This document shows positions 1 through 64,000 of a stretch of 64,000 nucleotides of DNA, piece after piece. The notes under the pieces are model-generated. The model was not told where the DNA came from, made no database searches, and saw only the letters and a program-made list of their open reading frames with translations. The translations under genes were made by a program, and so were the position numbers. Source of the stretch: a virus (Duplodnaviria > Caudoviricetes); IMG/VR virus record IMGVR_UViG_3300019378_000951, positions 1 to 64,000 of that record. One strand, given 5' to 3'. The first letter of the stretch is position 1. Every line of letters begins with the position of its first letter.

Positions 1-316
1 GCAAAGATATAACAATGAACTAAGAGCTGGAAAAATGAGAACTGAAATAAAAGCTGGAAAAGAAAGAACTGCTAAATTAGCTAGAAAAGCTGGTCTTAAA
101 AAAGCAGGATTAGCTGCTGCTGGAGCAGCTGCGTTAGGTGGAGCTGCATACGGAGTAAACAAAGCTATAAAAGCTAGAAGAGCTAAAAAAGCTGCTGAAG
201 TTGCAGTAGAAGAAGGAGTATCATTAGACGAAGCAATGATGTGGGTATTAGAATGTGAACAAGAATACTTAAATGAAGGATACGACTTTATCGATATATA
301 TGGAGATTGGGAATAA
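1..316 (+). CDS. 3' part of Lys/Ala-rich putative internal head protein (truncated by window edge)
   Basis: Frame is open from position 2; basic region, AGLAAAGAAALGGAAYGV helix, acidic tail with phi-x-E motifs. Confidence 0.5.
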   Translation, partial: QRYNNELRAGKMRTEIKAGKERTAKLARKAGLKKAGLAAAGAAALGGAAYGVNKAIKARRAKKAAEVAVEEGVSLDEAMMWVLECEQEYLNEGYDFIDIYGDWE

Positions 317-322
317 TAAAAT

Positions 323-351
323 ATAGGATAGATCATTTTGATCTATCCTAT
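323..351 (+). terminator. Hairpin terminator
   Basis: ataggatagatca-ttt-tgatctatcctat inverted repeat just after the stop. Confidence 0.6.
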
Positions 352-582
352 TATTACTTTGTAATTTTATTTTATTTCCTTAATTTTAATATTTAATTTG
401 TAATATTTAATTATTAATTTCAAATATATATTATTACTTTGTAGCAGAGTGTATGAACAAATTGTTACCTATAATTTTACGCGTATTATTACATCAAATT
501 TTAATTAAATTAGTGAGTGGAGGTATATAGTATGATGGAGTACAATAATAAAACTAATAATACCATGGGAGGGAATACAATT

Positions 583-1260
583 ATGTTTAACTATGATGAA
601 CTTACTAAAAAGATAAACGAGATAATGAATTTACAGAATATAGAGAATGCTAACGCTAATGTAGACGAAGCTAGTTTCTCAGGTAAGAATGAAAAAGCTG
701 CTGGATTATTACTTAAAGATTATGCACTTGACAATTTGATTGATCCTAAGATAGCTCAATATCATAGAGATGGAATATTATACACTCATGATCTAGACAG
801 ATATGCATCAGGTATGCATAATTGTCTTATAGTAGATTTTACAGATTTATTTGAAAACAATGGAGGATTTGCAACTAGAAATGGAGACGTAAGAAAGCCA
901 AATGGTATACAAGCATTTTTTCAATTAGTAGCAGTGGTATTCCAATGCGCATCGCAATGCCAATTTGGGGGGATAGGCTCAGCTAAAATTGATTATGAAG
1001 CAGCTCCATATGTTGCTAAAACATTTACTAAAAAGTATAAAGAAGCATTAATGGATTTATATGATCTAACATCAGAAGAAGCAAAAATTACTATGAAAAG
1101 AATAGAAGAAATTGGCATAGAGATAAGATTAGGAAATGAAAAATTAATAGAACATAACGAAAGATTATATAAGATAACTAAGAGACATGTAGAAGAAAGC
1201 GTTAAACAAGGAGCTGAAAGTTTATATCATAATCTTAATACACTTGAATCTAGACCAGGT
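583..1260 (+). CDS. nrdD: Anaerobic ribonucleoside-triphosphate reductase, exon 1
   Basis: NENANVD-like start, HDLD, HNC, QFGG, LYHNLNTLESRPG; RBS GGAGGG before ATG 583; joins in frame to SQVPFTSINFG. Confidence 0.93.
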
Positions 1261-2659
1261 CAAAAAACTTGTTTCTAAAGTTTTCACTTTCAATATAACA
1301 AATGTATATTATAGTATAGAATGTACAATATATATTGAAAGGATGATTATAATGAAAAAGAAAAATCTTGAATTTACTGATGAGATAATAAAATTGTATA
1401 AAGAGGGTCTTAGTTGTGAAGCAATATCTAAACATTTTGAAAAGAAATTTAGTGCAACACATGTACGAAATGTATTAAAAGATAATAACGTCCCAATGCG
1501 TACAAAAGGTGGTTGTACTGTAATAGACGAATCTATTTTAATAGATATGTATGTAAATCAAAAAATGAGTTTACAAGATATTGCTGATAAAACTGGTAGA
1601 AAGAGTTTAGAAAGTATAAGACAAATCATGATTAAAAACAATATACCTCTTAGAAACAGAGCAGCTCTTTCTAAAAAAGATACAACACTAAATGAAGATT
1701 TCTTTGAAATGATTGATACTGAATTTAAAGCTTATATACTTGGATTTTTAATAACAGATGGAAATGTATCTGAAAGAACTAATAGTCAACCAAGAATAAG
1801 AATACAAATTCATGATAAAGATGAATATATATTAGAAGAATTTAAAAAACAATTAAATTCATCCAATAAAATTAATCATTTCAATGAAGATAGACGAAAA
1901 AATCATGTAGAATTATGTGTTCATTCACAAAAAATGTTCGATGATTTGTCAAAGTATGGTGTTGTACCTAATAAGACTTGGAATACTTATTTGCCTGATA
2001 ATATACCTAATGATCTTATATCACATCTTATAAGAGGTATAATGGATGGTGATGGATGGATAGCTAAAAAAGATGCATTTATAGGATTTATTGGAACTAA
2101 TAAGTTAATGCATCAAATTAAAGATCAAATTCAATCTGAACTATCAATAGAAGGTAAGATATGTATTAAAAATGATGATACTGAACTATCAGAATTATGG
2201 TATGCTGATAATAATAGTAAAGAACTTATGTATCATTATTTGTACGATAATGCAAATTATTATCTCGTTAGAAAAAAAGATAATCTTGAAAACTTTTTGA
2301 AAGACAAGGGCCTACTAGACTAGGAATAGTCTAGTGTAATCGGGCAATATCGGTGAAGGCTAAGTCTCATAAGAGATATGCTAATACCGAGATAAGTATG
2401 AGAACTAAAGCGCTCATACCATCGTAACGCGTAGTAGGTGAACCTCGAAAGAGAATATAATCCTACCAAGAGTGTCCGACACATCATTCTGAAATGAGTG
2501 ATCGCTTAGGAGATTGGTCCTTAAGTGCCAAAATGGGTGAAAATGTACGCTGAGCTGGATCGGAATTGACCGGTCGTATACAGTTATATAAATGGGTGAC
2601 TGTAGATGAGTGAAAACTCCAGAAGATTTGGATAAAAAGCCAAATCGATAACACAACTG
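1261..2659 (+). mobile_element. Group I intron 1 in nrdD, with homing endonuclease in loop L1
   Basis: Exon ends in U (GGU), intron ends in G; P1 AGGU/C pairs with GGCCU at 2309-2313; P4 UCGGUG/UACCGA; P7 GCGUA/UACGC; splicing restores SRPG-SQVPF. Confidence 0.92.
1352..2323 (+). CDS. Intron-encoded LAGLIDADG homing endonuclease with N-terminal HTH repeats
   Basis: Two motifs, YILGFLITDG and LIRGIMDGDG; RBS AAGGA before ATG 1352. Confidence 0.88.
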   Translation: MKKKNLEFTDEIIKLYKEGLSCEAISKHFEKKFSATHVRNVLKDNNVPMRTKGGCTVIDESILIDMYVNQKMSLQDIADKTGRKSLESIRQIMIKNNIPLRNRAALSKKDTTLNEDFFEMIDTEFKAYILGFLITDGNVSERTNSQPRIRIQIHDKDEYILEEFKKQLNSSNKINHFNEDRRKNHVELCVHSQKMFDDLSKYGVVPNKTWNTYLPDNIPNDLISHLIRGIMDGDGWIAKKDAFIGFIGTNKLMHQIKDQIQSELSIEGKICIKNDDTELSELWYADNNSKELMYHYLYDNANYYLVRKKDNLENFLKDKGLLD

Positions 2660-3472
2660 TCTCAAGTTCCATTTACAAGTATAAACTTTGGTACTGATAC
2701 TAGTGCTGAAGGTAGATTGGTTACAAAAGCATTATTAGAAGCATCAATAGATGGTATTGGTAGATATCACAGAACAAGTATATTCCCAATATCTATATTT
2801 AAACATAAAAAAGGTGTTAATGATAAACCAGGAACACCTAACTATGATTTATTGCAACTAGCAATAAAATCGTTAACTAAGCGTATATATCCAAACATAG
2901 TTAATGTCGATGCTGATATATGGGCTAATCCAAGTTGTCCTGAAGAAGAAGGGGTAACAATGGGTTGTAGAACTATGTTAGGAAAAGATAGACATGGATT
3001 AATAGGTCCAGGCGGTAGAGGAAATCTAGCTCCAGTAACTATGAATTTAGTATATCTTGGTATTAAAAATGGTATATGTTTAGGTGAAAGAGAAGTTCCA
3101 GATGTAAACGGATTCTTTAGAGATTTAGAAGCTTTAATGTTAGATGCAGAAAAAGCTTTATTAGATAGATATGAATGGGTATGTAGTCAAAAAGCAAGAT
3201 CTGGACATTTTAGTTACGCTAATGGTATAATTAAGAATACATTAGGTAGAAAGTTAAAACCAGATGAAGAAGTTAGAGAATGTATGAAACATGAAACTTT
3301 AGCAATAGGATATATAGGAATAGCTGAATGCTGTAAAGCATTATTTGGACATACTCATGCTAAGAATAAAGAAGCATATGATTTTGCATTAAAAGTAGTA
3401 ACAAGAATAAATGCATTTACTAAAGAAGCTGCAGAACGTAATGATCTTAACTTCTCTTGTTATGCAACACCT
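2660..3472 (+). CDS. nrdD: nrdD exon 2
   Basis: SQVPFTSINFG, IFPI, MGCRT, GRGNL, IGYIG, YATP; 813 nt, in frame. Confidence 0.93.
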
Positions 3473-4478
3473 AAACAGTTGGGTCTTTAGCTTGAAAGGG
3501 CTATCGAATAACCTCGTTAAACGGGCTGAACGTAATAAGTTGGTAAGAAAGGCTAAACCTTTTTTAAAGGCAAGCTAACCCCGTAGGAAAGAATTTGAGT
3601 TTGTAAACGCCATATAACATATTTTTATAAATTACGCAACCCTAAGAAAGGATATGATAATATGGCAAGAAGAAAGTATGTTACTATAAGTATAGAAGAA
3701 GTTGGTGAAGATATAAAATTAATTAATATCGAAGGAAATTCAGATTATTATATAAGTAAAAATGGCAATGTATATAGAGAAATGGAACCGGGAAGATTTT
3801 ACAAGATGTCCTTAGATATTAATAAAGTTGGGTATAATTACATTGGATTAAAGCTAAATGGGAAAACTGTAAAAAGACGAGTTCATAGGCTTGTTGCATT
3901 AACGTGGATACCAAATCCTAATCCATCAATCAATACGATAGTTGGTCATAAAGATAATAATAAACGTAATAATTGTGTTGAAAATTTATATTGGACTACT
4001 ATATCAGAAAACACTCAAAAAGCATTTGATGATGGATTAATAGAAAATGTAAAAAGTTTTGATGATTCACAATCTCATACAATTATGGTTTATGATCTTA
4101 ATATGAATCTAATTGAAGTTTGTGGTTCGTCAAAAGAAGTCGATCGCAAGTACAAAGTTTCCCATACAACTGTAATGAGACAGTGCCAAGGCAAATTTAA
4201 AGGAAAACCAAGATGCGGTTATATTTTTAAATTTTTAGGATGGAACGATCCAACTTCACCAAATTTTGAAACAAACTCAAAGGAAAATCTCTAACGATCA
4301 TCGAAACCAATAAATGTAACCGACTTTATTAATAAAGTTGGAATAAGGTATACAATTTGTATACACGAAGGGAGTAGAGTAGGCTTTATTGCCGAAAAGC
4401 GAGGGTGCCAGTAGTGATATTGGTACGTGATATGATCTAAACCCCTAATGAAGTATCGGGAAACCGAGGGTTCAATTG
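3473..4478 (+). mobile_element. Group I intron 2 in nrdD
   Basis: P1 ACCU/GGGU with U-G pair; P7 GAUCA/UGAUC; terminal G; splicing restores YATP-AENLC. Confidence 0.92.
3662..4294 (+). CDS. Intron-encoded NUMOD4/HNH homing endonuclease
   Basis: YYISKNGNV, VHRLVALTWIPN, VGHKDNNKRNNCVENLYW; C-terminal DNA-binding-like region. Confidence 0.9.
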   Translation: MARRKYVTISIEEVGEDIKLINIEGNSDYYISKNGNVYREMEPGRFYKMSLDINKVGYNYIGLKLNGKTVKRRVHRLVALTWIPNPNPSINTIVGHKDNNKRNNCVENLYWTTISENTQKAFDDGLIENVKSFDDSQSHTIMVYDLNMNLIEVCGSSKEVDRKYKVSHTTVMRQCQGKFKGKPRCGYIFKFLGWNDPTSPNFETNSKENL

Positions 4479-4973
4479 GCTGAAAATTTATGTCATACAT
4501 TAGCTAAAACATTAAAATCTCAATTTGGTGTGTTAGAAGGAATAACAGATAGAGATTATATAACTAACTCTCACCATGTTCCAGTATATGAAAAAGTATC
4601 AATATTTAGAAAACTTGAATTAGAAGCTCCATTTGCTAAACTTGCTAATGGTGGTTATATAGCATATGTAGAATTAGAATCTACTGTAGTTAAAAATCAA
4701 GAAGCTATAGCTAAGATAATTAAGTATGCTATGGACTTAGGAGTAACTTATTTAGCATTTAATTTCCCAATAGACACATGTTTATCTTGCGGATATTCAG
4801 GAGAGATAGATCAAGACGAGTGTCCTATGTGTAAATCTGATAAGATAGAAAGACTAAGACGAGTTACAGGATACTTAACTACAGATTATCATAAATTTAA
4901 TAAAGGTAAAATTTCAGAAGTACATGATAGAGTAAAACATAGCAAGTATACAGATGATGAAGAATTATTTTAA
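4479..4973 (+). CDS. nrdD: nrdD exon 3 (glycyl radical domain)
   Basis: YITNSHHV, two CxxC pairs, RRVTGYL radical motif. Confidence 0.93.
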   Translation, partial: AENLCHTLAKTLKSQFGVLEGITDRDYITNSHHVPVYEKVSIFRKLELEAPFAKLANGGYIAYVELESTVVKNQEAIAKIIKYAMDLGVTYLAFNFPIDTCLSCGYSGEIDQDECPMCKSDKIERLRRVTGYLTTDYHKFNKGKISEVHDRVKHSKYTDDEELF

Positions 4974-4977
4974 TAAA

Positions 4978-5007
4978 AAGAGGATATACTGAAAAGTATA
5001 TCCTCTT
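4978..5007 (+). terminator. Hairpin terminator
   Basis: aagaggatatact-gaaa-agtatatcctctt. Confidence 0.7.
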
Positions 5008-5036
5008 AATAATTTTTTATAATAGGAGGTATATTT

Positions 5037-5333
5037 ATGAAAATTTTAAATGTAAGGCAGTGCATTACCGAATATGTATATGAATTCTATATTGATATAA
5101 TTCCTAGCGCACTAGTGTTTAATATGAATACAAATCAAGTAGGCAAAGCGCTAGTAAAAAGTGATGAAGATTATATGATTCCTTATTTAAAGTATTCAAC
5201 ATTTGAGTATTATGACAATAATAATAAATTATGTTTTTGTGTACCATTATCTGATTATTACAAATCTAAAAAAACTGATATTTTGATTGATTCTACACTT
5301 GTAAAAAAATTTATTGTAGATCTATTATTATAA
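5037..5333 (+). CDS. Small protein, C-terminal-tag paralog family
   Basis: RBS GGAGG; LVFNMNTNQVG; ends KFIVDLLL. Confidence 0.75.
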   Translation: MKILNVRQCITEYVYEFYIDIIPSALVFNMNTNQVGKALVKSDEDYMIPYLKYSTFEYYDNNNKLCFCVPLSDYYKSKKTDILIDSTLVKKFIVDLLL

Positions 5334-5376
5334 AGAAATGATGGATATAAACTTTATTATAAGAGGAGACAATCAT

Positions 5377-5901
5377 ATGATGAATTATACTATAAAGAAT
5401 ATCGCACTGTTGGGAATAGCAATCGATAATGAAGATGTGTTTCAAGTAGCTTTAGCAAATGATGGTAAGTATATAAATGACGGTATGAAAAATTATTTCG
5501 TTTTGTATGTTCCACGAGAAAATGATAAAAGCTTATTTAGAGATTATATATGTATACCATTAGATAATATTGAAGATAGTTTAGATCTTATTAATTGGAA
5601 AGTAAATCTAATGAACGATAAATGCAAATGGATTGAATATTTTATTGTACCAGTAGATGAATATAGTCAAAAGTATAATTATGTAGAAACTGCTTATAAA
5701 GCATATGTTATGATAGATAGCAATACGTATACTGATGCTAAAGAATATAGTAATGGATCATTAGTTAATAAAAGATATGATCTTATAGAAAATGATTATT
5801 TAGAGAACAGAAAAGAATATGATAAGATTTTAGAAAAGTGTATAATTGAAATGAAAATTTCAGGAGAAGATTGGTGGTGTGAATGTGACGGCTCCAATTA
5901 A
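5377..5901 (+). CDS. Hypothetical protein, possible divergent family member
   Basis: RBS GAGGAG; KCIIEMKI followed by a short extension. Confidence 0.65.
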   Translation: MMNYTIKNIALLGIAIDNEDVFQVALANDGKYINDGMKNYFVLYVPRENDKSLFRDYICIPLDNIEDSLDLINWKVNLMNDKCKWIEYFIVPVDEYSQKYNYVETAYKAYVMIDSNTYTDAKEYSNGSLVNKRYDLIENDYLENRKEYDKILEKCIIEMKISGEDWWCECDGSN

Positions 5902-5933
5902 AGAGTAATCACATTATTTTTTGGAGGTAAGCT

Positions 5934-6311
5934 ATGCAAAGAATAGGCAGATGGATATTAGAGTATGATAGTGAAAGCTATTTAGTAAAAGACCTTTATT
6001 TGTACTGGGTAGTTTCTGACAATGATGCTCATGATAATTTTATGAGTTTTTGTATAGGTTATAATACATTTAACAATAACTTGGGATTTTTAATATATGA
6101 CAGTAATAATAAATGGAATAAAGATATTGAAATTATAGAAAGAATAAAAAATGATGATTTTCCTTGGATTGATATATTATTATTAAGTCATATTAATAAT
6201 GAAGACGACTATGAACCACAATATTATGAGTATATTAAATTTATAGAAGAAGTAGACATTAACGAAGTAAAAAGACTAATAGATAAAGAATTAGTAGATG
6301 ACTTATTATAG
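5934..6311 (+). CDS. Small protein, C-terminal-tag paralog family
   Basis: IGYNTFNNNLG; ends KELVDDLL. Confidence 0.75.
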   Translation: MQRIGRWILEYDSESYLVKDLYLYWVVSDNDAHDNFMSFCIGYNTFNNNLGFLIYDSNNKWNKDIEIIERIKNDDFPWIDILLLSHINNEDDYEPQYYEYIKFIEEVDINEVKRLIDKELVDDLL

Positions 6312-6321
6312 GAGGAAATTT

Positions 6322-6654
6322 ATGGATTTTAATATTGAAGATCCTATTGAATGTAAAACATTCGGAGTTTATGAATTTTGGGCAATATCTGAAGAATCTC
6401 GTTCAGGCGAAATGCTTGTTTATGATATAAACACAGAAACCATAGGAAAAGCCGTATTTTCTAATTCAGTTATAATAACTGAATATAAATTGAAGACATT
6501 ATTTACTTATAAAGATGCTGATGATAAAAATTGTAGTGCATTATCCATACCAGAATATATTAGAGAAATTAATGGTGATGATAATCAACTATCATTTTTA
6601 TACTTAGTAGATCCAATAAAAGTTAAAAAAATGTTAGTAGATATAATATTATAG
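6322..6654 (+). CDS. Small protein, C-terminal-tag paralog family
   Basis: RBS GGAGG; LVYDINTETIG; ends KMLVDIIL. Confidence 0.75.
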   Translation: MDFNIEDPIECKTFGVYEFWAISEESRSGEMLVYDINTETIGKAVFSNSVIITEYKLKTLFTYKDADDKNCSALSIPEYIREINGDDNQLSFLYLVDPIKVKKMLVDIIL

Positions 6655-6708
6655 GAGGAGTCTAATAAATTATTGATAGATGGTTTAATATAAGAGGAGG
6701 ATGATATT

Positions 6709-7107
6709 ATGACATTTAATAATACAATATGTAAAAGTGCTAATAATCATGAATTAAATGAGAATATATATGAAATTAGATTAGAATGGTATAGTAAAGG
6801 TATTGATGGTAATAATGAATTAATGTGGTTAACTTTGGCCTATGATGAAGATACTAAAGAATGGGGAGTTGCTGCTGATGAGACCGATTGTTCTTTAGAA
6901 ATGCGAAGATACAAATTATTTGAGTATATAGATCCTGACGGCTGTAGTTGTATCGCTGTTGATGTTGTTAAGTATTCTGAAGCTATATTACCTCCCAATT
7001 TAGAGTGTTATAGTCGAGATATTAAATTGCTATACAATGAATATACTAAAGACAAAGAAGGATTCTATAAATTTATTACAAAATGTATAGTAGATAATCA
7101 ATTATAA
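6709..7107 (+). CDS. Small protein, C-terminal-tag paralog family
   Basis: LAYDEDTKEWG; ends KCIVDNQL. Confidence 0.75.
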   Translation: MTFNNTICKSANNHELNENIYEIRLEWYSKGIDGNNELMWLTLAYDEDTKEWGVAADETDCSLEMRRYKLFEYIDPDGCSCIAVDVVKYSEAILPPNLECYSRDIKLLYNEYTKDKEGFYKFITKCIVDNQL

Positions 7108-7112
7108 GGAGG

Positions 7113-7514
7113 ATGATAAGCATGCAAGAAGTTATAAATGAATTAACTATAGAAGATATAAAAGTATTAGGATGTGCTTCTGATTTGCCTGATTTCTATG
7201 AATTAATCATAGACTTACATGCTCATGTTGCAATAGAACCATATTCTAGAATTGCAATAGGATATGATACTGAAGCTAAAAAATTGCATATTATTGAATT
7301 TAGTGATAGTGACGAATATGAGGATATAGACGAGTTTGTGATTAAGGAATATACTGATTGCGAAGGTTATAAAAGTATCATAGTCGATCCAGCATTTGTT
7401 GATATATGCCATAGACACATTATGAAGGATATAAGAGAATTTATACAACTTACAGAAAATGATGAAAGAATTTTTAAATTATTAGACAGAGCAATTTTAG
7501 AATATATATTATAA
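7113..7514 (+). CDS. Small protein, C-terminal-tag paralog family
   Basis: IGYDTEAKKL; ends RAILEYIL. Confidence 0.75.
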   Translation: MISMQEVINELTIEDIKVLGCASDLPDFYELIIDLHAHVAIEPYSRIAIGYDTEAKKLHIIEFSDSDEYEDIDEFVIKEYTDCEGYKSIIVDPAFVDICHRHIMKDIREFIQLTENDERIFKLLDRAILEYIL

Positions 7515-7552
7515 AATTGGAATACATTAGATAATGGGAGGATAAGAACTGA

Positions 7553-8062
7553 ATGATAAAAATTGCTGGCGTGCAATTAGAAAGTGTAGTAGATGGATAT
7601 GGTATACGTAATACAATATTTACACAAGGGTGTAAACATCATTGTAAAGGTTGCCATAATCCAGAGACATGGCCAGTGAACGCAGGGAAGTTGTTTGATT
7701 ATGATCAACAAATGAAGTTTATAAACAACTCTAAAGAAAATCCATTAATAGACGGTTTAACTTTATCAGGTGGAGATCCAATAATACAAGCACATGAAGT
7801 GTTAAAATTTATTAAATTATACAAAAAAGAAATTCCACATCATAATATATGGCTTTATACTGGATACACATATGAAGAGCTAATATCGATGAATGATGAA
7901 GATGTAAATGGAATACTTGATATGATAGATGTGTTAGTTGACGGAAAATTTGTGATTGAATTAAAGACTTTAGATTATGTTTTTAGAGGCAGTAGTAATC
8001 AAAGATTGATAGATATGAATAAAACTAAAAATGATAATATTGTTTTGCTTAAAGAAAAGTAA
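7553..8062 (+). CDS. nrdG: Anaerobic RNR activating protein (radical SAM)
   Basis: VDGYGIR, CKHHCKGCHN (CxxxCxxC), LSGGDP, RGSSNQR. Confidence 0.95.
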   Translation: MIKIAGVQLESVVDGYGIRNTIFTQGCKHHCKGCHNPETWPVNAGKLFDYDQQMKFINNSKENPLIDGLTLSGGDPIIQAHEVLKFIKLYKKEIPHHNIWLYTGYTYEELISMNDEDVNGILDMIDVLVDGKFVIELKTLDYVFRGSSNQRLIDMNKTKNDNIVLLKEK

Positions 8063-8093
8063 AAGAATAACCCCATATAGAGGTTATTCTTTT
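8061..8093. terminator. Bidirectional terminator between convergent nrdG and tail tube genes
   Basis: aaaagaataacc...ggttattctttt with A and T tracts. Confidence 0.7.
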
Positions 8094-8095
8094 TT

Positions 8096-8944
8096 TTATT
8101 GTATTCCTTTTGATTCACCAGTTTTACCTGCATATGGATGTTCAATAGAAGTTTTTTCACCATTAAGTTTATGATATGTTAAGAAGTCATTTGATGTATC
8201 ATAACCAGTATCGATATCAATTTTATCAGGTGGATCAAATAATCCTTCTGTTCTAAATCCATGTGTGTGTTTTAATAATGCTTGTGCATAAGCATCAACT
8301 TTAGCAGATATATGCATGTTACATTTTAATGGTATTTCAATTTCAACTACAGATTTATCTCCTTGATCAAAGTTAAAATGAGCTAGAGGTATTCTAGTTG
8401 GGAATACATTTGTAAAGTATGCAGCAAATTCTATATTATAATAATGAGTTGATGCATTACCGTCCGGTCTAGTTACGATATACATAAACTCACCAGTATG
8501 GTTTGCAGCTTTATACTCTTTTTGATATAAAGCAGGATATGTGGCTATACCAGTTTCAGGGTCTCTTATTCCAGAAGCCCAAGCTTGATAAGCATTTTTT
8601 ATTGGAGAGCCACTGAATTCTTGATGTTTTATTGTAATTTCAGTATTGGCCTTAGTAACTCCAGCTGCAACATTATATTCGTTATTAGCAAATCCGTATT
8701 GATAAGCTTGGGTATCTATTTCTATATCAGAAATACCTTGTAAAGATTTAAAGTTTCTTTGAGTTAGTTCTTTGAAACTAGTAAAACCTGCGTCATCTAG
8801 CCAATCTGGTAGTCTAGTCCAGACAATAAACGCATAACCTGTAACTAACGGGTCAAAGTTTTGTAATTCATTATGAGTAAGTTCTAAACCACCATGGAAA
8901 AAATTCCTAGCATCTACCTCATAATTATGTCCAGGTAAAATCAT
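8096..8944 (-). CDS. Putative tail tube protein
   Basis: Immediately downstream of the sheath; E-x-SGSPI...W..GIRDPETG pattern, beta-rich. Confidence 0.7.
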   Translation of the reverse strand: MILPGHNYEVDARNFFHGGLELTHNELQNFDPLVTGYAFIVWTRLPDWLDDAGFTSFKELTQRNFKSLQGISDIEIDTQAYQYGFANNEYNVAAGVTKANTEITIKHQEFSGSPIKNAYQAWASGIRDPETGIATYPALYQKEYKAANHTGEFMYIVTRPDGNASTHYYNIEFAAYFTNVFPTRIPLAHFNFDQGDKSVVEIEIPLKCNMHISAKVDAYAQALLKHTHGFRTEGLFDPPDKIDIDTGYDTSNDFLTYHKLNGEKTSIEHPYAGKTGESKGIQ

Positions 8945-8966
8945 CCATTATCATTCCTTTCTTCTA

Positions 8967-11900
8967 TTATTTAACAACATTTATGTTTATAATTACACGT
9001 TCTATAATTCCATAGAATGATACCGAAATTGCAACTCTTAATATTTTTTGAAGTTTATCGTAATCTGAACTATAAGCTCTTGCTGAAATTTCTTCACAAG
9101 ATTTATTATTTTTATATTTAGCTAAGAAACTATTAAGTGATTGTTGGAATTTATTTATAGTTTCAGATTCGTTGAATTCGAATATTACGTCTTCTGCCAT
9201 AACTTCAACATTACGTTTTATATCAAGAGCAACCAGCATATTATTTATATTAACAAGCGCATCATTTTTAGTAGTAGTAGTTAATTGAGTTCCGAACTTA
9301 TTAAATCTACCATTAGTTTCAACGTAGTTAACTTGTCTATTATACATTTCTTCTTTTTGTAATTCGTTAGGTATATAACTTATTTGAGGTAATGATACTC
9401 CCCCTCTAGCGTTACCTGCCATTGGATATTGTAATCCTGTAGTTATAGCATGAGCTGGTATCATCTTAGCAAGTTGATAAGACATTGTTACTCTTACATC
9501 TTTTCCTTGGAACTCATCAAATATGATACCATCTTGTGCGTAGATAGCTGCCATATTAGTAGTTATAGGGAATTTATTAGCTCTCCATGCAAGTGCTTGA
9601 GATGGATTAGCACATATTTCAGTATCTAACCATGCAAATAAGTCTTTTCTTATATTAGATGCTAAATCAACAATTGCATGTTTAACTGAAACATTATAAT
9701 TTGCATCAAGAAGATATTTAAATGGCATTAATCTTCTATTAAGTATATTTTCGTCTATTAATCCTTTATATCCTTTTACTAATAAACTATCTATATTAGC
9801 TTGACGAACAGTAGCCGATAATAAAGAGTTATTATAAGATATACAACCATCGCTACCTTTATTTAATCTGCTTATTGTTCCTTGACCTTCAAGTGTATTA
9901 GTTAATACATATGTTTTTAAATTTTCTAATGCTGCAGTAGCTTCAGCTATTGCATCATTTGCGTTTTCTAATACTAGTTTCATAGTTCCAGTAGTCGCAG
10001 ATTCTGGCATATGATAGTTATCTAAATAAGCTTTTCTACATTTATAAACACCTTTTACGATAGTAGTTCTACATCCAGCTCCGAATGCTGATAATAACGC
10101 AAATTTACTTACTATTGAGTAGTGTTTACTAAATGCGTAAAGTGCTGATAATGGTGCTATTAAATTCATAGATTTATTCATCAATTCAAATAATTGTGGT
10201 ATTAAACCTACAAATGAATCTCCAGTATCTTCATCTTCAAATCCATTTAATTGATCTATTATGTATTGATCTGTTAGGTAAGTCATACCTAAACTATTTA
10301 TTTCTTTTCCTAATCTGTCAAGTTCTTTATATATTTCGTCATGAGCTTCATCAAATGGATATACACTGTCGCATTCAACTTCGTGTGTCATTAATTTAAC
10401 AAAATCTCCAACTTCAAAGCCTTTGTCAAATATCATTGGATCATTTATACATATTAAGTTATCTGCTATTAAGCTGCCATCTTCGTATCTATCGTTTTCA
10501 ACTACAATTAGTATATCTGGATCAACTTTATTACTCATAACTTCAACATATTTTCCAGGAACTACATAGTCTCCAACTACAGCTCCTAAGCCTTCAATTC
10601 TAGGATCATCTACTAATATAAATCTATCTCCTAATTGAACAAGAACTTTTCCATCTGCGTCTAATAATTTATTTCCGTTCTTATCTATAAAATAATAAAC
10701 TAATTGTTCATCTGTAGAATTTTCTAAATCTATCACTTTATCTACTACTAGAATTGCATTTGGCATATTTCTTCCAGCAGCACCCACGTTAGTAAATAAT
10801 TCCTTACCTTTAACTGCATTTGTTACATAGTGATTGAACTCTGGGTCTAAGCCCCTAACACCTATAGTTAAATTAGGTACTAAATCAACACTGAAAGTAC
10901 TAAATATACTAGAAACTGCAGCAAGTTTTTCATTTGCGTCAGTTATAGTTTCAGCATATATTAATTCTTCTTGTAATGCAAGCATTGCAGTTTGTATTGA
11001 TACTAAAGTATATACAAATGATTCAGTAGAGTTCATTATAGATCTCCAGTTATTTACGAAAGTTTTTAAGCTAGCTCCAACTGTTGTATATCCAGCATTT
11101 CTTTCCATTATGCTTATATATGGAATTATATCTTCCATAACATCTATTAAATCATCTATACATAAACTAAGAGTTAAATCTCTTTCATATAATGCTTCTG
11201 TTCCATGTTCTAAGAAATAACCTTTTTCATCTCGTTCATATACAGATCTTGAATAATAAGAAACTTCCCCTTCAACTAATTGAGATGGTAATATTCCATT
11301 AAGGAATAATGTTCTTATCGTGTTATGCATAGCTGCATCTAGGTTATCTTCTCTAGCTTTATAAGTTCCGCCTATTATATCGTATAATACTGCATTATCT
11401 CCTTCACCCAATACAATACCAACTTGTATTAATCTATCTAATTGTGATGCATATCTTTTTTGTAAGATTTCACCTAAAACAACTTTCATTTTTTCAAGCA
11501 TTATTTCTGACGTATTATAAAGCGATTGTCTTAGCATATTGTCTATTGAAATTGTAGTTAGTACTCTTTCATCATCTGCCGCTGGTATATTAAGTGCGGC
11601 ATACCCATTATTTACTATAACTTCACCGTTAATATCGTATTTCATAATAGACATATGTACATCTTCATATCTTAATGTATCATCATCATAATAAGTTTCA
11701 GGCTGACCTGCTACCATTCTAGATTGACCGCTAACAATATCTATAACTTGTGGGTGAACATTAGGATTTATTAATGTAGCTAATTTATAGAATACATCTT
11801 CATTATATATACATCTAACAACTTGACTGTAAGTTTCAAGAACATCTTTTATGAACATTGAATCCCCAGTATAAGACATTGCATCTGGATATAAAGATAC

Positions 11901-12575
11901 ATAATATGGACCTTCTATAGTAGATGCATTTTCATATTCGTCATATTGTATAACTTCGAATGTATATACCCTGAAGTCATACATATCATCAAAACTATTA
12001 TTTAAATTTATACGGAAACCTAAATTGTTATAAGCTTCACCTCTACCAATAGGATATATACAGAATAATAAATTATCATTATATCCGTCTATTGTAGTGT
12101 CAGTACGTCTTATATTTATTTGGTTGTCTAAAGATTCTTTAGATACTGCAGTTAGTTCAGTACAAGCAGTACATGTTCTTAAATGAACATCGTCTTTATA
12201 TATAATTTCATCGTCTATTGTTTTAACCGGTTTCTCACCAATATTTACTTTAGTTTGTATATTGAAGAAACCATGAGCATAAGTAGCATCATCTGGAAGG
12301 ACTCTAAGAACGTATACGTTAGCTCCTGCTCCTAAAAGATTTATTATATTGTGTCCAGCTTGGCCAAATTTTCGCATGTTAGGCTCACCATACTCTTTTA
12401 TAAATTGAGCCCCGCTTGACATAATTTGAACTTTGTTATCTAGGCCTTTTTCTGATACAATAGCATAGAAAAAGCTTACGTCTGAAGCATCCCCATTAGT
12501 AAATAATATATTAGAAGTTATTGTGGAAGCGACGTGGGGATGTAGCCATTCTAAACCAGTTTCACTTATTGACAT
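8967..12575 (-). CDS. Tail sheath protein with large central insertion
   Basis: N-terminal HPHV, FIKEYGEPN, YVLRVLPDDA; C-terminal LDANY, PMAGNARG, IIERVIINI. Confidence 0.82.
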   Translation of the reverse strand: MSISETGLEWLHPHVASTITSNILFTNGDASDVSFFYAIVSEKGLDNKVQIMSSGAQFIKEYGEPNMRKFGQAGHNIINLLGAGANVYVLRVLPDDATYAHGFFNIQTKVNIGEKPVKTIDDEIIYKDDVHLRTCTACTELTAVSKESLDNQINIRRTDTTIDGYNDNLLFCIYPIGRGEAYNNLGFRINLNNSFDDMYDFRVYTFEVIQYDEYENASTIEGPYYVSLYPDAMSYTGDSMFIKDVLETYSQVVRCIYNEDVFYKLATLINPNVHPQVIDIVSGQSRMVAGQPETYYDDDTLRYEDVHMSIMKYDINGEVIVNNGYAALNIPAADDERVLTTISIDNMLRQSLYNTSEIMLEKMKVVLGEILQKRYASQLDRLIQVGIVLGEGDNAVLYDIIGGTYKAREDNLDAAMHNTIRTLFLNGILPSQLVEGEVSYYSRSVYERDEKGYFLEHGTEALYERDLTLSLCIDDLIDVMEDIIPYISIMERNAGYTTVGASLKTFVNNWRSIMNSTESFVYTLVSIQTAMLALQEELIYAETITDANEKLAAVSSIFSTFSVDLVPNLTIGVRGLDPEFNHYVTNAVKGKELFTNVGAAGRNMPNAILVVDKVIDLENSTDEQLVYYFIDKNGNKLLDADGKVLVQLGDRFILVDDPRIEGLGAVVGDYVVPGKYVEVMSNKVDPDILIVVENDRYEDGSLIADNLICINDPMIFDKGFEVGDFVKLMTHEVECDSVYPFDEAHDEIYKELDRLGKEINSLGMTYLTDQYIIDQLNGFEDEDTGDSFVGLIPQLFELMNKSMNLIAPLSALYAFSKHYSIVSKFALLSAFGAGCRTTIVKGVYKCRKAYLDNYHMPESATTGTMKLVLENANDAIAEATAALENLKTYVLTNTLEGQGTISRLNKGSDGCISYNNSLLSATVRQANIDSLLVKGYKGLIDENILNRRLMPFKYLLDANYNVSVKHAIVDLASNIRKDLFAWLDTEICANPSQALAWRANKFPITTNMAAIYAQDGIIFDEFQGKDVRVTMSYQLAKMIPAHAITTGLQYPMAGNARGGVSLPQISYIPNELQKEEMYNRQVNYVETNGRFNKFGTQLTTTTKNDALVNINNMLVALDIKRNVEVMAEDVIFEFNESETINKFQQSLNSFLAKYKNNKSCEEISARAYSSDYDKLQKILRVAISVSFYGIIERVIININVVK

Positions 12576-12620
12576 GTTTGTTAACACTCCTTTACTTCGA
12601 GATTTTGTTAAGTCATTTCG

Positions 12621-13349
12621 CTAATATTTTGTTATCTTCTCAATAGGTGAGACTATTTCTTTTTCTCCATTTATATTTTTACGTATAGATGAAAGTATAG
12701 AATCATCCATATTTTCAAAAGATAATGCCGCGAATGTACTATTTATTGGTGGTAAATTTTTAACATTTGTCATTTTGTAATCTATATCTTTAGTTCCTTT
12801 GAAATTTTCACCTATTATTTTTCTAAAAGGAACGGATACATCATCTTTACTTCTGCATAATTCAGCAACTGTCATTTCAAGAATGCACCCAGGATTACCT
12901 ATGTTTACCTTATTTAATATAAGATTGTCAAAATATAATTTGATTATATCAGAATATGGTATTGTTGAAGGTAACTTATTACTGTGTAATGCAAATATGA
13001 AGTTTTTAGAATTAGCACCGCTTTGTTCTTTTTTGACGCTATCTAAAAACATCATACCATTTTGTAATATAAACACATAGTTGGGTTCAATTTCTTCATT
13101 AACTGTAACATTTTCGTTTCTATAATCGTCAAACTCAAATATTACATTCATTGGCAGTTTAAATGTGTGTTTTTCAATTTTTCCTTTTTCATCTAACACT
13201 TTAAACTCAAATATTCCTAATGTGCTTATTTTATTACCTATAAATTTAGCAACATTTTTATCAAAGTAATATTTAGGTATGTAGATTTCCATTAAATAAC
13301 CGTCAAAATAAATAGCATCATCTACTTTTTTTAACCATGAATATTTCAA
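12621..13349 (-). CDS. Phage multisubunit RNA polymerase, beta-prime C-terminal-like fragment
   Basis: STFAALSFEN resembles RpoC SFLSAASFQE; LEMTVAELCR resembles IEVIVRQM; likely TTG start after GGAGG. Confidence 0.65.
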   Translation of the reverse strand: MKYSWLKKVDDAIYFDGYLMEIYIPKYYFDKNVAKFIGNKISTLGIFEFKVLDEKGKIEKHTFKLPMNVIFEFDDYRNENVTVNEEIEPNYVFILQNGMMFLDSVKKEQSGANSKNFIFALHSNKLPSTIPYSDIIKLYFDNLILNKVNIGNPGCILEMTVAELCRSKDDVSVPFRKIIGENFKGTKDIDYKMTNVKNLPPINSTFAALSFENMDDSILSSIRKNINGEKEIVSPIEKITKY

Positions 13350-13441
13350 ATCACTAAACACCTCCAATATATAATCTTATGTTTCTTGATATGGTATTGT
13401 TTTATATAAACAAATTAAATTAATCAAGGATAGATTTAAAT

Positions 13442-14224
13442 CTATCCTTGATTAAAATATTTAATTATTTTATAAAGATTTTCTATTATATAACATCTGA
13501 AATCGTTATGCTCTTTAACTAAACCTAAAATATTAATTAAAGTAAAATAAACAGAAACTCCTATGGTCTCCATTTTATTGTCTACTATGTATTTATAAAA
13601 ATTTGTTAAAAATAATTTATTCTCTTTTTCATTATTTATATTTACATTATTTAAAATTATTAATAAATCGTTGATAGGGGGAAATGAATATTTAGTATTA
13701 TCTTTTAATTTTTTATTAGCTTCAGTTTTATATTTTTTATATAATTTACTATCATATTTACGAATTTTTCCGTTCATACTACGTAAATATGTAAATGTTA
13801 TAGCCGACTCCATTGCTTCTATTTTTCGTTCCATTTGTTTAACTTCTTTAAAGCTATAATTACCTGAGTCTATCATTTCTTTTAATTTTTTTATATACAC
13901 TGGCATGTTATTAGTCTCTGCAGTATTATTCATAGTTTGTATATCTTTTTTTAAATTTTGAAGCTTCTTAACAAAAATTTCATTAGCTACTTTATTTCCT
14001 TGGCTGTCTGCCAGAGGCACCAACTCTTTATAAGTATCCCTAATACTTTTTTCGTCATCTATTAATTCTAGTATACCGTATTGTCTTATTTCGCCAGTTT
14101 CAGTATTATATAATATATCACCAATTTTACAATTTTTATATTCTTCAACTTCTAAAAATTCAGTAACTTCATAAATTGTAGGTACTAACTCATGTAATGT
14201 TTCCTCATGTATACTCTCGATCAT
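13442..14224 (-). CDS. Hypothetical protein
   Basis: ORF with RBS GGAGG. Confidence 0.6.
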   Translation of the reverse strand: MIESIHEETLHELVPTIYEVTEFLEVEEYKNCKIGDILYNTETGEIRQYGILELIDDEKSIRDTYKELVPLADSQGNKVANEIFVKKLQNLKKDIQTMNNTAETNNMPVYIKKLKEMIDSGNYSFKEVKQMERKIEAMESAITFTYLRSMNGKIRKYDSKLYKKYKTEANKKLKDNTKYSFPPINDLLIILNNVNINNEKENKLFLTNFYKYIVDNKMETIGVSVYFTLINILGLVKEHNDFRCYIIENLYKIIKYFNQG

Positions 14225-14430
14225 AATAAATACCTCCATGATTTGTATATTGAATCAATTTTATATAGAATTTTTATTCATTATAAATTTCTATCTTTTC
14301 CCATTTACCACTTTCATTCATTATAAATGTTCCTTTATTTTTAACCTGTACCAACACTCCATCAACAGGTACAATCTCATTTAACTGATCCATATTTTCT
14401 ACTAAAATTACTCTCATCATACTTAACCTC

Positions 14431-15207
14431 CTATTTTTTATATAGTTCTATTAATTTATTAGTTATATCTTGTCTTAATGCATAGTTATTATCTAATATT
14501 TCTTTAAGGAACTTAGGTTCGCCCGGTGTTATCCCTAAATCTACATATGTATCTAATTCATCGAATATATTAAGTACCATCATGTTTGTAAATTCTTCTG
14601 GATCTCTCATCGTACTAGTCTTTACAAAATCATACATGTTATCTATATTTATCTTATTTATTATATCACTTATATGATATAATATTGTAGCTGTACTTTC
14701 ATTATATTTACTTACTAATGATTTGTATATATTATTCTTATTATTTATTTTATCTGAATATTCATACAAAATATTTTCAATTGAACCTAGTATCGTATTT
14801 ACTGCATAATTTACTATATTATCGTATATGTCAATTACCAAAAAATTATATAATTCAGTCACAACATGATGTTGTTCGTCTATCATTAAATTATCTCTAA
14901 AGTCTATTGTAAATTGATATTTTAATTGTAATTCGTCCAGTATTGTACTATAAAAATTATTTTTTATAGTATTTATCATTCTTTGCAATTTTTTATCATT
15001 ATAATATAATTCATTTATACTATTTAACCTCATTTGAAAACTTTCTACAAAATTATTATTATTTTTCTCAATATTTTTATTTAAATTTCTTATTTGTTCA
15101 ACAACATTGTCTTGTAATATATCATCTGATATACTTTCTGTTACGTCCACTCTTATTCTATCACTCATTACATCATTATTTCTTATCGTATTAAATATGT
15201 TGCCCAA
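14431..15207 (-). CDS. Hypothetical protein (late gene)
   Basis: 258-aa ORF with upstream AACA-N6-TA. Confidence 0.6.
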   Translation of the reverse strand: MGNIFNTIRNNDVMSDRIRVDVTESISDDILQDNVVEQIRNLNKNIEKNNNNFVESFQMRLNSINELYYNDKKLQRMINTIKNNFYSTILDELQLKYQFTIDFRDNLMIDEQHHVVTELYNFLVIDIYDNIVNYAVNTILGSIENILYEYSDKINNKNNIYKSLVSKYNESTATILYHISDIINKINIDNMYDFVKTSTMRDPEEFTNMMVLNIFDELDTYVDLGITPGEPKFLKEILDNNYALRQDITNKLIELYKK

Positions 15208-15272
15208 AACGCGATACCCCCTTAATCATTTTTAAATATTTTTATGTTAATTTAAGTTTTTAAATTTTAAAT

Positions 15273-16677
15273 CTATTTATTCATACCTAAGATCATTTTT
15301 AAAGTAGATTTACTAACTTTCTTCTTAGAATTTTCACCTTTGCGTGTCATCATTGAATTAGGTATAGGATTTAAATCTACGTATTCATTATCTTTGTTTT
15401 CTCTTTCAATTTGTTTATATTGAGATATCATGTGATGAGCTGCTCCGAAATTAGAGTTTTTAGATGTATATACATTTTTATTAATATTATTATATTTTCT
15501 TATACGGTTTGCATCTGTATTTTTATTAGTTTCACTTCTAGAAGCAAATGCGTCATCTGAAGTTACTTTTACAAATCTATTAACATTTTCGCCATAGAAT
15601 ATAGCATGTAAACCTATTAGGTAGGACATGAGTTGGTCATCGTGGCATCCAGGTCTATGATCTATACGTTTATGGTCTCTAACTAGTGTTTTAATTTCAT
15701 TGAATATATCTTCGCTAATTATCCAGTTTGGAGAGTTATTAACTACATCAAACAGAATGTCTTCAGTCATTATAGTTCTATTATCGTTATTAGTAGCTAT
15801 ACCGTAAACTCTAGATTCCTTTTTATAAGTCATTTTACTTCCAAATCCCGATTTACGAGGATCGTCTATAGTTTTTTCAGCTTTCTTAGTTTTAACTTCA
15901 TAATACACTTGTCTTGCAACTGAAGTTCTAAGAAGTAATGATATAAATGGAATACCTACAGAATTACGTTCTGGAACTATAACTGCATTAGGTAAATATT
16001 TACTTACGAACTCTTCAACTAATACAACTAAATCAGGTATTTCTATGCTATTATGTCTAAATGTTATAACCGGCTTACATGTGAGTGGATCTATGACAGT
16101 GATTGCTGAGTAGTCAAGGGATACCCCTGTAGCTATATCTATTGCAACTACCCATGATTTATTATGAATGTTTTTAAGATCTGTTAATACATTGAATACA
16201 TATTTACCGAATAATACTATTTGATCTTTAGGTTTTACTATATGCTTGGATATCTCTTCAAGTTGTTCTTCTGAGAAAGGAGAATCATTTGAAGCATACA
16301 TCCATTGTATATCAAGCTCTCTTTTTATTTTAAACAAATCTTGGTTAAGAGATTTACATTGATCTTCATACCATGCTTGATCTCTTCCTAATTCAGTATA
16401 TGAGTATTGTACATGAACGAATTTATTGTTAGATTCATATACTATACGCTTAACTTGTTCTATTGGCATATCATACCATTGTTCGTTAAATTTAACTGCA
16501 TTATTTATCATTTTAAAGCAATATGCACCTGCTGGATCATCTAGTGTAGAAGGAGTAGTAGTTAATAATGTACCATATGGAACACCATTTACTTTTGCTC
16601 TTTCTGCAGCCTTTGCTTGGGCTGGCGCTGATGCTGTGAATATTATGTCATTATGCTTAAGGAAACTAAACTCGTCA
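15273..16677 (-). CDS. terL: Terminase large subunit, exon 2 (Walker B remainder and nuclease domain)
   Basis: DEFSFL, TTTP coupling motif, AIDIATG, DYSAITV, ERNSVG, HDDQLMS. Confidence 0.9.
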
Positions 16678-16906
16678 CTGTATTGTTATTCTTACAATTT
16701 CTTGTAAGCACAGACTATATCTTCACCATCTCTGGTGCTTCCCACTTCCACTTAGTTAAATAAGTGTACTCTAATCCCTTATTAACGGTTTCGATAGTCG
16801 TTGAACCTTCCTAATATTAAGCTTGGCTGCTGATTGTCCCAGTGGGAGTTTCCAGCAATTCAAGAAGTTTTCATTTGCATATCACTATGCAACGGGACTC
16901 TATTGA
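16678..16906 (-). mobile_element. ORF-less group I intron (229 nt) in terL
   Basis: P1 GGAU/GUCC; AAUUGCUGG...AAUCAGCAG; P7 GACUA/UAGUC; terminal G; splicing restores Walker B PLIWIDE. Confidence 0.92.
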
Positions 16907-17547
16907 ATCCATATTAATGGAGTAGTTAATCCCCTTCCTGCTTTATCTGCAGATACAGGGTCATTAGCTGATTTCAGCAAGCTTATTGTATTTTGGTTTC
17001 TTTTACATCTTATATATTGTATATTGTCAGTATCAGTCTTACTATCCATATGAGCTTTAAGATAACTTGGTAAGGCTTCTACTGTTTCTTTAAAACGTTT
17101 TAAGTTTAACTCACTATCTTGTACTGATTTATTACCAAATATAATTTGTGAGTTTGATGTATTAAAATTATATACCCATGTATAAAAACAAATAGCTCCT
17201 ATAGTCTTACCATGTTGTCTAGGGAGCAGTTCTACTACGTTTATATTATTTAGCATACAAAAGTTTTGTGCTAAGTTTGCTATATGAAGTCCATATTTAG
17301 CAAATCCTCCTGGTTCTATAATATGAACTACTTCTCTTAGGTAGTACCAGAAATTTTTTTGCACTTCTGCTAATATTCTAAGTTTCATTTCATCTGAAAG
17401 ATTAGGATCATACGGATCAACACCGGATAGTCCCGGATCATACAAAATTAAAAAAAACTTATTATTTTTTACTCCTTTATCTTTCAGCAATTTCCACATC
17501 TCAATGAAAGACTGATTAGATGTATTTACATCGTAGATGGGTTTCAT
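16907..17547 (-). CDS. terL: Terminase large subunit, exon 1 (ATPase)
   Basis: Walker A LPRQHGKT; GRGLT. Confidence 0.9.
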
Positions 17548-17644
17548 GCTATAATACCTCCTTGTTAATCATAATAATTAAATGTTTAAATTAAAACAAT
17601 AAAGATATTGGAAAATGATCATTATGATCATTTTCCAAATTTTA

Positions 17645-18973
17645 TTAATCAACATACATAAACATTTGTAAACTAGATAACATAAATTGTCCCCAAACTT
17701 TTACAGGAACACCATTAAGTTCAGCGTCTACACCGTTACAACCGAAATTAAGATCTCCTGATAGTAAAGATTCATCAAATGGAACTTTTCCGCCTATTCC
17801 GTTGTCTCTAGTTACATTTAATCCACAATCAGCAGGAGCTATTACAAAATAAGTAGCTCCTTCAGGACAAGCATCTATTGATATTGATGTTTTACCCATA
17901 GGGCCTATTGCAGCTTTATTTATTACAGTAGTAGATTCTTCAAGTTCTCTTACTGATATATTTTTAGGGTCTAATGTAAGTCCACGTCCCATATAATATC
18001 CATAAATTATATTATCTTTAAATCCTATGTCATCATAGTCAATGCCTTCAGCTGGTACAAATATTTTTGTTACTCCATCTATTGTTAATCTTAAATTTCC
18101 ATTAACTATCTTCATGTCAAAAGGTAATACATCTTTTTTAACCATTGCATAATCATCTAACACATCTTCTTTTATAACTGAATTTTCTATCTTTTCAGCT
18201 ATTTCTTTTTCTAAATCCGCAGCAGGTATACCTTTCGCTGGTTTTTCGTATTTAGCATTCCATGTGTCTCTTTCTTTAGGAAGAATGTGACAATCATTAG
18301 CAACATGTGGTTGCCACTCTTCTTTTATAAATAAATTATAAACATTTTTTTCTAAATAAGGTTTAAGGTCTATAACAGGTAAAAAAGCATCTTTTATAAG
18401 TCCATTTTTAATATCAAATAATTGATCTTGTTTTACCATATTATTTAATTTGTTTTTTAAATTTGCTGATAGATGAAGTTCATCTAAACCTTCAGATGGC
18501 ATATCAAATTTGTTATTCCATTTAGCTCTTTCATTATTATTTATATGAATAATTTGATTAGCTACATGTGCATCATCATCTTTTTTATTATTATTTAATG
18601 TGTCTGCTAATTTTTTTAAAGTATTTAAAGAGTTTGGAGCGCCATCTAATAATTCATTTATTCTGTTATCAACGTATTCAGCTGTTATGAAACCTGATAC
18701 ATCAATATTACCACCATTTCCTGCTTCTAATTTAGCTTCTGCTATTTTATTAACTACAAATTCTTCGCTAGCTAACCCTTCAATTGAAGGTATTTCAGGT
18801 TTACCAATTAAGTCATTATATTTTTTGCTAAATAATTCATCTTTATTAGCTTTTAAATTTACTGTATATTTTAAAGATTCTACAGCTGTATCAAGCGTAT
18901 CAATAGCTTCAAGCGCTTCATTAATTTCTTCACCACTGAAATTCAATTTAAACCATTTTTCTGAATTACCCAT
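17645..18973 (-). CDS. Putative fibre/whisker-like structural protein
   Basis: APNSLNTLKKLAD and repeated HVAN..H...ER..WN.K motifs common in phage fibres. Confidence 0.5.
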   Translation of the reverse strand: MGNSEKWFKLNFSGEEINEALEAIDTLDTAVESLKYTVNLKANKDELFSKKYNDLIGKPEIPSIEGLASEEFVVNKIAEAKLEAGNGGNIDVSGFITAEYVDNRINELLDGAPNSLNTLKKLADTLNNNKKDDDAHVANQIIHINNNERAKWNNKFDMPSEGLDELHLSANLKNKLNNMVKQDQLFDIKNGLIKDAFLPVIDLKPYLEKNVYNLFIKEEWQPHVANDCHILPKERDTWNAKYEKPAKGIPAADLEKEIAEKIENSVIKEDVLDDYAMVKKDVLPFDMKIVNGNLRLTIDGVTKIFVPAEGIDYDDIGFKDNIIYGYYMGRGLTLDPKNISVRELEESTTVINKAAIGPMGKTSISIDACPEGATYFVIAPADCGLNVTRDNGIGGKVPFDESLLSGDLNFGCNGVDAELNGVPVKVWGQFMLSSLQMFMYVD

Positions 18974-19046
18974 TTATCTTTTTTCCTCCTTTATTTAAGT
19001 AATTAACAATATTATTTTGTTTGTTGTCAAGTATTTGATGTACCTA

Positions 19047-19496
19047 TTAAACTGCAAAATAACATATAAAAAATAATATAAACAAAGCTGCAAATATTAA
19101 TGTTGCTGTAAACGAATTTGTTGAACTTTCATTATTATTTTGTTCTTCAGATTCTTCTGTACTCGCGTCTTGTTCTTCAGATTCTTCTGTACTCGTGTCT
19201 TGTTCTTTAGATTCTTCTGTATTTGCTACTTTACTTTCTCTTTCAGCACCTTCTTTAAGCATAATTTCTATTTCATTATCATTATAACCTTCGTCTTGTA
19301 GTACGCTAATTAGATCTTCTTCTTTAACTGGTCCATCGTTAAATATTTCTTCTATTTCATAGTAGTCCCAAAATCCTGATTTGTTAGTATAAGTATCTCC
19401 GTTTGCTGCAAAAGAAATTATAGGTAGTGATATAATTCCTATAACTAATAATGCTATTGTAATAATTTTCCATTTTTTCATAATTTTCCTCCCCAT
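19047..19496 (-). CDS. Membrane protein with N- and C-terminal hydrophobic segments and acidic repeat
   Basis: Signal-like N-terminus, C-terminal TM segment, three EES.EQ repeats. Confidence 0.65.
   Translation of the reverse strand: MGRKIMKKWKIITIALLVIGIISLPIISFAANGDTYTNKSGFWDYYEIEEIFNDGPVKEEDLISVLQDEGYNDNEIEIMLKEGAERESKVANTEESKEQDTSTEESEEQDASTEESEEQNNNESSTNSFTATLIFAALFILFFICYFAV
19140..19221. repeat. 30-bp coding tandem repeat, about 2.7 copies
   Basis: Unit ttgttcttcagattcttctgtactcgYgtc. Confidence 0.85.
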
Positions 19497-19530
19497 TATA
19501 CAGAGAGAATGATCTAAATGATCATTCTCT

Positions 19531-19857
19531 TTAAAATTTGATATTTCTTAAGAAATTATCTAATTCTCTTTCCATAGTACTTTCTAATTTTACTTTTAAT
19601 ATATCTCCATTTTCTCTTAAATCAACAGTTTTATTATATGGATCTATTACTGCATTTCTTGTAGACATTTTCATGTATTCAGACATTTCTTTTACATTAT
19701 TTGATTGTTGAGTTATATATTTAGCAACTTCATTAAATTTAACATCTAATATTGTAGATTCAGTTAATACTTGTTGTGCTGTCATATCTTTATATCCAGC
19801 TTGTTCTTTTAATATATTTGTCATATATGCATTATTATGTGATGGAAATAATACCCA
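19531..19857 (-). CDS. Prohead protease, exon 2
   Basis: WVLFPSHNNAY completes the catalytic D-x-V-x-x-P-S motif. Confidence 0.88.
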   Translation of the reverse strand, partial: WVLFPSHNNAYMTNILKEQAGYKDMTAQQVLTESTILDVKFNEVAKYITQQSNNVKEMSEYMKMSTRNAVIDPYNKTVDLRENGDILKVKLESTMERELDNFLRNIKF

Positions 19858-20043
19858 CAGTTTTGTTAATCTAGACATCTCTGCCTAGCTCAGACTATCG
19901 CACATCCCATTTTAGGGATTCATCTCATTTAGTCGTTCAGCGTGGATTTTCATCCTTCGCCCTTGTCGTCCATAAAGGAGGTCCAAGTCAATTAGAGACA
20001 ATTTTTCCATATAATATTTCTATTATAGGCGACCATGGTGTTA
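19858..20043 (-). mobile_element. Minimal ORF-less group I intron (186 nt) in prohead protease
   Basis: P1 CGAU/GUCG; P2 with GAAA loop; P7 GACUA/UAGUC; P8 AUCCC/GGGAU; P9 CUAGGCA/UGUCUAG; terminal G. Confidence 0.9.
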
Positions 20044-20529
20044 ATCGTAAGTTATAATGTATAATTTTCCATCTATTCTATCATATGCTCCTTCTTTTCT
20101 AGCAACTCCACCTAAACCTCTCATAGAGAATGCCATTTGCATACCTTGTCTACATAATCCCCTAAAATCATCTCCTGCGTGGGTTCTAGCCGATTCAACT
20201 ACACCTTTAAGTAAATTCCCTTCAAAGTGCATTTCAGTTATTATATGAGATATTCTAGTTTGATCTATGTAAGTTTGTCTCTTAATATCTTCGCTTAGGG
20301 GATGTCCACATTCTCCAACAAGAGTTTTCATTTTAAGTTGTTCTTGTATTCTAGGTGCTTGTATTGCTCCTAATAAAGATGCTTTACTGTATATACGACC
20401 ATTTCTATTTGGAGCTTCTGCTTCTTGTAATATAGTTTCTATTATAGTAACTTCTGCAGTATCTCTTAATATTTTTGGTTTTGCAGTGAAAGCCGATTCA
20501 GATATTAATATACCATCAAATTTTTCCAT
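20044..20529 (-). CDS. Prohead protease (T4 gp21-like), exon 1
   Basis: NRNGRIY, GECGHP, ISHII, FSMRGLG, IITYD. Confidence 0.88.
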
Positions 20530-20571
20530 AATCTTTCTCCCTACTTTCTTTTCTTTTTCTTTTAAATATAA

Positions 20572-20600
20572 TAAATATTTGTTGGAAAAACAATTACATA
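20572..20600. promoter_or_regulatory. Back-to-back divergent AACA-N6-TA late promoters (protease gene versus scaffold/capsid region)
   Basis: Minus-strand site 20572-20583, plus-strand site 20589-20600. Confidence 0.6.
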
Positions 20601-20618
20601 TTAAGACAATAATGCGAG

Positions 20619-21404
20619 GTGATATATTTGGATAAACGTTATAATTATTATGTAAGACCATACTTAGAAGAGAGTATGTTAGAAAAAATAAAAAGAATAA
20701 CACTTAATATAATCAAATCAGTAGTTAAATTCGTTACCGACATATGGAGTAAAATAATTAAAAAAATAAATGAATTAAAAGAAAGATTTAAAAATAACCC
20801 ACAAGTTCAATCATTATTAAATAAAATTAATAATAGTCGTATAATGCAAACTATTAATATTGCAAAACGTAATAAATTAAAAGTAGAAAGATCTAATTTA
20901 GCAGAAGAAGTAAATAAATGCAAAGAAGAAGTTGAAGGAGCTAGGAAAGTTCAAGAAGAAGAAGTTGAAAATGCTAAAAATATATTCAGTAAAATTAAGG
21001 AGTCAATGTCAAAAGATAAAAATGACCAATCTAATGAAAAAGAAGTGGTGGATAGAAAAAAAATTAAAATTACTGATAAGTTTATTGATAGTGTTAAAGA
21101 AGGTAACACACGAAGAGTTAAAATTATGATAAAAGATTCATTAATATTAGACCCTACTTTTGAACAAGTTAACGGTATGTTAAAAATATGTCAACACTAT
21201 AATATGCAACTTTTTAAAAATACTAGTCCCCATATGCAAAAAACAATTGAGAAAAATGCTAATTGGAAAAACTATGACGAAAAAGAACTAGGAGATTATA
21301 TGAATAGGCTTCTAGTTCAATGTGTTGATGACTGTTCAGTAGAACAATTTAATTACGTAAAACAAGTAGTTCAAAAATATTATAAAGATAAAGGTGTGAT
21401 ATAA
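20619..21404 (+). CDS. Putative internal head protein
   Basis: YLEES motif followed by an amphipathic basic helix; head gene cluster. Confidence 0.55.
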   Translation: MIYLDKRYNYYVRPYLEESMLEKIKRITLNIIKSVVKFVTDIWSKIIKKINELKERFKNNPQVQSLLNKINNSRIMQTINIAKRNKLKVERSNLAEEVNKCKEEVEGARKVQEEEVENAKNIFSKIKESMSKDKNDQSNEKEVVDRKKIKITDKFIDSVKEGNTRRVKIMIKDSLILDPTFEQVNGMLKICQHYNMQLFKNTSPHMQKTIEKNANWKNYDEKELGDYMNRLLVQCVDDCSVEQFNYVKQVVQKYYKDKGVI

Positions 21405-22136
21405 ATGAGCATATGGGATGATCTTTATATTATTAACGAAGCAAAATCTGCAAAACAACTCGTTGCAGAGATGTCTCAAGAAATAAACATGAAACCAAAA
21501 AAAGAAATTAAAGGAAACAAAACATCGGATAAAGATATTGAGAATTCCGATGATGAATTAATACCTAGTACAAATGAATTCGATGAAACTAATGATGAAA
21601 CTGTTGATGATAATGGTGATGGCGAAGTTAGTGACAGTGAAGCAATTGATAATATTGATGATGAATTGAATGACGCTGATGCTGATTTTGAAGAGCCTGT
21701 TGAAGATGAAGAAGATGATTTTTCTGATATCGAAACTGAATTAGGAGACGAAGAAATAAGCGATGAAGATTTAGACGGAGTTGATATGGATGATGAGTTA
21801 GCAAATTCTGATTCTATGATGGGAGACGAAGGATTAGACGACGGAGCTATAGAAGAAACTGATGAAGATAAAGCTAGACACATTCATTTATTATCGTGTG
21901 TAAATCAATTATATGATACTACACTAGCTTTCTCTAAAAAAGTATCATATTTAGACGATTTTCCGTCAGAAAATGTTAACAAATTAATAAGATTGCTTGA
22001 TTTCTATCGTGAATATAAGTTTGATACAGCAAAACCGGAAGATGTCGAAAAAGTTGTTAAGTCATCAACTAAAATACTTAAATCATTAGCTGAACGATAT
22101 CGTAGTTTAATGAAAGCTAATCAAAGTAAAAAGTAA
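21405..22136 (+). CDS. Acidic prohead core/scaffold-like protein
   Basis: Very D/E-rich; directly upstream of the major capsid gene. Confidence 0.6.
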   Translation: MSIWDDLYIINEAKSAKQLVAEMSQEINMKPKKEIKGNKTSDKDIENSDDELIPSTNEFDETNDETVDDNGDGEVSDSEAIDNIDDELNDADADFEEPVEDEEDDFSDIETELGDEEISDEDLDGVDMDDELANSDSMMGDEGLDDGAIEETDEDKARHIHLLSCVNQLYDTTLAFSKKVSYLDDFPSENVNKLIRLLDFYREYKFDTAKPEDVEKVVKSSTKILKSLAERYRSLMKANQSKK

Positions 22137-22177
22137 AACAAAATCATTATTATTTTATTTATAATGTGAAAAAATAT

Positions 22178-22189
22178 AACAAATTTATA
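22178..22189 (+). promoter_or_regulatory. AACA-N6-TA late promoter of major capsid gene
   Basis: aaca-aattta-ta, 80 nt upstream of ATG. Confidence 0.6.
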
Positions 22190-22269
22190 TTCGCATGTAG
22201 TAGGTCATAATGGAGAAAAATAATTCCCATTAACATACATAAAAAAGAGAAAAGGAGAGTATTGATCGC

Positions 22270-24018
22270 ATGTCTACACAATATAGAGAAATGTTTAACG
22301 GAAATATGAATGATGGCTTCAGCAATATTTTACATGAAGCTAGTGACTTCTTTAAGTCTGAGCATAGAATGAATATATTAGGAGAAGGATTCAAAGATGT
22401 AATGACTGATCCTATAGCATTCCAAGATTATGTTGAAAAATTAACTGAAGGATTAAATCCTACTGAAGCTAGACAAATGACTCAATTATTTGAAAATGCT
22501 AAAATGCAAACTTTACATGAGTCTGTTGCAGGTATACAACCTCATGCTTCATTAACAATGCCAGTAATAAGAAAAATGTGGGCTAGAATAGCTTTAAAAT
22601 ATGCTATACCAACTGAACCAGTTAAAGTTCCTGCTTTCTCAGTTGCTTTCACATCACCATATGTTTTACAACCAGATGGAACTAAAAAACCATTACCAGA
22701 ATCTATAAACGCTGTTGGTGGAGGAAGAGCTTCTAGAAAACATGTTGAAAATACAATGATAGGATTTGCTGCTGACGCTGCTGGAGCTGCTGTTGGGCAA
22801 GTTATGGCTAATGGTGCAGGTATGGAAGGATTAGTAGCAGATGGTTCTGTTATAACTTTAATGCCAGATGTTGAAACTTATAGAAGAAATCAATGTGCAT
22901 TCAAAGATCCTCAAAAAATAGACCCAATACACCATAAATTAGATAAAATGACTATGATAGCTAATTTAGTTGTAGATGGAGAAATAGTTCCATTAAACTT
23001 AAAAGCTGACTTATATGGAAGATTATTTGCTGAGAAACCATTATATGGGGCAGACCCAGATGGAGAAGTAAAAGGAAAAGTTATAATAATAGGTAATATA
23101 GATTTCGAAAAATGCTGCGTAATGTTATTCTCTAAAGTAGAAGACGCAGAAGGAAATGTACAAGATAAAGAAGTACAATTCGCTGTTCAAGGTTTCTTCA
23201 CTCATGAAACTCACAATGAATCAGTAAACGTTGCTATAGACATCTTCAAAAGAGATATCGAAATAGGAACTGGAACTCATATAGAAAACAGCTTACAATT
23301 AGAATTCTTACAAGATGCTATGGCTATGTACAATATAGATGGAGCTGCTGAAACTATAGATGTAATGTCTAACGTTATAGCTCAAAAACTAGACATAGAA
23401 ATATATGAATTCTTAGCAGATAGCTTCACTAGAACTCAATATGCTGGAGGAGCTGCTTTCCAAGGACAATTTAACTTACAACCATCTATAGGATACAATG
23501 GAAGTCCTAAAGACTGGAGAGAAGAATTAAAAGTTGTTATAGATTACTTTGCATTAAAAATGAAATCTACTAAATTCTTCTACAATGGATATTTTGCTAT
23601 AATAGGTAACCCTCTTGATACTATGTTATTACCAAATGTATCTTGGACTTTCTCAGGAATACAAGAAGAACAAAACGGAGTTGAAGTTGAATACTCTGTA
23701 GGAGCTATGTCAGGATCTCAAAGATATACTGTAGTTGCTTCTGACTTAATACCACAAGGTGCTTTATTAATGTTCTTCGTACCAACTACTAATAAATACA
23801 TAACTTACAAATATTATCCATATACATTCAACGTAGTACAAGACTACAGAAATGCTTTAATAAATAACGTACCATCTGTTATGATGACTAAACGTCACAC
23901 TATAGAAGAATTCACTCCATTAATCTGTAAAATAGATATAATAGGTAACGATGGACATGTACCACAATGGGGTACTATGCCTGGATTTGGATTCGATGGA
24001 AACGCTATACAACAATAA
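22270..24018 (+). CDS. Major capsid protein precursor
   Basis: 582 aa; strong high-expression codon bias (TTC/AAC/TAC); N-terminal propeptide with LHE-S; follows protease and scaffold; strong terminator. Confidence 0.8.
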   Translation: MSTQYREMFNGNMNDGFSNILHEASDFFKSEHRMNILGEGFKDVMTDPIAFQDYVEKLTEGLNPTEARQMTQLFENAKMQTLHESVAGIQPHASLTMPVIRKMWARIALKYAIPTEPVKVPAFSVAFTSPYVLQPDGTKKPLPESINAVGGGRASRKHVENTMIGFAADAAGAAVGQVMANGAGMEGLVADGSVITLMPDVETYRRNQCAFKDPQKIDPIHHKLDKMTMIANLVVDGEIVPLNLKADLYGRLFAEKPLYGADPDGEVKGKVIIIGNIDFEKCCVMLFSKVEDAEGNVQDKEVQFAVQGFFTHETHNESVNVAIDIFKRDIEIGTGTHIENSLQLEFLQDAMAMYNIDGAAETIDVMSNVIAQKLDIEIYEFLADSFTRTQYAGGAAFQGQFNLQPSIGYNGSPKDWREELKVVIDYFALKMKSTKFFYNGYFAIIGNPLDTMLLPNVSWTFSGIQEEQNGVEVEYSVGAMSGSQRYTVVASDLIPQGALLMFFVPTTNKYITYKYYPYTFNVVQDYRNALINNVPSVMMTKRHTIEEFTPLICKIDIIGNDGHVPQWGTMPGFGFDGNAIQQ

Positions 24019-24049
24019 TCAAAAAAATAATTAAAAATTTATATAGATT

Positions 24050-24083
24050 AAAGTAGAATACTCCTACGGGAGTATTCTACTTT
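24050..24083. terminator. Strong terminator with C(UACG)G tetraloop
   Basis: aaagtagaatactcc-tacg-ggagtattctacttt. Confidence 0.85.
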
Positions 24084-24086
24084 TTA

Positions 24087-24476
24087 TTATATTAAATTAA
24101 GAATTATAGTTTTATTAAATTCTTCAATAAGTTCTTCTTTTAGACTTTCAGGAAGTTCTTTAAAATATACAGGGTCGTCACTTTTGTAACTTTGTACGTA
24201 TCCAAACTTATCTTCATATAAAAACCAAGATACTACAATATCGTTAATATCTTCTTTAGTTATATATCCATGTAATGCTTTATACAATAAATCTTTATTA
24301 AAATTTCGGCATGTTCTTTCTTCAATACATATACCTTCTGAATATCTAATGTTGCCATTTTCGTCTAAGAAATAAAGTTTCTTATCAAAATATACGCGAA
24401 CACAATCATTTCCTTGACCTACATCTGTATAAACATCAGAAATACTTATATTATACATCAAATTAACAAAAGCCAT
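24087..24476 (-). CDS. Small protein with C-terminal-tag-like helix
   Basis: Ends KTIILNLI. Confidence 0.65.
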   Translation of the reverse strand: MAFVNLMYNISISDVYTDVGQGNDCVRVYFDKKLYFLDENGNIRYSEGICIEERTCRNFNKDLLYKALHGYITKEDINDIVVSWFLYEDKFGYVQSYKSDDPVYFKELPESLKEELIEEFNKTIILNLI

Positions 24477-24518
24477 AATTACCTCCATAAATTTAATTAT
24501 ATTAAGGAGTACAAATTT

Positions 24519-24908
24519 TTATATTAAATAGTCTATTAATGCTAATTGTATCATTTTAATTAAATCTGATTTAATATTATTATCTATGATATCAGCTAAT
24601 TTGTAATTGTAGAGATTTTCATTATCTTCATAAATAACTAATTTATTAAAGTCATCGTCTATAGCTGAACCAGTTAATAGTCTATCAATTAAATTATGAA
24701 CTTCTTCTTTTGTACCATAGTGTCCACAATATCTACTTACATCAATACGATCTGTCGTTATTAAATCTGGGAACTTTGTATTATCGTTGACAAAAACATA
24801 TAGTGGTGCATTAAATTTAATACTTAATGTTGTATATACTCCTTTAAAGTCTTTTACTTCAATTTTACAAACTTCAATTTTACCATTATAATTTAATTTA
24901 TATTCCAT
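24519..24908 (-). CDS. Small protein with C-terminal tag
   Basis: Ends LALIDYLI. Confidence 0.65.
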   Translation of the reverse strand: MEYKLNYNGKIEVCKIEVKDFKGVYTTLSIKFNAPLYVFVNDNTKFPDLITTDRIDVSRYCGHYGTKEEVHNLIDRLLTGSAIDDDFNKLVIYEDNENLYNYKLADIIDNNIKSDLIKMIQLALIDYLI

Positions 24909-24938
24909 AATATATACCTCCAAATTTAATTTAATTTT

Positions 24939-25433
24939 TTAGTCTAACACATATACATCTATATCTTGAAATCCCCATTCCATACATTTATCATAATCAT
25001 TCATGTATATATCTATACGATTTCCTTTTATTGCACTACCACAATCTTCTGCTATAAATGTTCTATTAAGCTTTGGTATATATACTTTTGATCCATATGG
25101 TATAACTGTAGGATCTACTGCTATTGTAATGCCTTCTACTGGAATAGTATCTGTAAAAGTTATTGTATCTTCGCAATATGCTGTTGCTCCAACTCTTATA
25201 CGAGTTCCATTAATTTTTGGAATTTGTGAGGAGTATCTACAATTATGATCATGAATGTCTATTATATCTTCATTCCTTTCTTCTGTTAGTTGTTGCATTA
25301 TTATTGATCGGTTTGTTGTACTATCAGCATATACCTTTCCAACACTATCGTGAAATACCATACATAAAGATATAACTATTCCTATTATCATACTTAATAC
25401 TTTTTTTGATTTAACATATTTAACTAAAGTCAT
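24939..25433 (-). CDS. Exported 3D-domain protein (cell-wall binding, lytic transglycosylase-like)
   Basis: ATAY, IAVDP..IPYGS, AEDCGSAIKGNRIDIY; N-terminal TM segment. Confidence 0.85.
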   Translation of the reverse strand: MTLVKYVKSKKVLSMIIGIVISLCMVFHDSVGKVYADSTTNRSIIMQQLTEERNEDIIDIHDHNCRYSSQIPKINGTRIRVGATAYCEDTITFTDTIPVEGITIAVDPTVIPYGSKVYIPKLNRTFIAEDCGSAIKGNRIDIYMNDYDKCMEWGFQDIDVYVLD

Positions 25434-25506
25434 GTCAATTCCCCCTAATTTAATTTGATGATTTTTTTTATAGTGGATCATAGAAAAACATTAGGATTTT
25501 ATAATC

Positions 25507-25902
25507 CTAATGTTTTCTTCTATAATTAGATAAACTAACTACATTATTATATTCTGAATAATCTTCTTCTTTACTTCCAAACATTTTTTCATATTCTTCT
25601 GGAAATTCAGATTTATATAATTCTAAATCTTCTTTTAGTTCATTTAATTCTTTTATAGATTTGTCTATATACTCATTTATGTTTGAGTATTTTTCTTTTT
25701 CTTGTTGTTTCTTTTCTTCTATAGCTTTATCTATTCTTTCGTTTAATTTGTCTAAATATTCATTTATAAGTTTAGTATCGTCATTATAATTTTCTATAGT
25801 TTTTTCTAAAAATTGAGTTTGTCTTTGAGCTAGTTCTACATATTCTTGACCTACAGTTCTTCTTTCTTTTTTCACAAATAAATTTTTTATTGATTTTAAC
25901 AT
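25507..25902 (-). CDS. Hypothetical coiled-coil protein
   Basis: ORF with RBS; ends NVVSLSNYRRKH. Confidence 0.6.
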   Translation of the reverse strand: MLKSIKNLFVKKERRTVGQEYVELAQRQTQFLEKTIENYNDDTKLINEYLDKLNERIDKAIEEKKQQEKEKYSNINEYIDKSIKELNELKEDLELYKSEFPEEYEKMFGSKEEDYSEYNNVVSLSNYRRKH

Positions 25903-26116
25903 AATATATACCTCCAATATTTTATTTTAAACCACAAATATAGTATACATTTAAAATATTGATAGATACGGGTGAGTTAAAATACGGAACATAGAAAAAA
26001 TGAAACGGCTTTAATCAGACGTTTCATTTATATTATTACTAGTTACCAAAAGCAGCCATAGCCATTTCTATAACTTCAACATTTTTTTTATATTATTCAT
26101 ACAAGTCCCTCCAAAT

Positions 26117-26569
26117 TTAATTAAATTTTTTTCTTAACATTTCATATTCATTTTGCATCTTTCTAAATTGATCTATATTACCACCTTTATCGGGATGTAA
26201 TTCCATACATAGTTGTCTATGTCTTTTCTTTAATTGATCTTTATTAGTACATCCACTAAAATAACTAGAACTTGTGTTAGTTTTAGTATACGTTCTATTA
26301 TAATTAGTATTCTGTTTATATGAGTTCTCATTTCTTTGTTTGTATTCTTTATACTGTTCATAACTCTTTTGTTGTTTCTTTCCTGTTTTCTTGTTTGTAA
26401 TTTCCTGACACCATCCTACAATCCAACATATGAATAAGAATATCCCTATGCAGAAAAATGGATGACTTATTACAAATGCAAAACCTGCTAATGTCAATAT
26501 TAAAGATAAAAATGTTTTAGGATGTTTGAACAGAAAGTATATAATAAATAAACTTATTAATAATCTCAT
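26117..26569 (-). CDS. Membrane-anchored J-domain protein
   Basis: N-terminal TM helices; LKKRHRQLCMELHPDKGG with HPD motif. Confidence 0.8.
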   Translation of the reverse strand: MRLLISLFIIYFLFKHPKTFLSLILTLAGFAFVISHPFFCIGIFLFICWIVGWCQEITNKKTGKKQQKSYEQYKEYKQRNENSYKQNTNYNRTYTKTNTSSSYFSGCTNKDQLKKRHRQLCMELHPDKGGNIDQFRKMQNEYEMLRKKFN

Positions 26570-26649
26570 ATTAATTCTCCATTTTAACTAAAAAATAAAA
26601 GAGATAGTGTTTTAAACACTATCTCTTTTTTATTACTTTAATTTTAAAT

Positions 26650-26964
26650 TTATAAATTTGTACCTAGCTTGATGTATTCAATTTCTTCTCTTAATTCTAC
26701 AATTCTTTCTTGTAAATATCTAATTTCGTCTTCTTTATCTTCTATCTCATTTTGAACTCTTTCAATTTTCTCTTGTTTCTCTTTATCTTCAAAGACTTTA
26801 GTTAATTCTTCTTCATTATCTTTAAATTCACAATATGAAGCGTTAGGATTACATAATGCATAATCCCATCCATCATCTCTTAATGTACATGCGTTATAAG
26901 TTTGCCAACTGTCTTTAGCATATATATCTTCTAATCTATATGGGCATTTTCTATAATTACACAT
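26650..26964 (-). CDS. Hypothetical protein (Cys-rich plus coiled coil)
   Basis: ORF with RBS GAGGGG. Confidence 0.6.
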   Translation of the reverse strand: MCNYRKCPYRLEDIYAKDSWQTYNACTLRDDGWDYALCNPNASYCEFKDNEEELTKVFEDKEKQEKIERVQNEIEDKEDEIRYLQERIVELREEIEYIKLGTNL

Positions 26965-26983
26965 AAATTTTACCCCCTCAAAT

Positions 26984-27238
26984 TTAATTTTTATTCTTTA
27001 ATTCAAGATAATTAAAATCTTCATTATTGATATAATTAACTATATTATCATGCCCTCTTATTCCAAGATAATTTTCTATCTCATCTTCAAACACTCCTAC
27101 ATCAAACATGTATCCTTTTTTATATGCCTTCATATAACTATAAAGAGCGTCAGCTATCTCATAATATTCTCTTTCTTCACATATAAATTCAATTTTACCA
27201 AAAGCTAATCTTTCTTTATAATTTAATGCATTTTCCAT
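26984..27238 (-). CDS. Hypothetical protein
   Basis: ORF with RBS. Confidence 0.6.
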   Translation of the reverse strand: MENALNYKERLAFGKIEFICEEREYYEIADALYSYMKAYKKGYMFDVGVFEDEIENYLGIRGHDNIVNYINNEDFNYLELKNKN

Positions 27239-27450
27239 ATAAATTACCCCCTCAAATTTAAATTAATTTTCTTCTTTTTCTTTTTTATATTGTTCATATA
27301 ATTCTTCTAATTTGTCATCAGCATCTGAAGCAGCTTTGCATAATGTAAGAATTATAAAAGTGTAGACTACACAAAAAGTACTACCGAATAAAAATAATTT
27401 CATCATATATAAATACCCCCTCATTTAAATTTAATTAGAATAGATAGAGA

Positions 27451-27837
27451 TTAGTCTCTATCTATTCTAAGTCGAACATCTGTTACTTCTATTCTAGTTG
27501 TATAGTCATCATAATCTCCTACAAAAATTCGTATTCTTCCAAAAGAATCAGGTTCTACCTCTTCAATATATTCACTATACTGACGTATAACATTTCCTTG
27601 TTCATCTAGCATATTAAGGTTAATTACAATGTCTTCAAGTTCTCTAGCCGTATCATTATAAAACATACTTTCAACATATTGACCATCTAAACTTAATTGC
27701 CAATCAATCTCTGTTTTAATTTGTGTTATCATATATTCTTTATCTCTCATATCTTGTTTGGCTTGAAGGAAACTCATTAAAAATATAAAACCGAAAAGTG
27801 TACCATATAACATTACAGAACATATAATTTTTTTCAT
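27451..27837 (-). CDS. Membrane-anchored hypothetical protein (Ig-like/FxLYD-like)
   Basis: N-terminal TM segment; N.T...INLNMLDEQGNVI pattern. Confidence 0.5.
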   Translation of the reverse strand: MKKIICSVMLYGTLFGFIFLMSFLQAKQDMRDKEYMITQIKTEIDWQLSLDGQYVESMFYNDTARELEDIVINLNMLDEQGNVIRQYSEYIEEVEPDSFGRIRIFVGDYDDYTTRIEVTDVRLRIDRD

Positions 27838-27865
27838 AAATATACCTCCTGAAATTTTATATAAA

Positions 27866-28090
27866 TTAATTACTTTTCTTTTTATATCTCGTATTGTACT
27901 TTTCAAATAATCTTTTCTTATTCCAACACCATGCTAAAGCAAAAGGTCCAAATAATAAACCACCAACTATATAGTATTCTGGAACTATATCAATTTTGTC
28001 TCTATTAGATTTCACTGTTTTAGCATATACATAACTTAGAACTGAGCATATTATTGGATAAATTAATTTAGATAGTGTAAATGTCATCAT
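27866..28090 (-). CDS. Small membrane protein (paralog of 28696-28881)
   Basis: IDIVPEYYIVGGLLFG...WCWNKKR. Confidence 0.7.
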   Translation of the reverse strand: MMTFTLSKLIYPIICSVLSYVYAKTVKSNRDKIDIVPEYYIVGGLLFGPFALAWCWNKKRLFEKYNTRYKKKSN

Positions 28091-28095
28091 ATAAA

Positions 28096-28374
28096 TTACT
28101 CTCCTTTTTTAATATAATTTTCTTTTTTAATCATACAAAATATAATAGGTGTTAAACCTAATAACTCAGTTAATGCAAAACTAGGGCTAAAACCAAAAAG
28201 TATAATTCCATATATAGGCATAAATACAAATATAGCTGATATTAAAGCATAAAATACTGGTACTATTCTAATTCCAGGATAATCTTTCTTAATAGATTTT
28301 GAAACAACGAAAGATGCTATTACTGTAATTATAGGTATTATAAAATTTAACATCATACCAAATAATAAATCCAT
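28096..28374 (-). CDS. Small membrane protein (distant paralog)
   Basis: YPGIRIVPVFY; three hydrophobic segments. Confidence 0.6.
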   Translation of the reverse strand: MDLLFGMMLNFIIPIITVIASFVVSKSIKKDYPGIRIVPVFYALISAIFVFMPIYGIILFGFSPSFALTELLGLTPIIFCMIKKENYIKKGE

Positions 28375-28452
28375 AAATATATACCTCCTAATATTATAAT
28401 TTATAAAATATAAGGGATATTGTTTATTAACAATATCCCTTAAATAATTAAA

Positions 28453-28674
28453 TTACTTTCTTTTCTTTTTGTCAACTTTAACTTTCTTAGTTACAGTTAC
28501 AAATTCATAATCCCCTTGTTTTCTTTCATGAACTATTCCTTTTTCCATTTCTTCTTTTATCATATCTCTAACTTGTAATATCTCTGAAATTTTCATAGTT
28601 TCTAATTTTCTTTTAGTTTGAGGGTCTCTAAATACTCCTACTTCATGTAATTCTTTAATTAATTTAGCTTTCAT
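28453..28674 (-). CDS. Small basic protein, possibly FbpA-like
   Basis: LIKELHEVGVF...KLETMKISEI pattern. Confidence 0.4.
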   Translation of the reverse strand: MKAKLIKELHEVGVFRDPQTKRKLETMKISEILQVRDMIKEEMEKGIVHERKQGDYEFVTVTKKVKVDKKKRK

Positions 28675-28695
28675 AATTAATTACCTCCTAATAAA

Positions 28696-28881
28696 TTAAT
28701 TGTACTTGTTAAATACACGTTTTTTATTCCAACACCAAATAAATGAAAATACACCGAATAGAAATCCTCCGGCTATATATAAAACAGGATTTATGTCAAT
28801 TTCAGGATACTTGTTTTTAGTATCATTAGCATAATAATAACAAAAAGCCATCCAAAATACTGTATATAAAATTTCTATCAT
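28696..28881 (-). CDS. Small membrane protein
   Basis: YPEIDINPVLYIAGGFLFG...WCWNKKR. Confidence 0.7.
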   Translation of the reverse strand: MIEILYTVFWMAFCYYYANDTKNKYPEIDINPVLYIAGGFLFGVFSFIWCWNKKRVFNKYN

Positions 28882-29007
28882 AAAATACCTCCTAAAATTA
28901 TAAATTTATGTTACATAAGTTTTAAAAATTTTAATCTAAATAAATAACTACTGCAGCACAAATTAAAATTATGAATATTGATAATATTGAATTCATAAAC
29001 AACCCTC

Positions 29008-29226
29008 CTATACTGAAGCATTTATTGAATCAATTATGAATTCAGAACGTAGATCGTTACACTCTTTAATGTAACGATCTACTTCTTTTATATATTGTCT
29101 AATATATTCTTTTTCATTGTCGCCATATACTATAAATATGTCATTCAGCTTCTGTTGATGTTCCTCATAAAGTCTATTCATTTTGTTTTTATATATAAGA
29201 GTTACAGTTTCTAAAATATTATTCAT
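29008..29226 (-). CDS. Hypothetical protein
   Basis: ORF with RBS and upstream TATATTATA. Confidence 0.55.
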   Translation of the reverse strand: MNNILETVTLIYKNKMNRLYEEHQQKLNDIFIVYGDNEKEYIRQYIKEVDRYIKECNDLRSEFIIDSINASV

Positions 29227-29283
29227 AAATATAATACCCCCTTATATTTTTCTCATATTTATAATATATTACTAAAAATTTAA

Positions 29284-29703
29284 TTAAAAATTATTTATTA
29301 TAATTTCACCGTCTACAATTTTAAGATATACATGCATTTCATCAGGAGTGCCAATTCTGAATTCAAGTTTTTTCATAATTCCTTCTTTATCTAAAACTTT
29401 TCTCCATGCGTCAGATGCATTCAATAATGAGTCTACTACATTATCCCATTCTTCTTCAGCTATATTATCAAATTTATCTTCAGTAAAATGTACGTGTATT
29501 ACGAATCTATCTTCCTCTTCAACAGTACTCATTTCTACATCTCTTAAAGCAGTTCCTGTAAATGCATGCATTAGAGAACCTTCCGCTTCTTGATATAATT
29601 CTTCTAGAGTGGGTTCATGTAATAAATTGTATCCTATAACACCGCCAACAGCCATAAATATAATGCATAATAATGCTACTAATGATTTTAATCTATTTTT
29701 CAT
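29284..29703 (-). CDS. Membrane-anchored hypothetical protein
   Basis: N-terminal TM segment. Confidence 0.6.
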   Translation of the reverse strand: MKNRLKSLVALLCIIFMAVGGVIGYNLLHEPTLEELYQEAEGSLMHAFTGTALRDVEMSTVEEEDRFVIHVHFTEDKFDNIAEEEWDNVVDSLLNASDAWRKVLDKEGIMKKLEFRIGTPDEMHVYLKIVDGEIIINNF

Positions 29704-29704
29704 A

Positions 29705-31195
29705 TTATTCTTCCCCTTCTATATTATTAATTTCTTGTTCATCATCCATTTCCATTCTATTTTTAAATTTATTAAATTTGGTTGTAGAATTCATATACCA
29801 TGCAGCCTGAGTCCAAACATCTTTCCAGAATATATCTAAATTTGGTTTTTCTAAACCTTGTTTTTTAGCGCTACGATAAGCACGTTGTCTAAGAGAAGTA
29901 AGCATTGATGTCTGTTTAAATACAAAAGGTTTATCTTGCAGTTCTTCATATTTAAAAGCTTCAATTATTTGAATACCTTCAACTATGTATAATGATCTTG
30001 TATGCCACAATTCATTAACTATATATCTTATAATTCTTTTAGTAGATTTATAAAATTTTTGTCGGTCCCTAGCACCAGCACCCTCATGGCCCTGATCGTG
30101 GACTTTGGAATAACCATAATCCATATCGAATTCCATTGCTCTTTTTATTAATTTTCCTAGTTTATCATCACTATCTGCAGCATTGGCATGTCTTTCTATA
30201 GCATCTAATTCTATAATTTTAGCACCATACGTTGCAGCTAACTCCCTAGCTAATGTAGACTTACCCGATCCACTAAGTCCTGTAATGAAAAGAATATTCT
30301 TCCCAGGTGTAGGTTTCCATTGATCTAGATTACGATAATTATCATCTATATCTTTTACAAGATTTACTTCATGAAGTAATATGCACTCTTCAAGTAAATT
30401 ATTTAGTTCGCTATTGTTATTATCCGTTTCAACCCCCTCCTTATTCAATCCAAGGACATCATTTTTAACACCATAATTAATCATATCTTTATAATGGCTA
30501 ATATCATCTCCTACTTTTATTCTACCGGAAGCGACATCTTGTTTTATCCATCGTCTATAAGGATCTCTGTGATTATCCAATATTCTATTAAGAATTGGAC
30601 CTCTTTTATATTTTATGTATTTCATTTTGTTGCACTCTTTAGCTTTTAGCCACTCATCAACTGAAACTGTTCTAAAATATTTATCTAATAATTTTCTTGT
30701 TACTAATATTTTATGTTTTTTATATATTGGCATTGGTTTACTTACTGTATACTCTTTTATCGAAGGGACAGATCCCATTTCAATATCATTTGCTTTTATT
30801 TTTATTTCATATACATAAGTTATTATTTTTTTATCTACTATCATCTGTCTTAATTCATTGTCACTTATTCCATTTTTATTTTTAAGCATTAGTTTATCAC
30901 CATGGGCTGGAACCATTGGCCACATGACCCCAACTTCAGCAAAGCGTTGAACAGCCCAGGCAATAGACCATTTCATAGCACTTTCAAAATCATCCCAATA
31001 ATAACAAGACCATCTAGGTTTACTAAATTTAGTAGCTCCTACGTTTGGACCCATTGGCATAATTTTATTATGTATATCATCAAATGTTCCATGATAAAGA
31101 GAAACTGTTTGGTTAGTCAGTTTCTCTATAGGTTTTTCAAAAAATACAAGAGATTTATCTATAAAATTATCAAAACTTTCATTATAATTTTCCAT
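29705..31195 (-). CDS. Two-domain protein: ADP-ribosyltransferase-like domain plus P-loop kinase
   Basis: LYHGT...CYYW...YVYE...KEY; ILFITGLSGSGKST; linker LLEECILLHE. Confidence 0.6.
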   Translation of the reverse strand: MENYNESFDNFIDKSLVFFEKPIEKLTNQTVSLYHGTFDDIHNKIMPMGPNVGATKFSKPRWSCYYWDDFESAMKWSIAWAVQRFAEVGVMWPMVPAHGDKLMLKNKNGISDNELRQMIVDKKIITYVYEIKIKANDIEMGSVPSIKEYTVSKPMPIYKKHKILVTRKLLDKYFRTVSVDEWLKAKECNKMKYIKYKRGPILNRILDNHRDPYRRWIKQDVASGRIKVGDDISHYKDMINYGVKNDVLGLNKEGVETDNNNSELNNLLEECILLHEVNLVKDIDDNYRNLDQWKPTPGKNILFITGLSGSGKSTLARELAATYGAKIIELDAIERHANAADSDDKLGKLIKRAMEFDMDYGYSKVHDQGHEGAGARDRQKFYKSTKRIIRYIVNELWHTRSLYIVEGIQIIEAFKYEELQDKPFVFKQTSMLTSLRQRAYRSAKKQGLEKPNLDIFWKDVWTQAAWYMNSTTKFNKFKNRMEMDDEQEINNIEGEE

Positions 31196-31205
31196 TATAT
31201 CACTC

Positions 31206-31796
31206 CTAGTTATCAGTAGGATGTTGTTTTTCAGCCATTACTTTATTATATGATTCCACTATACCTTCTATTGAGTTTTGTTCATAACCAACTTCCTCCC
31301 AACAATCTCTTCTAACAGATGGTATTGAAGCCGCTTCAATTAAATCCATGCTTTCTTCACATCTTCCGGGAAAATCTTCAGGTTGAGAAGCTCTTTGTTT
31401 TACCATTTGAACAATACGTTTTCTTGTAGGTTCGTACATAGCTAATGCTTTTTTAGCGCCTGCAACTTCTTCCGGTTCCAATATTCTAGCTACATTAACT
31501 GCTGCTTGAGCTTTAAATAATATTTCTACCATAAGCTCATATACGCCTTCAAAAGAATATTCTTCTCTTAAACAATGGGCTGCATGTTCTAATGCTCTTT
31601 TATATTCATTTGGTAAATTTTTTAATTCATTACGAAGTTCACTTCTAGCTTTTATAGCTCCTTCTCTTTTTCTAGCTGCTTTTTTGTCTTTAAATTTTTT
31701 AAATAAACCTTCTTGGTATATGTAATCTTCTAATAAAGACATTAATTCTCTATCTATATTCAATTTATTCATCTCCTTTAAACTTATAGCTTTCAT
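31206..31796 (-). CDS. Putative internal head protein
   Basis: LLED and YQEG motifs followed by a basic helix. Confidence 0.5.
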   Translation of the reverse strand: MKAISLKEMNKLNIDRELMSLLEDYIYQEGLFKKFKDKKAARKREGAIKARSELRNELKNLPNEYKRALEHAAHCLREEYSFEGVYELMVEILFKAQAAVNVARILEPEEVAGAKKALAMYEPTRKRIVQMVKQRASQPEDFPGRCEESMDLIEAASIPSVRRDCWEEVGYEQNSIEGIVESYNKVMAEKQHPTDN

Positions 31797-32034
31797 CTAA
31801 TAAATCATTATCAATACCAGCACCTAATAAATATGTACTTATTGTGTTAACAGTTTGATTTTGGGTAATATCTTTATAAGGTTCTAAATCTTTAAGTGAG
31901 CAATAACCATATGTAGCTATTTGTGAATAAAGTCTTTGCTTAGTAGTCCCATCAGCTCTAGGTCCAAGAAATTCTTCAAGAGCATGATCCAATCCAACAG
32001 CTGTCATAACATATGTTTCTGAGTCAGATATTCT
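31765..32034 (-). CDS. RNA polymerase beta C-terminal subunit, exon 2
   Basis: RISDSETYVMTAVGLDHALEEFLGPRAD resembles RpoB RFGEMEVWALEAYGAA..LQEMLTVKSD. Confidence 0.8.
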   Translation of the reverse strand, partial: RISDSETYVMTAVGLDHALEEFLGPRADGTTKQRLYSQIATYGYCSLKDLEPYKDITQNQTVNTISTYLLGAGIDNDLLDESYKFKGDE

Positions 32035-33262
32035 CATAAATGTTTTAATATGATTCGCTACATCATATCACACTATATATTTCTATATAGATCAGACTAT
32101 ATCTTAACTATTTCTAGTTTGCCATATTTCCATTCGCTTGAATGTACTCTACTCCCTTATTAACGGTTTCGATAGTCGTTGAACTACTTACTATTTTTTC
32201 TATATATGATTCAAGATTTTTAAAACAATCATGGTGAATTCTAAAAAGTTTTATATTATTAACTTCACAATATTCATTTTTCATTTTGTCATGTAATTTC
32301 AATCTCTCAAATGATTCGTCTGTATAATAAGAATCTTTTTCAAAATGCTGCTTTCCATCATACTCTATTAAATATTTTAATGAGTCGTTTTCGTTTAATA
32401 TTGCAAAGTCATATCTAAGCTTATAATTGCTATTAACGGAACTTACTAAATTATCAAAAGTATATTCTCTTTGATACTTTATACACATATCCTCTAATTT
32501 TTTGGCTATTCGTGTCTCTGCGATACTATTATCTTTGCAATAAGGACACCTTCTTCCTCTCCTAAACATATTAGGTGTCACTAAATATGTGTTATTACAT
32601 ATTTTATGAGTTACTTCCATTTTTTCATCGATTCCAATATAATCTCCTAATATATAATCATTTAAATCTGAAAAATGTGATATTGTTTCCATATATTCTT
32701 CTTTAGTATTACGTTTTTTATCCCCTCGTATATCATTAGCACATTTAGGGCATCTTTTACCATTTTTGAAATTATTATAAGTTACAGGATATTCAGTTCC
32801 ACACTTATTGTGTTTTATATTAATATGTGTATCTTCATTTTTATATATTTCATTTGGTAAAACTGTATAGCCTTTTGATTCTATATCTTTAAATACTTCT
32901 ACTTGATCTAACTTTAATTTTTCAGCGATGGCATTTTTAGCACATTCATGACATTTGTGCTTAGATTTTTTAAAATTATATGGAGTAGTCTTCCATCTAT
33001 AATTACAAGGTTTGTGTATAAACTCAGTTTTTGTATTTTGCCCTTTATACTCACCAATCATTTCAAAATCTTTCAATTCTTTCATATAGTTTTCAAATTC
33101 TTTACGGCTTTTTTCTTTTCTTGATTCATATATTTTCATATAACATAAACACTCCTATCTCATTATCGTATATAAGAATGTTTATTAAAAATAATAAATA
33201 GCTGCTGATTGTCCAAATTGGAGTTTCCAGCAATTAATGGCATTTTACATCACCAAAAGTCT
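32035..33262 (-). mobile_element. Group I intron in RNAP beta-C gene, with homing endonuclease
   Basis: P1 AUCGCU/GGUGAU; AAUUGCUGG...AAUCAGCAG; P7 GACUA/UAGUC; terminal G; splicing restores DDKIA-RISDSE. Confidence 0.9.
32114..33139 (-). CDS. Intron-encoded endonuclease (zinc-ribbon repeats plus Vsr/DUF559-like domain)
   Basis: Three H-x-x-C...CxxC repeats; LRYDF...IEYDGKQHF; 3' end overlaps the intron core (SSTTIE). Confidence 0.85.
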   Translation of the reverse strand: MKIYESRKEKSRKEFENYMKELKDFEMIGEYKGQNTKTEFIHKPCNYRWKTTPYNFKKSKHKCHECAKNAIAEKLKLDQVEVFKDIESKGYTVLPNEIYKNEDTHINIKHNKCGTEYPVTYNNFKNGKRCPKCANDIRGDKKRNTKEEYMETISHFSDLNDYILGDYIGIDEKMEVTHKICNNTYLVTPNMFRRGRRCPYCKDNSIAETRIAKKLEDMCIKYQREYTFDNLVSSVNSNYKLRYDFAILNENDSLKYLIEYDGKQHFEKDSYYTDESFERLKLHDKMKNEYCEVNNIKLFRIHHDCFKNLESYIEKIVSSSTTIETVNKGVEYIQANGNMAN

Positions 33263-34228
33263 AGCGATTTTATCATCTCCGGATACTTGTCCTGTTTTCA
33301 TGTTTCTAGATTTTATACTTGTAGAATATGTATTCTTTTTAGATAGTATTTGTTGTAAACGTTTTACTTGTATATATCCTACCGATACGGGATATCTAGT
33401 TCTTAATTCTTTACCATTTTCATCATGTCTGAAATATACATATTCATTAGTAGGTACTTTTAAATAGTCTAATCCATCTTTAATGTCTTTAAGAGTAGGC
33501 TCGTTCTTATATGGCAATATTTCCATATATAGATTTTCTTCTGGGTCGTCTATTAACTTTCTTACCCATTTATCAAATTGTTGGTCTGTCATCTCTTTAA
33601 ATGCATTTTTATAGAATTCAGTATTTGTTCCAGTTTTATCTAACTTACTCATTGTAGTAAGTATATGACTTTCTATTTTCTTTCTCTTAGAATTAGAAGA
33701 ATTATTAGCAGCTTCGGTAAATATCATTAATTCTCCTGTATCTTCATTTAATCCTAAGTCCAATCCGTATCTTTTACTAGCTTCTTTTAATGAATTTATT
33801 AAAGTTAGTTTATCTTTCATATTAGTTATATCTTCTAATGATTCATTGGCAATTATTACATCTGAAACATTGCGTAATCTAAATAATCTTTTATCAGGTA
33901 TTCCATAAAATCTTTCATTATATGATTTAATACCTTCCTGAAGCGTTCTTAATCTTATAGATGAATCTGGTTTCATTATAAGTTCTTCACCAGGTAATAT
34001 ATTCTTACATGCTTCTAACATCATCATAGTACTCATTCCAACACCCGGAACTTTAACTAAATGACAATTATAATTAATACTATCTTCTGTTATAAACTCA
34101 CCTAATCTTTCATTAGGAGTTATAAATACTTGAGATGCATCTTTTTGAAATGGAGTACATATATAACTACCTTCAGTTATTAATTCAGTAGCTTCTATAT
34201 ACTCATTATAATAATCTATTTTATACAT
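33263..34228 (-). CDS. RNA polymerase beta C-terminal subunit, exon 1, with N-terminal SET-like domain
   Basis: PVSVGYIQVKRLQQ...SRNMKTGQ resembles RpoB PVTVGYMYMLKLHH...TQQP. Confidence 0.78.
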
Positions 34229-34238
34229 ATTCAACCTC

Positions 34239-35408
34239 CTATGCTTTAACTGATCTTTGCATTATTAATACTATATAAAAATATAATGCTTTACGATAAT
34301 TAATTTTTGTAGCTTCTCTATTAGTCTCTTGATAGTTTTTACTGTTAGATTCTAATAATTCATCAAGTATTCGTTTTATTTCCATTATTGATTTCTGTTT
34401 AGTATTTGATTTACTATATATTTTAATACATCTTACCACAAATGCAGAAGTGCCTAATGAAGCTTCTGTATTTTCAGGGTCGCTTAAATAAGTTATTAAT
34501 ATATTTCTCATTAATTCATTTATTTCTTCGGTCTTACTATTTTTAACATTAGATATTGCATCCACTAAAACATTATAATCTGCTTGTGACGCTTTAGCTG
34601 CTAAATGTGCATCTTTTTCACTAACTCTAGTTGTAAAAAAATCAGCGGCTGCATTTCTAGTTTTATTCTCTATCGTACCAGATAGATTTGTAGTTAATAT
34701 AAAATTATCATTGTCATAATTATCAGACTGACTAAATATTGCATTTTTTTGTTCATAATCTGTATAATATTCTTTTGAGAAAGTTTGCATTAAACTATTT
34801 AAACGTGAATTCATTGAAACTAAGTAGTCTAAAGCACCAGTATCACCATTTTTTAATAATGCATCTTTCATCGCATCATGATTTACATCTGCCATATGCA
34901 TTAATACTTTCATTAATACCCCATATTGTTTAAATAAGAATTTATTACTTATTCTATTTATTGTAAATTCCATTATATCAGGATTTGGTAAGAATTTAAA
35001 GTATTTAGGATGTATTATACTATAAAAATGGAATATTAAATGTAACGTAAGTGCTTTTACAGCTTCTTTATCTTTTTTCTTTTCATAGTATTTAATTAGT
35101 TCTATTACTAAATAATTATGAGGAGTACTTACCATAGTATACATTATGGGTTTTCTTACAGCTTTATCCGAATCTATTGCAAGTTTAGCGTCATTAACTA
35201 ATTTTTTATCTATTTTCCATATATCAAATACTTTATCTCTTTGACTTTCGTTAAATAATAAACGATAAGCTGGAATACTTGCTGAAAGAACTTCATTATT
35301 ACGATCTATATATGCATTAAGTTCTCTACGGAATTTATTTTTCACGATCACTGAATCGTTAGCTTTAATCATTTCTAATAATTGACTATCTAACGTATTA
35401 TTTCCCAT
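34239..35408 (-). CDS. Helical hypothetical protein, co-transcribed with RNAP subunit
   Basis: 389-aa ORF with upstream late promoter motif. Confidence 0.6.
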   Translation of the reverse strand: MGNNTLDSQLLEMIKANDSVIVKNKFRRELNAYIDRNNEVLSASIPAYRLLFNESQRDKVFDIWKIDKKLVNDAKLAIDSDKAVRKPIMYTMVSTPHNYLVIELIKYYEKKKDKEAVKALTLHLIFHFYSIIHPKYFKFLPNPDIMEFTINRISNKFLFKQYGVLMKVLMHMADVNHDAMKDALLKNGDTGALDYLVSMNSRLNSLMQTFSKEYYTDYEQKNAIFSQSDNYDNDNFILTTNLSGTIENKTRNAAADFFTTRVSEKDAHLAAKASQADYNVLVDAISNVKNSKTEEINELMRNILITYLSDPENTEASLGTSAFVVRCIKIYSKSNTKQKSIMEIKRILDELLESNSKNYQETNREATKINYRKALYFYIVLIMQRSVKA

Positions 35409-35501
35409 TATCTAACCTCCTTTATAGTAGTTCAAATTATTACGAATAATCGTATGTTTTTTATTCTTTATCAAGAGACAAAAAAATAAACCCTTAAGGG
35501 T

Positions 35502-35939
35502 TTATAATGCTAAATCTACAATATATTGAAACATAAATTTTTTATATTCGCTGTAGTTTTCTTCTATCCAAGGAACAATATAATTGACATAGTCTTTAAA
35601 AGTTTCAGCTCTACATCCATCTAATGATTTATGACTTAACGCAATTATTCCTCCTCCGACTTTAAACTCAATAACTGGTTTTTTAAAACTTGAGTTGTAT
35701 GAGTTTAGATTCCTAGTAGTCCACCAATATCCATACTTTCCAGTTTCTATATCAAATAATACAGAAACCTCAGCAAAATTCTTTTCTAGGTCAGTACAAC
35801 TATAACAACGTATGACATGATCTATATAACGATTATCTATTACTTCATCAATTTCTATATCAATAATTTTTTCATTATCAATTTTAACTTTAAACCAACC
35901 ATGTTTTAGATTCATTTCTGGCTTTCCTATTATACTCAC
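35502..35939 (-). CDS. Small protein, C-terminal-tag paralog family
   Basis: VLFDIETGKYG; ends QYIVDLAL. Confidence 0.7.
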   Translation of the reverse strand: MSIIGKPEMNLKHGWFKVKIDNEKIIDIEIDEVIDNRYIDHVIRCYSCTDLEKNFAEVSVLFDIETGKYGYWWTTRNLNSYNSSFKKPVIEFKVGGGIIALSHKSLDGCRAETFKDYVNYIVPWIEENYSEYKKFMFQYIVDLAL

Positions 35940-35988
35940 ATTATGACCTCCTAAAAATAAAAATAAAGGAATGTCTTAAGACATTCCT

Positions 35989-36378
35989 TTATATCATAAA
36001 ATTTATATATGCTTTCTTTAATTCTTTATTGTCATCTTTTGATAGCCATGGGTGTATTCTATTAATATATTCGTTATAAAGATATTCTGTACTAAATATA
36101 TAATCGTCGTCGCAATCTTGATTTAGTATACAGTTTTCGTCCAATGCAAATATAGTATCATCATGATATTCAAATTTAAAATAATAAGAAATTTTTTTAA
36201 AATAATCATCATTGTCAATAGTTTGATTTTCAAATACACGCCATGCAAAACCAAATTCGTTACTATCAGTATCATATAGTATAGTTATAGCGCAATCATT
36301 TTCATTTTCGTTAAAACCTTTTATTAATATATAATACTTGTCTTTGTTGTCACATCTTTCGAAACTATCTATATGCAT
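35989..36378 (-). CDS. Small protein, C-terminal-tag paralog family
   Basis: ILYDTDSNEFG; ends KAYINFMI. Confidence 0.7.
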   Translation of the reverse strand: MHIDSFERCDNKDKYYILIKGFNENENDCAITILYDTDSNEFGFAWRVFENQTIDNDDYFKKISYYFKFEYHDDTIFALDENCILNQDCDDDYIFSTEYLYNEYINRIHPWLSKDDNKELKKAYINFMI

Positions 36379-36391
36379 AGACGAACCCTCC

Positions 36392-38842
36392 TTATGGTAT
36401 TGTTACATCTATCACTTCATCATTTCCATTTAAATTCATTATTCCAGCACCAAATGTAGGACGCTTATAAACTGGTATATCTGATATTGGTATACTTATA
36501 ATATTACTAGAACTAATTAGAGTTACTCTTTCTTCCATATTACAAGGTTTTATAGATACTAAATAATTATCTTTTAACTTAGTCGCCATAACACCTTTAA
36601 CTCCTCTATTCATTAGCTGTTTACTTCCATCGGCTTTAGTGCTATAGAATTCTTCAGTTTCAACAAGTTTTCCCATACCATTGCTAGTTACTACTAACAT
36701 ATGGGTTGTATCTTCTCTTATATAGTCCATACTTACTATAACATTGCCTTCTTTTATAACATCTGTGTTAAATGCTATAACACCCATACTTACCCTACCA
36801 ACAGTAGGAACTTGATCACTACTCATTACTATTGCATTTCCACCGCTATGACCTAGTACTACTTGTTTTGGTTCTCTAGAATCAATTAACATAGCCCCTA
36901 CAACTTCATCATCATCTGCTAACTTAATTGCTATAAGACCACTACTAAATATATTAGTGTATTCTGTCAGCGGAGATTGTTTAATACGGTTCTGCTTAGT
37001 AACTATAAGAATATTAGTGTTCTCCATATCTATATCTTTAGGTACACATATTACATTACTAATTCCTTCATTGTTTATAGCACTCCTTATACTAGTTCCT
37101 AAGTTTTGTCCACTTTCAGGGAACTCATGCACTGGGAACTTATAAACTTTTCCAACTTTAGTAATTACCCACATATCATCTCTTTCATTCATGTTGTTTA
37201 TTGATACTGGATAATCCCCATCTTTAAGTTTCCCTAGTTTAATTCCTTTACCATTACGTTTTTGTGTTTTAAGTGGAGCAATTTTCTTAACAAATCCTTC
37301 GTGAGTTGCTATTATTCCACGTTGAACATCTGGTACGTCCATTTCATCTAAATCTAATGATAATGAACTAACTATCTTAGTCTTACGTTCTTGTATTATC
37401 TTTTTATCTTTTAACGCTTCTAATAATTCATCTTTTATTAGTAATTCTATCTTACGACTATCTTTAAAGAATTGCTCTTCTTCTTTTACTTTTTGTTGTA
37501 AACTGGCTCTTTCATTCTTGTTATCTGTTAAAGATGTATTAGATATACGATAAAGTTCCATTCCAGCTATAGCTTCTGCTTGTTTATGAGAGAAACTGTA
37601 ATCGTCTTCAAGCATTCCTATAACTTCAGTTTTACCTTTACAAGCTTTTATCTTAGTTATTACTTCATCTAATATATCTTCTTCAACTAATTTTATCAAT
37701 GCGTCTAAAATGTGTATTCTATAATTCCATTTTTTAACATTATTAAGTTTAATACGTCTTATAGTAAATACTCTGAAATTAAGCCATTCATCAAACACTT
37801 GTTTGATATGAGTATATATCTTAAATTTACCATTAACAACACCTAATATTATAAATGGTATAGTGTTTTGTAGATTAGTGTATCTGTATAATTTTTGCTC
37901 AATTTCTTGTAAATCATAATCTTTCTTTACATAAAGTATTAATTTAATATCATCTTTTGCTGACGCGTCTTTAACTTTACTTATACCTTCTATTATAGGT
38001 GGTAAATCTTTTTTACCTTTAGGGTCTTTACGTTTTTCTATTATTGTTGATAATTGTTTCTTATAAGATATTAAGTTAGTCATCCAAGGTAATGAAGTTA
38101 TTATTACTGCATGTTGTTTTTCATCTAATGTAACTTCACCTCTCATAGTATACTTAGATCTACCAGTTGTATATGCATTTCTTAATGTTTCATCATTTGC
38201 TATTATTCCACCTGTTGGTAAATCTGGAACTAAGTTTATCTCATGGTTTTCATCATCAATATACTTAATCATTTCTTCTAATACTTCTTTTGTATTATGA
38301 GCTGGAACATTTACACTATATCCACCAGCTATACCAAATGCTCCATTTATTAAATAGAATGGAAGTTTAGCTGGCATTACTTTTGGTTCTTTGCCACTAT
38401 CATCAAATGTGTTTATATAGTCTACAGTTTCTTGATTTAAATTGTCTACCATATATCTTTCAGCATTTTTATGCATACGTGCTTCAAGATAACGAGGTTT
38501 CGCTGGTTCATCACCATATATTGAACCGTTAGAACCATTTGTGTCATACAATGTAATATTATTAGACCACCATTGGCTCATATTAACCATACATTGATAT
38601 AAACTTGCGTCGCCGTGCGCATGATAGCTCATACTTTCACTAATTATCTTTGTAGATTTAACGTGAGCTTTATCTGATGTGTACTTTCTATTCGTTGATC
38701 CAAATAATAATCTTCTTTGAGCTTCTATTAAACCATCACGAGTATCAGGAATACCCCTATGAAGTATAATTTCTTCATAATAATCCTTCATATAATCTAC
38801 TAATAGTTCTCTTATCTCAATTGGAATTATGTTTTGTGCCAT
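36392..38842 (-). CDS. gyrA: DNA gyrase subunit A
   Basis: IPDTRDGL..QRR, YHAHGDAS, AKPRY active site, PDLPTGG, GyrA-box-like QKRNGKG, pinwheel repeats. Confidence 0.9.
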   Translation of the reverse strand: MAQNIIPIEIRELLVDYMKDYYEEIILHRGIPDTRDGLIEAQRRLLFGSTNRKYTSDKAHVKSTKIISESMSYHAHGDASLYQCMVNMSQWWSNNITLYDTNGSNGSIYGDEPAKPRYLEARMHKNAERYMVDNLNQETVDYINTFDDSGKEPKVMPAKLPFYLINGAFGIAGGYSVNVPAHNTKEVLEEMIKYIDDENHEINLVPDLPTGGIIANDETLRNAYTTGRSKYTMRGEVTLDEKQHAVIITSLPWMTNLISYKKQLSTIIEKRKDPKGKKDLPPIIEGISKVKDASAKDDIKLILYVKKDYDLQEIEQKLYRYTNLQNTIPFIILGVVNGKFKIYTHIKQVFDEWLNFRVFTIRRIKLNNVKKWNYRIHILDALIKLVEEDILDEVITKIKACKGKTEVIGMLEDDYSFSHKQAEAIAGMELYRISNTSLTDNKNERASLQQKVKEEEQFFKDSRKIELLIKDELLEALKDKKIIQERKTKIVSSLSLDLDEMDVPDVQRGIIATHEGFVKKIAPLKTQKRNGKGIKLGKLKDGDYPVSINNMNERDDMWVITKVGKVYKFPVHEFPESGQNLGTSIRSAINNEGISNVICVPKDIDMENTNILIVTKQNRIKQSPLTEYTNIFSSGLIAIKLADDDEVVGAMLIDSREPKQVVLGHSGGNAIVMSSDQVPTVGRVSMGVIAFNTDVIKEGNVIVSMDYIREDTTHMLVVTSNGMGKLVETEEFYSTKADGSKQLMNRGVKGVMATKLKDNYLVSIKPCNMEERVTLISSSNIISIPISDIPVYKRPTFGAGIMNLNGNDEVIDVTIP

Positions 38843-38875
38843 AATATCACCCTCCTAATTTAACTTATTATAATT

Positions 38876-39310
38876 TTAAATCATTGAATCAATTATTGCT
38901 TTTTCTACATGTTCATGGAATTTTTCTGGGTCTTCTGCAATTTCATTTTTAATTTTTTCTAAAAATCTAACATCCGCATCGTACATTACTTTATTAACTG
39001 CAAATAGTCCAGGAACTTTTGAAATTGCGAGCTGCCATACTGTCGGTTTTTGCATATTGTGAAATGTTACGTTGTAGACCCAATCATTTAATATTGCCTC
39101 ATTTGTGTATAACATTTCTTTTATTGTAGCTTCGAAATCTATTGTGAATTCTCTCGTAGATATGTTATATAAAAATACTAAATATAAAAAATGTTTAGAG
39201 TCGTCTTCATACGCTTTTATTGAAATCCAGCCTTCTAGACCCTCCTCTGAAGTTTCTACGTCAACAGAATATTTTCTGTCTTTAAATATAAACGGATTCA
39301 ATTTTGTCAT
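38876..39310 (-). CDS. Small protein, C-terminal-tag paralog family
   Basis: FLYNISTREF; ends KAIIDSMI. Confidence 0.7.
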   Translation of the reverse strand: MTKLNPFIFKDRKYSVDVETSEEGLEGWISIKAYEDDSKHFLYLVFLYNISTREFTIDFEATIKEMLYTNEAILNDWVYNVTFHNMQKPTVWQLAISKVPGLFAVNKVMYDADVRFLEKIKNEIAEDPEKFHEHVEKAIIDSMI

Positions 39311-39385
39311 CTCCTAAAAAATATGAGATGACAGGATTTATCCTATCATCTCACACTATAATATAATATATGTTCGTAATAAGTA

Positions 39386-39994
39386 TTAATCTTCATATAA
39401 AAGTTTACATTTCTCATCATTTGCAAGTATATCATATTTTAATTTATCGGGATTTCTTTCTATAAATAAATCTTTAAAACTATAATTTTTATAAAGTCCT
39501 ATGCAAGTAAATCCTCCAATATCATCGCCTATTATTCTAAGTTTTCCAGCTTCATCATTCATTTCACATAAAATATAGTCGTCTATATCTTTTTCGCTTT
39601 CAATACCTATGTTATCCATTATCTGATCGTACATTTTTTCATATGTTTCATCTAAATTTTCATCGCTTTCGTTAAGAGTTACTATTATTGTTTTTGGTGA
39701 AGCATATGTTATCATAGATACTTTAAAATCTTTGTCATGCTCTACAAAATTTTTTATACATTCACGAAGTTCATCGTTCATTTCATTTAATGGTAATATT
39801 TTAGAAATATGTATTCCTTTTTTAGCTTTATCTGGGTACATTATTTCATTAACCATATAAATACTATTATTATATTTATACGCTAATACATCTATATCTG
39901 ATAGGAAATTTATAGTTTCTCCCATAAAACCGTCATAATTTACATCTAAATTATAATGTATTTTAAAAAGAGCTTCCTTATTATTTTTTGCCAT
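39386..39994 (-). CDS. Hypothetical protein
   Basis: ORF with RBS GGAGG. Confidence 0.6.
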   Translation of the reverse strand: MAKNNKEALFKIHYNLDVNYDGFMGETINFLSDIDVLAYKYNNSIYMVNEIMYPDKAKKGIHISKILPLNEMNDELRECIKNFVEHDKDFKVSMITYASPKTIIVTLNESDENLDETYEKMYDQIMDNIGIESEKDIDDYILCEMNDEAGKLRIIGDDIGGFTCIGLYKNYSFKDLFIERNPDKLKYDILANDEKCKLLYED

Positions 39995-40048
39995 ACTTAT
40001 ATCCTCCTAAGTAATAATATTAAAAAAAATTAGATCCACATAGTGGAT

Positions 40049-40603
40049 CTATTCTACTACAAAATAAGATTGCTCAAAGTAAGTTTGGTCTTCTATTCTA
40101 AATATCTTTTCTTTAGGATTAGATAACGCAACTTTACCATTATATTCATATAACCATACCCAGTCTTTAAATTTTCCATCAACTGCATCTAGTTTTGAAT
40201 ATACTTTAGGTTTGTTTCCATTTAATATAACATTTAACAATGACATGTTTATAAATTCTTTACTACTTATCTTATTAAAATCTAATCCAGTATATTCGCA
40301 TATTCTTAAATATATAGTGTCTATAGTACAAAATGTACCTCCTTCTGCTAAACTTGTTTCATATCTTACAAGTTTATCATTTGATATAACTAATTTTACA
40401 TTTATCCCCCAGTCCATCGCTAAAAATGCCATTGATTTTTCTAAAAATATAAAGTGTCTAAACATTTCGTTACTTGATTTATTGTTTTTTGAATAATTGT
40501 TTATTGTTTTTACGTTGCTCCAAAAATTATTAAGTGTTGTTTCTATATTCTCTTTAATTTTCACTCTATCACTATGTCTTTTATTGTTTAAGTTCATCAT
40601 CAT
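40049..40603 (-). CDS. Hypothetical protein
   Basis: ORF with RBS. Confidence 0.6.
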   Translation of the reverse strand: MMMNLNNKRHSDRVKIKENIETTLNNFWSNVKTINNYSKNNKSSNEMFRHFIFLEKSMAFLAMDWGINVKLVISNDKLVRYETSLAEGGTFCTIDTIYLRICEYTGLDFNKISSKEFINMSLLNVILNGNKPKVYSKLDAVDGKFKDWVWLYEYNGKVALSNPKEKIFRIEDQTYFEQSYFVVE

Positions 40604-40623
40604 ATTAAATACCCCCTCTAATT

Positions 40624-41262
40624 TTAATTAGGTACTATTAAATTTTTGTTACTATCTTCTAAAAAATTGTAAAAATTTTTTACTTCATTCATGAATGTTT
40701 TAGTAAATTTTGCGGCTACATGCCTAATATCTTCAACTCTATACCACTCATTACTTCTTTCTATGTTTGTTATAGTTTTAATATCAAATTTATAACCAAC
40801 TGGTAGAATTATAGAAAAGTCTCCAACTTCTGTTATATGTTTATTAACTCCAGCTCCGGGTTTTACTCCGCCAGTTCTAAATTTAAGTTTAAGCATTTCA
40901 ATATTATTATCAAATGCCAATGCCGCATCAAATGCAATTATTAAATCATGGTTGTTTCTTTTTATCTCGTTTATAACATCTTCAGCATTTATGCCATTGA
41001 ACCAGTATAAATGTTTTTCAGTTATACCTTCTTTTAAAAATTCATCATATATTATTGGACCAAATATGTCAAAATTAACTTTTCTGCTTCCAACACAAAC
41101 CAATGCCGGATTTTTAGTATACTTGAATTTTACGGCAATTGTTTTAGCTAGATTAGTTAAATGATCGTCACAATTACTAGTAAACATTATATCTTTTAAA
41201 TAATCAGCTAGTTCATTTCCATTTCTAAAAATTTCACCATTAAATTTAATTCTTTTTTCCAT
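40624..41262 (-). CDS. yyaC: Spore protease YyaC-like protein (DUF1256)
   Basis: VCVGS....DIFGP, IIAFDAAL, KPGAGVNK....VGDFSI. Confidence 0.75.
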   Translation of the reverse strand: MEKRIKFNGEIFRNGNELADYLKDIMFTSNCDDHLTNLAKTIAVKFKYTKNPALVCVGSRKVNFDIFGPIIYDEFLKEGITEKHLYWFNGINAEDVINEIKRNNHDLIIAFDAALAFDNNIEMLKLKFRTGGVKPGAGVNKHITEVGDFSIILPVGYKFDIKTITNIERSNEWYRVEDIRHVAAKFTKTFMNEVKNFYNFLEDSNKNLIVPN

Positions 41263-41346
41263 AAACGTACCTCCAATTTAATTTAATAATGTGATAAAAC
41301 GATTTTATTATCGTTTTATCACATTTATAATATATATTTAAAATCA

Positions 41347-42159
41347 TTAACGTCCTACATATCTATAAGCTTTTTCTACATAATCTCTATCAAAATCAAC
41401 TATTCTAGCAGTATTACAAGTTTCTAATATAGCATAATCTATAGTTGCTTGTATCATTGAAGTCATTGTTAAATTTTCTTTAACATCTTCATTAAGCATT
41501 GCTAATTGATCCTCTTCTCCTGATATATTTGATTTATAATTAGTTTCTATTAACATTCTAAACATTGATTTTTTGTCATGTTTTCTTAAACTTCCATCTT
41601 CTTTTAATGTAACATTGAAATTTTCTAATTTTATAGCTTTAGTAACTTTTTCATTTACCATTGAAGTAAGTTCATTAAGTATAAGTTTACATTCATCTAC
41701 TGTTTCGTTAAAACATTTGTCGCAGCTATTAGCTGAAACCCTTGCATATTTAGCTGCCACTTTAGTTATTGTATCCCAAGCTCCCCCATCAGGCATATTT
41801 TTTATTATACCAGATTCTAACATTGCATCGTACATATCTCCGATTTGAGTTTCTATTTCAGCTTCATTTAATCTTATTATATTTTTTTCTATAGGACACG
41901 CCTCAACAACAGCGCTTATAAATAAGTCTCTAGTTACTTCTTGTAACTTTTCTTGGTACTCTTCAAATAATAATTCTTTAGAATTATCTTTGTCCCCCCA
42001 ATTAAATGATTGTCTTGCACTTTCAGTATATATATTTAAATTATCATTAGGGTCAAACTCATTTTCTTTAGCAAGATCTAAAGATTCTTGAAACATTTCA
42101 GCCATACGATTTTGCATGTTAAATTGTCTCTCTCTATATTTCATATCTCTTTCTTTCAT
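41347..42159 (-). CDS. Putative virion protein
   Basis: Multiple phi-x-E motifs; downstream of baseplate gene. Confidence 0.5.
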   Translation of the reverse strand: MKERDMKYRERQFNMQNRMAEMFQESLDLAKENEFDPNDNLNIYTESARQSFNWGDKDNSKELLFEEYQEKLQEVTRDLFISAVVEACPIEKNIIRLNEAEIETQIGDMYDAMLESGIIKNMPDGGAWDTITKVAAKYARVSANSCDKCFNETVDECKLILNELTSMVNEKVTKAIKLENFNVTLKEDGSLRKHDKKSMFRMLIETNYKSNISGEEDQLAMLNEDVKENLTMTSMIQATIDYAILETCNTARIVDFDRDYVEKAYRYVGR

Positions 42160-42222
42160 TAGTTTTAAACCTCCGCATCTTAATTATTCTTAATACAACA
42201 TATGGATTTGTTCAATATAATT

Positions 42223-45200
42223 TTATTTGTAAACTACATTTATATTATAATCATATTTTAAATATAGATTTATTCCGTCGTCTTGGCTATCATCATATTT
42301 TAATATTTTTTCGATATTTAAATATTCTGGTACATAATCATTTATTTCATCTGATGTCATATTATTAAAACCTTCAAATGCATTGAATATTTTTTGTGTA
42401 TCTTCACCTGCGACCTTTCCAAATTCAACATATTGAATTGAATCGAAATTAATTTCTAGCTCTCTTAAAAGATTTGATATTGCAAATAAACCAGTATGGT
42501 TACTCGCCTCAACAAAATCACTAATGAATTCTTTAATTATACTATCCTCATTATTGTCGATTATACGATTTGTATAAATAGTAAAATTTAAAGGAATTGA
42601 TGTAACATCAACGTAATCAAAATTTTCATATTTAAAATCTAAATTATTTGTATCCGTTACCCAATATTTTGAATATCCATATGTATTAGTAAATTTTAAA
42701 TCTAATGAATTATTATTTTCTAAAGTGTTAATTAAATCATAAGAAACCGTATCATATGCATCTAAAATATCTAAAATTTCATCATATTTTTGTTGAAAAT
42801 ATGAATACTCTATTAATGGCACCTGTTTAAGATCATAATATTCAGAAATCACATCTCCATCGCCATTTCTTAATTTAACAGGTAATATATCGCTATATGT
42901 ATAATTTTCTAAATTTTTAAATAATGATATTTCTTTAACATTGCTATATACACATGCTGTTGCGTAATCATGTACATCACTCATATAATCAAAATTTCCA
43001 TATTTAGTAATATCTGCATTGTCTTTATATAAAACCGCTATTTCTATATTTATATTGTCTGTTAAGAAAACTGCTGCAGTTTCGCCGCCTTCTAAATTTT
43101 TTGGATTCTCAAGCTCATATAATGACCCAACTGTCATAATCTCTTCATTTTTATTTATAATATCTCGATAAGTTACAATATCAGCTGCATATTTAAAAGA
43201 GTCATCAATACGTTCCATTTCTAAACAACCTTGAACTTCACCATGTTTATCATATACTATCATTCTGACTTTACATTTTGCATCTAACTCATCGATAGTT
43301 AAATTTGTATTAAGGTCTACAGTTATATCGTATATTTCGGAATTTATATCAACATTTGGTTTTTTGTCTATTTGAATATTACCAAATGTAAAATTTCGGT
43401 CTACAAAATTATTAACATGAACTAGTTGTAGTTTATATAGTTCATACATTGAAGTAATATAATAATTACATTTAAGTATAGGAGAATCTATTATTTTCAA
43501 TGTATATGGTATGGCATAAATTATAAATCTTTTATCTAAAAGATAATCATCTGAATTGCATATAAAAGAATATTTATTTGCTTCACATATAACTGCATCT
43601 TCTATATTAATATTATTATTTAATCCTAAATTTAAATTTGAATTTTTTATATAAATTGTATACTCATTTTTGTTACATTTTATAATAGGCCATTCTAATA
43701 AAAAATCATCTTTTATTAGATCAACTTGGTTTGATATTGTATCGTGTAATAATATTCGACGATTTATTCTTGTTCCGTCTATAGTTATTTTATATTGAGT
43801 TTCAACTAACATATCATCTTTATTTTTTTCATAATACTTATAGACGCCTTCTACAAAATCATACATAAAATCTAAATTTTGAGATGTTTTTTCTATTATA
43901 AATTTATTGTCTAAATCAACGCTTATCATATTATTTTCAAATAACATAAATTTGTCATTTACTCTGTCATATAATACTTTAGAATTATCTCTAATCATAC
44001 CTTTAGCATGATCTTTTAAAATATTTGCAAATCTGTCATCCATATTTTCATGTATTTTAATTGGTTCGTCTAAATATTTTTTACTAATTAACAAATGAGG
44101 GGCTGTATTTGTAGGTATTATTTTACCTCCTCTTTCTCTCATAGTAATATAACCTGTAAATATGCGTCTTAATATATCATTTCTTTTTTTAAAAAATTCA
44201 ACATTAGAACCATTGACTGATGTATTTGTATTAAAATTTGTAAAATAATAATTTAAGTCTGTATCGGTTATTATATTTTTACGGGTAAGCATAGCTTCTG
44301 TAATTTTATTTTTTAGTTCTGTAGTTGTATACCTATTTTTACCACCTGCAGAGTTTGTTATTGGAGTTACTTGCACGCCCATATTTGAAAATTCATTAGT
44401 ACTTGAAAAATTTACGTCTACAGTTCCAGTGTATGTAAAGTTACCAGCTTCTCCATATGTAGTATACATTACTATTTCAACTTCACTATTTTTACGAGGT
44501 CTAAATGAGTTGCTATCAGCTCCAAAAGATATTTCTAAAGTAGACCCCATAATAGCATAATGACAAAATGGTAATCCGCTAGAATCAGAATACTGATTAT
44601 TTTGATAACTCTTAATTTTAGTTTTTACTCCATTATATATGTAATAAACCTCGATATATGCAATTTGTCCAGTAAATGAAGTAGTTAAGAATAAGTTATC
44701 TAAATAATTATTGCTAGTTATTGAAAACGTTGTAGATTTTTTATATAGTTGATATAGATCTATACCTATAAAAATATAATCCCCATCAGTTGTAGATTCG
44801 TTCCAAGTTTTTAAATAAGGATTATTTGTGACTTTTAAAAATGGGAATACGTCTTTATCAGTATCATATTTTACAGATATAGAATACGATCCAGTTATTT
44901 CATTTTCTTTTATTATAAATTGTAAATCATATGGTAATCTAAATGGTATTTGTTCTATTGAAAATACGTAATCTTTACTTATTGTTAATATATAAACTTT
45001 TCTAGCAAAACCTTCAAGTGTTGTATCTATTGATTGTATTGGCTTTTTTAATGGTGAATTTATAATATCATCTCTACGAATTGCAAGAGTTGCTCTCATT
45101 TTTGCAGGAATAGCTAATTCCATATCAACATTTGTTAATTTAGCAAAATTTGCAATAGATTCAGGAAATGATGCGGTATTTAAAAAATGTTCATCATATA

Positions 45201-45390
45201 ACACATTTCTATGATAAACATTATTTTTAATTTCGTTGCTTTGTATTTCATTATTGTAACCGAATAAACCAGCTTTAAGCATATTAACTGCTACTTCATT
45301 TTCAGGATCTATTCTGAAATATTTAAGTGCTATTTTAAACCATTCATCTTGAATGGGATAGCTGGAAGCCCCTACTTTAATATTTGCCAT
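42223..45390 (-). CDS. Putative baseplate wedge protein (gp6/J-like)
   Basis: FLNTA, LEISFG, YTTYGEAGN, SAGGKN. Confidence 0.65.
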   Translation of the reverse strand: MANIKVGASSYPIQDEWFKIALKYFRIDPENEVAVNMLKAGLFGYNNEIQSNEIKNNVYHRNVLYDEHFLNTASFPESIANFAKLTNVDMELAIPAKMRATLAIRRDDIINSPLKKPIQSIDTTLEGFARKVYILTISKDYVFSIEQIPFRLPYDLQFIIKENEITGSYSISVKYDTDKDVFPFLKVTNNPYLKTWNESTTDGDYIFIGIDLYQLYKKSTTFSITSNNYLDNLFLTTSFTGQIAYIEVYYIYNGVKTKIKSYQNNQYSDSSGLPFCHYAIMGSTLEISFGADSNSFRPRKNSEVEIVMYTTYGEAGNFTYTGTVDVNFSSTNEFSNMGVQVTPITNSAGGKNRYTTTELKNKITEAMLTRKNIITDTDLNYYFTNFNTNTSVNGSNVEFFKKRNDILRRIFTGYITMRERGGKIIPTNTAPHLLISKKYLDEPIKIHENMDDRFANILKDHAKGMIRDNSKVLYDRVNDKFMLFENNMISVDLDNKFIIEKTSQNLDFMYDFVEGVYKYYEKNKDDMLVETQYKITIDGTRINRRILLHDTISNQVDLIKDDFLLEWPIIKCNKNEYTIYIKNSNLNLGLNNNINIEDAVICEANKYSFICNSDDYLLDKRFIIYAIPYTLKIIDSPILKCNYYITSMYELYKLQLVHVNNFVDRNFTFGNIQIDKKPNVDINSEIYDITVDLNTNLTIDELDAKCKVRMIVYDKHGEVQGCLEMERIDDSFKYAADIVTYRDIINKNEEIMTVGSLYELENPKNLEGGETAAVFLTDNINIEIAVLYKDNADITKYGNFDYMSDVHDYATACVYSNVKEISLFKNLENYTYSDILPVKLRNGDGDVISEYYDLKQVPLIEYSYFQQKYDEILDILDAYDTVSYDLINTLENNNSLDLKFTNTYGYSKYWVTDTNNLDFKYENFDYVDVTSIPLNFTIYTNRIIDNNEDSIIKEFISDFVEASNHTGLFAISNLLRELEINFDSIQYVEFGKVAGEDTQKIFNAFEGFNNMTSDEINDYVPEYLNIEKILKYDDSQDDGINLYLKYDYNINVVYK

Positions 45391-45436
45391 AATACTCCCT
45401 CCTTTTTATTATTCAAAATTAAGTTATTAATTATAT

Positions 45437-46735
45437 TTACATTTGCCACAATGAGATATTAGGTGGTAACACATCGCCTGTAACTATTTCATTTTTATTA
45501 TCTTGAACATTAGGTATAACTGTCACATCATTAATTGTTGCATTATTCCCATATAAATATTCTTGAGTAGAATTTGATGATATACTTGAACTACTATCGC
45601 TGTAATTACTTTTTGTAGGCTCTGAAATAGTTCTATCTGTATCAAACACCAATTTAAACCCATAGCCACCAGTTTCAGGTTGATAAGAGATTACTGTTGG
45701 ACATACTGAACTTTTAAGACTGCCAGATATTAAATCATCCGCTTTTTCATTCATACCGTTTTCATCCCAATCCATAGTTATTGGAACTGAACCGACTATT
45801 CTATTGAAATCTCTTAATATAGCTACAGACATATCTTCTTTATAACAATATGAGTAATTTATAGTTATATCAGGAACTTCATGACTAGTAAGATCTCCTC
45901 CTAAAGAACTATATGGCACATTTAATGGTGCTACACCTGTATACTTAGCCCAGTATTTAATAGTTTCACCATCAAAATCACAAAGGATATAATAAATACT
46001 AGCCATATAATCAATAAATCCATCGTCTAATGCATTTCGACTAGGTATAAATTGACCCCTTCTTACTTTTTCAATATAATCTTGCCATGCTTTATGCATT
46101 TTTAATATTGGAAGATTTGTCATTTCTAAATATTTAATACTAATTTCATCTCCAACAATACTATCTACTAAACTACCTGGATGTACTTGTTTGTAACCGT
46201 AAAATGTTTCTCCTACTTCTTTAGTTCTTGCAACAGTGTCCTTAATATCAATACTAAGTGCAGTATTTGTTATGAGAGGTATTAAATCGCAATTCTTACC
46301 TCCAAGATCACCAAATAATGTATCAGTATAATTTTCATTTGTAAGATGTCTTAATATTTCTTTATTTTCGTTAGTGGATGTTGCCATATAAGTTAAAAAA
46401 CTGTCTGTCGATACATTAGCTTCACACAAATTTAACACAGGACCTGTCATAAAAACATATGGTATGCCTTTAACAAAAAAGTTTATATTATCATTTTGTA
46501 ACCTTTGAAAGTTAAAATTTGTTATAAATGCAACCTCGTCTATATCAAAATTTCCTACTGACTCTCTTAAACCAATTAAATCGTCATCAGTAATTTCATC
46601 TTCACCATTTCTTTCACCTAATGGTTGTTTAGTTGTAGTGCCAGGATGTTTATAATTAAGTTCGTTATTAATTGGAGCTTTTCCAGCCCCATTATTATCA
46701 ATATCGTTCAAAAAAATCACCCCCAAAAATTTCAT
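45437..46735 (-). CDS. Putative tail-tube-like baseplate protein
   Basis: YVFMTGP.LNL, H.AW..YI, YWAKYTGVAP. Confidence 0.5.
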   Translation of the reverse strand: MKFLGVIFLNDIDNNGAGKAPINNELNYKHPGTTTKQPLGERNGEDEITDDDLIGLRESVGNFDIDEVAFITNFNFQRLQNDNINFFVKGIPYVFMTGPVLNLCEANVSTDSFLTYMATSTNENKEILRHLTNENYTDTLFGDLGGKNCDLIPLITNTALSIDIKDTVARTKEVGETFYGYKQVHPGSLVDSIVGDEISIKYLEMTNLPILKMHKAWQDYIEKVRRGQFIPSRNALDDGFIDYMASIYYILCDFDGETIKYWAKYTGVAPLNVPYSSLGGDLTSHEVPDITINYSYCYKEDMSVAILRDFNRIVGSVPITMDWDENGMNEKADDLISGSLKSSVCPTVISYQPETGGYGFKLVFDTDRTISEPTKSNYSDSSSSISSNSTQEYLYGNNATINDVTVIPNVQDNKNEIVTGDVLPPNISLWQM

Positions 46736-46830
46736 TAATAATGTTGTTGTATAATATTAGATTGTTACGATATATTTTACAAATTTAAGGTTTATTAACA
46801 TACTAATAATTTTTTAAGGAGACAATAATT

Positions 46831-46983
46831 ATGGATAAAAAAGTAAGATTTGTAAATATTATTAATATAGAAAAATTAAAAGAAGAATTAAAAAATGAAA
46901 TTAAAAATGAATTAATATTAGAATTTTGGAATATTTTTAAGAAAGAAGATATAATTGATCTAACGGATGATACTAAAGAATAA
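46831..46983 (+). CDS. 50-aa hypothetical protein
   Basis: RBS AAGGAG and AACA-N6-TA at 46797. Confidence 0.45.
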   Translation: MDKKVRFVNIINIEKLKEELKNEIKNELILEFWNIFKKEDIIDLTDDTKE

Positions 46984-47064
46984 ATTAGTAATATTAAAAG
47001 TGATAGTATAACAAACAATCTAATATTGAAAATTTTTTATAAAGTAATGGAGGTTAAAGAAACT

Positions 47065-48345
47065 ATGAATATAGACGGCTTTTTAGATTTACTATTACAT
47101 GGTAAAGAAATAAAAGATGACATAAAGTCTTTTAAAGATATGAATAAAGTTACTAACGGTATAAAAGCAAGAGCTAGAGATTTAATTCTTCAATACCCAG
47201 TTTTAGTTTCAAATACATTATCTCAAGAAACAGTATCAGCTGTAACAAGAGCATTAGAACATGATTACGCAAACCATATGGTATTATTAATAAGCGACCA
47301 AAATTTAGATGGAGGCCCATCTACTAGTGATTATCTTAAAGGATTCCATAATAACGTATTAGAGTCTGGAAATTTACCATCTTCAGTTCTTAATAAAGTT
47401 AATGGAGAAATACTTAACGAAACAAATCAAAATCTATTTAATGAAATGTCATTAAATGATTTAACAGTTAATAGCGTTAAAATGAAATTATTTAACGAAG
47501 ATACTAATCAAGATTCAAAAGGTAGATCAGCTGAAGCTATTGCTAAAATGAATATTAAAAAAGCTGATAATTATGATAAAGAATTTGAAGCTAAAATGAA
47601 AAAAATGGAATTAGAAATAAATGACAAAAAAACAGCACAATTAGTAAATTCAGATGTCAGAAAATTAAACGATATGTCTCCAACATTTGTAAAAGGTAAT
47701 ATAAGTGTTATGTTACCAGGTGCATCTGTTGCTGTTGAAAAACCTATACATTTCGCTGTTAAAGCAGTAGCTCATTTACTAGATTCAGATGAAATAGTAT
47801 TAAATTTATCTAATAATCTTAATGATCCATCATTATTAGTTAAATTTATAGAATGGACTACAGGTGAAAAACGTTTATTTACAGATTTAATAATGCAAAA
47901 AGATGATATGAAAAGATTAGCTACGTCTAAAGGAAAAGGCGCTCACTGGTTTAGAAAATTATCTCTTATGGCAAATAACGCTAAAATGAGAAAATCTTGG
48001 GCACATATAGCTAGTAAAATGCCATGGGGTAAAAAAGCAGTTCAATTAATAAATGATAGAGTACCAATACCTACTATGTCATTAGTTATAAGTAAATCAG
48101 AAGTAGATCAAATAAGAGCTAAAACTGGTATAGACTTACTTCGTAAAGAAGGAGATATAAGAGCGCTTATGGATAGATTTTATTTATTAACATTTATGAT
48201 AGTAGATGATGCAACTGAAATGGTATATTTATATGATGAAGTATCTAAGAGATATGTAACTTATAGTATAAAACAATTAAAAGGTTTTGCTAAAGATGAT
48301 TTATTAACACCAGAACAAGCTATGAAACGTTCATTAATGAGATAG
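47065..48345 (+). CDS. Putative virion structural protein
   Basis: Late promoter at 47014; clustered LxE sites. Confidence 0.55.
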   Translation: MNIDGFLDLLLHGKEIKDDIKSFKDMNKVTNGIKARARDLILQYPVLVSNTLSQETVSAVTRALEHDYANHMVLLISDQNLDGGPSTSDYLKGFHNNVLESGNLPSSVLNKVNGEILNETNQNLFNEMSLNDLTVNSVKMKLFNEDTNQDSKGRSAEAIAKMNIKKADNYDKEFEAKMKKMELEINDKKTAQLVNSDVRKLNDMSPTFVKGNISVMLPGASVAVEKPIHFAVKAVAHLLDSDEIVLNLSNNLNDPSLLVKFIEWTTGEKRLFTDLIMQKDDMKRLATSKGKGAHWFRKLSLMANNAKMRKSWAHIASKMPWGKKAVQLINDRVPIPTMSLVISKSEVDQIRAKTGIDLLRKEGDIRALMDRFYLLTFMIVDDATEMVYLYDEVSKRYVTYSIKQLKGFAKDDLLTPEQAMKRSLMR

Positions 48346-48360
48346 GGAGGTTAACGAATT

Positions 48361-49326
48361 ATGTATGATAATAGATCGGAACATGATATATTACTTGAAA
48401 GTATGGTAACTACTTATTATGCAGATATTAAATATGACGTATTAACTGAAAGTGAAAAATTAAAAGCTGCAGATCAATTAATTACTAAACTTTTCAAAGA
48501 TATTAAAAATAAAACTTTAAAAATGAATGATAAAGATATAGAAAAAACTAAAGGAGATTTTTCTAAGCACCCAAACTATAAAGAATTATGCAGAGCTTTA
48601 AGATTTCTTGAAGAATCTGCAAACTCACAAAATAATGCAGGGTTAAGTGAAAAAGTTAAAGTATTAAGAGAAACTGAAGGGTTATTAATATCTAATAAAG
48701 ATGTATTTAAAAATGCATTCCAATATGGTAATGATGTTTTAGTAATATCATATTTTAATATATGTGCAGGACTTATAATTGGTATAAGTGAATGTATATC
48801 TCTAAATACACAAATAATACAATCTAAAAAATATGGAGCTGATTCTGTAGGTAATAGATCGTTTGGTGGAAAATCTAACTATATTGAAGGACTAAAAAGT
48901 GCTAATGCTGTAATGAAAAGTAATAAATTACGTATGATAAACGATACAATAGTTGTTAAAAATGAATCATTTACAAATAGCGTAAAAAATATTTGGAACT
49001 CTACTAAAATTCCTAGAAGAATAGGATTAGGAGTTGCTGGTGTTTATCTTTTATTAAGTGCAGTTAAAAGAATATGTTTTACATACTTCCATCAAAGAGT
49101 AAAACTAGCTGACCATTTAAGAAATACTGCAGAATACGTTCAATTAAAATCTGATGGGGTATCAGATAATAATATTAAAGCTAAACAACAAAAATGGATA
49201 GATAAATTATTAGCATTTGCTGAAAAAGTTGATGTTGACAGTACTAATGCTAATGCTAAAGCTGATGCAGATATAAAATCGTCAGATCAAGAAATGTCTG
49301 AATTACCAACTACTTGGATTATGTAA
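48361..49326 (+). CDS. Putative virion structural protein
   Basis: LLES and LTES motifs; same operon. Confidence 0.55.
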   Translation: MYDNRSEHDILLESMVTTYYADIKYDVLTESEKLKAADQLITKLFKDIKNKTLKMNDKDIEKTKGDFSKHPNYKELCRALRFLEESANSQNNAGLSEKVKVLRETEGLLISNKDVFKNAFQYGNDVLVISYFNICAGLIIGISECISLNTQIIQSKKYGADSVGNRSFGGKSNYIEGLKSANAVMKSNKLRMINDTIVVKNESFTNSVKNIWNSTKIPRRIGLGVAGVYLLLSAVKRICFTYFHQRVKLADHLRNTAEYVQLKSDGVSDNNIKAKQQKWIDKLLAFAEKVDVDSTNANAKADADIKSSDQEMSELPTTWIM

Positions 49327-49338
49327 GGAGGTAATTGT

Positions 49339-50118
49339 ATGACCATTCAGGAAATATTAAACGAATCATTTTATATAGAAATGAGTCTTTCAAATCTTGG
49401 TATATATAATGAAGGAATTGGTGATGTTGCAAGTTCAGTATACAACGCTGTAGTTAGAATGATTGAGAAATTTATAGGTTGGGTTAGAAATACAGTTATA
49501 CCTTTTTTCCAACGTATAGGAAAAATTATTGCAAACCTTCTTAGAAAAACTAAGTTGGGAAGAAAATTGCTTAAAAAACATGATGATAAAGTGGCAGCAG
49601 CTAAAGCTACAGAAGAAAAAATACAGGCTGAACAAGAATATGACAATAAAGATGCTGAAATGATGAATAATTTAAAAATAAAAGTAATGCAGTATCCTAC
49701 TTGGTTAAATTATATAGCTAATAGTTTAATAAACCCGAATGCAATATTAAAGCTTGCTAATTCTACAGAAGATAGATCTGCTGATATAAATGATTTAGAA
49801 GAAAAAATTTCTAAACATATAGAAGATGGTCATGAAGTGAAAATAATAGTAGGTTTTGATAATGCGAAACCTGAAGTTATAAAACAATTAGAAATTATGG
49901 AAAAATCAGTTCAGACGTTTGAATCAAATTCAAAAGCAATAATTACAAGATGTGAAGAATTGAAAAGAAAACTAGAAGGTAAACAAGACAATGGATCTGT
50001 AATGAGAGCTAAAAATACTTCAGCTGTAATACAAGTTATCACTCAAAAAACAGCAGAATCTGTAAAACTATCAGCTGAAATTATTAAAAAACTTAAGTTT
50101 GCATCTGATCCTTTCTAA
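49339..50118 (+). CDS. Putative internal head protein
   Basis: LNES and YNEG followed by an amphipathic helix. Confidence 0.55.
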   Translation: MTIQEILNESFYIEMSLSNLGIYNEGIGDVASSVYNAVVRMIEKFIGWVRNTVIPFFQRIGKIIANLLRKTKLGRKLLKKHDDKVAAAKATEEKIQAEQEYDNKDAEMMNNLKIKVMQYPTWLNYIANSLINPNAILKLANSTEDRSADINDLEEKISKHIEDGHEVKIIVGFDNAKPEVIKQLEIMEKSVQTFESNSKAIITRCEELKRKLEGKQDNGSVMRAKNTSAVIQVITQKTAESVKLSAEIIKKLKFASDPF

Positions 50119-50126
50119 AAAAAAAA

Positions 50127-50154
50127 TAGAGAATAACCATAAGGTTATTCTCTA
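50127..50154. terminator. Bidirectional hairpin terminator
   Basis: tagagaataacc-ataa-ggttattctcta. Confidence 0.65.
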
Positions 50155-50913
50155 TATTAATACTGACAGCAATCCTAATATAAGATTAAGATTATTATTG
50201 TGTATACAATACTTCATCATTGATTCATCAATACTGTCAATTTCCATTAAATTGTCATTATAAGTATTGATTATATAACTATTAAATACTAAATCTTTAT
50301 AGTACCCTACAGGCAATTCAAATTCAGTAAATTCACTTTTCAAATATATTAAATCGTCTATATAATCATCTACACTGTTTAATATCTTACTAAATATCTT
50401 TTTACAATCTTTCATTAAGTAATTCATATGATGTTCAACTGCATCCTTATTATAACCTTTAACATCTAATATATCCTTTATCGGATCATAGTAAAATTCT
50501 TTACCTAATATATTCGCATAAAATATATATGAGTTTTTAGGTCTAAATTCAATATAATCTCCGAATTTAGTTTCTTTACAAGTTTTAGTTGTAAATATTG
50601 CATCTTTCTTTATACTTATAATATCTCCATCTTGTATATCGTTATATTCAAAGAATGCTTGTCTAGCTTCTATAAAACCATTCATTAATTGCCTACCTAG
50701 TTGTGGTTTATCTTTTATCATTTTACCTATTGTAATAGTTCTATCTTTCTTACTCATTGATTCTAATAACTGTAATTCAGAATTACTTAAATACTTTCCT
50801 TCTCGTAGTATACTGTATCCACCTTCTTTCATGTCGTATTCAGTAATTCTAATATTACGTACTAATGTTACAGGTGCTGTATAATTGTGTTTATGATACA
50901 GTACACTCGCCAT
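50152..50913 (-). CDS. Small divergent DNA polymerase palm-like protein
   Basis: ITEYDMKEGGYS (motif A-like) and ISIKKDAIF (motif C-like). Confidence 0.5.
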   Translation of the reverse strand: MASVLYHKHNYTAPVTLVRNIRITEYDMKEGGYSILREGKYLSNSELQLLESMSKKDRTITIGKMIKDKPQLGRQLMNGFIEARQAFFEYNDIQDGDIISIKKDAIFTTKTCKETKFGDYIEFRPKNSYIFYANILGKEFYYDPIKDILDVKGYNKDAVEHHMNYLMKDCKKIFSKILNSVDDYIDDLIYLKSEFTEFELPVGYYKDLVFNSYIINTYNDNLMEIDSIDESMMKYCIHNNNLNLILGLLSVLI

Positions 50914-50923
50914 TTTATACCTC

Positions 50924-51217
50924 CTAATCTAATATAATTTCAGCAGCTAAACGTTTTTTTAATTTGTCACTTATTAGTTCTAGTGGTATCTCCCTACCAG
51001 TTATCTGTTCTATCCATTTTTCTCTACCATTAAATGCGTTATATGTGATATGAGATAACATAACAGCTTTACCTTCACAAACTATTACCATAAATGGTTT
51101 AAACATTATTAAATAATTGTCCTCATATTCCCCCTTATCAAAATGATAAAATTTCATATCGATTGTTATAGGTTCATCATTAAGTAAGTACGTATACTTA
51201 CTTTCTTTTATTATCAA
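50924..51217 (-). CDS. Hypothetical protein
   Basis: Ends KRLAAEIILD (tag-like). Confidence 0.5.
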   Translation of the reverse strand: MIIKESKYTYLLNDEPITIDMKFYHFDKGEYEDNYLIMFKPFMVIVCEGKAVMLSHITYNAFNGREKWIEQITGREIPLELISDKLKKRLAAEIILD

Positions 51218-51251
51218 TGGAATCAGTCCTCTTTCTGTCTGTAATTATTAG

Positions 51252-51800
51252 TTAGTTTTTGTTTATACTTTTAAAATATCTATTGAAGAATGTTATAATT
51301 TTATCTCTGACTTCTTCAACAGTTTTATACTCAGGTGGGTTATGGACAAAACATAAATTCATTACTTCCATTATATTCCATCTTTCATTCATAATATATG
51401 AGATATCTCTGTTCTGTCTTTCAACTAATTGTCTACTATCTATCATTACAATTATATAATCAATTCCACACTTGTCTAATGGGAATTGATTTATAAAATC
51501 ATCAATTCCCATTTTGTTAAGAATTATAGTATTATACTTACCATCAACCAAATCAAATATAGTACCGTATCTTTCTCCATTTATATTAGTGCGACCTATT
51601 AAATTATCTTTAATTTCATCATATTCATCTTGTGTAACGAATTTATACGGATCTCCTTGTTTTTCTCCTTCTCTCATAGGCCTAGTGCTTACTTGTTGCA
51701 ACTTATGAAATTCATTTGGAAATTTTTCTGATAATAATTTTTCTATCATCGATTTACCACTTCCTGATGGACCAGCCACTATTATAACCTTTTTATTCAT
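51252..51800 (-). CDS. gmk: Guanylate kinase
   Basis: GPSGSGKS; STRPMREGEKQGDPYKFV; YGT. Confidence 0.85.
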   Translation of the reverse strand: MNKKVIIVAGPSGSGKSMIEKLLSEKFPNEFHKLQQVSTRPMREGEKQGDPYKFVTQDEYDEIKDNLIGRTNINGERYGTIFDLVDGKYNTIILNKMGIDDFINQFPLDKCGIDYIIVMIDSRQLVERQNRDISYIMNERWNIMEVMNLCFVHNPPEYKTVEEVRDKIITFFNRYFKSINKN

Positions 51801-51863
51801 AATTATTACCTCCCATTGATTTAATTATAATCATGGGTTAATTTAAAAATTATCTTTAGTTAA

Positions 51864-52241
51864 TTATAATTGATAATCTATTATAACTCTATCAAATAAT
51901 TTTGGTATGTCATCTACAGAATTAATAAATTCAGTATAACTTTTAAATAAAGATGTTTGCATCGATAATTCTCTGGCTATAGAATCAGTTACTTCTATAT
52001 TATTCCTAACAATTCCTAACATTCCATTTCCCATAGTGTCAGTAGTATATTCATAACAAAATAATTCATCGTTTTCAGTTAGATAAGTTTCTAATCCATA
52101 TATCTTAGATTCAGGGACATATGCTATATATCCATTACATAAAGCACATCCATTTTCACTAAGTTTAACATACTTTATTACAAATACTGTTTTATCATTA
52201 TTGCAATCTTCAACTACCAAATCATAATTTCCAAATCTCAT
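51864..52241 (-). CDS. Small protein, C-terminal-tag paralog family
   Basis: IAYVPESKIYG; ends RVIIDYQL. Confidence 0.7.
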   Translation of the reverse strand: MRFGNYDLVVEDCNNDKTVFVIKYVKLSENGCALCNGYIAYVPESKIYGLETYLTENDELFCYEYTTDTMGNGMLGIVRNNIEVTDSIARELSMQTSLFKSYTEFINSVDDIPKLFDRVIIDYQL

Positions 52242-52260
52242 AAAATACCTCCTAATTTAA

Positions 52261-52623
52261 TTAAAAATTATTGTTACATCTGTAAGGTTCGTATAAACTA
52301 ATTTCTTTTTTACCATTTTTATATTCTTTGATTAGTATATCATGTTTTACAAATATATTATCATTAGGGAATTCAACATTTTGTAGATGTTCTAGATAAA
52401 ATTTCTTTTGATCTGATATAACATATTCTTCACCATCGTATTCAAAAGTTATATCACATATTGAAGGTATCATTGCAGTTTTATATATGTCGCCTATTAG
52501 TAAATCTGGAATTAATACTGTTTCAGATGGTACATAATACACATCTACTATTCTTAAATTTGCATCTTTTACTATCTCTTTTTTAACAACTCTATTAAAC
52601 CATCCAAATAATTTCATATTCAT
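52261..52623 (-). CDS. Hypothetical protein
   Basis: ORF with RBS. Confidence 0.55.
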   Translation of the reverse strand: MNMKLFGWFNRVVKKEIVKDANLRIVDVYYVPSETVLIPDLLIGDIYKTAMIPSICDITFEYDGEEYVISDQKKFYLEHLQNVEFPNDNIFVKHDILIKEYKNGKKEISLYEPYRCNNNF

Positions 52624-52629
52624 ACCCTC

Positions 52630-52836
52630 CTAATAATTATTATATATTAATTCTATAACTCTTCTAGCATCATCTTCGTTTTTAAATTTAAATGTTACGC
52701 TAGAATTACAATGTCTAAAATGTATACATACATTTGAAAATTTTTTCGTAGTTACATCTGTTACTAATATAGCCGACAATACTTCTTTAGCATTAATAAC
52801 CATTAAATTATCATTAATATCTTTAAATTTAAACAT
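52630..52836 (-). CDS. Hypothetical protein
   Basis: ORF with RBS GGAGG. Confidence 0.55.
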   Translation of the reverse strand: MFKFKDINDNLMVINAKEVLSAILVTDVTTKKFSNVCIHFRHCNSSVTFKFKNEDDARRVIELIYNNY

Positions 52837-52876
52837 AATATACCTCCTAATTTAATTTAAGAGAATAACCTTAAGG

Positions 52877-53290
52877 TTATTCTCTGTTAGGTTTAACTAA
52901 TTTAAATTCTGCAGCTTCTTGAGCTTCCTCTTCTTCTAAATCTTTAAGCATATCTACTTCAGTCATAGCATTCATATATTCTTCCATATGTTCTTTATCA
53001 TAATCATCTGCTATAACTCCAACGTATCTTCCTAAATATTCTCTTCTATAATAATTATAATTCATTATCTGTTGTATTATCTGTTCTTTAGTAAGACCTT
53101 TTTGAAATAATGTTTCTATTATTGATCCTTCTAATGTAAATGCAGCTTGCATTAAATCCCAGTCATTAAATTGGCTATCTGCAACTATATTAGATTGCAT
53201 TGGGTGACCGTTTATTCCTAGTCCTATACTAAAATAAATAGGTTTGTTGACATCCATACTTTGAGCTTCATTCATTTTGTTTTCTTCCAT
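52877..53290 (-). CDS. Hypothetical acidic protein
   Basis: ORF with RBS GGAGG. Confidence 0.6.
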   Translation of the reverse strand: MEENKMNEAQSMDVNKPIYFSIGLGINGHPMQSNIVADSQFNDWDLMQAAFTLEGSIIETLFQKGLTKEQIIQQIMNYNYYRREYLGRYVGVIADDYDKEHMEEYMNAMTEVDMLKDLEEEEAQEAAEFKLVKPNRE

Positions 53291-53339
53291 AATAAATACC
53301 TCCTAAATTTAATTTTAATACCAAATTAATAATATATAG

Positions 53340-54062
53340 TTAAATATTATTTACAATTTTTAAAATAAAATTGTAAAAATCATCGTATTTTTTATCAAAT
53401 ACTTTAAAATAATTAAAATTAGATTTTTCTAATAGTTTATCCTTAACAGTTTCTATAGCTATATCTCTTGCTCTATAATGTTTATTATCTGAACTTTTAA
53501 TTTCTATAATTAGATTAAGCGAAGGAATATATACATCTGGAATGTAAAAATGCTCTTTTCCTTCATATTCATATTTAAATACTTGAGGAGCTGGAGATAT
53601 TATATCTTTACTACTCCACTGCATAAATATATCCATAAATTCTAGGAACTCATGTTCATACGTTCCAGTATAAGTAAATATAGTTCCATCAGACCATTTA
53701 TATTTACCACTTATTTTGCGATTTTCTAACATTTTCTTTTGTTGATCAGGATCATTAAGCAAATGAGTTTTACCGTAAGTTTTCATCATACGTTCTCTGA
53801 ACTGTTTTTTGTAAACTTCTTTACATTTTTCCGAACATAATCTATCATATCGACATACTGCGTCATTCCATTTAGTTTCTTTTTTACATATAACACATTG
53901 ACCACTAGATTTATGATTAACTGTATTAAAATAAAATTGTTGAACTGACATACCTTGAGGTATTAATTCTGTATGTTCTTTTAATATATGGTTATATAAT
54001 AATTCTTTTTTTATATATTTTGATTTACAAAAAGGGCATTTAAATATTTTATTTCCATTCAT
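53340..54062 (-). CDS. C2H2 zinc finger plus TnsA-like PD-(D/E)xK nuclease
   Basis: CPFC...H...H; CVIC...CSEKC; YIPDVY...IIEIKS. Confidence 0.7.
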   Translation of the reverse strand: MNGNKIFKCPFCKSKYIKKELLYNHILKEHTELIPQGMSVQQFYFNTVNHKSSGQCVICKKETKWNDAVCRYDRLCSEKCKEVYKKQFRERMMKTYGKTHLLNDPDQQKKMLENRKISGKYKWSDGTIFTYTGTYEHEFLEFMDIFMQWSSKDIISPAPQVFKYEYEGKEHFYIPDVYIPSLNLIIEIKSSDNKHYRARDIAIETVKDKLLEKSNFNYFKVFDKKYDDFYNFILKIVNNI

Positions 54063-54120
54063 TTCATTATTTCACTCCTTTTTAACATATTCATATTAGA
54101 TTGTTAGGGGGTTAAAAAAT

Positions 54121-54927
54121 ATGAAATATTTATTTGAAGACTCAGATAACTCATTCCAATCAATTAATAATCTCGATTTATTAATTGAAGAGGAAGAAGT
54201 TTTATCTGCTAAAGTGCAAAGATGGGCACAAGAATCCGCAAATACGGCTAAATTTAGTTTAAAACAGAAATTAGGACAAATAATTGTAAGAATTAAATCT
54301 TTATTTGGTATAAGAACTTTCGGCGGAGGTAAAGGAAATGTAAAAATTTTAGAGGACATTTCTGGATTTAATAGACTGATTAGGTTTATACAAAGTACAA
54401 CAACATACAAAGTTGCACATTTTGGCCCGAATAATGTTGTATCATATTCAGGAAATATAAATTTAGTAAATACTTATTTAATTAATAAAGGAAATATACA
54501 TGCTAAAAAATTGCATGCATTATATGAAACTATGAAAGGGGAAATGAATTCTAAAGAAGCTAAGCTTGCAAGACACGCTGCCAGCAATACGAAATCAATA
54601 CGTGTAACTAATGAAAAAACATTTAGAATCTATATAGTTCCTTTTATACGTAATATGTTAATAGCTACTAAAAAATTAAATGTTATGATAACAAAAATGT
54701 ATAAATCTTTTGAAAATTTAGTTTCTCATTATAGTACTATAATGAGAAAAAATAAGATGGACAGATCATCAACTACAACATATCATCAAAAAAATGATTT
54801 AACTGCTAGATGTATCACATATGTGGCGTATGCTAATAAATTATTAATTACTACGTGTGAAAATTTATTAGACAAAATCAATAGAATAATAGAGCATTAT
54901 TATAATGCATTTGCAGAAAATAATTAA
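54121..54927 (+). CDS. Putative internal head protein
   Basis: Acidic propeptide (LFED, LIEE, AQES), basic mature part; late promoter at 54084. Confidence 0.5.
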   Translation: MKYLFEDSDNSFQSINNLDLLIEEEEVLSAKVQRWAQESANTAKFSLKQKLGQIIVRIKSLFGIRTFGGGKGNVKILEDISGFNRLIRFIQSTTTYKVAHFGPNNVVSYSGNINLVNTYLINKGNIHAKKLHALYETMKGEMNSKEAKLARHAASNTKSIRVTNEKTFRIYIVPFIRNMLIATKKLNVMITKMYKSFENLVSHYSTIMRKNKMDRSSTTTYHQKNDLTARCITYVAYANKLLITTCENLLDKINRIIEHYYNAFAENN

Positions 54928-54981
54928 TTTAATTATTTAAAAAATTTAAAAAGTAAACTAATCAATATAGGAGAGATATAA

Positions 54982-55434
54982 ATGAAGGCCATTCCAAATT
55001 CAAATATGAATAAACGCAAATTTGGATACGAATATCGTCTTAATTTTACTAATTTTGAACAACAGGAAATAGTTTCAGATATGGATGCGTTAGCTGTAAT
55101 ATTTCAAAGAATTATATTTTTTCGTAAAGGCGATTTTCCTAATCAACCCGAATTAGGGGTAGGAATTGAAGATTATGTATTTGAGTTAATGGATCCTGAT
55201 ACTCTTAATAAAATACAAAGTGAAATTAAGAAACAATGTGCTAAATTCGCTCCAACTAGTTATTCATATGATATTAAAGTAGAACAAATGTTAGTTAATG
55301 GTAAAAAAACAGCATTGGCTGTATTTGTTTATCTATCTAAATATAATGAAATAGATACAAATGAACCTAGTTTTGCAATATTATTTAATAAAAGCCGTAA
55401 AGACGGCAAAATACTATCTACAATTTATATATAA
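54982..55434 (+). CDS. Baseplate wedge protein, gp25-like
   Basis: KGDFPNQPELGVGIEDYVFE. Confidence 0.7.
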   Translation: MKAIPNSNMNKRKFGYEYRLNFTNFEQQEIVSDMDALAVIFQRIIFFRKGDFPNQPELGVGIEDYVFELMDPDTLNKIQSEIKKQCAKFAPTSYSYDIKVEQMLVNGKKTALAVFVYLSKYNEIDTNEPSFAILFNKSRKDGKILSTIYI

Positions 55435-55464
55435 CAATAAAAATAATTGGGAGGTTATTTTGTT

Positions 55465-56760
55465 ATGAATGAAAAAGATATAAAAAATAAAATGATGGAT
55501 GATATGGATACATTACATGAAATGTTAGGTATAGAATACGATCCAGAAATACCAGTAAACGATGAGGAAGATGAAGCAGCTCAATTTGCTAAATGGAAAG
55601 CTGAACAAGCAGCTAAGAAAAAAGTTAAAAAACAAGAAATACAAGAACTTCCAAGTTTTAAAGAATCATTACAGCCTATGACTGTTCATGAAGAAAAAAA
55701 ACCTAAAGACGAAGTTGTAAAAAAAGAAGAAAAGAAAGTCGAAAAACAAAAAACAGCTGCAGAGCAATTAGAAGAAAAAAATAGAAATGTTAAAAATAAA
55801 TTAGCTAATATAGAAATAAATGTAGATGAAATAGAAATAGTTGAGCACCCTAAAGGTTTAACTCAATTCGATGATTATAATATATCTCTTGGAATGGGTT
55901 CCACTGCAAATCCTACATATCAAGTTGTATGTAACCAAAGTTGTTACGTAGCTAATATGAAGGCTATAAATTATGGAGATGCTATAGCTATAGCTAACTC
56001 TTCAGCGTCTGCATACCAAGAAAGAAGTAGAATATATAAATTATTATATGATAAATGTGAAGCTTTTTCAGTAGGAAGAATAAGTTTTGATGATTTCTTA
56101 AGAATAACTTCATTTTATGATGCAGAAACATTAATGTTTGGTATATATCAACAATCATTTCCAGGCACTACTGAATTCCAAGTTCAATGTGGTTCTTGCG
56201 GAATGCAACATAATATGAAATTTCAAAATGAAGAATTTATCGCTGTGAAAGATGAAGAAGTTTATAAAAATATACAAGATACTATAGCTTCATGCTCTAA
56301 TCCAGAAACTGCATTAGCAAATTCTATTGTTAATAAAACTACTAGAAAAATACTGCCAGATAGTAAAGTTATAGTAGACGTGGCTATACCTAGTTTAAAA
56401 GACAATTTAGATTTACTAGGTAGAGTTAATCCTAAATTACTAGAAGCTAATAAAGAAGTCATATCTTTAATGATGTTTATTAAAAATATATACATGTTAG
56501 ACACTAATAAAACTGTAACACTGGGTAAACCATGCTATTACAAAATGGAAAAGGATTTATCATCAGTAAGTAAACTGATAAAAGATTTAACTATAAATGA
56601 CGCTAGAGAATTAGGAAAAGTTATACAAGATAAATCAGATAAACATGGTATAGTATATCAATTAAAAAATCATAAATGTCCTAATCCAGAATGTGGTAAA
56701 GATCTTGGAGAAATACCTGTAGATATTGAAAAATTACTTTTTTTCAACATGCTTCAGTAG
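55465..56760 (+). CDS. Baseplate hub assembly protein, gp26-like
   Basis: CGSC and CPNPEC; terminal PVDIEKLLF; follows the gp25-like gene. Confidence 0.55.
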   Translation: MNEKDIKNKMMDDMDTLHEMLGIEYDPEIPVNDEEDEAAQFAKWKAEQAAKKKVKKQEIQELPSFKESLQPMTVHEEKKPKDEVVKKEEKKVEKQKTAAEQLEEKNRNVKNKLANIEINVDEIEIVEHPKGLTQFDDYNISLGMGSTANPTYQVVCNQSCYVANMKAINYGDAIAIANSSASAYQERSRIYKLLYDKCEAFSVGRISFDDFLRITSFYDAETLMFGIYQQSFPGTTEFQVQCGSCGMQHNMKFQNEEFIAVKDEEVYKNIQDTIASCSNPETALANSIVNKTTRKILPDSKVIVDVAIPSLKDNLDLLGRVNPKLLEANKEVISLMMFIKNIYMLDTNKTVTLGKPCYYKMEKDLSSVSKLIKDLTINDARELGKVIQDKSDKHGIVYQLKNHKCPNPECGKDLGEIPVDIEKLLFFNMLQ

Positions 56761-56768
56761 ATGGACAA

Positions 56769-57023
56769 ATGGACTTAAAAATGAAAAACAAGCTAGATGC
56801 TACGCATATAGTTTATCTGCTTGAATTATTTGAAGGTCGAATATCTACTACTGAAATACTTGATAGAATACCTATAAATTTACTACTAGAAATGCAAAAA
56901 ATAAAAGAGGAACAAATCGAAAAACAAAACAGAGAAATTGCTAAACAACGAGAAGTTGCGGCGCAACGCAATAATAATAAAGGTGGTATAATTACAAATA
57001 CTGGAAAACGCCGTTTTGATTAA
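56769..57023 (+). CDS. Hypothetical protein, possibly gp51-like assembly factor
   Basis: Position after the gp26-like gene. Confidence 0.4.
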   Translation: MDLKMKNKLDATHIVYLLELFEGRISTTEILDRIPINLLLEMQKIKEEQIEKQNREIAKQREVAAQRNNNKGGIITNTGKRRFD

Positions 57024-57100
57024 ATAAACATCTAATCTGTAATAAGGATTGCTATATAGCAATCCTTATCAAACAGATTATTAAGATAGACTGGAGAGAT

Positions 57101-57409
57101 TTGATGCGAGATATAGTTGATATAGTTAATGAACTTACAAAACATAATACTAATTCGACAGAAAATTTCCTCAAATCCCTAAAATTCATCGATAATGCAT
57201 TAACTATGGCTAATTTTTTCAAAAAATTAGCTAATTCTGATATAGAATACCATATAATTAAAGGATTCGATTATAAAGAAAATAACAACAATTTTTCAGA
57301 ATTTAAAGTAGTATATTTTGTTTGTGAGAGTAATAATATTGAAGATTTCATTAACAGCACTTTAAAATTAACTAAAATATCGAATTTTTATGTGTTAACC
57401 ATAATATAA
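57101..57409 (+). CDS. Hypothetical protein
   Basis: ORF with RBS GGAG. Confidence 0.5.
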   Translation: MMRDIVDIVNELTKHNTNSTENFLKSLKFIDNALTMANFFKKLANSDIEYHIIKGFDYKENNNNFSEFKVVYFVCESNNIEDFINSTLKLTKISNFYVLTII

Positions 57410-57449
57410 ATTACCGAGTCTATCAATATTACATGGAGAGTGATTAAAT

Positions 57450-57767
57450 ATGGCAAAACAAATTTGGAAATCCGGGTATATGAGCAAAGTGAAAGATGAG
57501 TTTTTAATAATGGAAACTATTTATAATAATAAAAAGAAATATCTTATAGTAAATAGACGAGGAGATTTTGAATGCTCACATACACATGTTTCTAGTTTTA
57601 ACATAGCGAAGGATATGGTAAATATAGTAGCGAAAAAATTAAAACCAGAGTCTAAATCAATATACTTCGTGGAATCACTTATGAGAATAAATAAAGACAA
57701 AAAATATGCAATTACGTTATCACTATATAAAAACAAGTTACAAGAAGAACAAAATAGATCGAATTAA
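57450..57767 (+). CDS. Hypothetical protein
   Basis: ORF with RBS. Confidence 0.55.
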   Translation: MAKQIWKSGYMSKVKDEFLIMETIYNNKKKYLIVNRRGDFECSHTHVSSFNIAKDMVNIVAKKLKPESKSIYFVESLMRINKDKKYAITLSLYKNKLQEEQNRSN

Positions 57768-57803
57768 GATGAATTTAAAGGGAAAATAATAGGAGGTAAC
57801 ATT

Positions 57804-59501
57804 ATGAAGGAAAACATAATGTGCAATGTTTATAATGAAAAAGATACAAATGAGATGATAGATGCTACATTGGAACACATAACAAAAGTATTAAAAAACA
57901 CACTTGGTCCTTATGGAACTAATAGTATATTAACTAATAAATTAGCCGGGCCAACATTATGTAAAGATGGCTATACAGTTCTTGGAAAAATATCTTATAA
58001 TAATGAGTTTAGTACTACTATATTAAATTTAATAAAAGCAATAAGTAAAACTTTAGTAAAGGAAGTTGGAGACGGTTCTACCTCTTCAATAATTGTAGCA
58101 TCGGCTTTATATAAAGAAATATTAAATATTAAAAATGAGTTTAAAATTGCACCTAAAGAAATAATAGATACACTTACATATTTAGCAGAATTGTTAGAAA
58201 CTGATATACTTAAAAAAGCAACACCAATAACAGATGAAAATTTTAAGGTTTTAAAGTCAATAGCTGCAATATCTAATAACAACGATGATGCAGCCGGGGA
58301 TATAATATATGAATTATATAAAAAAGTCGGAGTAGAAGGATTTATATCGTTAGAAATAAATGAAAAAGCAACAGAAGACAGAGTAGATATACAAAATGGA
58401 ATAGAATTTAAAGGCGGTTATTTAGCTAGAGAATTCGCAACAGAAAAAAATCGTATTACAGCAGTATATGAAGATGCAATGGTATTATTATGTAATGACA
58501 CTATTGATGGAGCGGATATGGAATCAATAGGTAATTTATATGCACAAGTTTGTACGGGGATGGGAAAACCTTTAATAATTATAGCTAAAAATTATGATCA
58601 TGAAATGTATAATTTCTTTAAAATAAACAGAACTCAACCAAGTGGTAAAAATTTCATATGTCTTCCATTAATGTTTCCATTACCTTCAATGGAATGGGAA
58701 GATAGATTTGAAGACATGGCTATATATTTAGGTGCTAAAATATATAGTAAAGTTGCTGGAATGTCTCCTAAAGATATCACTAAAGATATATTAGGGAGTT
58801 GTGATAGGATAACAGCTGATGATACTAAAACAGTTATAGTTAAAGAAAATTTACCATTAGAGGTCGATAATAGAATATGTGAACTTGAAGAATACTTAGA
58901 CGAATTTGACGGAGATTTATCTAATAGCAAAGTTTATGATCTTAAAAAACGTATTGCTATATTAAAAGCAAAAACAGCAGTTTTATATGTTGGGGGACAA
59001 TCTTATACGGAAAAAGAAACTAGAAAATTCTTAATGGAAGACGCTGTATATGCATGTAAATCTACTATAGAAAACGGATATATTTGTGGCGGTAACTTAA
59101 TTATACCTAGCTGCATACACAAAAAATATAAAACTTATAAACGATTATTAAATAAAAATAAAAAGATATGCAAATCGCTTAAAGGGGAAGAAAGGGAAAG
59201 ATTTATAGAAACGCTACTAGATTCGGTTACGACTTCATTTAAGCAATCGTATTATACGGTTCTTAATAATAAAATACAAGATTCGGAAGAAATAAATGAA
59301 ATATTAGAAAAGTGTGTTAATAACAATAAAATTTTTAATTTAATTGAACATAGATTTGAAGATATGAGAAAAACAAGAATAATAAACTCTGCAATGACAG
59401 ATATACAGATAATGAAAGCGTGTTTCTCAATGATATCATTATTAGCTACTTCAAATCAATTTATCGGAGAAGTTCAAGCATTAAAAATAACTTATAATTA
59501 A
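57804..59501 (+). CDS. groEL: Phage GroEL-like chaperonin
   Basis: TLGPYG, KDGYTV, VGDGSTS, EDAVYA, GGNL. Confidence 0.88.
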   Translation: MKENIMCNVYNEKDTNEMIDATLEHITKVLKNTLGPYGTNSILTNKLAGPTLCKDGYTVLGKISYNNEFSTTILNLIKAISKTLVKEVGDGSTSSIIVASALYKEILNIKNEFKIAPKEIIDTLTYLAELLETDILKKATPITDENFKVLKSIAAISNNNDDAAGDIIYELYKKVGVEGFISLEINEKATEDRVDIQNGIEFKGGYLAREFATEKNRITAVYEDAMVLLCNDTIDGADMESIGNLYAQVCTGMGKPLIIIAKNYDHEMYNFFKINRTQPSGKNFICLPLMFPLPSMEWEDRFEDMAIYLGAKIYSKVAGMSPKDITKDILGSCDRITADDTKTVIVKENLPLEVDNRICELEEYLDEFDGDLSNSKVYDLKKRIAILKAKTAVLYVGGQSYTEKETRKFLMEDAVYACKSTIENGYICGGNLIIPSCIHKKYKTYKRLLNKNKKICKSLKGEERERFIETLLDSVTTSFKQSYYTVLNNKIQDSEEINEILEKCVNNNKIFNLIEHRFEDMRKTRIINSAMTDIQIMKACFSMISLLATSNQFIGEVQALKITYN

Positions 59502-59566
59502 AATTTTTAGGTAAGGTGTCATATAGTTGATACCTTGCCTTTAATCTAATGAAAGGAGAATAAATA

Positions 59567-60295
59567 TTGGCAAAAGTAAGTAAGTTCATGACGATAAAAA
59601 ACTTTTTACAAAATCCTACTGGTGCATATTCAGCCGGATTCGCCAGAAGAGATCTAATTATTCAAGGTATGAAATGGAGGTACCAAGAATTAATTAAAAA
59701 AAATGGTCATCCTAAAATGATTGTATGGGAAGAAAATGATCATATTTATTTTTATTTTAAAATACCTAGTGAAAAATTCGGTAAAAAATGCCTATATGAT
59801 GTAGTAATAAAATTTGTATGTTCCAACCCAACTTTGATGAAAACAAGTACTACATTAAATGGTTATGGAATTAACGTGTTTAGTAACTCTCCGAATTTTA
59901 TGTATACGTATGCATACGTATATAACCAAGATGGAATTTTGATTCCTGAGAGTATAACTAAACTACCTGAAAAGTGCTTAACTGATAAACCTGAAATTAA
60001 AAATCCTAACGAAAGTTATGGTTTTGAAAAAAGTGTATATTTTGCATTATTGTATATAGTGGATCAAGGATATACTATGAAATCTAAAGCAAAAGGACGA
60101 TACCATAAAAATATGGATATTGAAAAATGTATGATACCTATAAAAACTTCTGAAAGCAAATTAAATGAATATAATCGCTATAAAAAACAAGAGCAACTTG
60201 AGAAGAAAGCTAAAAAGGCAGCTGATAAACGTAAGAAAGAAATTGAAAAGAAAAAAGTAGAATCTAAAAAACCTAAAAGACGCAAAACTCCATAA
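59567..60295 (+). CDS. Hypothetical protein with basic tail
   Basis: ORF with RBS AAGGAG. Confidence 0.6.
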   Translation: MAKVSKFMTIKNFLQNPTGAYSAGFARRDLIIQGMKWRYQELIKKNGHPKMIVWEENDHIYFYFKIPSEKFGKKCLYDVVIKFVCSNPTLMKTSTTLNGYGINVFSNSPNFMYTYAYVYNQDGILIPESITKLPEKCLTDKPEIKNPNESYGFEKSVYFALLYIVDQGYTMKSKAKGRYHKNMDIEKCMIPIKTSESKLNEYNRYKKQEQLEKKAKKAADKRKKEIEKKKVESKKPKRRKTP

Positions 60296-60349
60296 ACAAT
60301 TAAATTAACGTTCATTTGCATATTATTATAATGTAAGATCAAAAAATAT

Positions 60350-61789
60350 TTGTTTTATAGGGAGGTAATTGAATTGAAAGATGAGTCAGTATTAAAATCT
60401 GATAATAAAGAAGTTGAAGCATGCTTTATTACAGGTGATGAAAGAGGTATAAACGTACCATTTGATAGAATTTTTAAAAGAGATGATGTGAAATTATTCA
60501 ACTCATTACCGTTAATTAAACGTATACAAATCAATCAAACAGATTTAATTGTTGAAGATTGGCAAATTGTTATGAGTAATGATGTCGAACTTTATTATAA
60601 GTTATTAGCTCTAATATATGATATAAGAATTGAAAACAAAGGAGCTAATATTGAAAATGTAATAATGTCATTTATTGATGAAAATCCAATAATAATGAAA
60701 CGTATAAGCGACAATATTGATAAAAACTATACAATTACATTGGACAAAGGTGCAAGTGCAAATGTTAATATCGAGTTACAAGTAACTGATGAACTTAATA
60801 AAACGTTTTTAAAAGCAATATCATTAATGCGTTTTATAACGCCTCTTGTTTGTCTATATGAATTTGAAAATGGTGAAAATTATGATTATTATAATATTTA
60901 TTGTGAATGTCTTATTAAATTCAATGGAGGAAGTTCATCGATTATCAATAAATTGCATAAGATAGTATTTAGTAGATTAGTCCGTACTAAGTATAGTAAT
61001 CGTGTTATATGGAGTTATATAAGACAGAAATCAGATGATGTATCAATAACATCATTAGCTATAACAAAAAACATAGTTAATACAGTCTTAATTAAAACTA
61101 AAAACAATACAAGTTTAATAGCATTTTTAGATGTTGTTATTCGTAATAAAATTAAATTCTTATTTGAATACGATTATAGTGTATCTTATAAATCAATTAA
61201 AGTTAACTCTAATAAAGAATTAGAAGATAAAGAAAAATTGGAAATTCATCATTTAAAGTACGATAAAGGAGTTCAAAAATTAAATGAAATGGCAATAATA
61301 CAAGAATGTAAAAAAATTTATGAACGCTATGGTAAAAAATTAATAAATGAAAGAATCGAACAGCTTGAAGCTGTATGTCAAGGAGAAGTTAATTCAATTC
61401 AATTATTTTTGCTAGAACAAAAGTATCATAATTTTAAAATTAAATCACTAAACATAAAACGTAAGTATATATTAATGGCTGGTTTAGGAGAAGAATTTTT
61501 AGAGAATAATCTTGATATATTTAATAGAATATTGTATAGTCGCATAAACACATCTAGTAGACGTATTAATATTCGTAAGCGTACAGTTGAAAAGATATCA
61601 ATAACGCCATTATATATGGATGCCATGTTACAGTATAGTGATGTTTCTACAATATTTGAAAACAATAATATGATACGCTCGTTAATTGATTTAAAAAGTA
61701 ATGTTTTCGAAGACAGAAATGGTAACATATTAGATATAAACGCAAATGATTTCATAGTAGAAGTTTTAACATTTATAAAAGTAGTATAA
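60350..61789 (+). CDS. Hypothetical helical protein
   Basis: 479-aa ORF. Confidence 0.6.
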   Translation: MFYREVIELKDESVLKSDNKEVEACFITGDERGINVPFDRIFKRDDVKLFNSLPLIKRIQINQTDLIVEDWQIVMSNDVELYYKLLALIYDIRIENKGANIENVIMSFIDENPIIMKRISDNIDKNYTITLDKGASANVNIELQVTDELNKTFLKAISLMRFITPLVCLYEFENGENYDYYNIYCECLIKFNGGSSSIINKLHKIVFSRLVRTKYSNRVIWSYIRQKSDDVSITSLAITKNIVNTVLIKTKNNTSLIAFLDVVIRNKIKFLFEYDYSVSYKSIKVNSNKELEDKEKLEIHHLKYDKGVQKLNEMAIIQECKKIYERYGKKLINERIEQLEAVCQGEVNSIQLFLLEQKYHNFKIKSLNIKRKYILMAGLGEEFLENNLDIFNRILYSRINTSSRRINIRKRTVEKISITPLYMDAMLQYSDVSTIFENNNMIRSLIDLKSNVFEDRNGNILDINANDFIVEVLTFIKVV

Positions 61790-61840
61790 CATTTTTGTTA
61801 TACTACTTATTTTTTATATTTTTTGAGAAAGGGTGATATA

Positions 61841-62898
61841 ATGTACGATTTTTCTATTTATAATGAACTTAAAAAGCAATTAAAAGTGTGTAGACTTACT
61901 TCGTCTAAAGATGAGACTATAGTCCGGTAAGATGTCCTTATTGTGGAGATTCTGTAAAAGATAAATCTCATGCACACTTCTATATATCTAATAAACCACC
62001 GTTCAAGTATTATTGCCAACGTTGTAACGCGAAAGGCGTATTTAATAATAATGTTGCTATGAAATTAAAGATAACAGATATGTCGGTATTAACTTATATC
62101 AATAAATGTAATATTGAATATAAGAAACAGCAAAATTACAAGTATACAACTGACGTACAATTCTTATCCAATAAACGATATAATTATTCTGTCAATGAAT
62201 TAACTGATAGTCATGTTGATAAACTATTATATTTTAGAGATAGGCTTGGATTAGATATTACAGATGATAATTATAATGAAGTACTGAATAGATATAAAAT
62301 TGTGTTAAACCTTACAGAGTTCCTTAATAACAATAAAATGTCTCATTTAATATCTACCCGTTTTAAGTATGAGTCTCAAAAACAGATATTGAATGACGTA
62401 GATAAACGTTTTATAGGATTTATGGCATTAGATAATAATTTTATCACATTTAGAAATGTTTATAATGATGAACCTCGTTATAGAAATGTAAGATTAATAC
62501 TTGATGATGCGGATAGTAATAAAAAGATATATGTAATATCAAATGATATAGATTTGAAAGAACCAATATTCAACGTGTATATAACTGAAGGAGTATTTGA
62601 TATAATAGGAGTATACAACAATGTAGTTCCTAACAATCATTCTAACACTGATATATTTGTTGCAGCTAATGGTAAATCTCATTTATTAATATTTAATACA
62701 CTACTATCAATGGGTATAGTTAATTGCAATTTCCATATTTATAGTGACAGAGATGTTGATGTTGAATTCTATAGAAAGATAAAACAGAATAACAGGTTAT
62801 TGAATCTAAATGGAGCATCAATATATTATAATGAATTAAGTAAAGATACAGGTACAACTAAAGATAAAATTAAGATAAGTAAACCAATAATAATTTGA
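61841..62898 (+). CDS. DNA primase (zinc finger plus TOPRIM), frame interrupted at 61925-61932
   Basis: ETIVR-stop, then RCPYCGDS...CQRC in another frame continuing into ITEGVFD and YSDRD. Confidence 0.8.
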
Positions 62899-62912
62899 GA
62901 GGGGGATTTTCT

Positions 62913-63995
62913 ATGAATTATGAGTATCAAATGTCTTCACTTGAAATTTCATTACATTCAACAAAAATTAAGTATGATTATTTAAACACTGCACTTAATA
63001 CATTAATTCATACTGACAGATTATTAAATGGTAAAGACACTGTCAATGTTTATATTGACTTAACTACTGTTTTGAAGAAACTATATCACGAAGAATTATC
63101 TGGATTAAGTTTAGTAGATAGATATATGATTATTAGCGAGATTATTAATATAGCTGCTCATTATAGACATTATTTTGCTTCCAGATTGAAAAAGTATACT
63201 AATATAATAATGTACTATAGTGATAAAGAAGCAGAATATTGTAAGTCGATTAATGCAAATTACAATGATGAATATTATAATAAGTATATGAGAACTAATG
63301 AAGAAAAACCTGCTATAAAAATTATAATGAATTCCATTGAAATGGTTAAAGCATTCATGGAATATATTCCGAATGCATACGTTATTAATACTAACAATAT
63401 TGATCCGCGTGCATTTGTACGATTATCTATTGATAATTGTAATAATAACGAATATAATTTAATAATAACTAATAATATTTTATATTATGATATGTTAGGA
63501 TATAGAACTGACGTGTCTATTTTAGAGAATAAAGGACCATACAGTAAGAATATTTATAAAGGTAATTGGTTTAGTGAATTAACTCATAAATTAAAAAAAG
63601 AAAGAGTCCAACCAGACAATAAATTAATTTCGGTATTATTTTCAATGATGAATCATCCTAAGTATAACATAACATATTCAGGAAGAAAAGGAATAGCAGC
63701 AGCTGTAGATACTGTAAATGAAATGATTCTTAAAGGAACATTAGAACCAGGAATAGAATATAATGCGGAAACGCTTAAAATGTTAACATCAGATATTCAA
63801 TTATATGATAATTATAGAATAATAAGTAGCAAAAATCTAGTACAACAGTCAATAAATGATATTAATAAAATTAATTTAGAAAATCAATATATTAATAAAC
63901 CTGGGATATCGATAGTTAAAGATACATGTAATAAGTATTTTCGTAAAAATGAAGTAATACTTGAATATTTATATGAAGGGGAAGAAATTGTATGA
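62913..63995 (+). CDS. Possible FEN/T4 RNase H-like 5'-3' nuclease-fold protein
   Basis: NVYIDL, HYRHYF, LIITNN; adjacent to primase. Confidence 0.4.
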   Translation: MNYEYQMSSLEISLHSTKIKYDYLNTALNTLIHTDRLLNGKDTVNVYIDLTTVLKKLYHEELSGLSLVDRYMIISEIINIAAHYRHYFASRLKKYTNIIMYYSDKEAEYCKSINANYNDEYYNKYMRTNEEKPAIKIIMNSIEMVKAFMEYIPNAYVINTNNIDPRAFVRLSIDNCNNNEYNLIITNNILYYDMLGYRTDVSILENKGPYSKNIYKGNWFSELTHKLKKERVQPDNKLISVLFSMMNHPKYNITYSGRKGIAAAVDTVNEMILKGTLEPGIEYNAETLKMLTSDIQLYDNYRIISSKNLVQQSINDINKINLENQYINKPGISIVKDTCNKYFRKNEVILEYLYEGEEIV

Positions 63996-64000
63996 TTAAT

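Follow-up and report, generated by a model that had tools for sequence, protein, structure and literature searches.

An uncultivated jumbo phage was analyzed that is a new member of the known AR9/PBS1 clade and, with high confidence, uses AR9-type transcription. The sequence AACA-N6-TA is quite probably the late promoter of its non-virion RNA polymerase (RNAP), read by a gp226-type subunit, and a second box, ATATTAT-N5-TG, precedes early genes. The stretch of DNA that was analyzed (the window) corresponds to positions 1 to 64,000 of a partial record of 216 kb. The full contig spans at least 330 kb, and at least 113 kb of the genome (at least a third) lie outside the 216 kb record; genes for the non-virion RNAP subunit beta'-C, the DNA polymerase, the portal protein and many other proteins were not found in this partial record. 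Gene calls were taken from a simple ORF model made for the present analysis.

Late promoter boxes

In the original prediction 17 exact AACA-N6-TA sites had been listed, and the motif had been proposed to be strongly enriched. All 17 sites were verified in the sequence, position and strand included (Table 1), and each is followed after 20-80 nt by a plausible start codon with a Shine-Dalgarno sequence. This was also true for the three doubtful sites -20572, +46797 and +47014. Four likely late boxes that had not been listed were added. A further match at -17555 overlaps a Shine-Dalgarno sequence and is probably due to chance.

The proposed enrichment turned out to be confined to upstream-sense intergenic DNA. 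In this part of the window 22 late boxes were found in 5,206 nt, while 3.1 +/- 1.7 were expected from 200 simulations, the highest simulated count being 9. The other intergenic strands of the window contained only one late box in 5,060 nt. Over the whole window there was no enrichment (78 matches versus 96.7 +/- 9.9 in shuffles), and given these counts the earlier background estimate of about 1 hit per kb per strand was fair. Genome-wide, 43-46 upstream-sense intergenic late boxes were found versus 4-5 on the other strands, and the count of 43 compares with 13.1 +/- 3.3 expected from 300 shuffles (maximum 23). The signal was specific for the spacer length (N6 = 43, N5 = 5, N7 = 13) and for the 3' dinucleotide (TA = 43, runner-up = 13), and same-letter permutations of the core yielded at most 19 matches each, save for the same box moved by one base.

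The motif equals the published late consensus of AR9, A(-11)ACA-N6-T-A/G(+1), in which the final A/G is position +1 (PMC7598289, PMC9209446). When AR9 was analyzed with the same pipeline, 74 versus 7 boxes with a matching spacer profile were obtained. The core and the strict 6-nt spacer are thus identical in both phages, while two details differ: at position +2, T occurs in 35 of the 43 sites of the present phage and the base is mixed in AR9, and the TG variant, with 4 cases, is rare in this phage and common in AR9 (19). The median distance from the final A to the start codon was 27 nt, and no conserved -35-like positions were found upstream of the late boxes. Syntenic late boxes are kept in the relative L022.

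Table 1. Promoter boxes and selected genes in the window
Feature	Positions	Strand	Context
Early box	428..441	+	before nrdD
Late box	456..467	+	before nrdD exon 1, start 517/532
Class III (anaerobic) ribonucleotide reductase nrdD	652..4940	+	three exons, ~652-1338, 2660-3472, 4479-4940
Late box	1297..1308	+	43 nt before ORF 1352-2323, between nrdD exons 1 and 2
Late box	3616..3627	+	34 nt before HNH homing-endonuclease-like ORF 3662-4294, between nrdD exons 2 and 3
Early box	7506..7519	+	34 nt before 7553-8062
Late box	13372..13383	-	22 nt before AR9 gp125 virion-protein homologue 12621-13349
Likely late box, added	13390..13401	-	tandem with 13372; before the same gp125 homologue
Late box	15237..15248	-	29 nt before 14431-15207 (AR9 gp123 homologue)
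Late box	17575..17586	-	27 nt before large-terminase exon 1 (16900-17547)
Late box	19010..19021	-	36 nt before tail-fibre-like gene 17645-18973
Late box	20572..20583	-	42 nt before ATG 20529, prohead-protease homologue exon 1; back-to-back with 20589(+)
Late box	20589..20600	+	27 nt before 20628-21404
Late box	22178..22189	+	80 nt before major capsid gene 22270-24018
Likely late box, added	28901..28912	-	19 nt before small ORF 28696-28881
Early box	29254..29267	-	28 nt before 29008-29226
Late box	33171..33182	-	31 nt before homing-endonuclease ORF 32114-33139, within virion-RNAP subunit gene (AR9 g079-like)
Late box	35447..35458	-	38 nt before 34239-35408 (AR9 gp052 homologue); heads operon with virion-RNAP pieces
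Early box	41320..41333	-	heads operon 35502-41262, including gyrase A (36392-38842)
Likely late box, added	42201..42212	-	41 nt before 41347-42159 (AR9 gp211 homologue)
AR9 gp212 homologue	42223..45390	-	904-aa family reported exclusive to uracil-DNA phages
Late box	46755..46766	-	before AR9 gp213 virion-protein homologue 45437-46711
Late box	46797..46808	+	22 nt before 50-aa ORF 46831-46983 (AAGGAG Shine-Dalgarno sequence)
Late box	47014..47025	+	39 nt before ATG 47065 (AR9 gp214 minor virion protein homologue)
Early box	53322..53335	-	heads operon 50152-53290, including guanylate-kinase-family gene 51252-51800 (AR9 gp238 homologue)
Late box	54084..54095	+	25 nt before 54121-54927; 2-nt overlap with minus-strand box 54094
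Likely late box, added	54094..54105	-	31 nt before 53340-54062 (AR9 gp233 homologue)
Late box	57072..57083	+	20 nt before 57104-57409; syntenic box kept in relative L022
AR9 gp227 homologue	59567..60295	+	family reported exclusive to uracil-DNA phages
Early box	60320..60333	+	41 nt before gp226 homologue
AR9 gp226 homologue	60374..61789	+	sigma-like promoter-specificity subunit of non-virion RNAP

Early promoter boxes and gene classes

The early box is identical to the annotated early promoters of AR9 (ATATATTAT-N5-TG), and its occurrence (23 versus 0) was N5-specific. The early box in front of the gp226 gene is also present in AR9, BpSp, phiR1-37 and the relatives L021 and L022. As in AR9, early boxes precede genes of the non-virion RNAP (gp226, beta-N and beta-C), while structural and virion-RNAP genes lie behind late boxes. 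The gene classes behind the two box types differed clearly. Behind late boxes, the AR9 orthologues comprised 32 virion and 21 non-virion proteins, 4 of the 32 genes with virion orthologues being in reality intron homing endonucleases. Behind early boxes the numbers were 0 and 14 (p = 3e-5 in an operon-level Fisher test on non-independent genes; p = 0.018 when only first genes were used). The nrdD gene has both promoter types, with the early box 15 nt upstream of the late box.

The gp226 homologue and the RNA polymerases

A gp226-like specificity subunit had been named as a check of the original prediction, and it is indeed encoded in the window. The protein matches AR9 gp226 over its full length with 33% identity (E 5e-66), and the sole match in a PDB search was the AR9 chain 7S01_A (E 8e-64). 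The AR9 gene order GroEL-gp227-gp226-primase is kept around the gene. Conservation extends to the 2.1bis helix, and the AR9 residues V206, I207, W208 and Y210 are all kept. All 13 gp226 homologues, the present phage included, have a valine at the position of V206, the residue that excludes thymine. Both multisubunit RNAPs, virion and non-virion, are encoded by the phage. From the core of the non-virion enzyme, homologues of beta-N, beta-C and beta'-N were found. In beta-N, R363 and N382 of AR9 are conserved. The lysine K375, through which AR9 forms a hydrogen bond to the -10 uracil, is replaced in the alignment by an Asn adjoining a 2-residue gap. Taken together, the match to the published motif, the gp226 homologue in AR9 gene order, the early promoter and the AR9-like gene split strongly support the proposed AR9-type transcription.

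Other known systems were also compared. The Staphylococcus S6/Machias group, Listeria phage LPJP1 and Yersinia phage phiR1-37 have the capsid and the gp226 family in common with the present phage, and their gp226 likewise has the invariant valine, but they are remoter than AR9 (gp226 20-25% identical). Phages of the phiKZ type (Chimalliviridae) likewise have two split multisubunit RNAPs and a division into early and late genes. However, the late promoter of phiKZ has TATG at the start site and lies on DNA with thymine, gp68 is not similar to gp226 in sequence, and the gp226 homologue gave no match to phiKZ chains.

Genes related to uracil-DNA and to the host

The original prediction had also proposed that the phage may carry U in place of T. 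Several observations are in favor of this. A dCTP deaminase, by predicted substrate specificity, was found: a homologue of Dcd_PBS1 (G000, positions 195384-195905) has 173 aa and 51% identity to Dcd_PBS1, and it keeps 11 of 11 published metal and substrate residues, while a C-terminal extension is lacking. The relatives of the capsid and of gp226 occur only in the uracil-DNA clade, every tested member of which has dU-DNA, and homologues are present for four proteins reported to be exclusive to U-DNA phages (including those of gp227 and gp212). No enzyme that clears dTMP or dTTP was detected in the partial 216 kb record, neither an NT5C-like Dtm nor an HD-type (YfbR-like) Dtm nor a HAM1-type Dtt, and none of the Dtm_PBS1 homologues was located on a contig with a length near 330 kb. 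Similarly, Ugi, the inhibitor of uracil-DNA glycosylase (UDG), had no match in the partial record. That Ugi and Dtm homologues were not found is a difference from AR9/PBS1, and that a HAM1-type dTTPase was not found is one from phiR1-37, which clears thymidine with such an enzyme. Ugi is not a defining feature of dU phages outside the Bacillus phages, and no UDG inhibitor is recognizable in the S6/Machias group, LPJP1 and phiR1-37. As had been predicted for thyA and dUTPase, genes for thyA, thyX, dUTPase, UDG and thymidylate kinase were not found in the partial record. Since a third or more of the genome is missing from this record, little weight can be given to the absence of thyA, thyX and dUTPase; that of UDG and thymidylate kinase from the same record would be in keeping with dU-DNA.

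The proposal of U in place of T is plausible and has indirect support from the valine, the deaminase, the clade-exclusive proteins and the clade membership; a thymidine-clearing enzyme and a UDG inhibitor were not found in the partial record. In view of the PBS1-type dCTP deaminase and of a thymine-excluding valine that does not vary among the homologues, dU most likely replaces dT in this genome.

The sole basis for assuming an anaerobic host is the intron-split class III NrdD together with the lack of a class I or II ribonucleotide reductase in the partial 216 kb record; AR9 has a class Ib NrdEF. This relative with the AR9 programme also carries an anaerobic ribonucleotide reductase. Its genome probably measures at least 330 kb (AR9: 251 kb). 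It is about as likely as not that, together with this size, the jumbo phage has dU-DNA and a host that is strictly anaerobic.

Discussion

By analogy with AR9, a virion-packaged RNAP would enter the cell with the DNA and would transcribe early genes from the ATATTAT-N5-TG boxes. Their products would include three subunits of the non-virion RNAP, namely beta-N, beta-C and the gp226 homologue. The assembled five-subunit enzyme may then bind the late box on its template strand (3'-UUGU-N6-AU-5' in AR9) and start at the final A, which would yield leaders of about 27 nt that carry the Shine-Dalgarno sequence. Targets of this late transcription would be the genes for capsid, tail, terminase, prohead protease and virion RNAP, as well as those for intron homing endonucleases. 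The start site, the reading of the template strand and a need for uracil are thus expected from the AR9 enzyme.

Several other explanations for the late box were considered. Chance matches in AT-rich DNA could account for a whole-window count under the shuffle mean, but this idea is already refuted by a seven-fold excess confined to upstream-sense intergenic strands, by the specificity for spacer, 3' dinucleotide and permutation, and by the association of box type with gene class. It is hardly credible that the box is a signal at the RNA level, e.g., a processing site or a translation element in the 5' leader. Sense-strand boxes near start codons would fit such a signal, but the distance to the Shine-Dalgarno sequence and start codon ranges from 17 to 80 nt, the boxes head operons and are absent before some genes, divergent pairs occur in shared intergenic regions, and the AR9 promoter that is matched has mapped start sites. 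The -10 element of sigma-K is CATA-N3-TA, and a short AT-rich motif with a loose likeness to some Firmicute alternative-sigma -10 elements might be read by a host sigma factor, e.g., a sporulation-type sigma of a Firmicute host. This is very improbable, as conserved -35-like positions are missing, the spacing is one base off the sigma-K form, the promoter mapped for the non-virion RNAP in AR9 has the identical motif, and the cognate subunit and both multisubunit RNAPs are phage-encoded.

A more serious alternative accepts late promoters for a gp226-type polymerase, but assumes thymine DNA and an enzyme that reads T at -11 and -10. In AR9 the single change V206G is sufficient for accepting T, K375 of beta-N is not conserved here, and the geometry of the pocket could differ at 33% identity to AR9 gp226; the missing thymidine-clearing enzyme and UDG inhibitor in the partial record would also be in accordance with it. 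Nevertheless, it is rather unlikely, as all 13 homologues, including that of the present phage, have the valine, the active site of the PBS1-type dCTP deaminase is intact, all tested clade members have dU-DNA, dU phages outside Bacillus likewise have no known UDG inhibitor, and thyA, thyX, dUTPase and thymidylate kinase are missing from the 216 kb.

The AR9 transcription programme is intact in this uncultivated relative despite a divergence of the proteins to 33-51% identity: the consensus of the early and of the late promoter has been preserved, and so has the sigma-like subunit with the valine that selects for uracil. The boxes provide a ready map of operons and timing for the annotation of the genome. 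If the phage has dU-DNA, the known uracil-genome phages would no longer be limited to those of Bacillus, Staphylococcus, Listeria and Yersinia, and the promoter motifs together with gp226 could serve to detect such phages from sequence data. If both the dU-DNA and the anaerobic host hold true, the early box, the late box and a valine-bearing gp226 would together be a marker applicable to sequence only. The AR9-type DNA polymerase alone is represented by 117 clusters in metagenomes, and such a marker could flag many uncultivated uracil-DNA phages in these data.

Late promoter boxes upstream of genes

All 17 AACA-N6-TA sites of the original prediction were found to be present, real starts lie downstream of the three that had been ambiguous, and four more likely late boxes had been overlooked. 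The proposed enrichment did not hold for the window as a whole, in which the box is slightly under-represented (78 versus 96.7 ± 9.9 expected), and therefore strand-aware intergenic tests were adopted. Gene calls came from a simple model based on ORFs and Shine-Dalgarno sequences, and the intergenic DNA was divided into strands that are upstream and sense of the adjacent gene and all remaining strands. Genome-wide, the upstream-sense set contained 43 late boxes versus 13.1 ± 3.3 in dinucleotide shuffles (maximum 23, n = 300), and the remaining set contained 5 versus 10.3. For the window a Markov null was used and three gene calls were corrected; 22 late boxes were found in 5,206 nt of upstream-sense strands versus 3.1 ± 1.7 (maximum 9, n = 200), and 1 in 5,060 nt of the remaining strands.

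On the upstream-sense strands the N6 spacer was found 43 times, N5 5 times and N7 13 times, while the 3′ dinucleotide was TA in 43 cases and the runner-up in 13. Core permutations with the same letters were flat, with the exception of the identical box displaced by one base. The extended logo is AACA-W-W-N3-W-TA-T, and the median distance from the final A to the start codon is 27 nt. AR9 yielded 74 versus 7 boxes in the identical pipeline, with a spacer profile matching that of this phage. The observation is confirmed in this strand-aware form.

At one site two late boxes lie face to face on opposite strands and overlap by 2 nt, so that the predicted starts, 54095 (+) and 54094 (-), are neighbouring bases and the leader from either start contains the opposite box. 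This layout is kept at about 600-640 of L022, a contig of an uncultivated relative, with the boxes 7 nt apart.

Polymerase subunits, early promoters and gene classes

In AR9, late promoters have the form A(-11)ACA-N6-T-A/G(+1), and their template strand is read by the five-subunit non-virion RNAP with gp226 as specificity subunit (PMC7598289, PMC9209446). The search for a gp226-like subunit revealed a full-length homologue in the window (33% identity to AR9 gp226, E 5e-66), and the AR9 gp226 chain was its only match among solved structures. The gene order GroEL-gp227-gp226-primase is common to the window and AR9, and homologues of beta-N, beta-C and beta′-N are encoded elsewhere in the 216 kb record. 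All 23 intergenic copies of the annotated AR9 early promoter, AAATATATATTAT-N5-TG, lie on upstream-sense strands. The box is specific in its N5 spacing and lies immediately ahead of the gp226 and beta-N genes both here and in AR9.

Gene classes were assigned through AR9 orthologues. The late-box operons contain 21 genes with non-virion and 32 with virion/structural orthologues, although four of these 32 are actually intron-encoded homing endonucleases, each of them behind a late box of its own. The early-box operons contain 14 and 0, respectively (Fisher p = 3e-5; p = 0.018 with first genes only). As in AR9, genes of the virion RNAP belong to the late class and those of the non-virion RNAP to the early class. 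The late consensus, the gp226 homologue, the early box and the AR9-like split of gene classes support the AR9-type transcription that had been proposed.

In two uncultivated relatives with 51% and 57% identical gp226, the early box ahead of gp226 is kept in both and the syntenic late boxes in one. In L020 (ERZ4223250, a 133 kb contig with 33% GC), whose gp226 relative is the most distant at 26% identity, neither the AACA box nor the ATATTAT box is present near the genes. Deeper branches may use other promoter sequences.

RNAP genes are interrupted by four homing-endonuclease ORFs, each of which has its own AACA-N6-TA 23-31 nt upstream and thus would be late-expressed. Furthermore, the word AAATTAAA occurs genome-wide 66 times on upstream-sense intergenic strands versus 5 times on others, mostly within TTAAATTAAATT directly ahead of GGAGGT. 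It may represent an extended ribosome-binding leader or an early-gene-specific leader.

Features in the window and in the full 216 kb record
Feature	Window	Full record	Remark
nrdD (class III ribonucleotide reductase)	517-4973		three exons
ORF in nrdD intervening segment	1352-2323		own late box
HNH-like ORF in nrdD intervening segment	3662-4294		own late box
Split large-terminase homologue	15273-17547		
Split within prohead-protease homologue	19879-20040		stretch separating the pieces resembles a group I intron core
Homing-endonuclease ORF in RNAP gene	32114-33139		
Homing-endonuclease ORF in RNAP gene		91746-92735	
Homing-endonuclease ORF in RNAP gene		135730-136800	
Homing-endonuclease ORF in RNAP gene		206873-207865	
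AAATTAAA element, examples	40604-40623, 52837-52860, 53291-53315		
Guanylate-kinase-family protein	51252-51800 (-)		early operon
Face-to-face late boxes	54084-54105		
gp226 homologue	60374-61789 (+)		
Four giant tape-measure-like paralogues		166811-188510	single late box at 166774

Probable uracil in the DNA

In AR9 gp226, V206 in the 2.1bis helix leaves no room for the methyl group of thymine at -10, while V206G accepts T, and a valine of this type is conserved among phages with uracil in place of thymine (dU-DNA). The helix is conserved in the homologue (V, I, W and Y are retained), and the valine is invariant in 13 of 13 aligned gp226 homologues, six of them from metagenomes, and is kept in L020. 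In beta-N, R363 and N382 are retained, and K375 aligns to an Asn next to a gap. The protein annotated as 'dCMP deaminase' in AR9/PBS1 is biochemically a dCTP deaminase with dUTP as product (PMC12697855); the dCTP deaminase homologue of this genome (51% identity) has 11 of 11 published residues and a short C-terminus. Homologues of four protein families reported to be exclusive to uracil-DNA phages (PMC10303552) are also present.

The 216 kb record encodes neither a UDG nor a thymidylate kinase. It has no match to the UDG inhibitor Ugi, which has been recorded solely from Bacillus-infecting members (PMC10303552), and none to the three known families of the thymidine-nucleotide-clearing enzymes Dtm/Dtt; searches with Dtm_PBS1 retrieved Bacillus-type relatives only. 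The absence of thyA, thyX and dUTPase from the record weighs little, because the record is partial. Judged from its gene content and the conserved residues, this phage probably has dU-DNA, as had been suggested.

The guanylate-kinase-family protein is 36% identical to AR9 gp238. It could be the dUMP kinase that is induced by PBS2, an activity to which no gene has yet been assigned.

Host

Ahead of the nrdD gene an early box (428) is followed by a late box (456), a tandem like that of the continuously expressed class of AR9. This class III (anaerobic) enzyme is the sole host clue from the 216 kb record, in which no class I or II reductase was found. Because NrdD is also known from phages of facultative anaerobes, the anaerobic host of the original prediction is no more than plausible. 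A radical-SAM gene adjoins gp226 in one relative. NrdD exon 2 as a query against genome contigs yielded no related loci and hence no host clue, and the giant cell-wall hydrolases are devoid of host-specific wall-binding domains. The C-terminal wall-hydrolase domains of the four tape-measure-like paralogues differ (M23, NlpC/P60, phage tail lysozyme and VgrG3-like), and all four genes lie behind one late box.

Extent of the record and kinship

The IMG/VR record is a single sequence of 216,390 bp with 27.5% GC, the opening 64 kb of which form the window. The latter encodes tail sheath, major capsid protein, gyrase A, a GroEL-type chaperonin and a member of an 'RNA polymerase' PHROG, and no tRNAs. 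The ENA contig L014 (ERZ27248457, k141_283997) has 329,814 bp, carries an identical gp226, starts 17 nt ahead of the record and is 100% identical across the 6.6 kb compared. The record covers only part of the phage, and the CheckV completeness of 84% is probably overestimated, because this contig extends beyond it. The genes for portal, DNA polymerase, DnaB, GyrB, ligase and the non-virion RNAP beta′-C are missing from the 216 kb record.

No relatives at the nucleotide level were found among phage records, and gp226 as a query retrieved no related loci from viral contigs. In tblastn searches with the capsid and an RNAP-associated protein, relatives were limited to 21 phage records, i.e., AR9/PBS1 and kin, B. 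pumilus BpSp, Listeria LPJP1, the Staphylococcus S6/Machias group and Yersinia phiR1-37, which according to the literature are exactly the uracil-DNA jumbo phages (PMC10303552). The AR9-type split family-B DNA polymerase formed 117 protein clusters in metagenomes, many from contigs of 150-306 kb; in this search, which was aimed at the AR9 Dtm neighbourhood, none of the 117 was on the 329,814-bp contig. The number of clusters indicates that the clade is much bigger than its cultured members imply. Taken together, the phage can be added to the AR9 clade as an uncultivated and deeply diverged new member; its two-polymerase, two-promoter programme is the known one and not a new kind of system.

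Follow-up and report, generated by a model that had tools for sequence, protein, structure and literature searches.

A dispersed and tandemly arrayed family of small proteins with an unusually fixed C-terminus in an AR9/PBS1-like jumbo phage

Introduction

Why should so many small proteins of one phage, scattered along its genome, stop at nearly the same six residues? The question was raised by a stretch of 64,000 nucleotides (the window, by which we mean the whole stretch of DNA analysed) from an uncultured, AR9/PBS1-like jumbo phage of 216,390 bp; AR9 is a uracil-DNA jumbo phage, and the record studied here is estimated to be 84% complete. The first-pass annotation of the window had read these proteins as variable bodies, otherwise very different from one another, that carry a portable terminal tag, and had proposed an AAA+ protease or a sliding clamp as the docking partner, or a packaging signal. 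What we find is one previously undescribed family, both dispersed and in arrays, in which the free C-terminus is unusually fixed.

Results

Members in the window and their genomic setting

The family has about 35-40 copies when peripheral members are included, 13 of them in the window, and accounts for about one in eight of the phage genes (about 13-15%). The copies occur in tandem arrays (5.0-7.5, 124.5-127.4, 129.5-130.7, 194.6-196.3 and 201.8-206.2 kb) and as singles among genes for nucleotide metabolism, DNA and proteolysis; the neighbours are nrdD/nrdG, gyrA, a kinase, an RNase and ClpP, and structural modules are not among them. The typical product is small (about 100-145 aa) and mostly acidic, with a median pI of 4.7 for the family versus 5.8 for other small proteins.

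On the plus strand, the array at 5.0-7.5 kb begins with a peripheral member of 98 aa ending in IVDLLL (5037..5333), which an iterated HMM links to 6322 and 6709 and which scores E 1.5 with the body-only profile. The 187-aa variant that follows (5338..5901) has the motif internally, as KCIIEMKI, and then a Cys-rich extension of 13 residues; it is not significant against the family profile, and in a related phage motif and extension are both conserved in the 170-aa orthologue. The 125-aa member at 5934..6311 ends in LVDDLL and has a body with no detectable homology to the core, and its three metagenomic orthologues (54-63% identity) retain the tail. A paralogue of 5037 ending in LVDIIL lies at 6298..6654 and comprises 118 aa from 6298 or 110 aa from the ATG at 6322. 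Two core members complete the array, one of 132 aa ending in IVDNQL (6709..7107; body-only E 4.6e-7) and one of 133 aa ending in ILEYIL (7113..7514), which is recovered by body-only profiles and was also modelled.

The remaining members are on the minus strand. Two belong to group B: a 133-aa protein with the degenerate tail IILNLI (24087..24488), and a modelled protein ending in LIDYLI (24519..24923; 129 aa from the ATG at 24908), in which similarity to the core is confined to the last 18 residues. A peripheral member of 145 aa ending in IVDLAL retains the F-D hairpin (35502..35939; body-only E 0.044, rank 27 of 270). The core members are a 129-aa protein recognised by the family profile, whose tail YINFMI has Asn in place of Asp/Glu (35989..36378), and a 144-aa protein ending in IIDSMI (38876..39310; body-only E 2.4e-7), and another peripheral member, of 125 aa, ends in IIDYQL (51864..52241; full-profile E 9.7e-4, body-only E 0.43). 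A 97-aa protein ending in AAEIILD (50924..51217) is a doubtful variant and likely a non-member, as profile searches give it no support. All nine C-termini listed in the first-pass annotation were recovered exactly as read, and the four tail variants (35989, 24087, 50924 and 5338) are also present.

The ending is enriched, fixed in position and conserved as protein

Genome-wide counts rest on our own greedy ORF call (270 ORFs). The strict motif [ILVM][ILV][DE]xx[ILVM]-COOH closes 29 of these 270 ORFs, a count inflated by paralogy, where its frequency inside proteins predicts 0.61 (binomial P about 1e-38); with each sequence-level group counted once, there are at least 10 occurrences against the same 0.61 (Poisson P about 1e-9). 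The enrichment that had been suspected is larger than first noted. A loose motif was found at 35 protein ends versus 2.5 expected, and when the motif was moved inward by 1-11 residues it was rare (0-6 cases per offset). All 29 proteins with the strict motif are 98-174 aa long and no large protein carries it, while the loose motif ends two large proteins (533 and 1892 aa), which is about the chance number.

The shared ending reads K-x-phi-x-[KR]-[A/phi]-phi-[VI]-[DE]-x-phi-[LI]-COOH. The stop falls exactly 7 residues past K/R(-8) in 60 of 66 aligned sequences, and the N-terminal lengths vary from 8 to 38. The best-conserved tail residues (K at -12, K/R at -8, V/I at -5, D/E at -4 and L/I at -1) all lie on one helical stripe, and the divergent 149415 type retains exactly this stripe. 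The altered ends of the 149415, 203117 and 204729 types are kept in their orthologues. Tail identity between homologues averages 0.65, versus 0.49 for the body. It is the protein that is under constraint, not a DNA motif, because synonymous codons in the tail vary as they do genome-wide (TCT, AGT, TCA or AGC for Ser; GAT or GAC for Asp); on this ground a conserved nucleotide element behind the tail was rejected.

One possible interpretation is that the helix end serves as a common handle: the conserved stripe and the free carboxylate would dock the paralogues on one partner, most obviously the ClpC-ClpP of the phage, making them an adaptor library for host targets or early proteins with a degron for timed removal. 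We consider this unlikely but by no means negligible. The fixed end position speaks for it, as does the mixed charged and hydrophobic character of the stripe. The greater conservation of the tail than of the body, and a stripe that the 149415 type keeps as a functional surface would, count against a purely structural tail. However, the motif of 5338 is internal and followed by a conserved extension, and on unrelated proteins the tag is not above chance.

A sliding clamp is a poor candidate for the partner. Clamp-binding peptides (QL[SD]LF in bacteria, (S/T)LDFL-phi in T4) likewise have a C-terminal hydrophobic-acidic-hydrophobic pattern, but the tail has neither Gln nor an aromatic residue: position -1 is L/I only, with the Phe or Gln anchor absent, position -3 is mostly Ser or polar, and the tail is predicted to be helical and not extended. 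Clamp families PF00712 and PF09116 were not found in the record, which is estimated at 84% completeness and leaves a host clamp possible. Clamp docking was rejected on the poor motif fit together with the absence of a clamp from the record.

Most bodies are homologous, and the tail outlasts them

The view that the proteins look very different apart from the tag holds only in part, since homology can be demonstrated for most bodies. When profiles were built and searched without the last 15 residues over the 270 ORFs, they recovered the same 22-24 proteins at E <= 5e-7, so that 24 are united by the body alone; other tagged proteins fall just under this body-only threshold (ranks 25-35; Mann-Whitney p 0.04). 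The shared body motifs, SDxxGRY, a [YF]D-hairpin and [WF][WL], are conserved at least as well as the tail. In the core, no tail column is as informative as the R of the RY motif, Y51, D52 or W/Y61, which counts against the handle. Two motifs noted on first reading, phi-x-[YF]-[DN]... and [FY]EY-x-D, correspond to real conserved profile columns (Y51/D52 and Y80..D..G, respectively).

At the sequence level, group B and the 5934 type fit the first-pass annotation. In profile-profile comparison their similarity to the core is limited to the last 18-23 residues, and therefore the tail outlasts every other sequence feature. That it is the sole detectable similarity of these two subgroups to the core also speaks for the handle; the picture of unrelated bodies with a portable tag is not supported, as 24 proteins have homologous bodies. 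Scanning the full genome with the family HMM linked peripheral members as well (iterated search); in local hhalign the peripheral groups score low probabilities only, and the group links rest on other profile comparisons.

A narrow range and gene turnover

Searching 1.84 billion sequence representatives gave 48 matches, all unnamed and about half of them the phage's own; homologues outside this phage amount to about 30 unnamed proteins, all on short metagenome contigs. The family was not found in AR9, LPJP1 or Madawaska. No family was matched in Pfam (22 members included), PHROGs or the PDB sequence profiles, the array had no megablast match in the phage collection, and an IMG/VR scan with the 1055-aa protein found no relatives. 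The family profile, in its N-terminal hairpin region, draws several matches from each of a set of long PD40 proteins; a PD40 beta-propeller repeat was rejected, as no family member matches Pfam PD40. Comparison with a related phage indicates that a copy has been gained and a copy lost in the nrdD-nrdG array. With its many homologous paralogues, tandem arrays, turnover and narrow range, this is a lineage-specific expanded paralogue family.

The tail is modelled as an ordered helix

The AlphaFold2 model of the core member 7113 (pLDDT 84.5, pTM 0.77) consists of a helix, six strands and three helices, the last helix spanning residues 118-132 at pLDDT 93-95. The group B member 24519 (pLDDT 80, pTM 0.75) has a long terminal helix at pLDDT 85-90. 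Both groups are thus modelled as a beta-meander sheet with C-terminal helices, and few parts are predicted better than the tail helix. The shared fold that had been anticipated is supported by the meander and the terminal helix in both groups, but not by the middle secondary-structure elements, which differ between the models. The ending, as modelled, looks more like a last structural helix than a portable docking tag: the handle would lead one to expect a flexible peptide, whereas the tail is predicted to be a well-ordered helix of the domain.

Foldseek of the models against PDB and BFVD gave no match at E <= 0.001 (E > 0.1). The best wide VIA-align hit of one model was AcrIF13 (7fi4_A; Z 4.7, 61 aligned, rmsd 2.4) and that of the second model a CdiI immunity protein (8ssm_D; Z 4.5, 73 aligned, rmsd 3.8), values too low to tell relatives from common arrangements, so that no fold is assigned. 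The alignments, to compact single-domain proteins, extend through the last residues of both models. The proposal of one unrecognised family with a fixed free C-terminus holds, with no Pfam, PHROG, PDB or BFVD relative found.

The helix could also be an oligomerisation element, one interface being kept in paralogue homo- or heterodimers as the rest diverges. Hydrophobic residues (-6, -5, -2 and -1) take up about two thirds of the circumference of the last two turns, and the helix is conserved across groups with differing bodies, as such an interface would be; however, the proteins are already modelled with confidence as monomers (pTM 0.75-0.77), and we judge oligomerisation very unlikely.

Promoters and the packaging alternative

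The AR9 late-promoter motif stands upstream of 2 of 40 family genes versus 44 of 230 others (Fisher p 0.04). Sites resembling the AR9 early promoter, searched with the published consensus (PMC5312081), precede 38876 (64 nt upstream), 203117 and the block of ClpP plus array. The abundant AAATTAAATT motif was rejected as a family signal; it is a leader directly upstream of Shine-Dalgarno sites and is not family-specific.

These data bear on the idea that the tail sends the proteins into the capsid, for injection with the DNA, as a C-terminal counterpart of the targeting sequence of T4 internal proteins or of the cargo peptides of encapsulins. In T4 internal proteins a hypervariable body is joined to a short terminal sequence that stays constant, and the small, acidic proteins here, with variable body and fixed terminus, resemble the products of those loci. 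However, the T4 signal is N-terminal and cleaved and its genes are late, whereas here a C-terminal helix is constant and the genes have nrd, gyrA, kinase, RNase and ClpP genes as neighbours, outside structural modules, with late-promoter motifs depleted upstream of them and early-promoter-like sites in front of some. Packaging is extremely unlikely.

ClpC-ClpP as a candidate partner

An AAA+ protease is at hand, as the phage encodes both ClpC and ClpP. The ClpP gene (193596-194150) lies directly upstream of a family array, and the ClpC-like protein, split by an intron, has a Clp_N domain and an LGF loop. AR9, LPJP1 and Madawaska, in which neither ClpP nor ClpC was found, also lack the family, which would fit the handle, but this co-occurrence comes from a single lineage. 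A precedent is SPO1 Gp53, a small adaptor-like phage protein that binds host ClpC at its N-domain and linker (PMC6873191). By analogy, Gp53 may serve as a model for how the family could use the phage ClpC; it is likened by description and without comparison of its sequence, and it is a single gene acting on a host enzyme, unlike the phage-encoded ClpC and ClpP here.

Against such a partnership, no MecA-like domain was found: PF05389 matches nothing in the genome at E <= 0.1 and, in Pfam, none of 22 family members, and the family has no sequence or profile similarity to MecA. Complex prediction of the ClpC N-domain (L012:619-1080) with 7113 gave an ipSAE of 0.01 (mark 0.32), which the tool returned as "no answer" and which weighs on neither side; the ClpC chain lacked an alignment, as no relatives of its N-domain turned up in a search among longer proteins. 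An adaptor or degron is a candidate reading that these data do not support. That some 35 diversified proteins plug through their helix end into the phage ClpC-ClpP, as an adaptor library or as self-destructing early effectors redirecting proteolysis in infection, is distinctly unlikely.

Discussion

We lean towards a reading in which early, non-virion host-interaction proteins have expanded in this lineage and the tail is a structural helix of the shared fold. One family would have duplicated and diverged into small alpha/beta proteins, with the tail forming the last two to three turns of its C-terminal amphipathic helix. On this reading, a stripe of hydrophobic or small residues (-10, -7, -6, -3 and -2) would pack on the beta-sheet, V/I(-5) and L/I(-1) would close the core, and K/R(-8) and D/E(-4), one turn apart, could form an intrahelical salt bridge. 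The tail would then be conserved mainly as the keystone of the fold, inherited through duplication. Context and analogy suggest that the proteins may be early or middle, non-virion modules of host takeover or anti-defence, the variable sheet face and loops of each paralogue binding a different target.

Known systems offer partial parallels. Bacillus phage G carries a lineage-specific expansion of about 35 zinc-ribbon copies (Iyer et al. 2021, PMC7824862). Both cases comprise tens of diverged small-domain paralogues in one giant phage, with narrow spread and a presumably conflict-related function; unlike the phage G family, the present one is alpha/beta and lacks metal ligands, has no Pfam, PHROG or PDB match, is dispersed as well as tandem, and has an unusually invariant free C-terminus. 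In the models it resembles AcrIF13 (7fi4) and CdiI immunity proteins (8ssm_D), the best VIA rows at a Z of only 4.5-4.7, in being small and acidic with a beta-meander crossed by a C-terminal helix, whereas sequence similarity to them is absent.

About 13-15% of the genes of this phage thus fall into one family without annotation or a solved or predicted structural relative, scarcely present beyond a few metagenomic contigs. Such families are the giant phages' store of host-specific weapons, and therefore this one offers a defined set of targets in the search for new inhibitors of bacterial functions or defences. A phage-encoded ClpC-ClpP pair is rare, and if tail-dependent binding or turnover were true, it could reveal a viral system of programmable proteolysis. 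Should the tail prove purely structural, the case carries a caution, since a "shared tag" on "unrelated" small phage proteins can be the last trace that survives when a paralogue family diverges.

A common C-terminal ending in small phage proteins

Among the 270 non-overlapping ORFs called over the whole genome, 29 encode proteins of 98–174 aa that end exactly in the strict pattern [ILVM][ILV][DE]xx[ILVM]-COOH (hereafter the tail), and all 29 fall within the 102 proteins sized 80–180 aa. From the internal frequency of the same hexapeptide 0.61 such endings are expected, and a looser pattern closes 35 proteins versus 2.5 expected. When the pattern was moved 1–11 residues inward, just 0–6 cases were seen at each offset, and with one count per sequence-level group at least 10 endings still remained against the expected 0.61. 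The ending had been noticed within the window in the first-pass annotation, which proposed looking for its enrichment; every C-terminus quoted there was found as read, and the observation extends genome-wide, with tagged arrays outside the window at 124.5–127.4, 129.5–130.7, 194.6–196.3 and 201.8–206.2 kb. The codons at tail positions vary like genome-wide usage, which rules out a conserved DNA element as the cause of the tail and therefore points to selection on the peptide.

The virus record is a single sequence of 216,390 bp with a GC content of 27.5% and a completeness of 84% (CheckV), the window being its first 64 kb. A 1055-aa ORF (42223–45390, minus strand) shares 33–37% identity with proteins of Bacillus phages AR9 and PBS1, Listeria phage LPJP1 and Staphylococcus S6-like phages, and this similarity places the phage, which is uncultured, among the relatives of the jumbo phages that have uracil DNA and two RNA polymerases. 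Genes identical to its own are found on metagenome contigs from ENA and Logan, with lengths up to 330 kb. The phage also encodes a Cpn60/GroEL-family chaperonin (window 57804–59501, plus strand; Pfam E 3.5e-28).

The tagged proteins as one family

The ending was originally interpreted as a fixed docking tag on variable bodies that otherwise look very different. Whereas BLAST joins small clusters only, iterated HMM profiles of the kind suggested at that time expanded a 9-member seed to 22 proteins over the genome, and addition of metagenomic homologues raised the number to 24, among them the window genes 6709, 7113, 35989 and 38876. When the last 15 residues were cut from both profile and targets, the same 22–24 proteins were recovered at E <= 5e-7. 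The ranks below this set were again occupied by tagged proteins, with 194596, 35502, 195927, 6298 and 51864 at ranks 25–35 of 270 (rank test for the remaining tagged proteins, p 0.04). Judged by these body-only profiles, most of the tagged proteins are one family rather than unrelated proteins that share a tag. The original interpretation survives in part: the tail is the sole alignable part for group B (the 24087/24519 type) and the 5934 type, but the 22–24 bodies are homologous without it.

Five signatures mark the family: S-D-x-x-[GE]-R-[YF]-[YFW] in one strand pair, [IL]-[YF]-D-x-x-x-K-x-[LF]-Y-x-[WY] in a hairpin, Y...D-N..G, a [WF][WL] helix, and the tail. The hairpin signature and Y...D-N..G correspond to the second and third motifs picked out by eye in the first-pass annotation. 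In the core, meaning the members united by the profile, the conservation of the R of the RY motif, Y51, D52 and W/Y61 exceeds that of every tail column.

Persistence of the tail

A logo built from 33 of the phage's own and 37 metagenomic sequences reads K(-12), I/V/L(-10), K/R(-8), A/L/M(-7), I/L(-6), V/I(-5), D/E(-4), S/x(-3), M/L/I(-2) and L/I(-1), counted back from the C-terminus. On helix geometry, the hydrophobic or small residues at -10, -7, -6, -3 and -2 would form a stripe suited to sheet packing, and K/R(-8) and D/E(-4), one turn apart, would have classic salt-bridge spacing. Some members carry altered ends: 5338 and its orthologue continue past the motif into a conserved Cys-rich extension, the 203117 type has an extension of two to four residues that is kept in orthologues, and the 204729 type is without the final hydrophobic pair, a state likewise kept in orthologues. 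These ends would suit a structural element for which a free end is not always required.

When group B and the 5934 type were each compared with the core, profile against profile, only the last 18–23 residues aligned (E 2e-3 and 4e-4). In addition, 60 of 66 aligned sequences end exactly seven residues past K/R(-8) while their N-terminal lengths run from 8 to 38, identity between homologues is 0.65 in the tail versus 0.49 in the body, and the divergent 149415 type keeps -8, -5, -4 and -1 exactly with polar residues at -6 and -2. By these comparisons, no other feature of the superfamily is as persistent as the tail, a persistence that fits a keystone helix and equally a conserved interaction surface. 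The same observations speak for the ending as a common handle, for which the phage ClpC/ClpP would be the best candidate partner; we consider this reading unlikely.

ClpP is encoded outside the window (193596–194150, plus strand), with family genes directly after it. A ClpC-like AAA+ unfoldase with a Clp_N domain, a short linker and an LGF ClpP-docking loop lies at 155619–about 160600 (plus strand, outside the window); its gene is split by two introns, within which two LAGLIDADG-type ORFs were seen. AR9, LPJP1 and Madawaska are without ClpP, ClpC and the family, and the co-occurrence of the family with ClpC/ClpP is that of a single lineage only. Neither a clamp nor a MecA domain was found in the phage genome, whose record is 84% complete.

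Predicted structures

The core member 7113, modelled by AlphaFold2 with 22 paralogues (pLDDT 84.5, pTM 0.77), is predicted to consist of a short helix, six strands and three helices in this order, and its terminal helix (118–132; pLDDT 93–95) is among the most confident parts. In the model of the group B member 24519, built with 12 relatives (pLDDT 80, pTM 0.75), the N-terminal part is made of three or four long strands; two helices, a small hairpin and a long terminal helix (110–128) follow. No convincing relative was found for either model. Foldseek searches against PDB and BFVD gave only E-values >0.1. The best VIA matches were a CdiI immunity protein (Z 4.5) and AcrIF13 (Z 4.7), the latter present in the lists of both models, and the alignments reach the last residues; with Z values this low, the matches show no more than a shared arrangement of 'meander plus C-terminal helix'. 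An oligomerisation element formed by the C-terminal helix seems improbable to us.

Genomic context and expression

With a median pI of 4.7, versus 5.8 for other small proteins, the family proteins are acidic. Their genes lie between nrdD and nrdG, around gyrA, beside an RNase II/R-like gene, beside ClpP and beside a gene whose P-loop, by eye, makes it nucleotide-kinase-like. Upstream of 2 of 40 family genes, versus 44 of 230 others, stands the late-promoter motif of AR9, AACA-N6-T[AG] (PMC5312081). In front of 38876, 203117 and ClpC, and of the block running into ClpP and the adjacent array, there is TTTTAAATATATATTAT-N6-G, a well-conserved element that resembles early promoters of the AR9 type. 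By analogy with AR9, this gene context, the late-motif depletion and the early-like sites make an early or middle, non-virion expression of the family likely. The ending as a packaging signal seems highly improbable to us.

Many genes have a copy of TTTTAAATATATATTAT-N6-G 45–95 nt upstream, with sites at 423, 7501, 39374, 41338 and 53340 in the window and about 30 more genome-wide; at 7501 the element overlaps the final codons of family gene 7113 (ILEYIL-stop) and faces nrdG. Another element, AAATTAAATT(AAATT), directly precedes GGAGGTA Shine-Dalgarno sites at 67 places genome-wide (e.g., window 24932, 26990, 41284, 52858 and 53315), and is especially frequent in the small-gene block at 106–115 kb. 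In appearance it is less a promoter than a translation or leader element. Several family arrays have a GC-rich hairpin with a T-run after it ahead of their first gene (5037, 35502 and 38876 in the window; 124552, 201768 and 205858 elsewhere); these hairpins lie only 10–25 nt before the ribosome-binding site, leaving no space for a promoter between hairpin and gene.

The anaerobic ribonucleotide reductase gene nrdD is found in several separate ORFs, both in the window (2717–4973, plus strand) and at locus L014; in the related contig, 68-aa and 165-aa products have NRDD Pfam matches, which suggests interruption by introns or inteins. The family array is flanked by the last piece of nrdD and by nrdG.

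Distribution and turnover

Searched with the family profile, 1.84 billion representative proteins gave 48 matches, about half of them the phage's own. The others, all unnamed, come from short ENA, Logan or JGI contigs, and almost every one ends in the same way. The few long matches are PD40 propeller proteins (P0022, P0026, P0031, P0037 and P0048); each matches the profile several times, at its N-terminal hairpin region SDxxGRY...YD. Pfam PD40 matched none of the family members, and we read the long hits as a motif-level resemblance; the sheet of the family may be similar to one blade of a propeller.

In a related metagenomic phage (L013:242–2661 versus window 5037–7514), the nrdD–nrdG array is syntenic and the 5934 orthologues share 54–63% identity. 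That array has one extra 112-aa paralogue and no orthologue at the position of 5037, and this gain and loss is direct evidence of copy turnover. Related metagenomic phages are represented in ENA ERZ27248457, ERZ27302875, ERZ27303220 and ERZ27303678 and in Logan SRR35836885. Large paralogue expansions are of a known kind in jumbo phages (PMC7824862). The reading that we favour, at somewhat better than an even chance, is that an undescribed family of small alpha/beta proteins, probably early host-interaction proteins, has undergone a lineage-specific expansion, and that its fixed ending would be the structural end of the last helix.

Follow-up and report, generated by a model that had tools for sequence, protein, structure and literature searches.

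The prohead protease gene in the window, the whole 64,000-nt stretch of DNA that was analysed, very probably carries a genuine ORF-less group I intron of 186 nt, which would be removed from the pre-mRNA of an AR9-like jumbo phage by the two-step pathway. The original prediction had placed such an intron at positions 19858-20043 with the junctions GAU/UAAC (5') and CUG/UGG (3'; the slash marks the splice site), and both the coordinates and the junctions turned out to be right. The element is located on the minus strand and reads from 20043 (5' end) to 19858 (3' end). The splice sites are 20044/20043 (5') and 19858/19857 (3'), and intron position n is window position 20044 - n. The source of the window is an IMG/VR virus record, a metagenomic contig of 216,390 nt with a completeness of 84% according to CheckV. 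The coordinates of all features are listed in the table.

Table. Features of the 186-nt intron, its host gene and the terL introns of phage MarsHill. Positions refer to the window unless a locus is named.
Feature	Position	Strand	Evidence
Group I intron, 186 nt	19858..20043	-	Exact junction, RF00028 full-model alignment, R1/R2 core scores
Prohead (head-maturation) protease 5' exon, MEKFDG.. to ..YIITYD	20044..20529	-	Pfam/PHROG match, Goe21 alignment
Protease 3' exon, WVLFPSH.. to stop codon	19531..19857	-	Matches Goe21 residues 164-264, E 1e-19
P1, exon -4..-1 and intron 1-2 with intron 9-14	20030..20047	-	RNAfold, exon plus 5' region
P2 hairpin, intron 15-37, 9 bp, one bulged U, GAAA tetraloop	20007..20029	-	RNAfold; second 5' hairpin of RF00028
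P3 5' strand, intron 43-49	19995..20001	-	Pairs with 19920-19926
P4-P5, intron 57-82	19962..19987	-	Family pairing
P6/P6a, intron 84-104, GAAA tetraloop	19940..19960	-	Family covariation
P7 5' strand in R element, intron 108-114	19930..19936	-	Pairs with 19892-19897
P3 3' strand, intron 118-124	19920..19926	-	3 nt from P7
P8 hairpin, intron 125-140, 5 bp, 6-nt loop	19904..19919	-	Family covariation
P7 3' strand in S element, intron 147-152	19892..19897	-	Motif search, family alignment
P9 hairpin, intron 156-173, 7 bp, GAGA tetraloop	19871..19888	-	RNAfold; P9 of RF00028
3' tail, intron 174-186, ends with omega-G (19858)	19858..19870	-	J7/9 comparison
MarsHill terL group I introns	L143 970-1096 (127 nt), 1111-1267 (157 nt), 1338-1496 (159 nt)		Exon-level check

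The ORF upstream of the insert encodes a prohead protease of the T4 gp21 type (Pfam Peptidase_S77, 2e-13; phrog_207, 1e-21). The nearest named relatives of this protease are found in the Bacillus phages AR9, PBS1 and Goe21, in Listeria phage LPJP1 and in Staphylococcus jumbo phages, and judged by sequence the source of the window is an AR9-like jumbo phage. For AR9-like phages, prohead protease genes split by introns have already been reported (10.1101/2020.12.14.422802). We assigned MEKFDG.. as the likely start by aligning the N-termini of the Goe21 and LPJP1 proteins. The 5' exon is 54% identical to the Goe21 protease and its end coincides with Goe21 D163. A BLASTP comparison revealed that the end of exon 1 (..GKLYIITYD) and the start of exon 2 (WVLFPSHNNAY..) abut at D163/W164 of the uninterrupted Goe21 protein with zero residues lost or gained. 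The same D/W abutment is present in the uninterrupted LPJP1 protease (..CCYDWVVIPSH..), and the closest metagenomic relative (locus L139, 53% identity) reads ..LTYDWVIHPSH.. and carries no insert, so that intron-less alleles of the insertion site exist in the closest protease relatives. As all three uninterrupted homologues are continuous at this site, removing exactly 186 nt restores a conserved block. The features expected of group I splice sites are present as well, namely a U(-1) in a U.G wobble, a terminal omega-G and an exactly restored reading frame. Furthermore, a UAA stop codon begins at the first intron base and the upstream protease ORF reads into it. Unspliced RNA therefore stops there, and the full-length protease depends on splicing.

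It could be argued that no splicing takes place at all and that the protease is either split into two ORFs, the second one of 115 aa starting at an AUG inside P9 (window 19878), or a pseudogene with a decayed insertion. From the ATG at 19876-19878 an ORF reads on in the frame of exon 2, and gene callers would give two ORFs, as in the homologous case MW202674. Nevertheless, we consider this highly improbable: all homologues are continuous across the conserved block YDWVxxPSH in which the insert lies, each exon is intact and has an open frame, the insert scores fully as a member of a ribozyme family that covaries, and the head protease is essential in tailed phages. Even less credible is that the 186 nt are bypassed by the ribosome as in T4 gene 60, or that they represent an assembly artefact, and nothing specific was found in favour of either. 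In gene 60 a stop codon follows directly after the take-off codon, as it does here, but the take-off and landing codons are unmatched in our case (GAU versus UGG). In addition, 186 nt far exceeds the known hop of 50 nt (10.1101/2022.08.31.505936). An artefact is hard to reconcile with a conserved ribozyme family on more than 100 independent contigs.

A group I intron is also what the fold of the insert indicates, and the helices P3 to P9 named in the original prediction are all present, with P3 extending to 7 bp and forming a pseudoknot with P7. At the 5' splice site the exon sequence ..CGAU/ pairs with intron positions 11-14, and U(-1).G11 forms the wobble. The layout of P1 and P2, obtained with RNAfold from exon plus 5' region, is the same in the window intron and in seven relatives from tape-measure genes, and P2 resembles the P2 of an AR9 RNAP intron (BLASTN). 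By inspection, the P1 loop (positions 3-8) contains a CCA that is complementary to the UGG at the start of exon 2, so that a P10 of 3 bp could form. P4 consists of 4 bp (CUUG/CAAG, 57-60 with 79-82) and is flanked by A-rich J4/5 and J5/4 segments, and P5 pairs 63-67 with 73-77, five positions that include one C.C mismatch. In P7, positions 108 and 110-114 pair with 147-152, including G110-C151 and the closing pair A108-U152, and C109 is bulged; the R and S elements align to the RF00028 consensus. G110-C151 is presumably the G-C pair that would bind guanosine. P7 and the 3' strand of P3 are separated by AAU only (3 nt), which leaves no P7.1/P7.2. RNAfold recovers the nested helices P2, P3, P4, P5, P6 and P8 (z = -2.85).

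At the 3' end, the two bases preceding omega-G can pair with J7/9 to form P9.0. A comparison by eye of the window intron and the seven relatives revealed that position 4 of J7/9 and omega-2 are paired in six of the eight introns (G-C, U-A three times, C-G, A-U) and mismatched in two, and this covariation supports both P9.0 and the assignment of the 3' splice site. In the most likely course of splicing, a free guanosine at the P7 G-C pair would attack the phosphate after U(-1), which P1 would hold as U.G wobble. In the second step omega-G would occupy the same site and the 3' OH of exon 1 would attack the 3' splice site, which may be positioned by P9.0 together with the 3-bp P10. Ligation would then join ..YD to WV...

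Three GNRA loops (L2, L6a and L9) occupy positions that usually form stabilising tertiary contacts, and they probably brace a minimal core of P1, P2, P3-P8, P4-P6, P7 and P9 that is devoid of peripheral domains. In the window intron GAAA forms L2 and the loop of P8 looks like a GAAA-receptor motif, and where P2 is missing in the family, L8 is in most cases a plain GNRA loop. The loop pattern across the window intron, the tape-measure set and the P2-less members would fit a tertiary contact between P2 and P8. The weak points of the structure are the four exon base pairs in P1, the 3-bp P10, the 4-bp P4 and the C.C mismatch in P5, and therefore efficient splicing may need high Mg2+ or a protein.

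Taken one step further, these weak points would suggest that the element is a group I intron by descent and not autonomous: the trimmed periphery would make splicing need a phage or host protein, and the intron would fail as a minimal model in vitro. Protein-dependent group I introns such as yeast bI3 are well known (PMC2813881), and the family to which the window intron belongs has no characterised member in cultured phages and only four GenBank records. Against this, three GNRA loops have been retained at the usual contact positions, the core helices are kept under covariation, and the many introns of different types in essential genes of this phage would be easier to sustain if they were self-splicing. 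We consider dependence on a protein unlikely, and prefer an intron that would be capable of catalysing its own removal.

The hand-drawn structure was tested on 61 non-redundant cores, which MAFFT had aligned blind to structure. In this alignment 97.3% of the cells were paired, in comparison to 38-49% with the partners slid, and compensatory changes were present in 18 of the 31 pairs, located in P3, P5, P6 and P8; none of 500 shuffles matched the observed pairing and covariation values. In detail, P3 showed compensatory changes in four of its seven pairs with 98.8% of cells paired, P6/P6a was paired to 100% with changes in four of five pairs, and all pairs of P5 (four) and P8 (five) covaried. 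P4 was paired to 100% with U-A/U-G variation. P7 was invariant in the 61 sequences, partly as the search pattern had fixed it, although the closing A-U pair was also invariant and its U falls outside the pattern. For the purposes of covariation P4 and P7 count as invariant, and are neither supported nor contradicted.

Family membership was confirmed with covariance models. The family model R1 scores the window core with 97.1 bits, and the leave-one-out model R2, built from 60 relatives without the window, recovers the core at 19888-20001 with 95.2 bits (E 7.5e-20, model positions 1-111), within the range of 75-124 bits that the members themselves reach on R2. Shuffling the window sequence gives an expected count of 0.00 for the core motif. 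Detection by Rfam was less straightforward. RF00028 gave no match for the window intron at the curated cut-off of 50 bits in scans of the 64 kb or of the whole genome, and an Rfam search of 500 nt gave none at E <= 10. The search with the intron alone (203 nt) yielded 22.1 bits with an E value of 7e-4 over the full model and with the same helix assignment. The cmsearch proposed as a check of the original prediction hence gave a match for the isolated intron that is below the cut-off and absent from the larger scans. RF00028 is known to under-represent phage introns (PMC11878797), and none of 17 family loci reached the Rfam cut-off, although AR9 introns did reach it. The missed cut-off is a property of one model and not a defining feature of the group I class. 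The claim that this is a group I intron whose core is complete from P1 to P9 is upheld by the exact junction, U(-1), omega-G, covariation and an RF00028 alignment that is below threshold but significant.

The window intron is one more, ordinary representative of a compact type of phage intron that forms a large family. A search of IMG/VR with a 20-base R..P3'..S pattern retrieved at least 119 contigs, the flanks of which share one conserved core, and R2 found 133 copies in 99 loci, several loci having 3-4 copies. Contigs with 3-4 copies within a few kilobases (loci L033, L035, L095, L070, L014 and L021) suggest intron-dense structural gene clusters in uncultured phages. Only four records of GenBank phages carry the family, MW202674, Roseobacter phage CRP-118 and Desulfovibrio phage 7757/SRB7757 among them. 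In MW202674.1, an uncultured podovirus, a relative of 220 nt (L001 2497-2716) splits a P22-like coat gene, as indicated by BLASTN, reading frame and annotation. The annotation of this record divides the coat gene into two CDSs and places a 'hypothetical protein' inside the intron, which is likely a mis-annotation. Altogether, family members split essential structural genes for protease, capsid and tape measure. It is possible, if somewhat doubtful, that the family represents an undescribed and abundant clade of compact phage introns which is related to the IA type but lacks P7.1/P7.2, resides for the most part in the head and tail genes of uncultured phages and escapes Rfam at the cut-off, and that the window copy, with its GNRA loops on P2, P6a and P9, might self-splice as a bare 186-nt model similar to Azoarcus with a different core.

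In the window's own genome no family member other than the 186-nt intron is strong. R1 has 16 further matches there, which score 16-28 bits and include IA2-like introns with P7.1/P7.2 in terL and RNAP genes. RF00028 matches this genome at 14 places and exceeds the curated cut-off at 10 of these, so that the genome is rich in group I introns. The terL intron (window 16678-16906, minus strand) is 229 nt long, ORF-less, contains P7.1/P7.2 and splits the terminase at W-I/D-E in Walker B; the spliced ORF encodes 681 aa. At the gathering score, Rfam did not report this intron in the window. Two further observations concern other parts of the same genome. The 3' half of an IA2-like group I intron is located at about 32073-33235 (minus strand; RF00028 30.7 bits at 32073-32231), directly downstream of an endonuclease-like ORF. 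Beyond the window, at about 90028-93704, six RF00028 matches over the cut-off and one weaker match are packed into 3.7 kb, and they extend over 198-229 nt from P1 to P9. The 186-nt intron itself contains no endonuclease gene, and its spread must therefore use recombination, a trans-acting endonuclease or reverse splicing.

The original prediction also implied that 186 nt is exceptionally short, and this did not hold. Within the family the window intron is the shortest of 42 members, the next being about 193-196 nt, with boundaries that are heuristic, taken from family end motifs and wrong in some cases (e.g. L092). Splice sites deduced from P1 pairing and open frames alone are far too ambiguous. 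One member of about 193-196 nt lies in a major head protein gene (L119), with a junction that profile coordinates confirm only roughly. A candidate of ~165 nt (L103) was rejected by eye because of a probable endonuclease ORF in its P9. Similar sizes are found outside the family: RF00028 matches in the same genome have P1-P9 spans of 198-252 nt, several of them 198-208 nt, and one RF00028 match in AR9 spans 194 nt.

Clearly shorter introns were found in Staphylococcus jumbo phage MarsHill, in which a short R..S pattern detected ten compact cores, three of them inside the terminase gene (MW248466.1 58269-58795, corresponding to L143 970-1496). The three terL introns are separated by micro-exons of 14 and 70 nt, and with all three removed the gene gives a stop-free reading of 543 aa, the fetched locus ending before the gene does. 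The spliced MarsHill terL can be aligned with its spliced counterpart from the window with no gap in the region of the junctions. Two of the introns score 47.0 and 45.1 bits on RF00028 and are closer to that model than the window intron, and all three reach 29-37 bits on R2 over the full model. In GenBank, the gene is annotated as two separate terL CDSs; the authors described terL as impossible to reconstruct and listed the prohead protease among the intron-disrupted genes of such phages (10.1101/2020.12.14.422802). Mini-introns were also looked for in PALS_2 and in the virion RNAP beta gene of MarsHill, and none were found. Degenerate group I introns of only 56-81 nt are known from fungi, one of which was reported to splice in vitro (PMC3160393). 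The literature on the smallest or shortest group I introns and on length catalogues (GISSD, 2025 database) gave no usable minimum length. The original prediction named many shorter active introns already catalogued as a refutation; as far as the existence of shorter introns goes this largely applies, but for proven activity and for cataloguing it does not. Therefore, 186 nt is small, yet no record.

Two by-products of this analysis are the most useful: compact phage introns are shown to form a large family that is under-annotated, and the terminase gene of MarsHill has been reconstructed. The practical value is one of annotation, as the family splits essential structural genes and is missed by Rfam at the curated threshold. 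Missed introns lead to truncated or 'hypothetical' ORFs from gene callers, as in the coat gene of MW202674 and the terminase gene of MarsHill. In the window, gene callers would list the ORF that starts in the P9 loop (19531-19878, minus strand, in frame with exon 2) as a hypothetical protein of its own. With its 186 nt, its full set of standard helices and its three GNRA loops, the intron is also a reasonable candidate where RNA engineering calls for a small self-splicing scaffold, albeit not a uniquely small one.

The closest relatives of the window intron are the introns in tape-measure genes (L037, L039, L048, L052, L092, L096 and L121), which are part of the R1/R2 family. They share the P1 design U/UAAC.. 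with the guide after a loop of 5-6 nt, a P2 directly after P1, a near-identical P3-P8 core, the absence of P7.1/P7.2 and a short tail ending ..UG/ with a covarying P9.0. In contrast to the window intron they are 201-212 nt long, have a loop of 17-22 nt at L9 instead of the GNRA tetraloop, a G+C-rich P2 with an asymmetric internal loop and no GNRA loop, a GNRA L8 and another host gene. Their junction is fixed by the uninterrupted protein of Javan630 (..YTMLDNLKLGYGGT..), and removing the introns restores ..MLDNLKLGYGGT.. exactly as in this protein. An alternative reading of 175-186 nt, in which P2 is taken as P1, is ruled out by the same protein.

The phage introns of the IA2 type (T4 td, Twort orf142, AR9 RNAP and introns in the same genome) resemble the window intron in their R and S elements and in the J3/4-P4 region. 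However, P7 and the 3' strand of P3 are about 60-90 nt apart in AR9 and in the window's terL intron, compared to the 3 nt mentioned above, and in the AR9 locus R2 finds nothing at E <= 1e-3. Lacking P7.1/P7.2, the window intron is therefore not filed as IA2. The MarsHill terL introns have in common with it a core of 102-111 nt without P7.1/P7.2, the absence of an ORF and a host gene that serves head assembly in an AR9-like jumbo phage, but they have no P2, the 127-nt one also has no P9, and their sequence is only distantly related.

The intron in the pre-tRNA-Ile of Azoarcus sp. BH72 presumably has the same minimal topology (P1-P2, P3-P8, P4-P6, P7 and P9), and we take it to share the absence of large peripheral domains and the GNRA loops on P2 and P9. 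This likeness to Azoarcus and IC3 is one of topology, and the window intron has an additional P6a capped by a GNRA loop. The Azoarcus intron belongs to subgroup IC3 and is 205 nt long (PMC3895272), and the window intron is, as predicted, shorter, by 19 nt. It is located in a protein-coding phage gene and not in a tRNA anticodon loop, and its R and S elements are of the phage type common to AR9-like introns.
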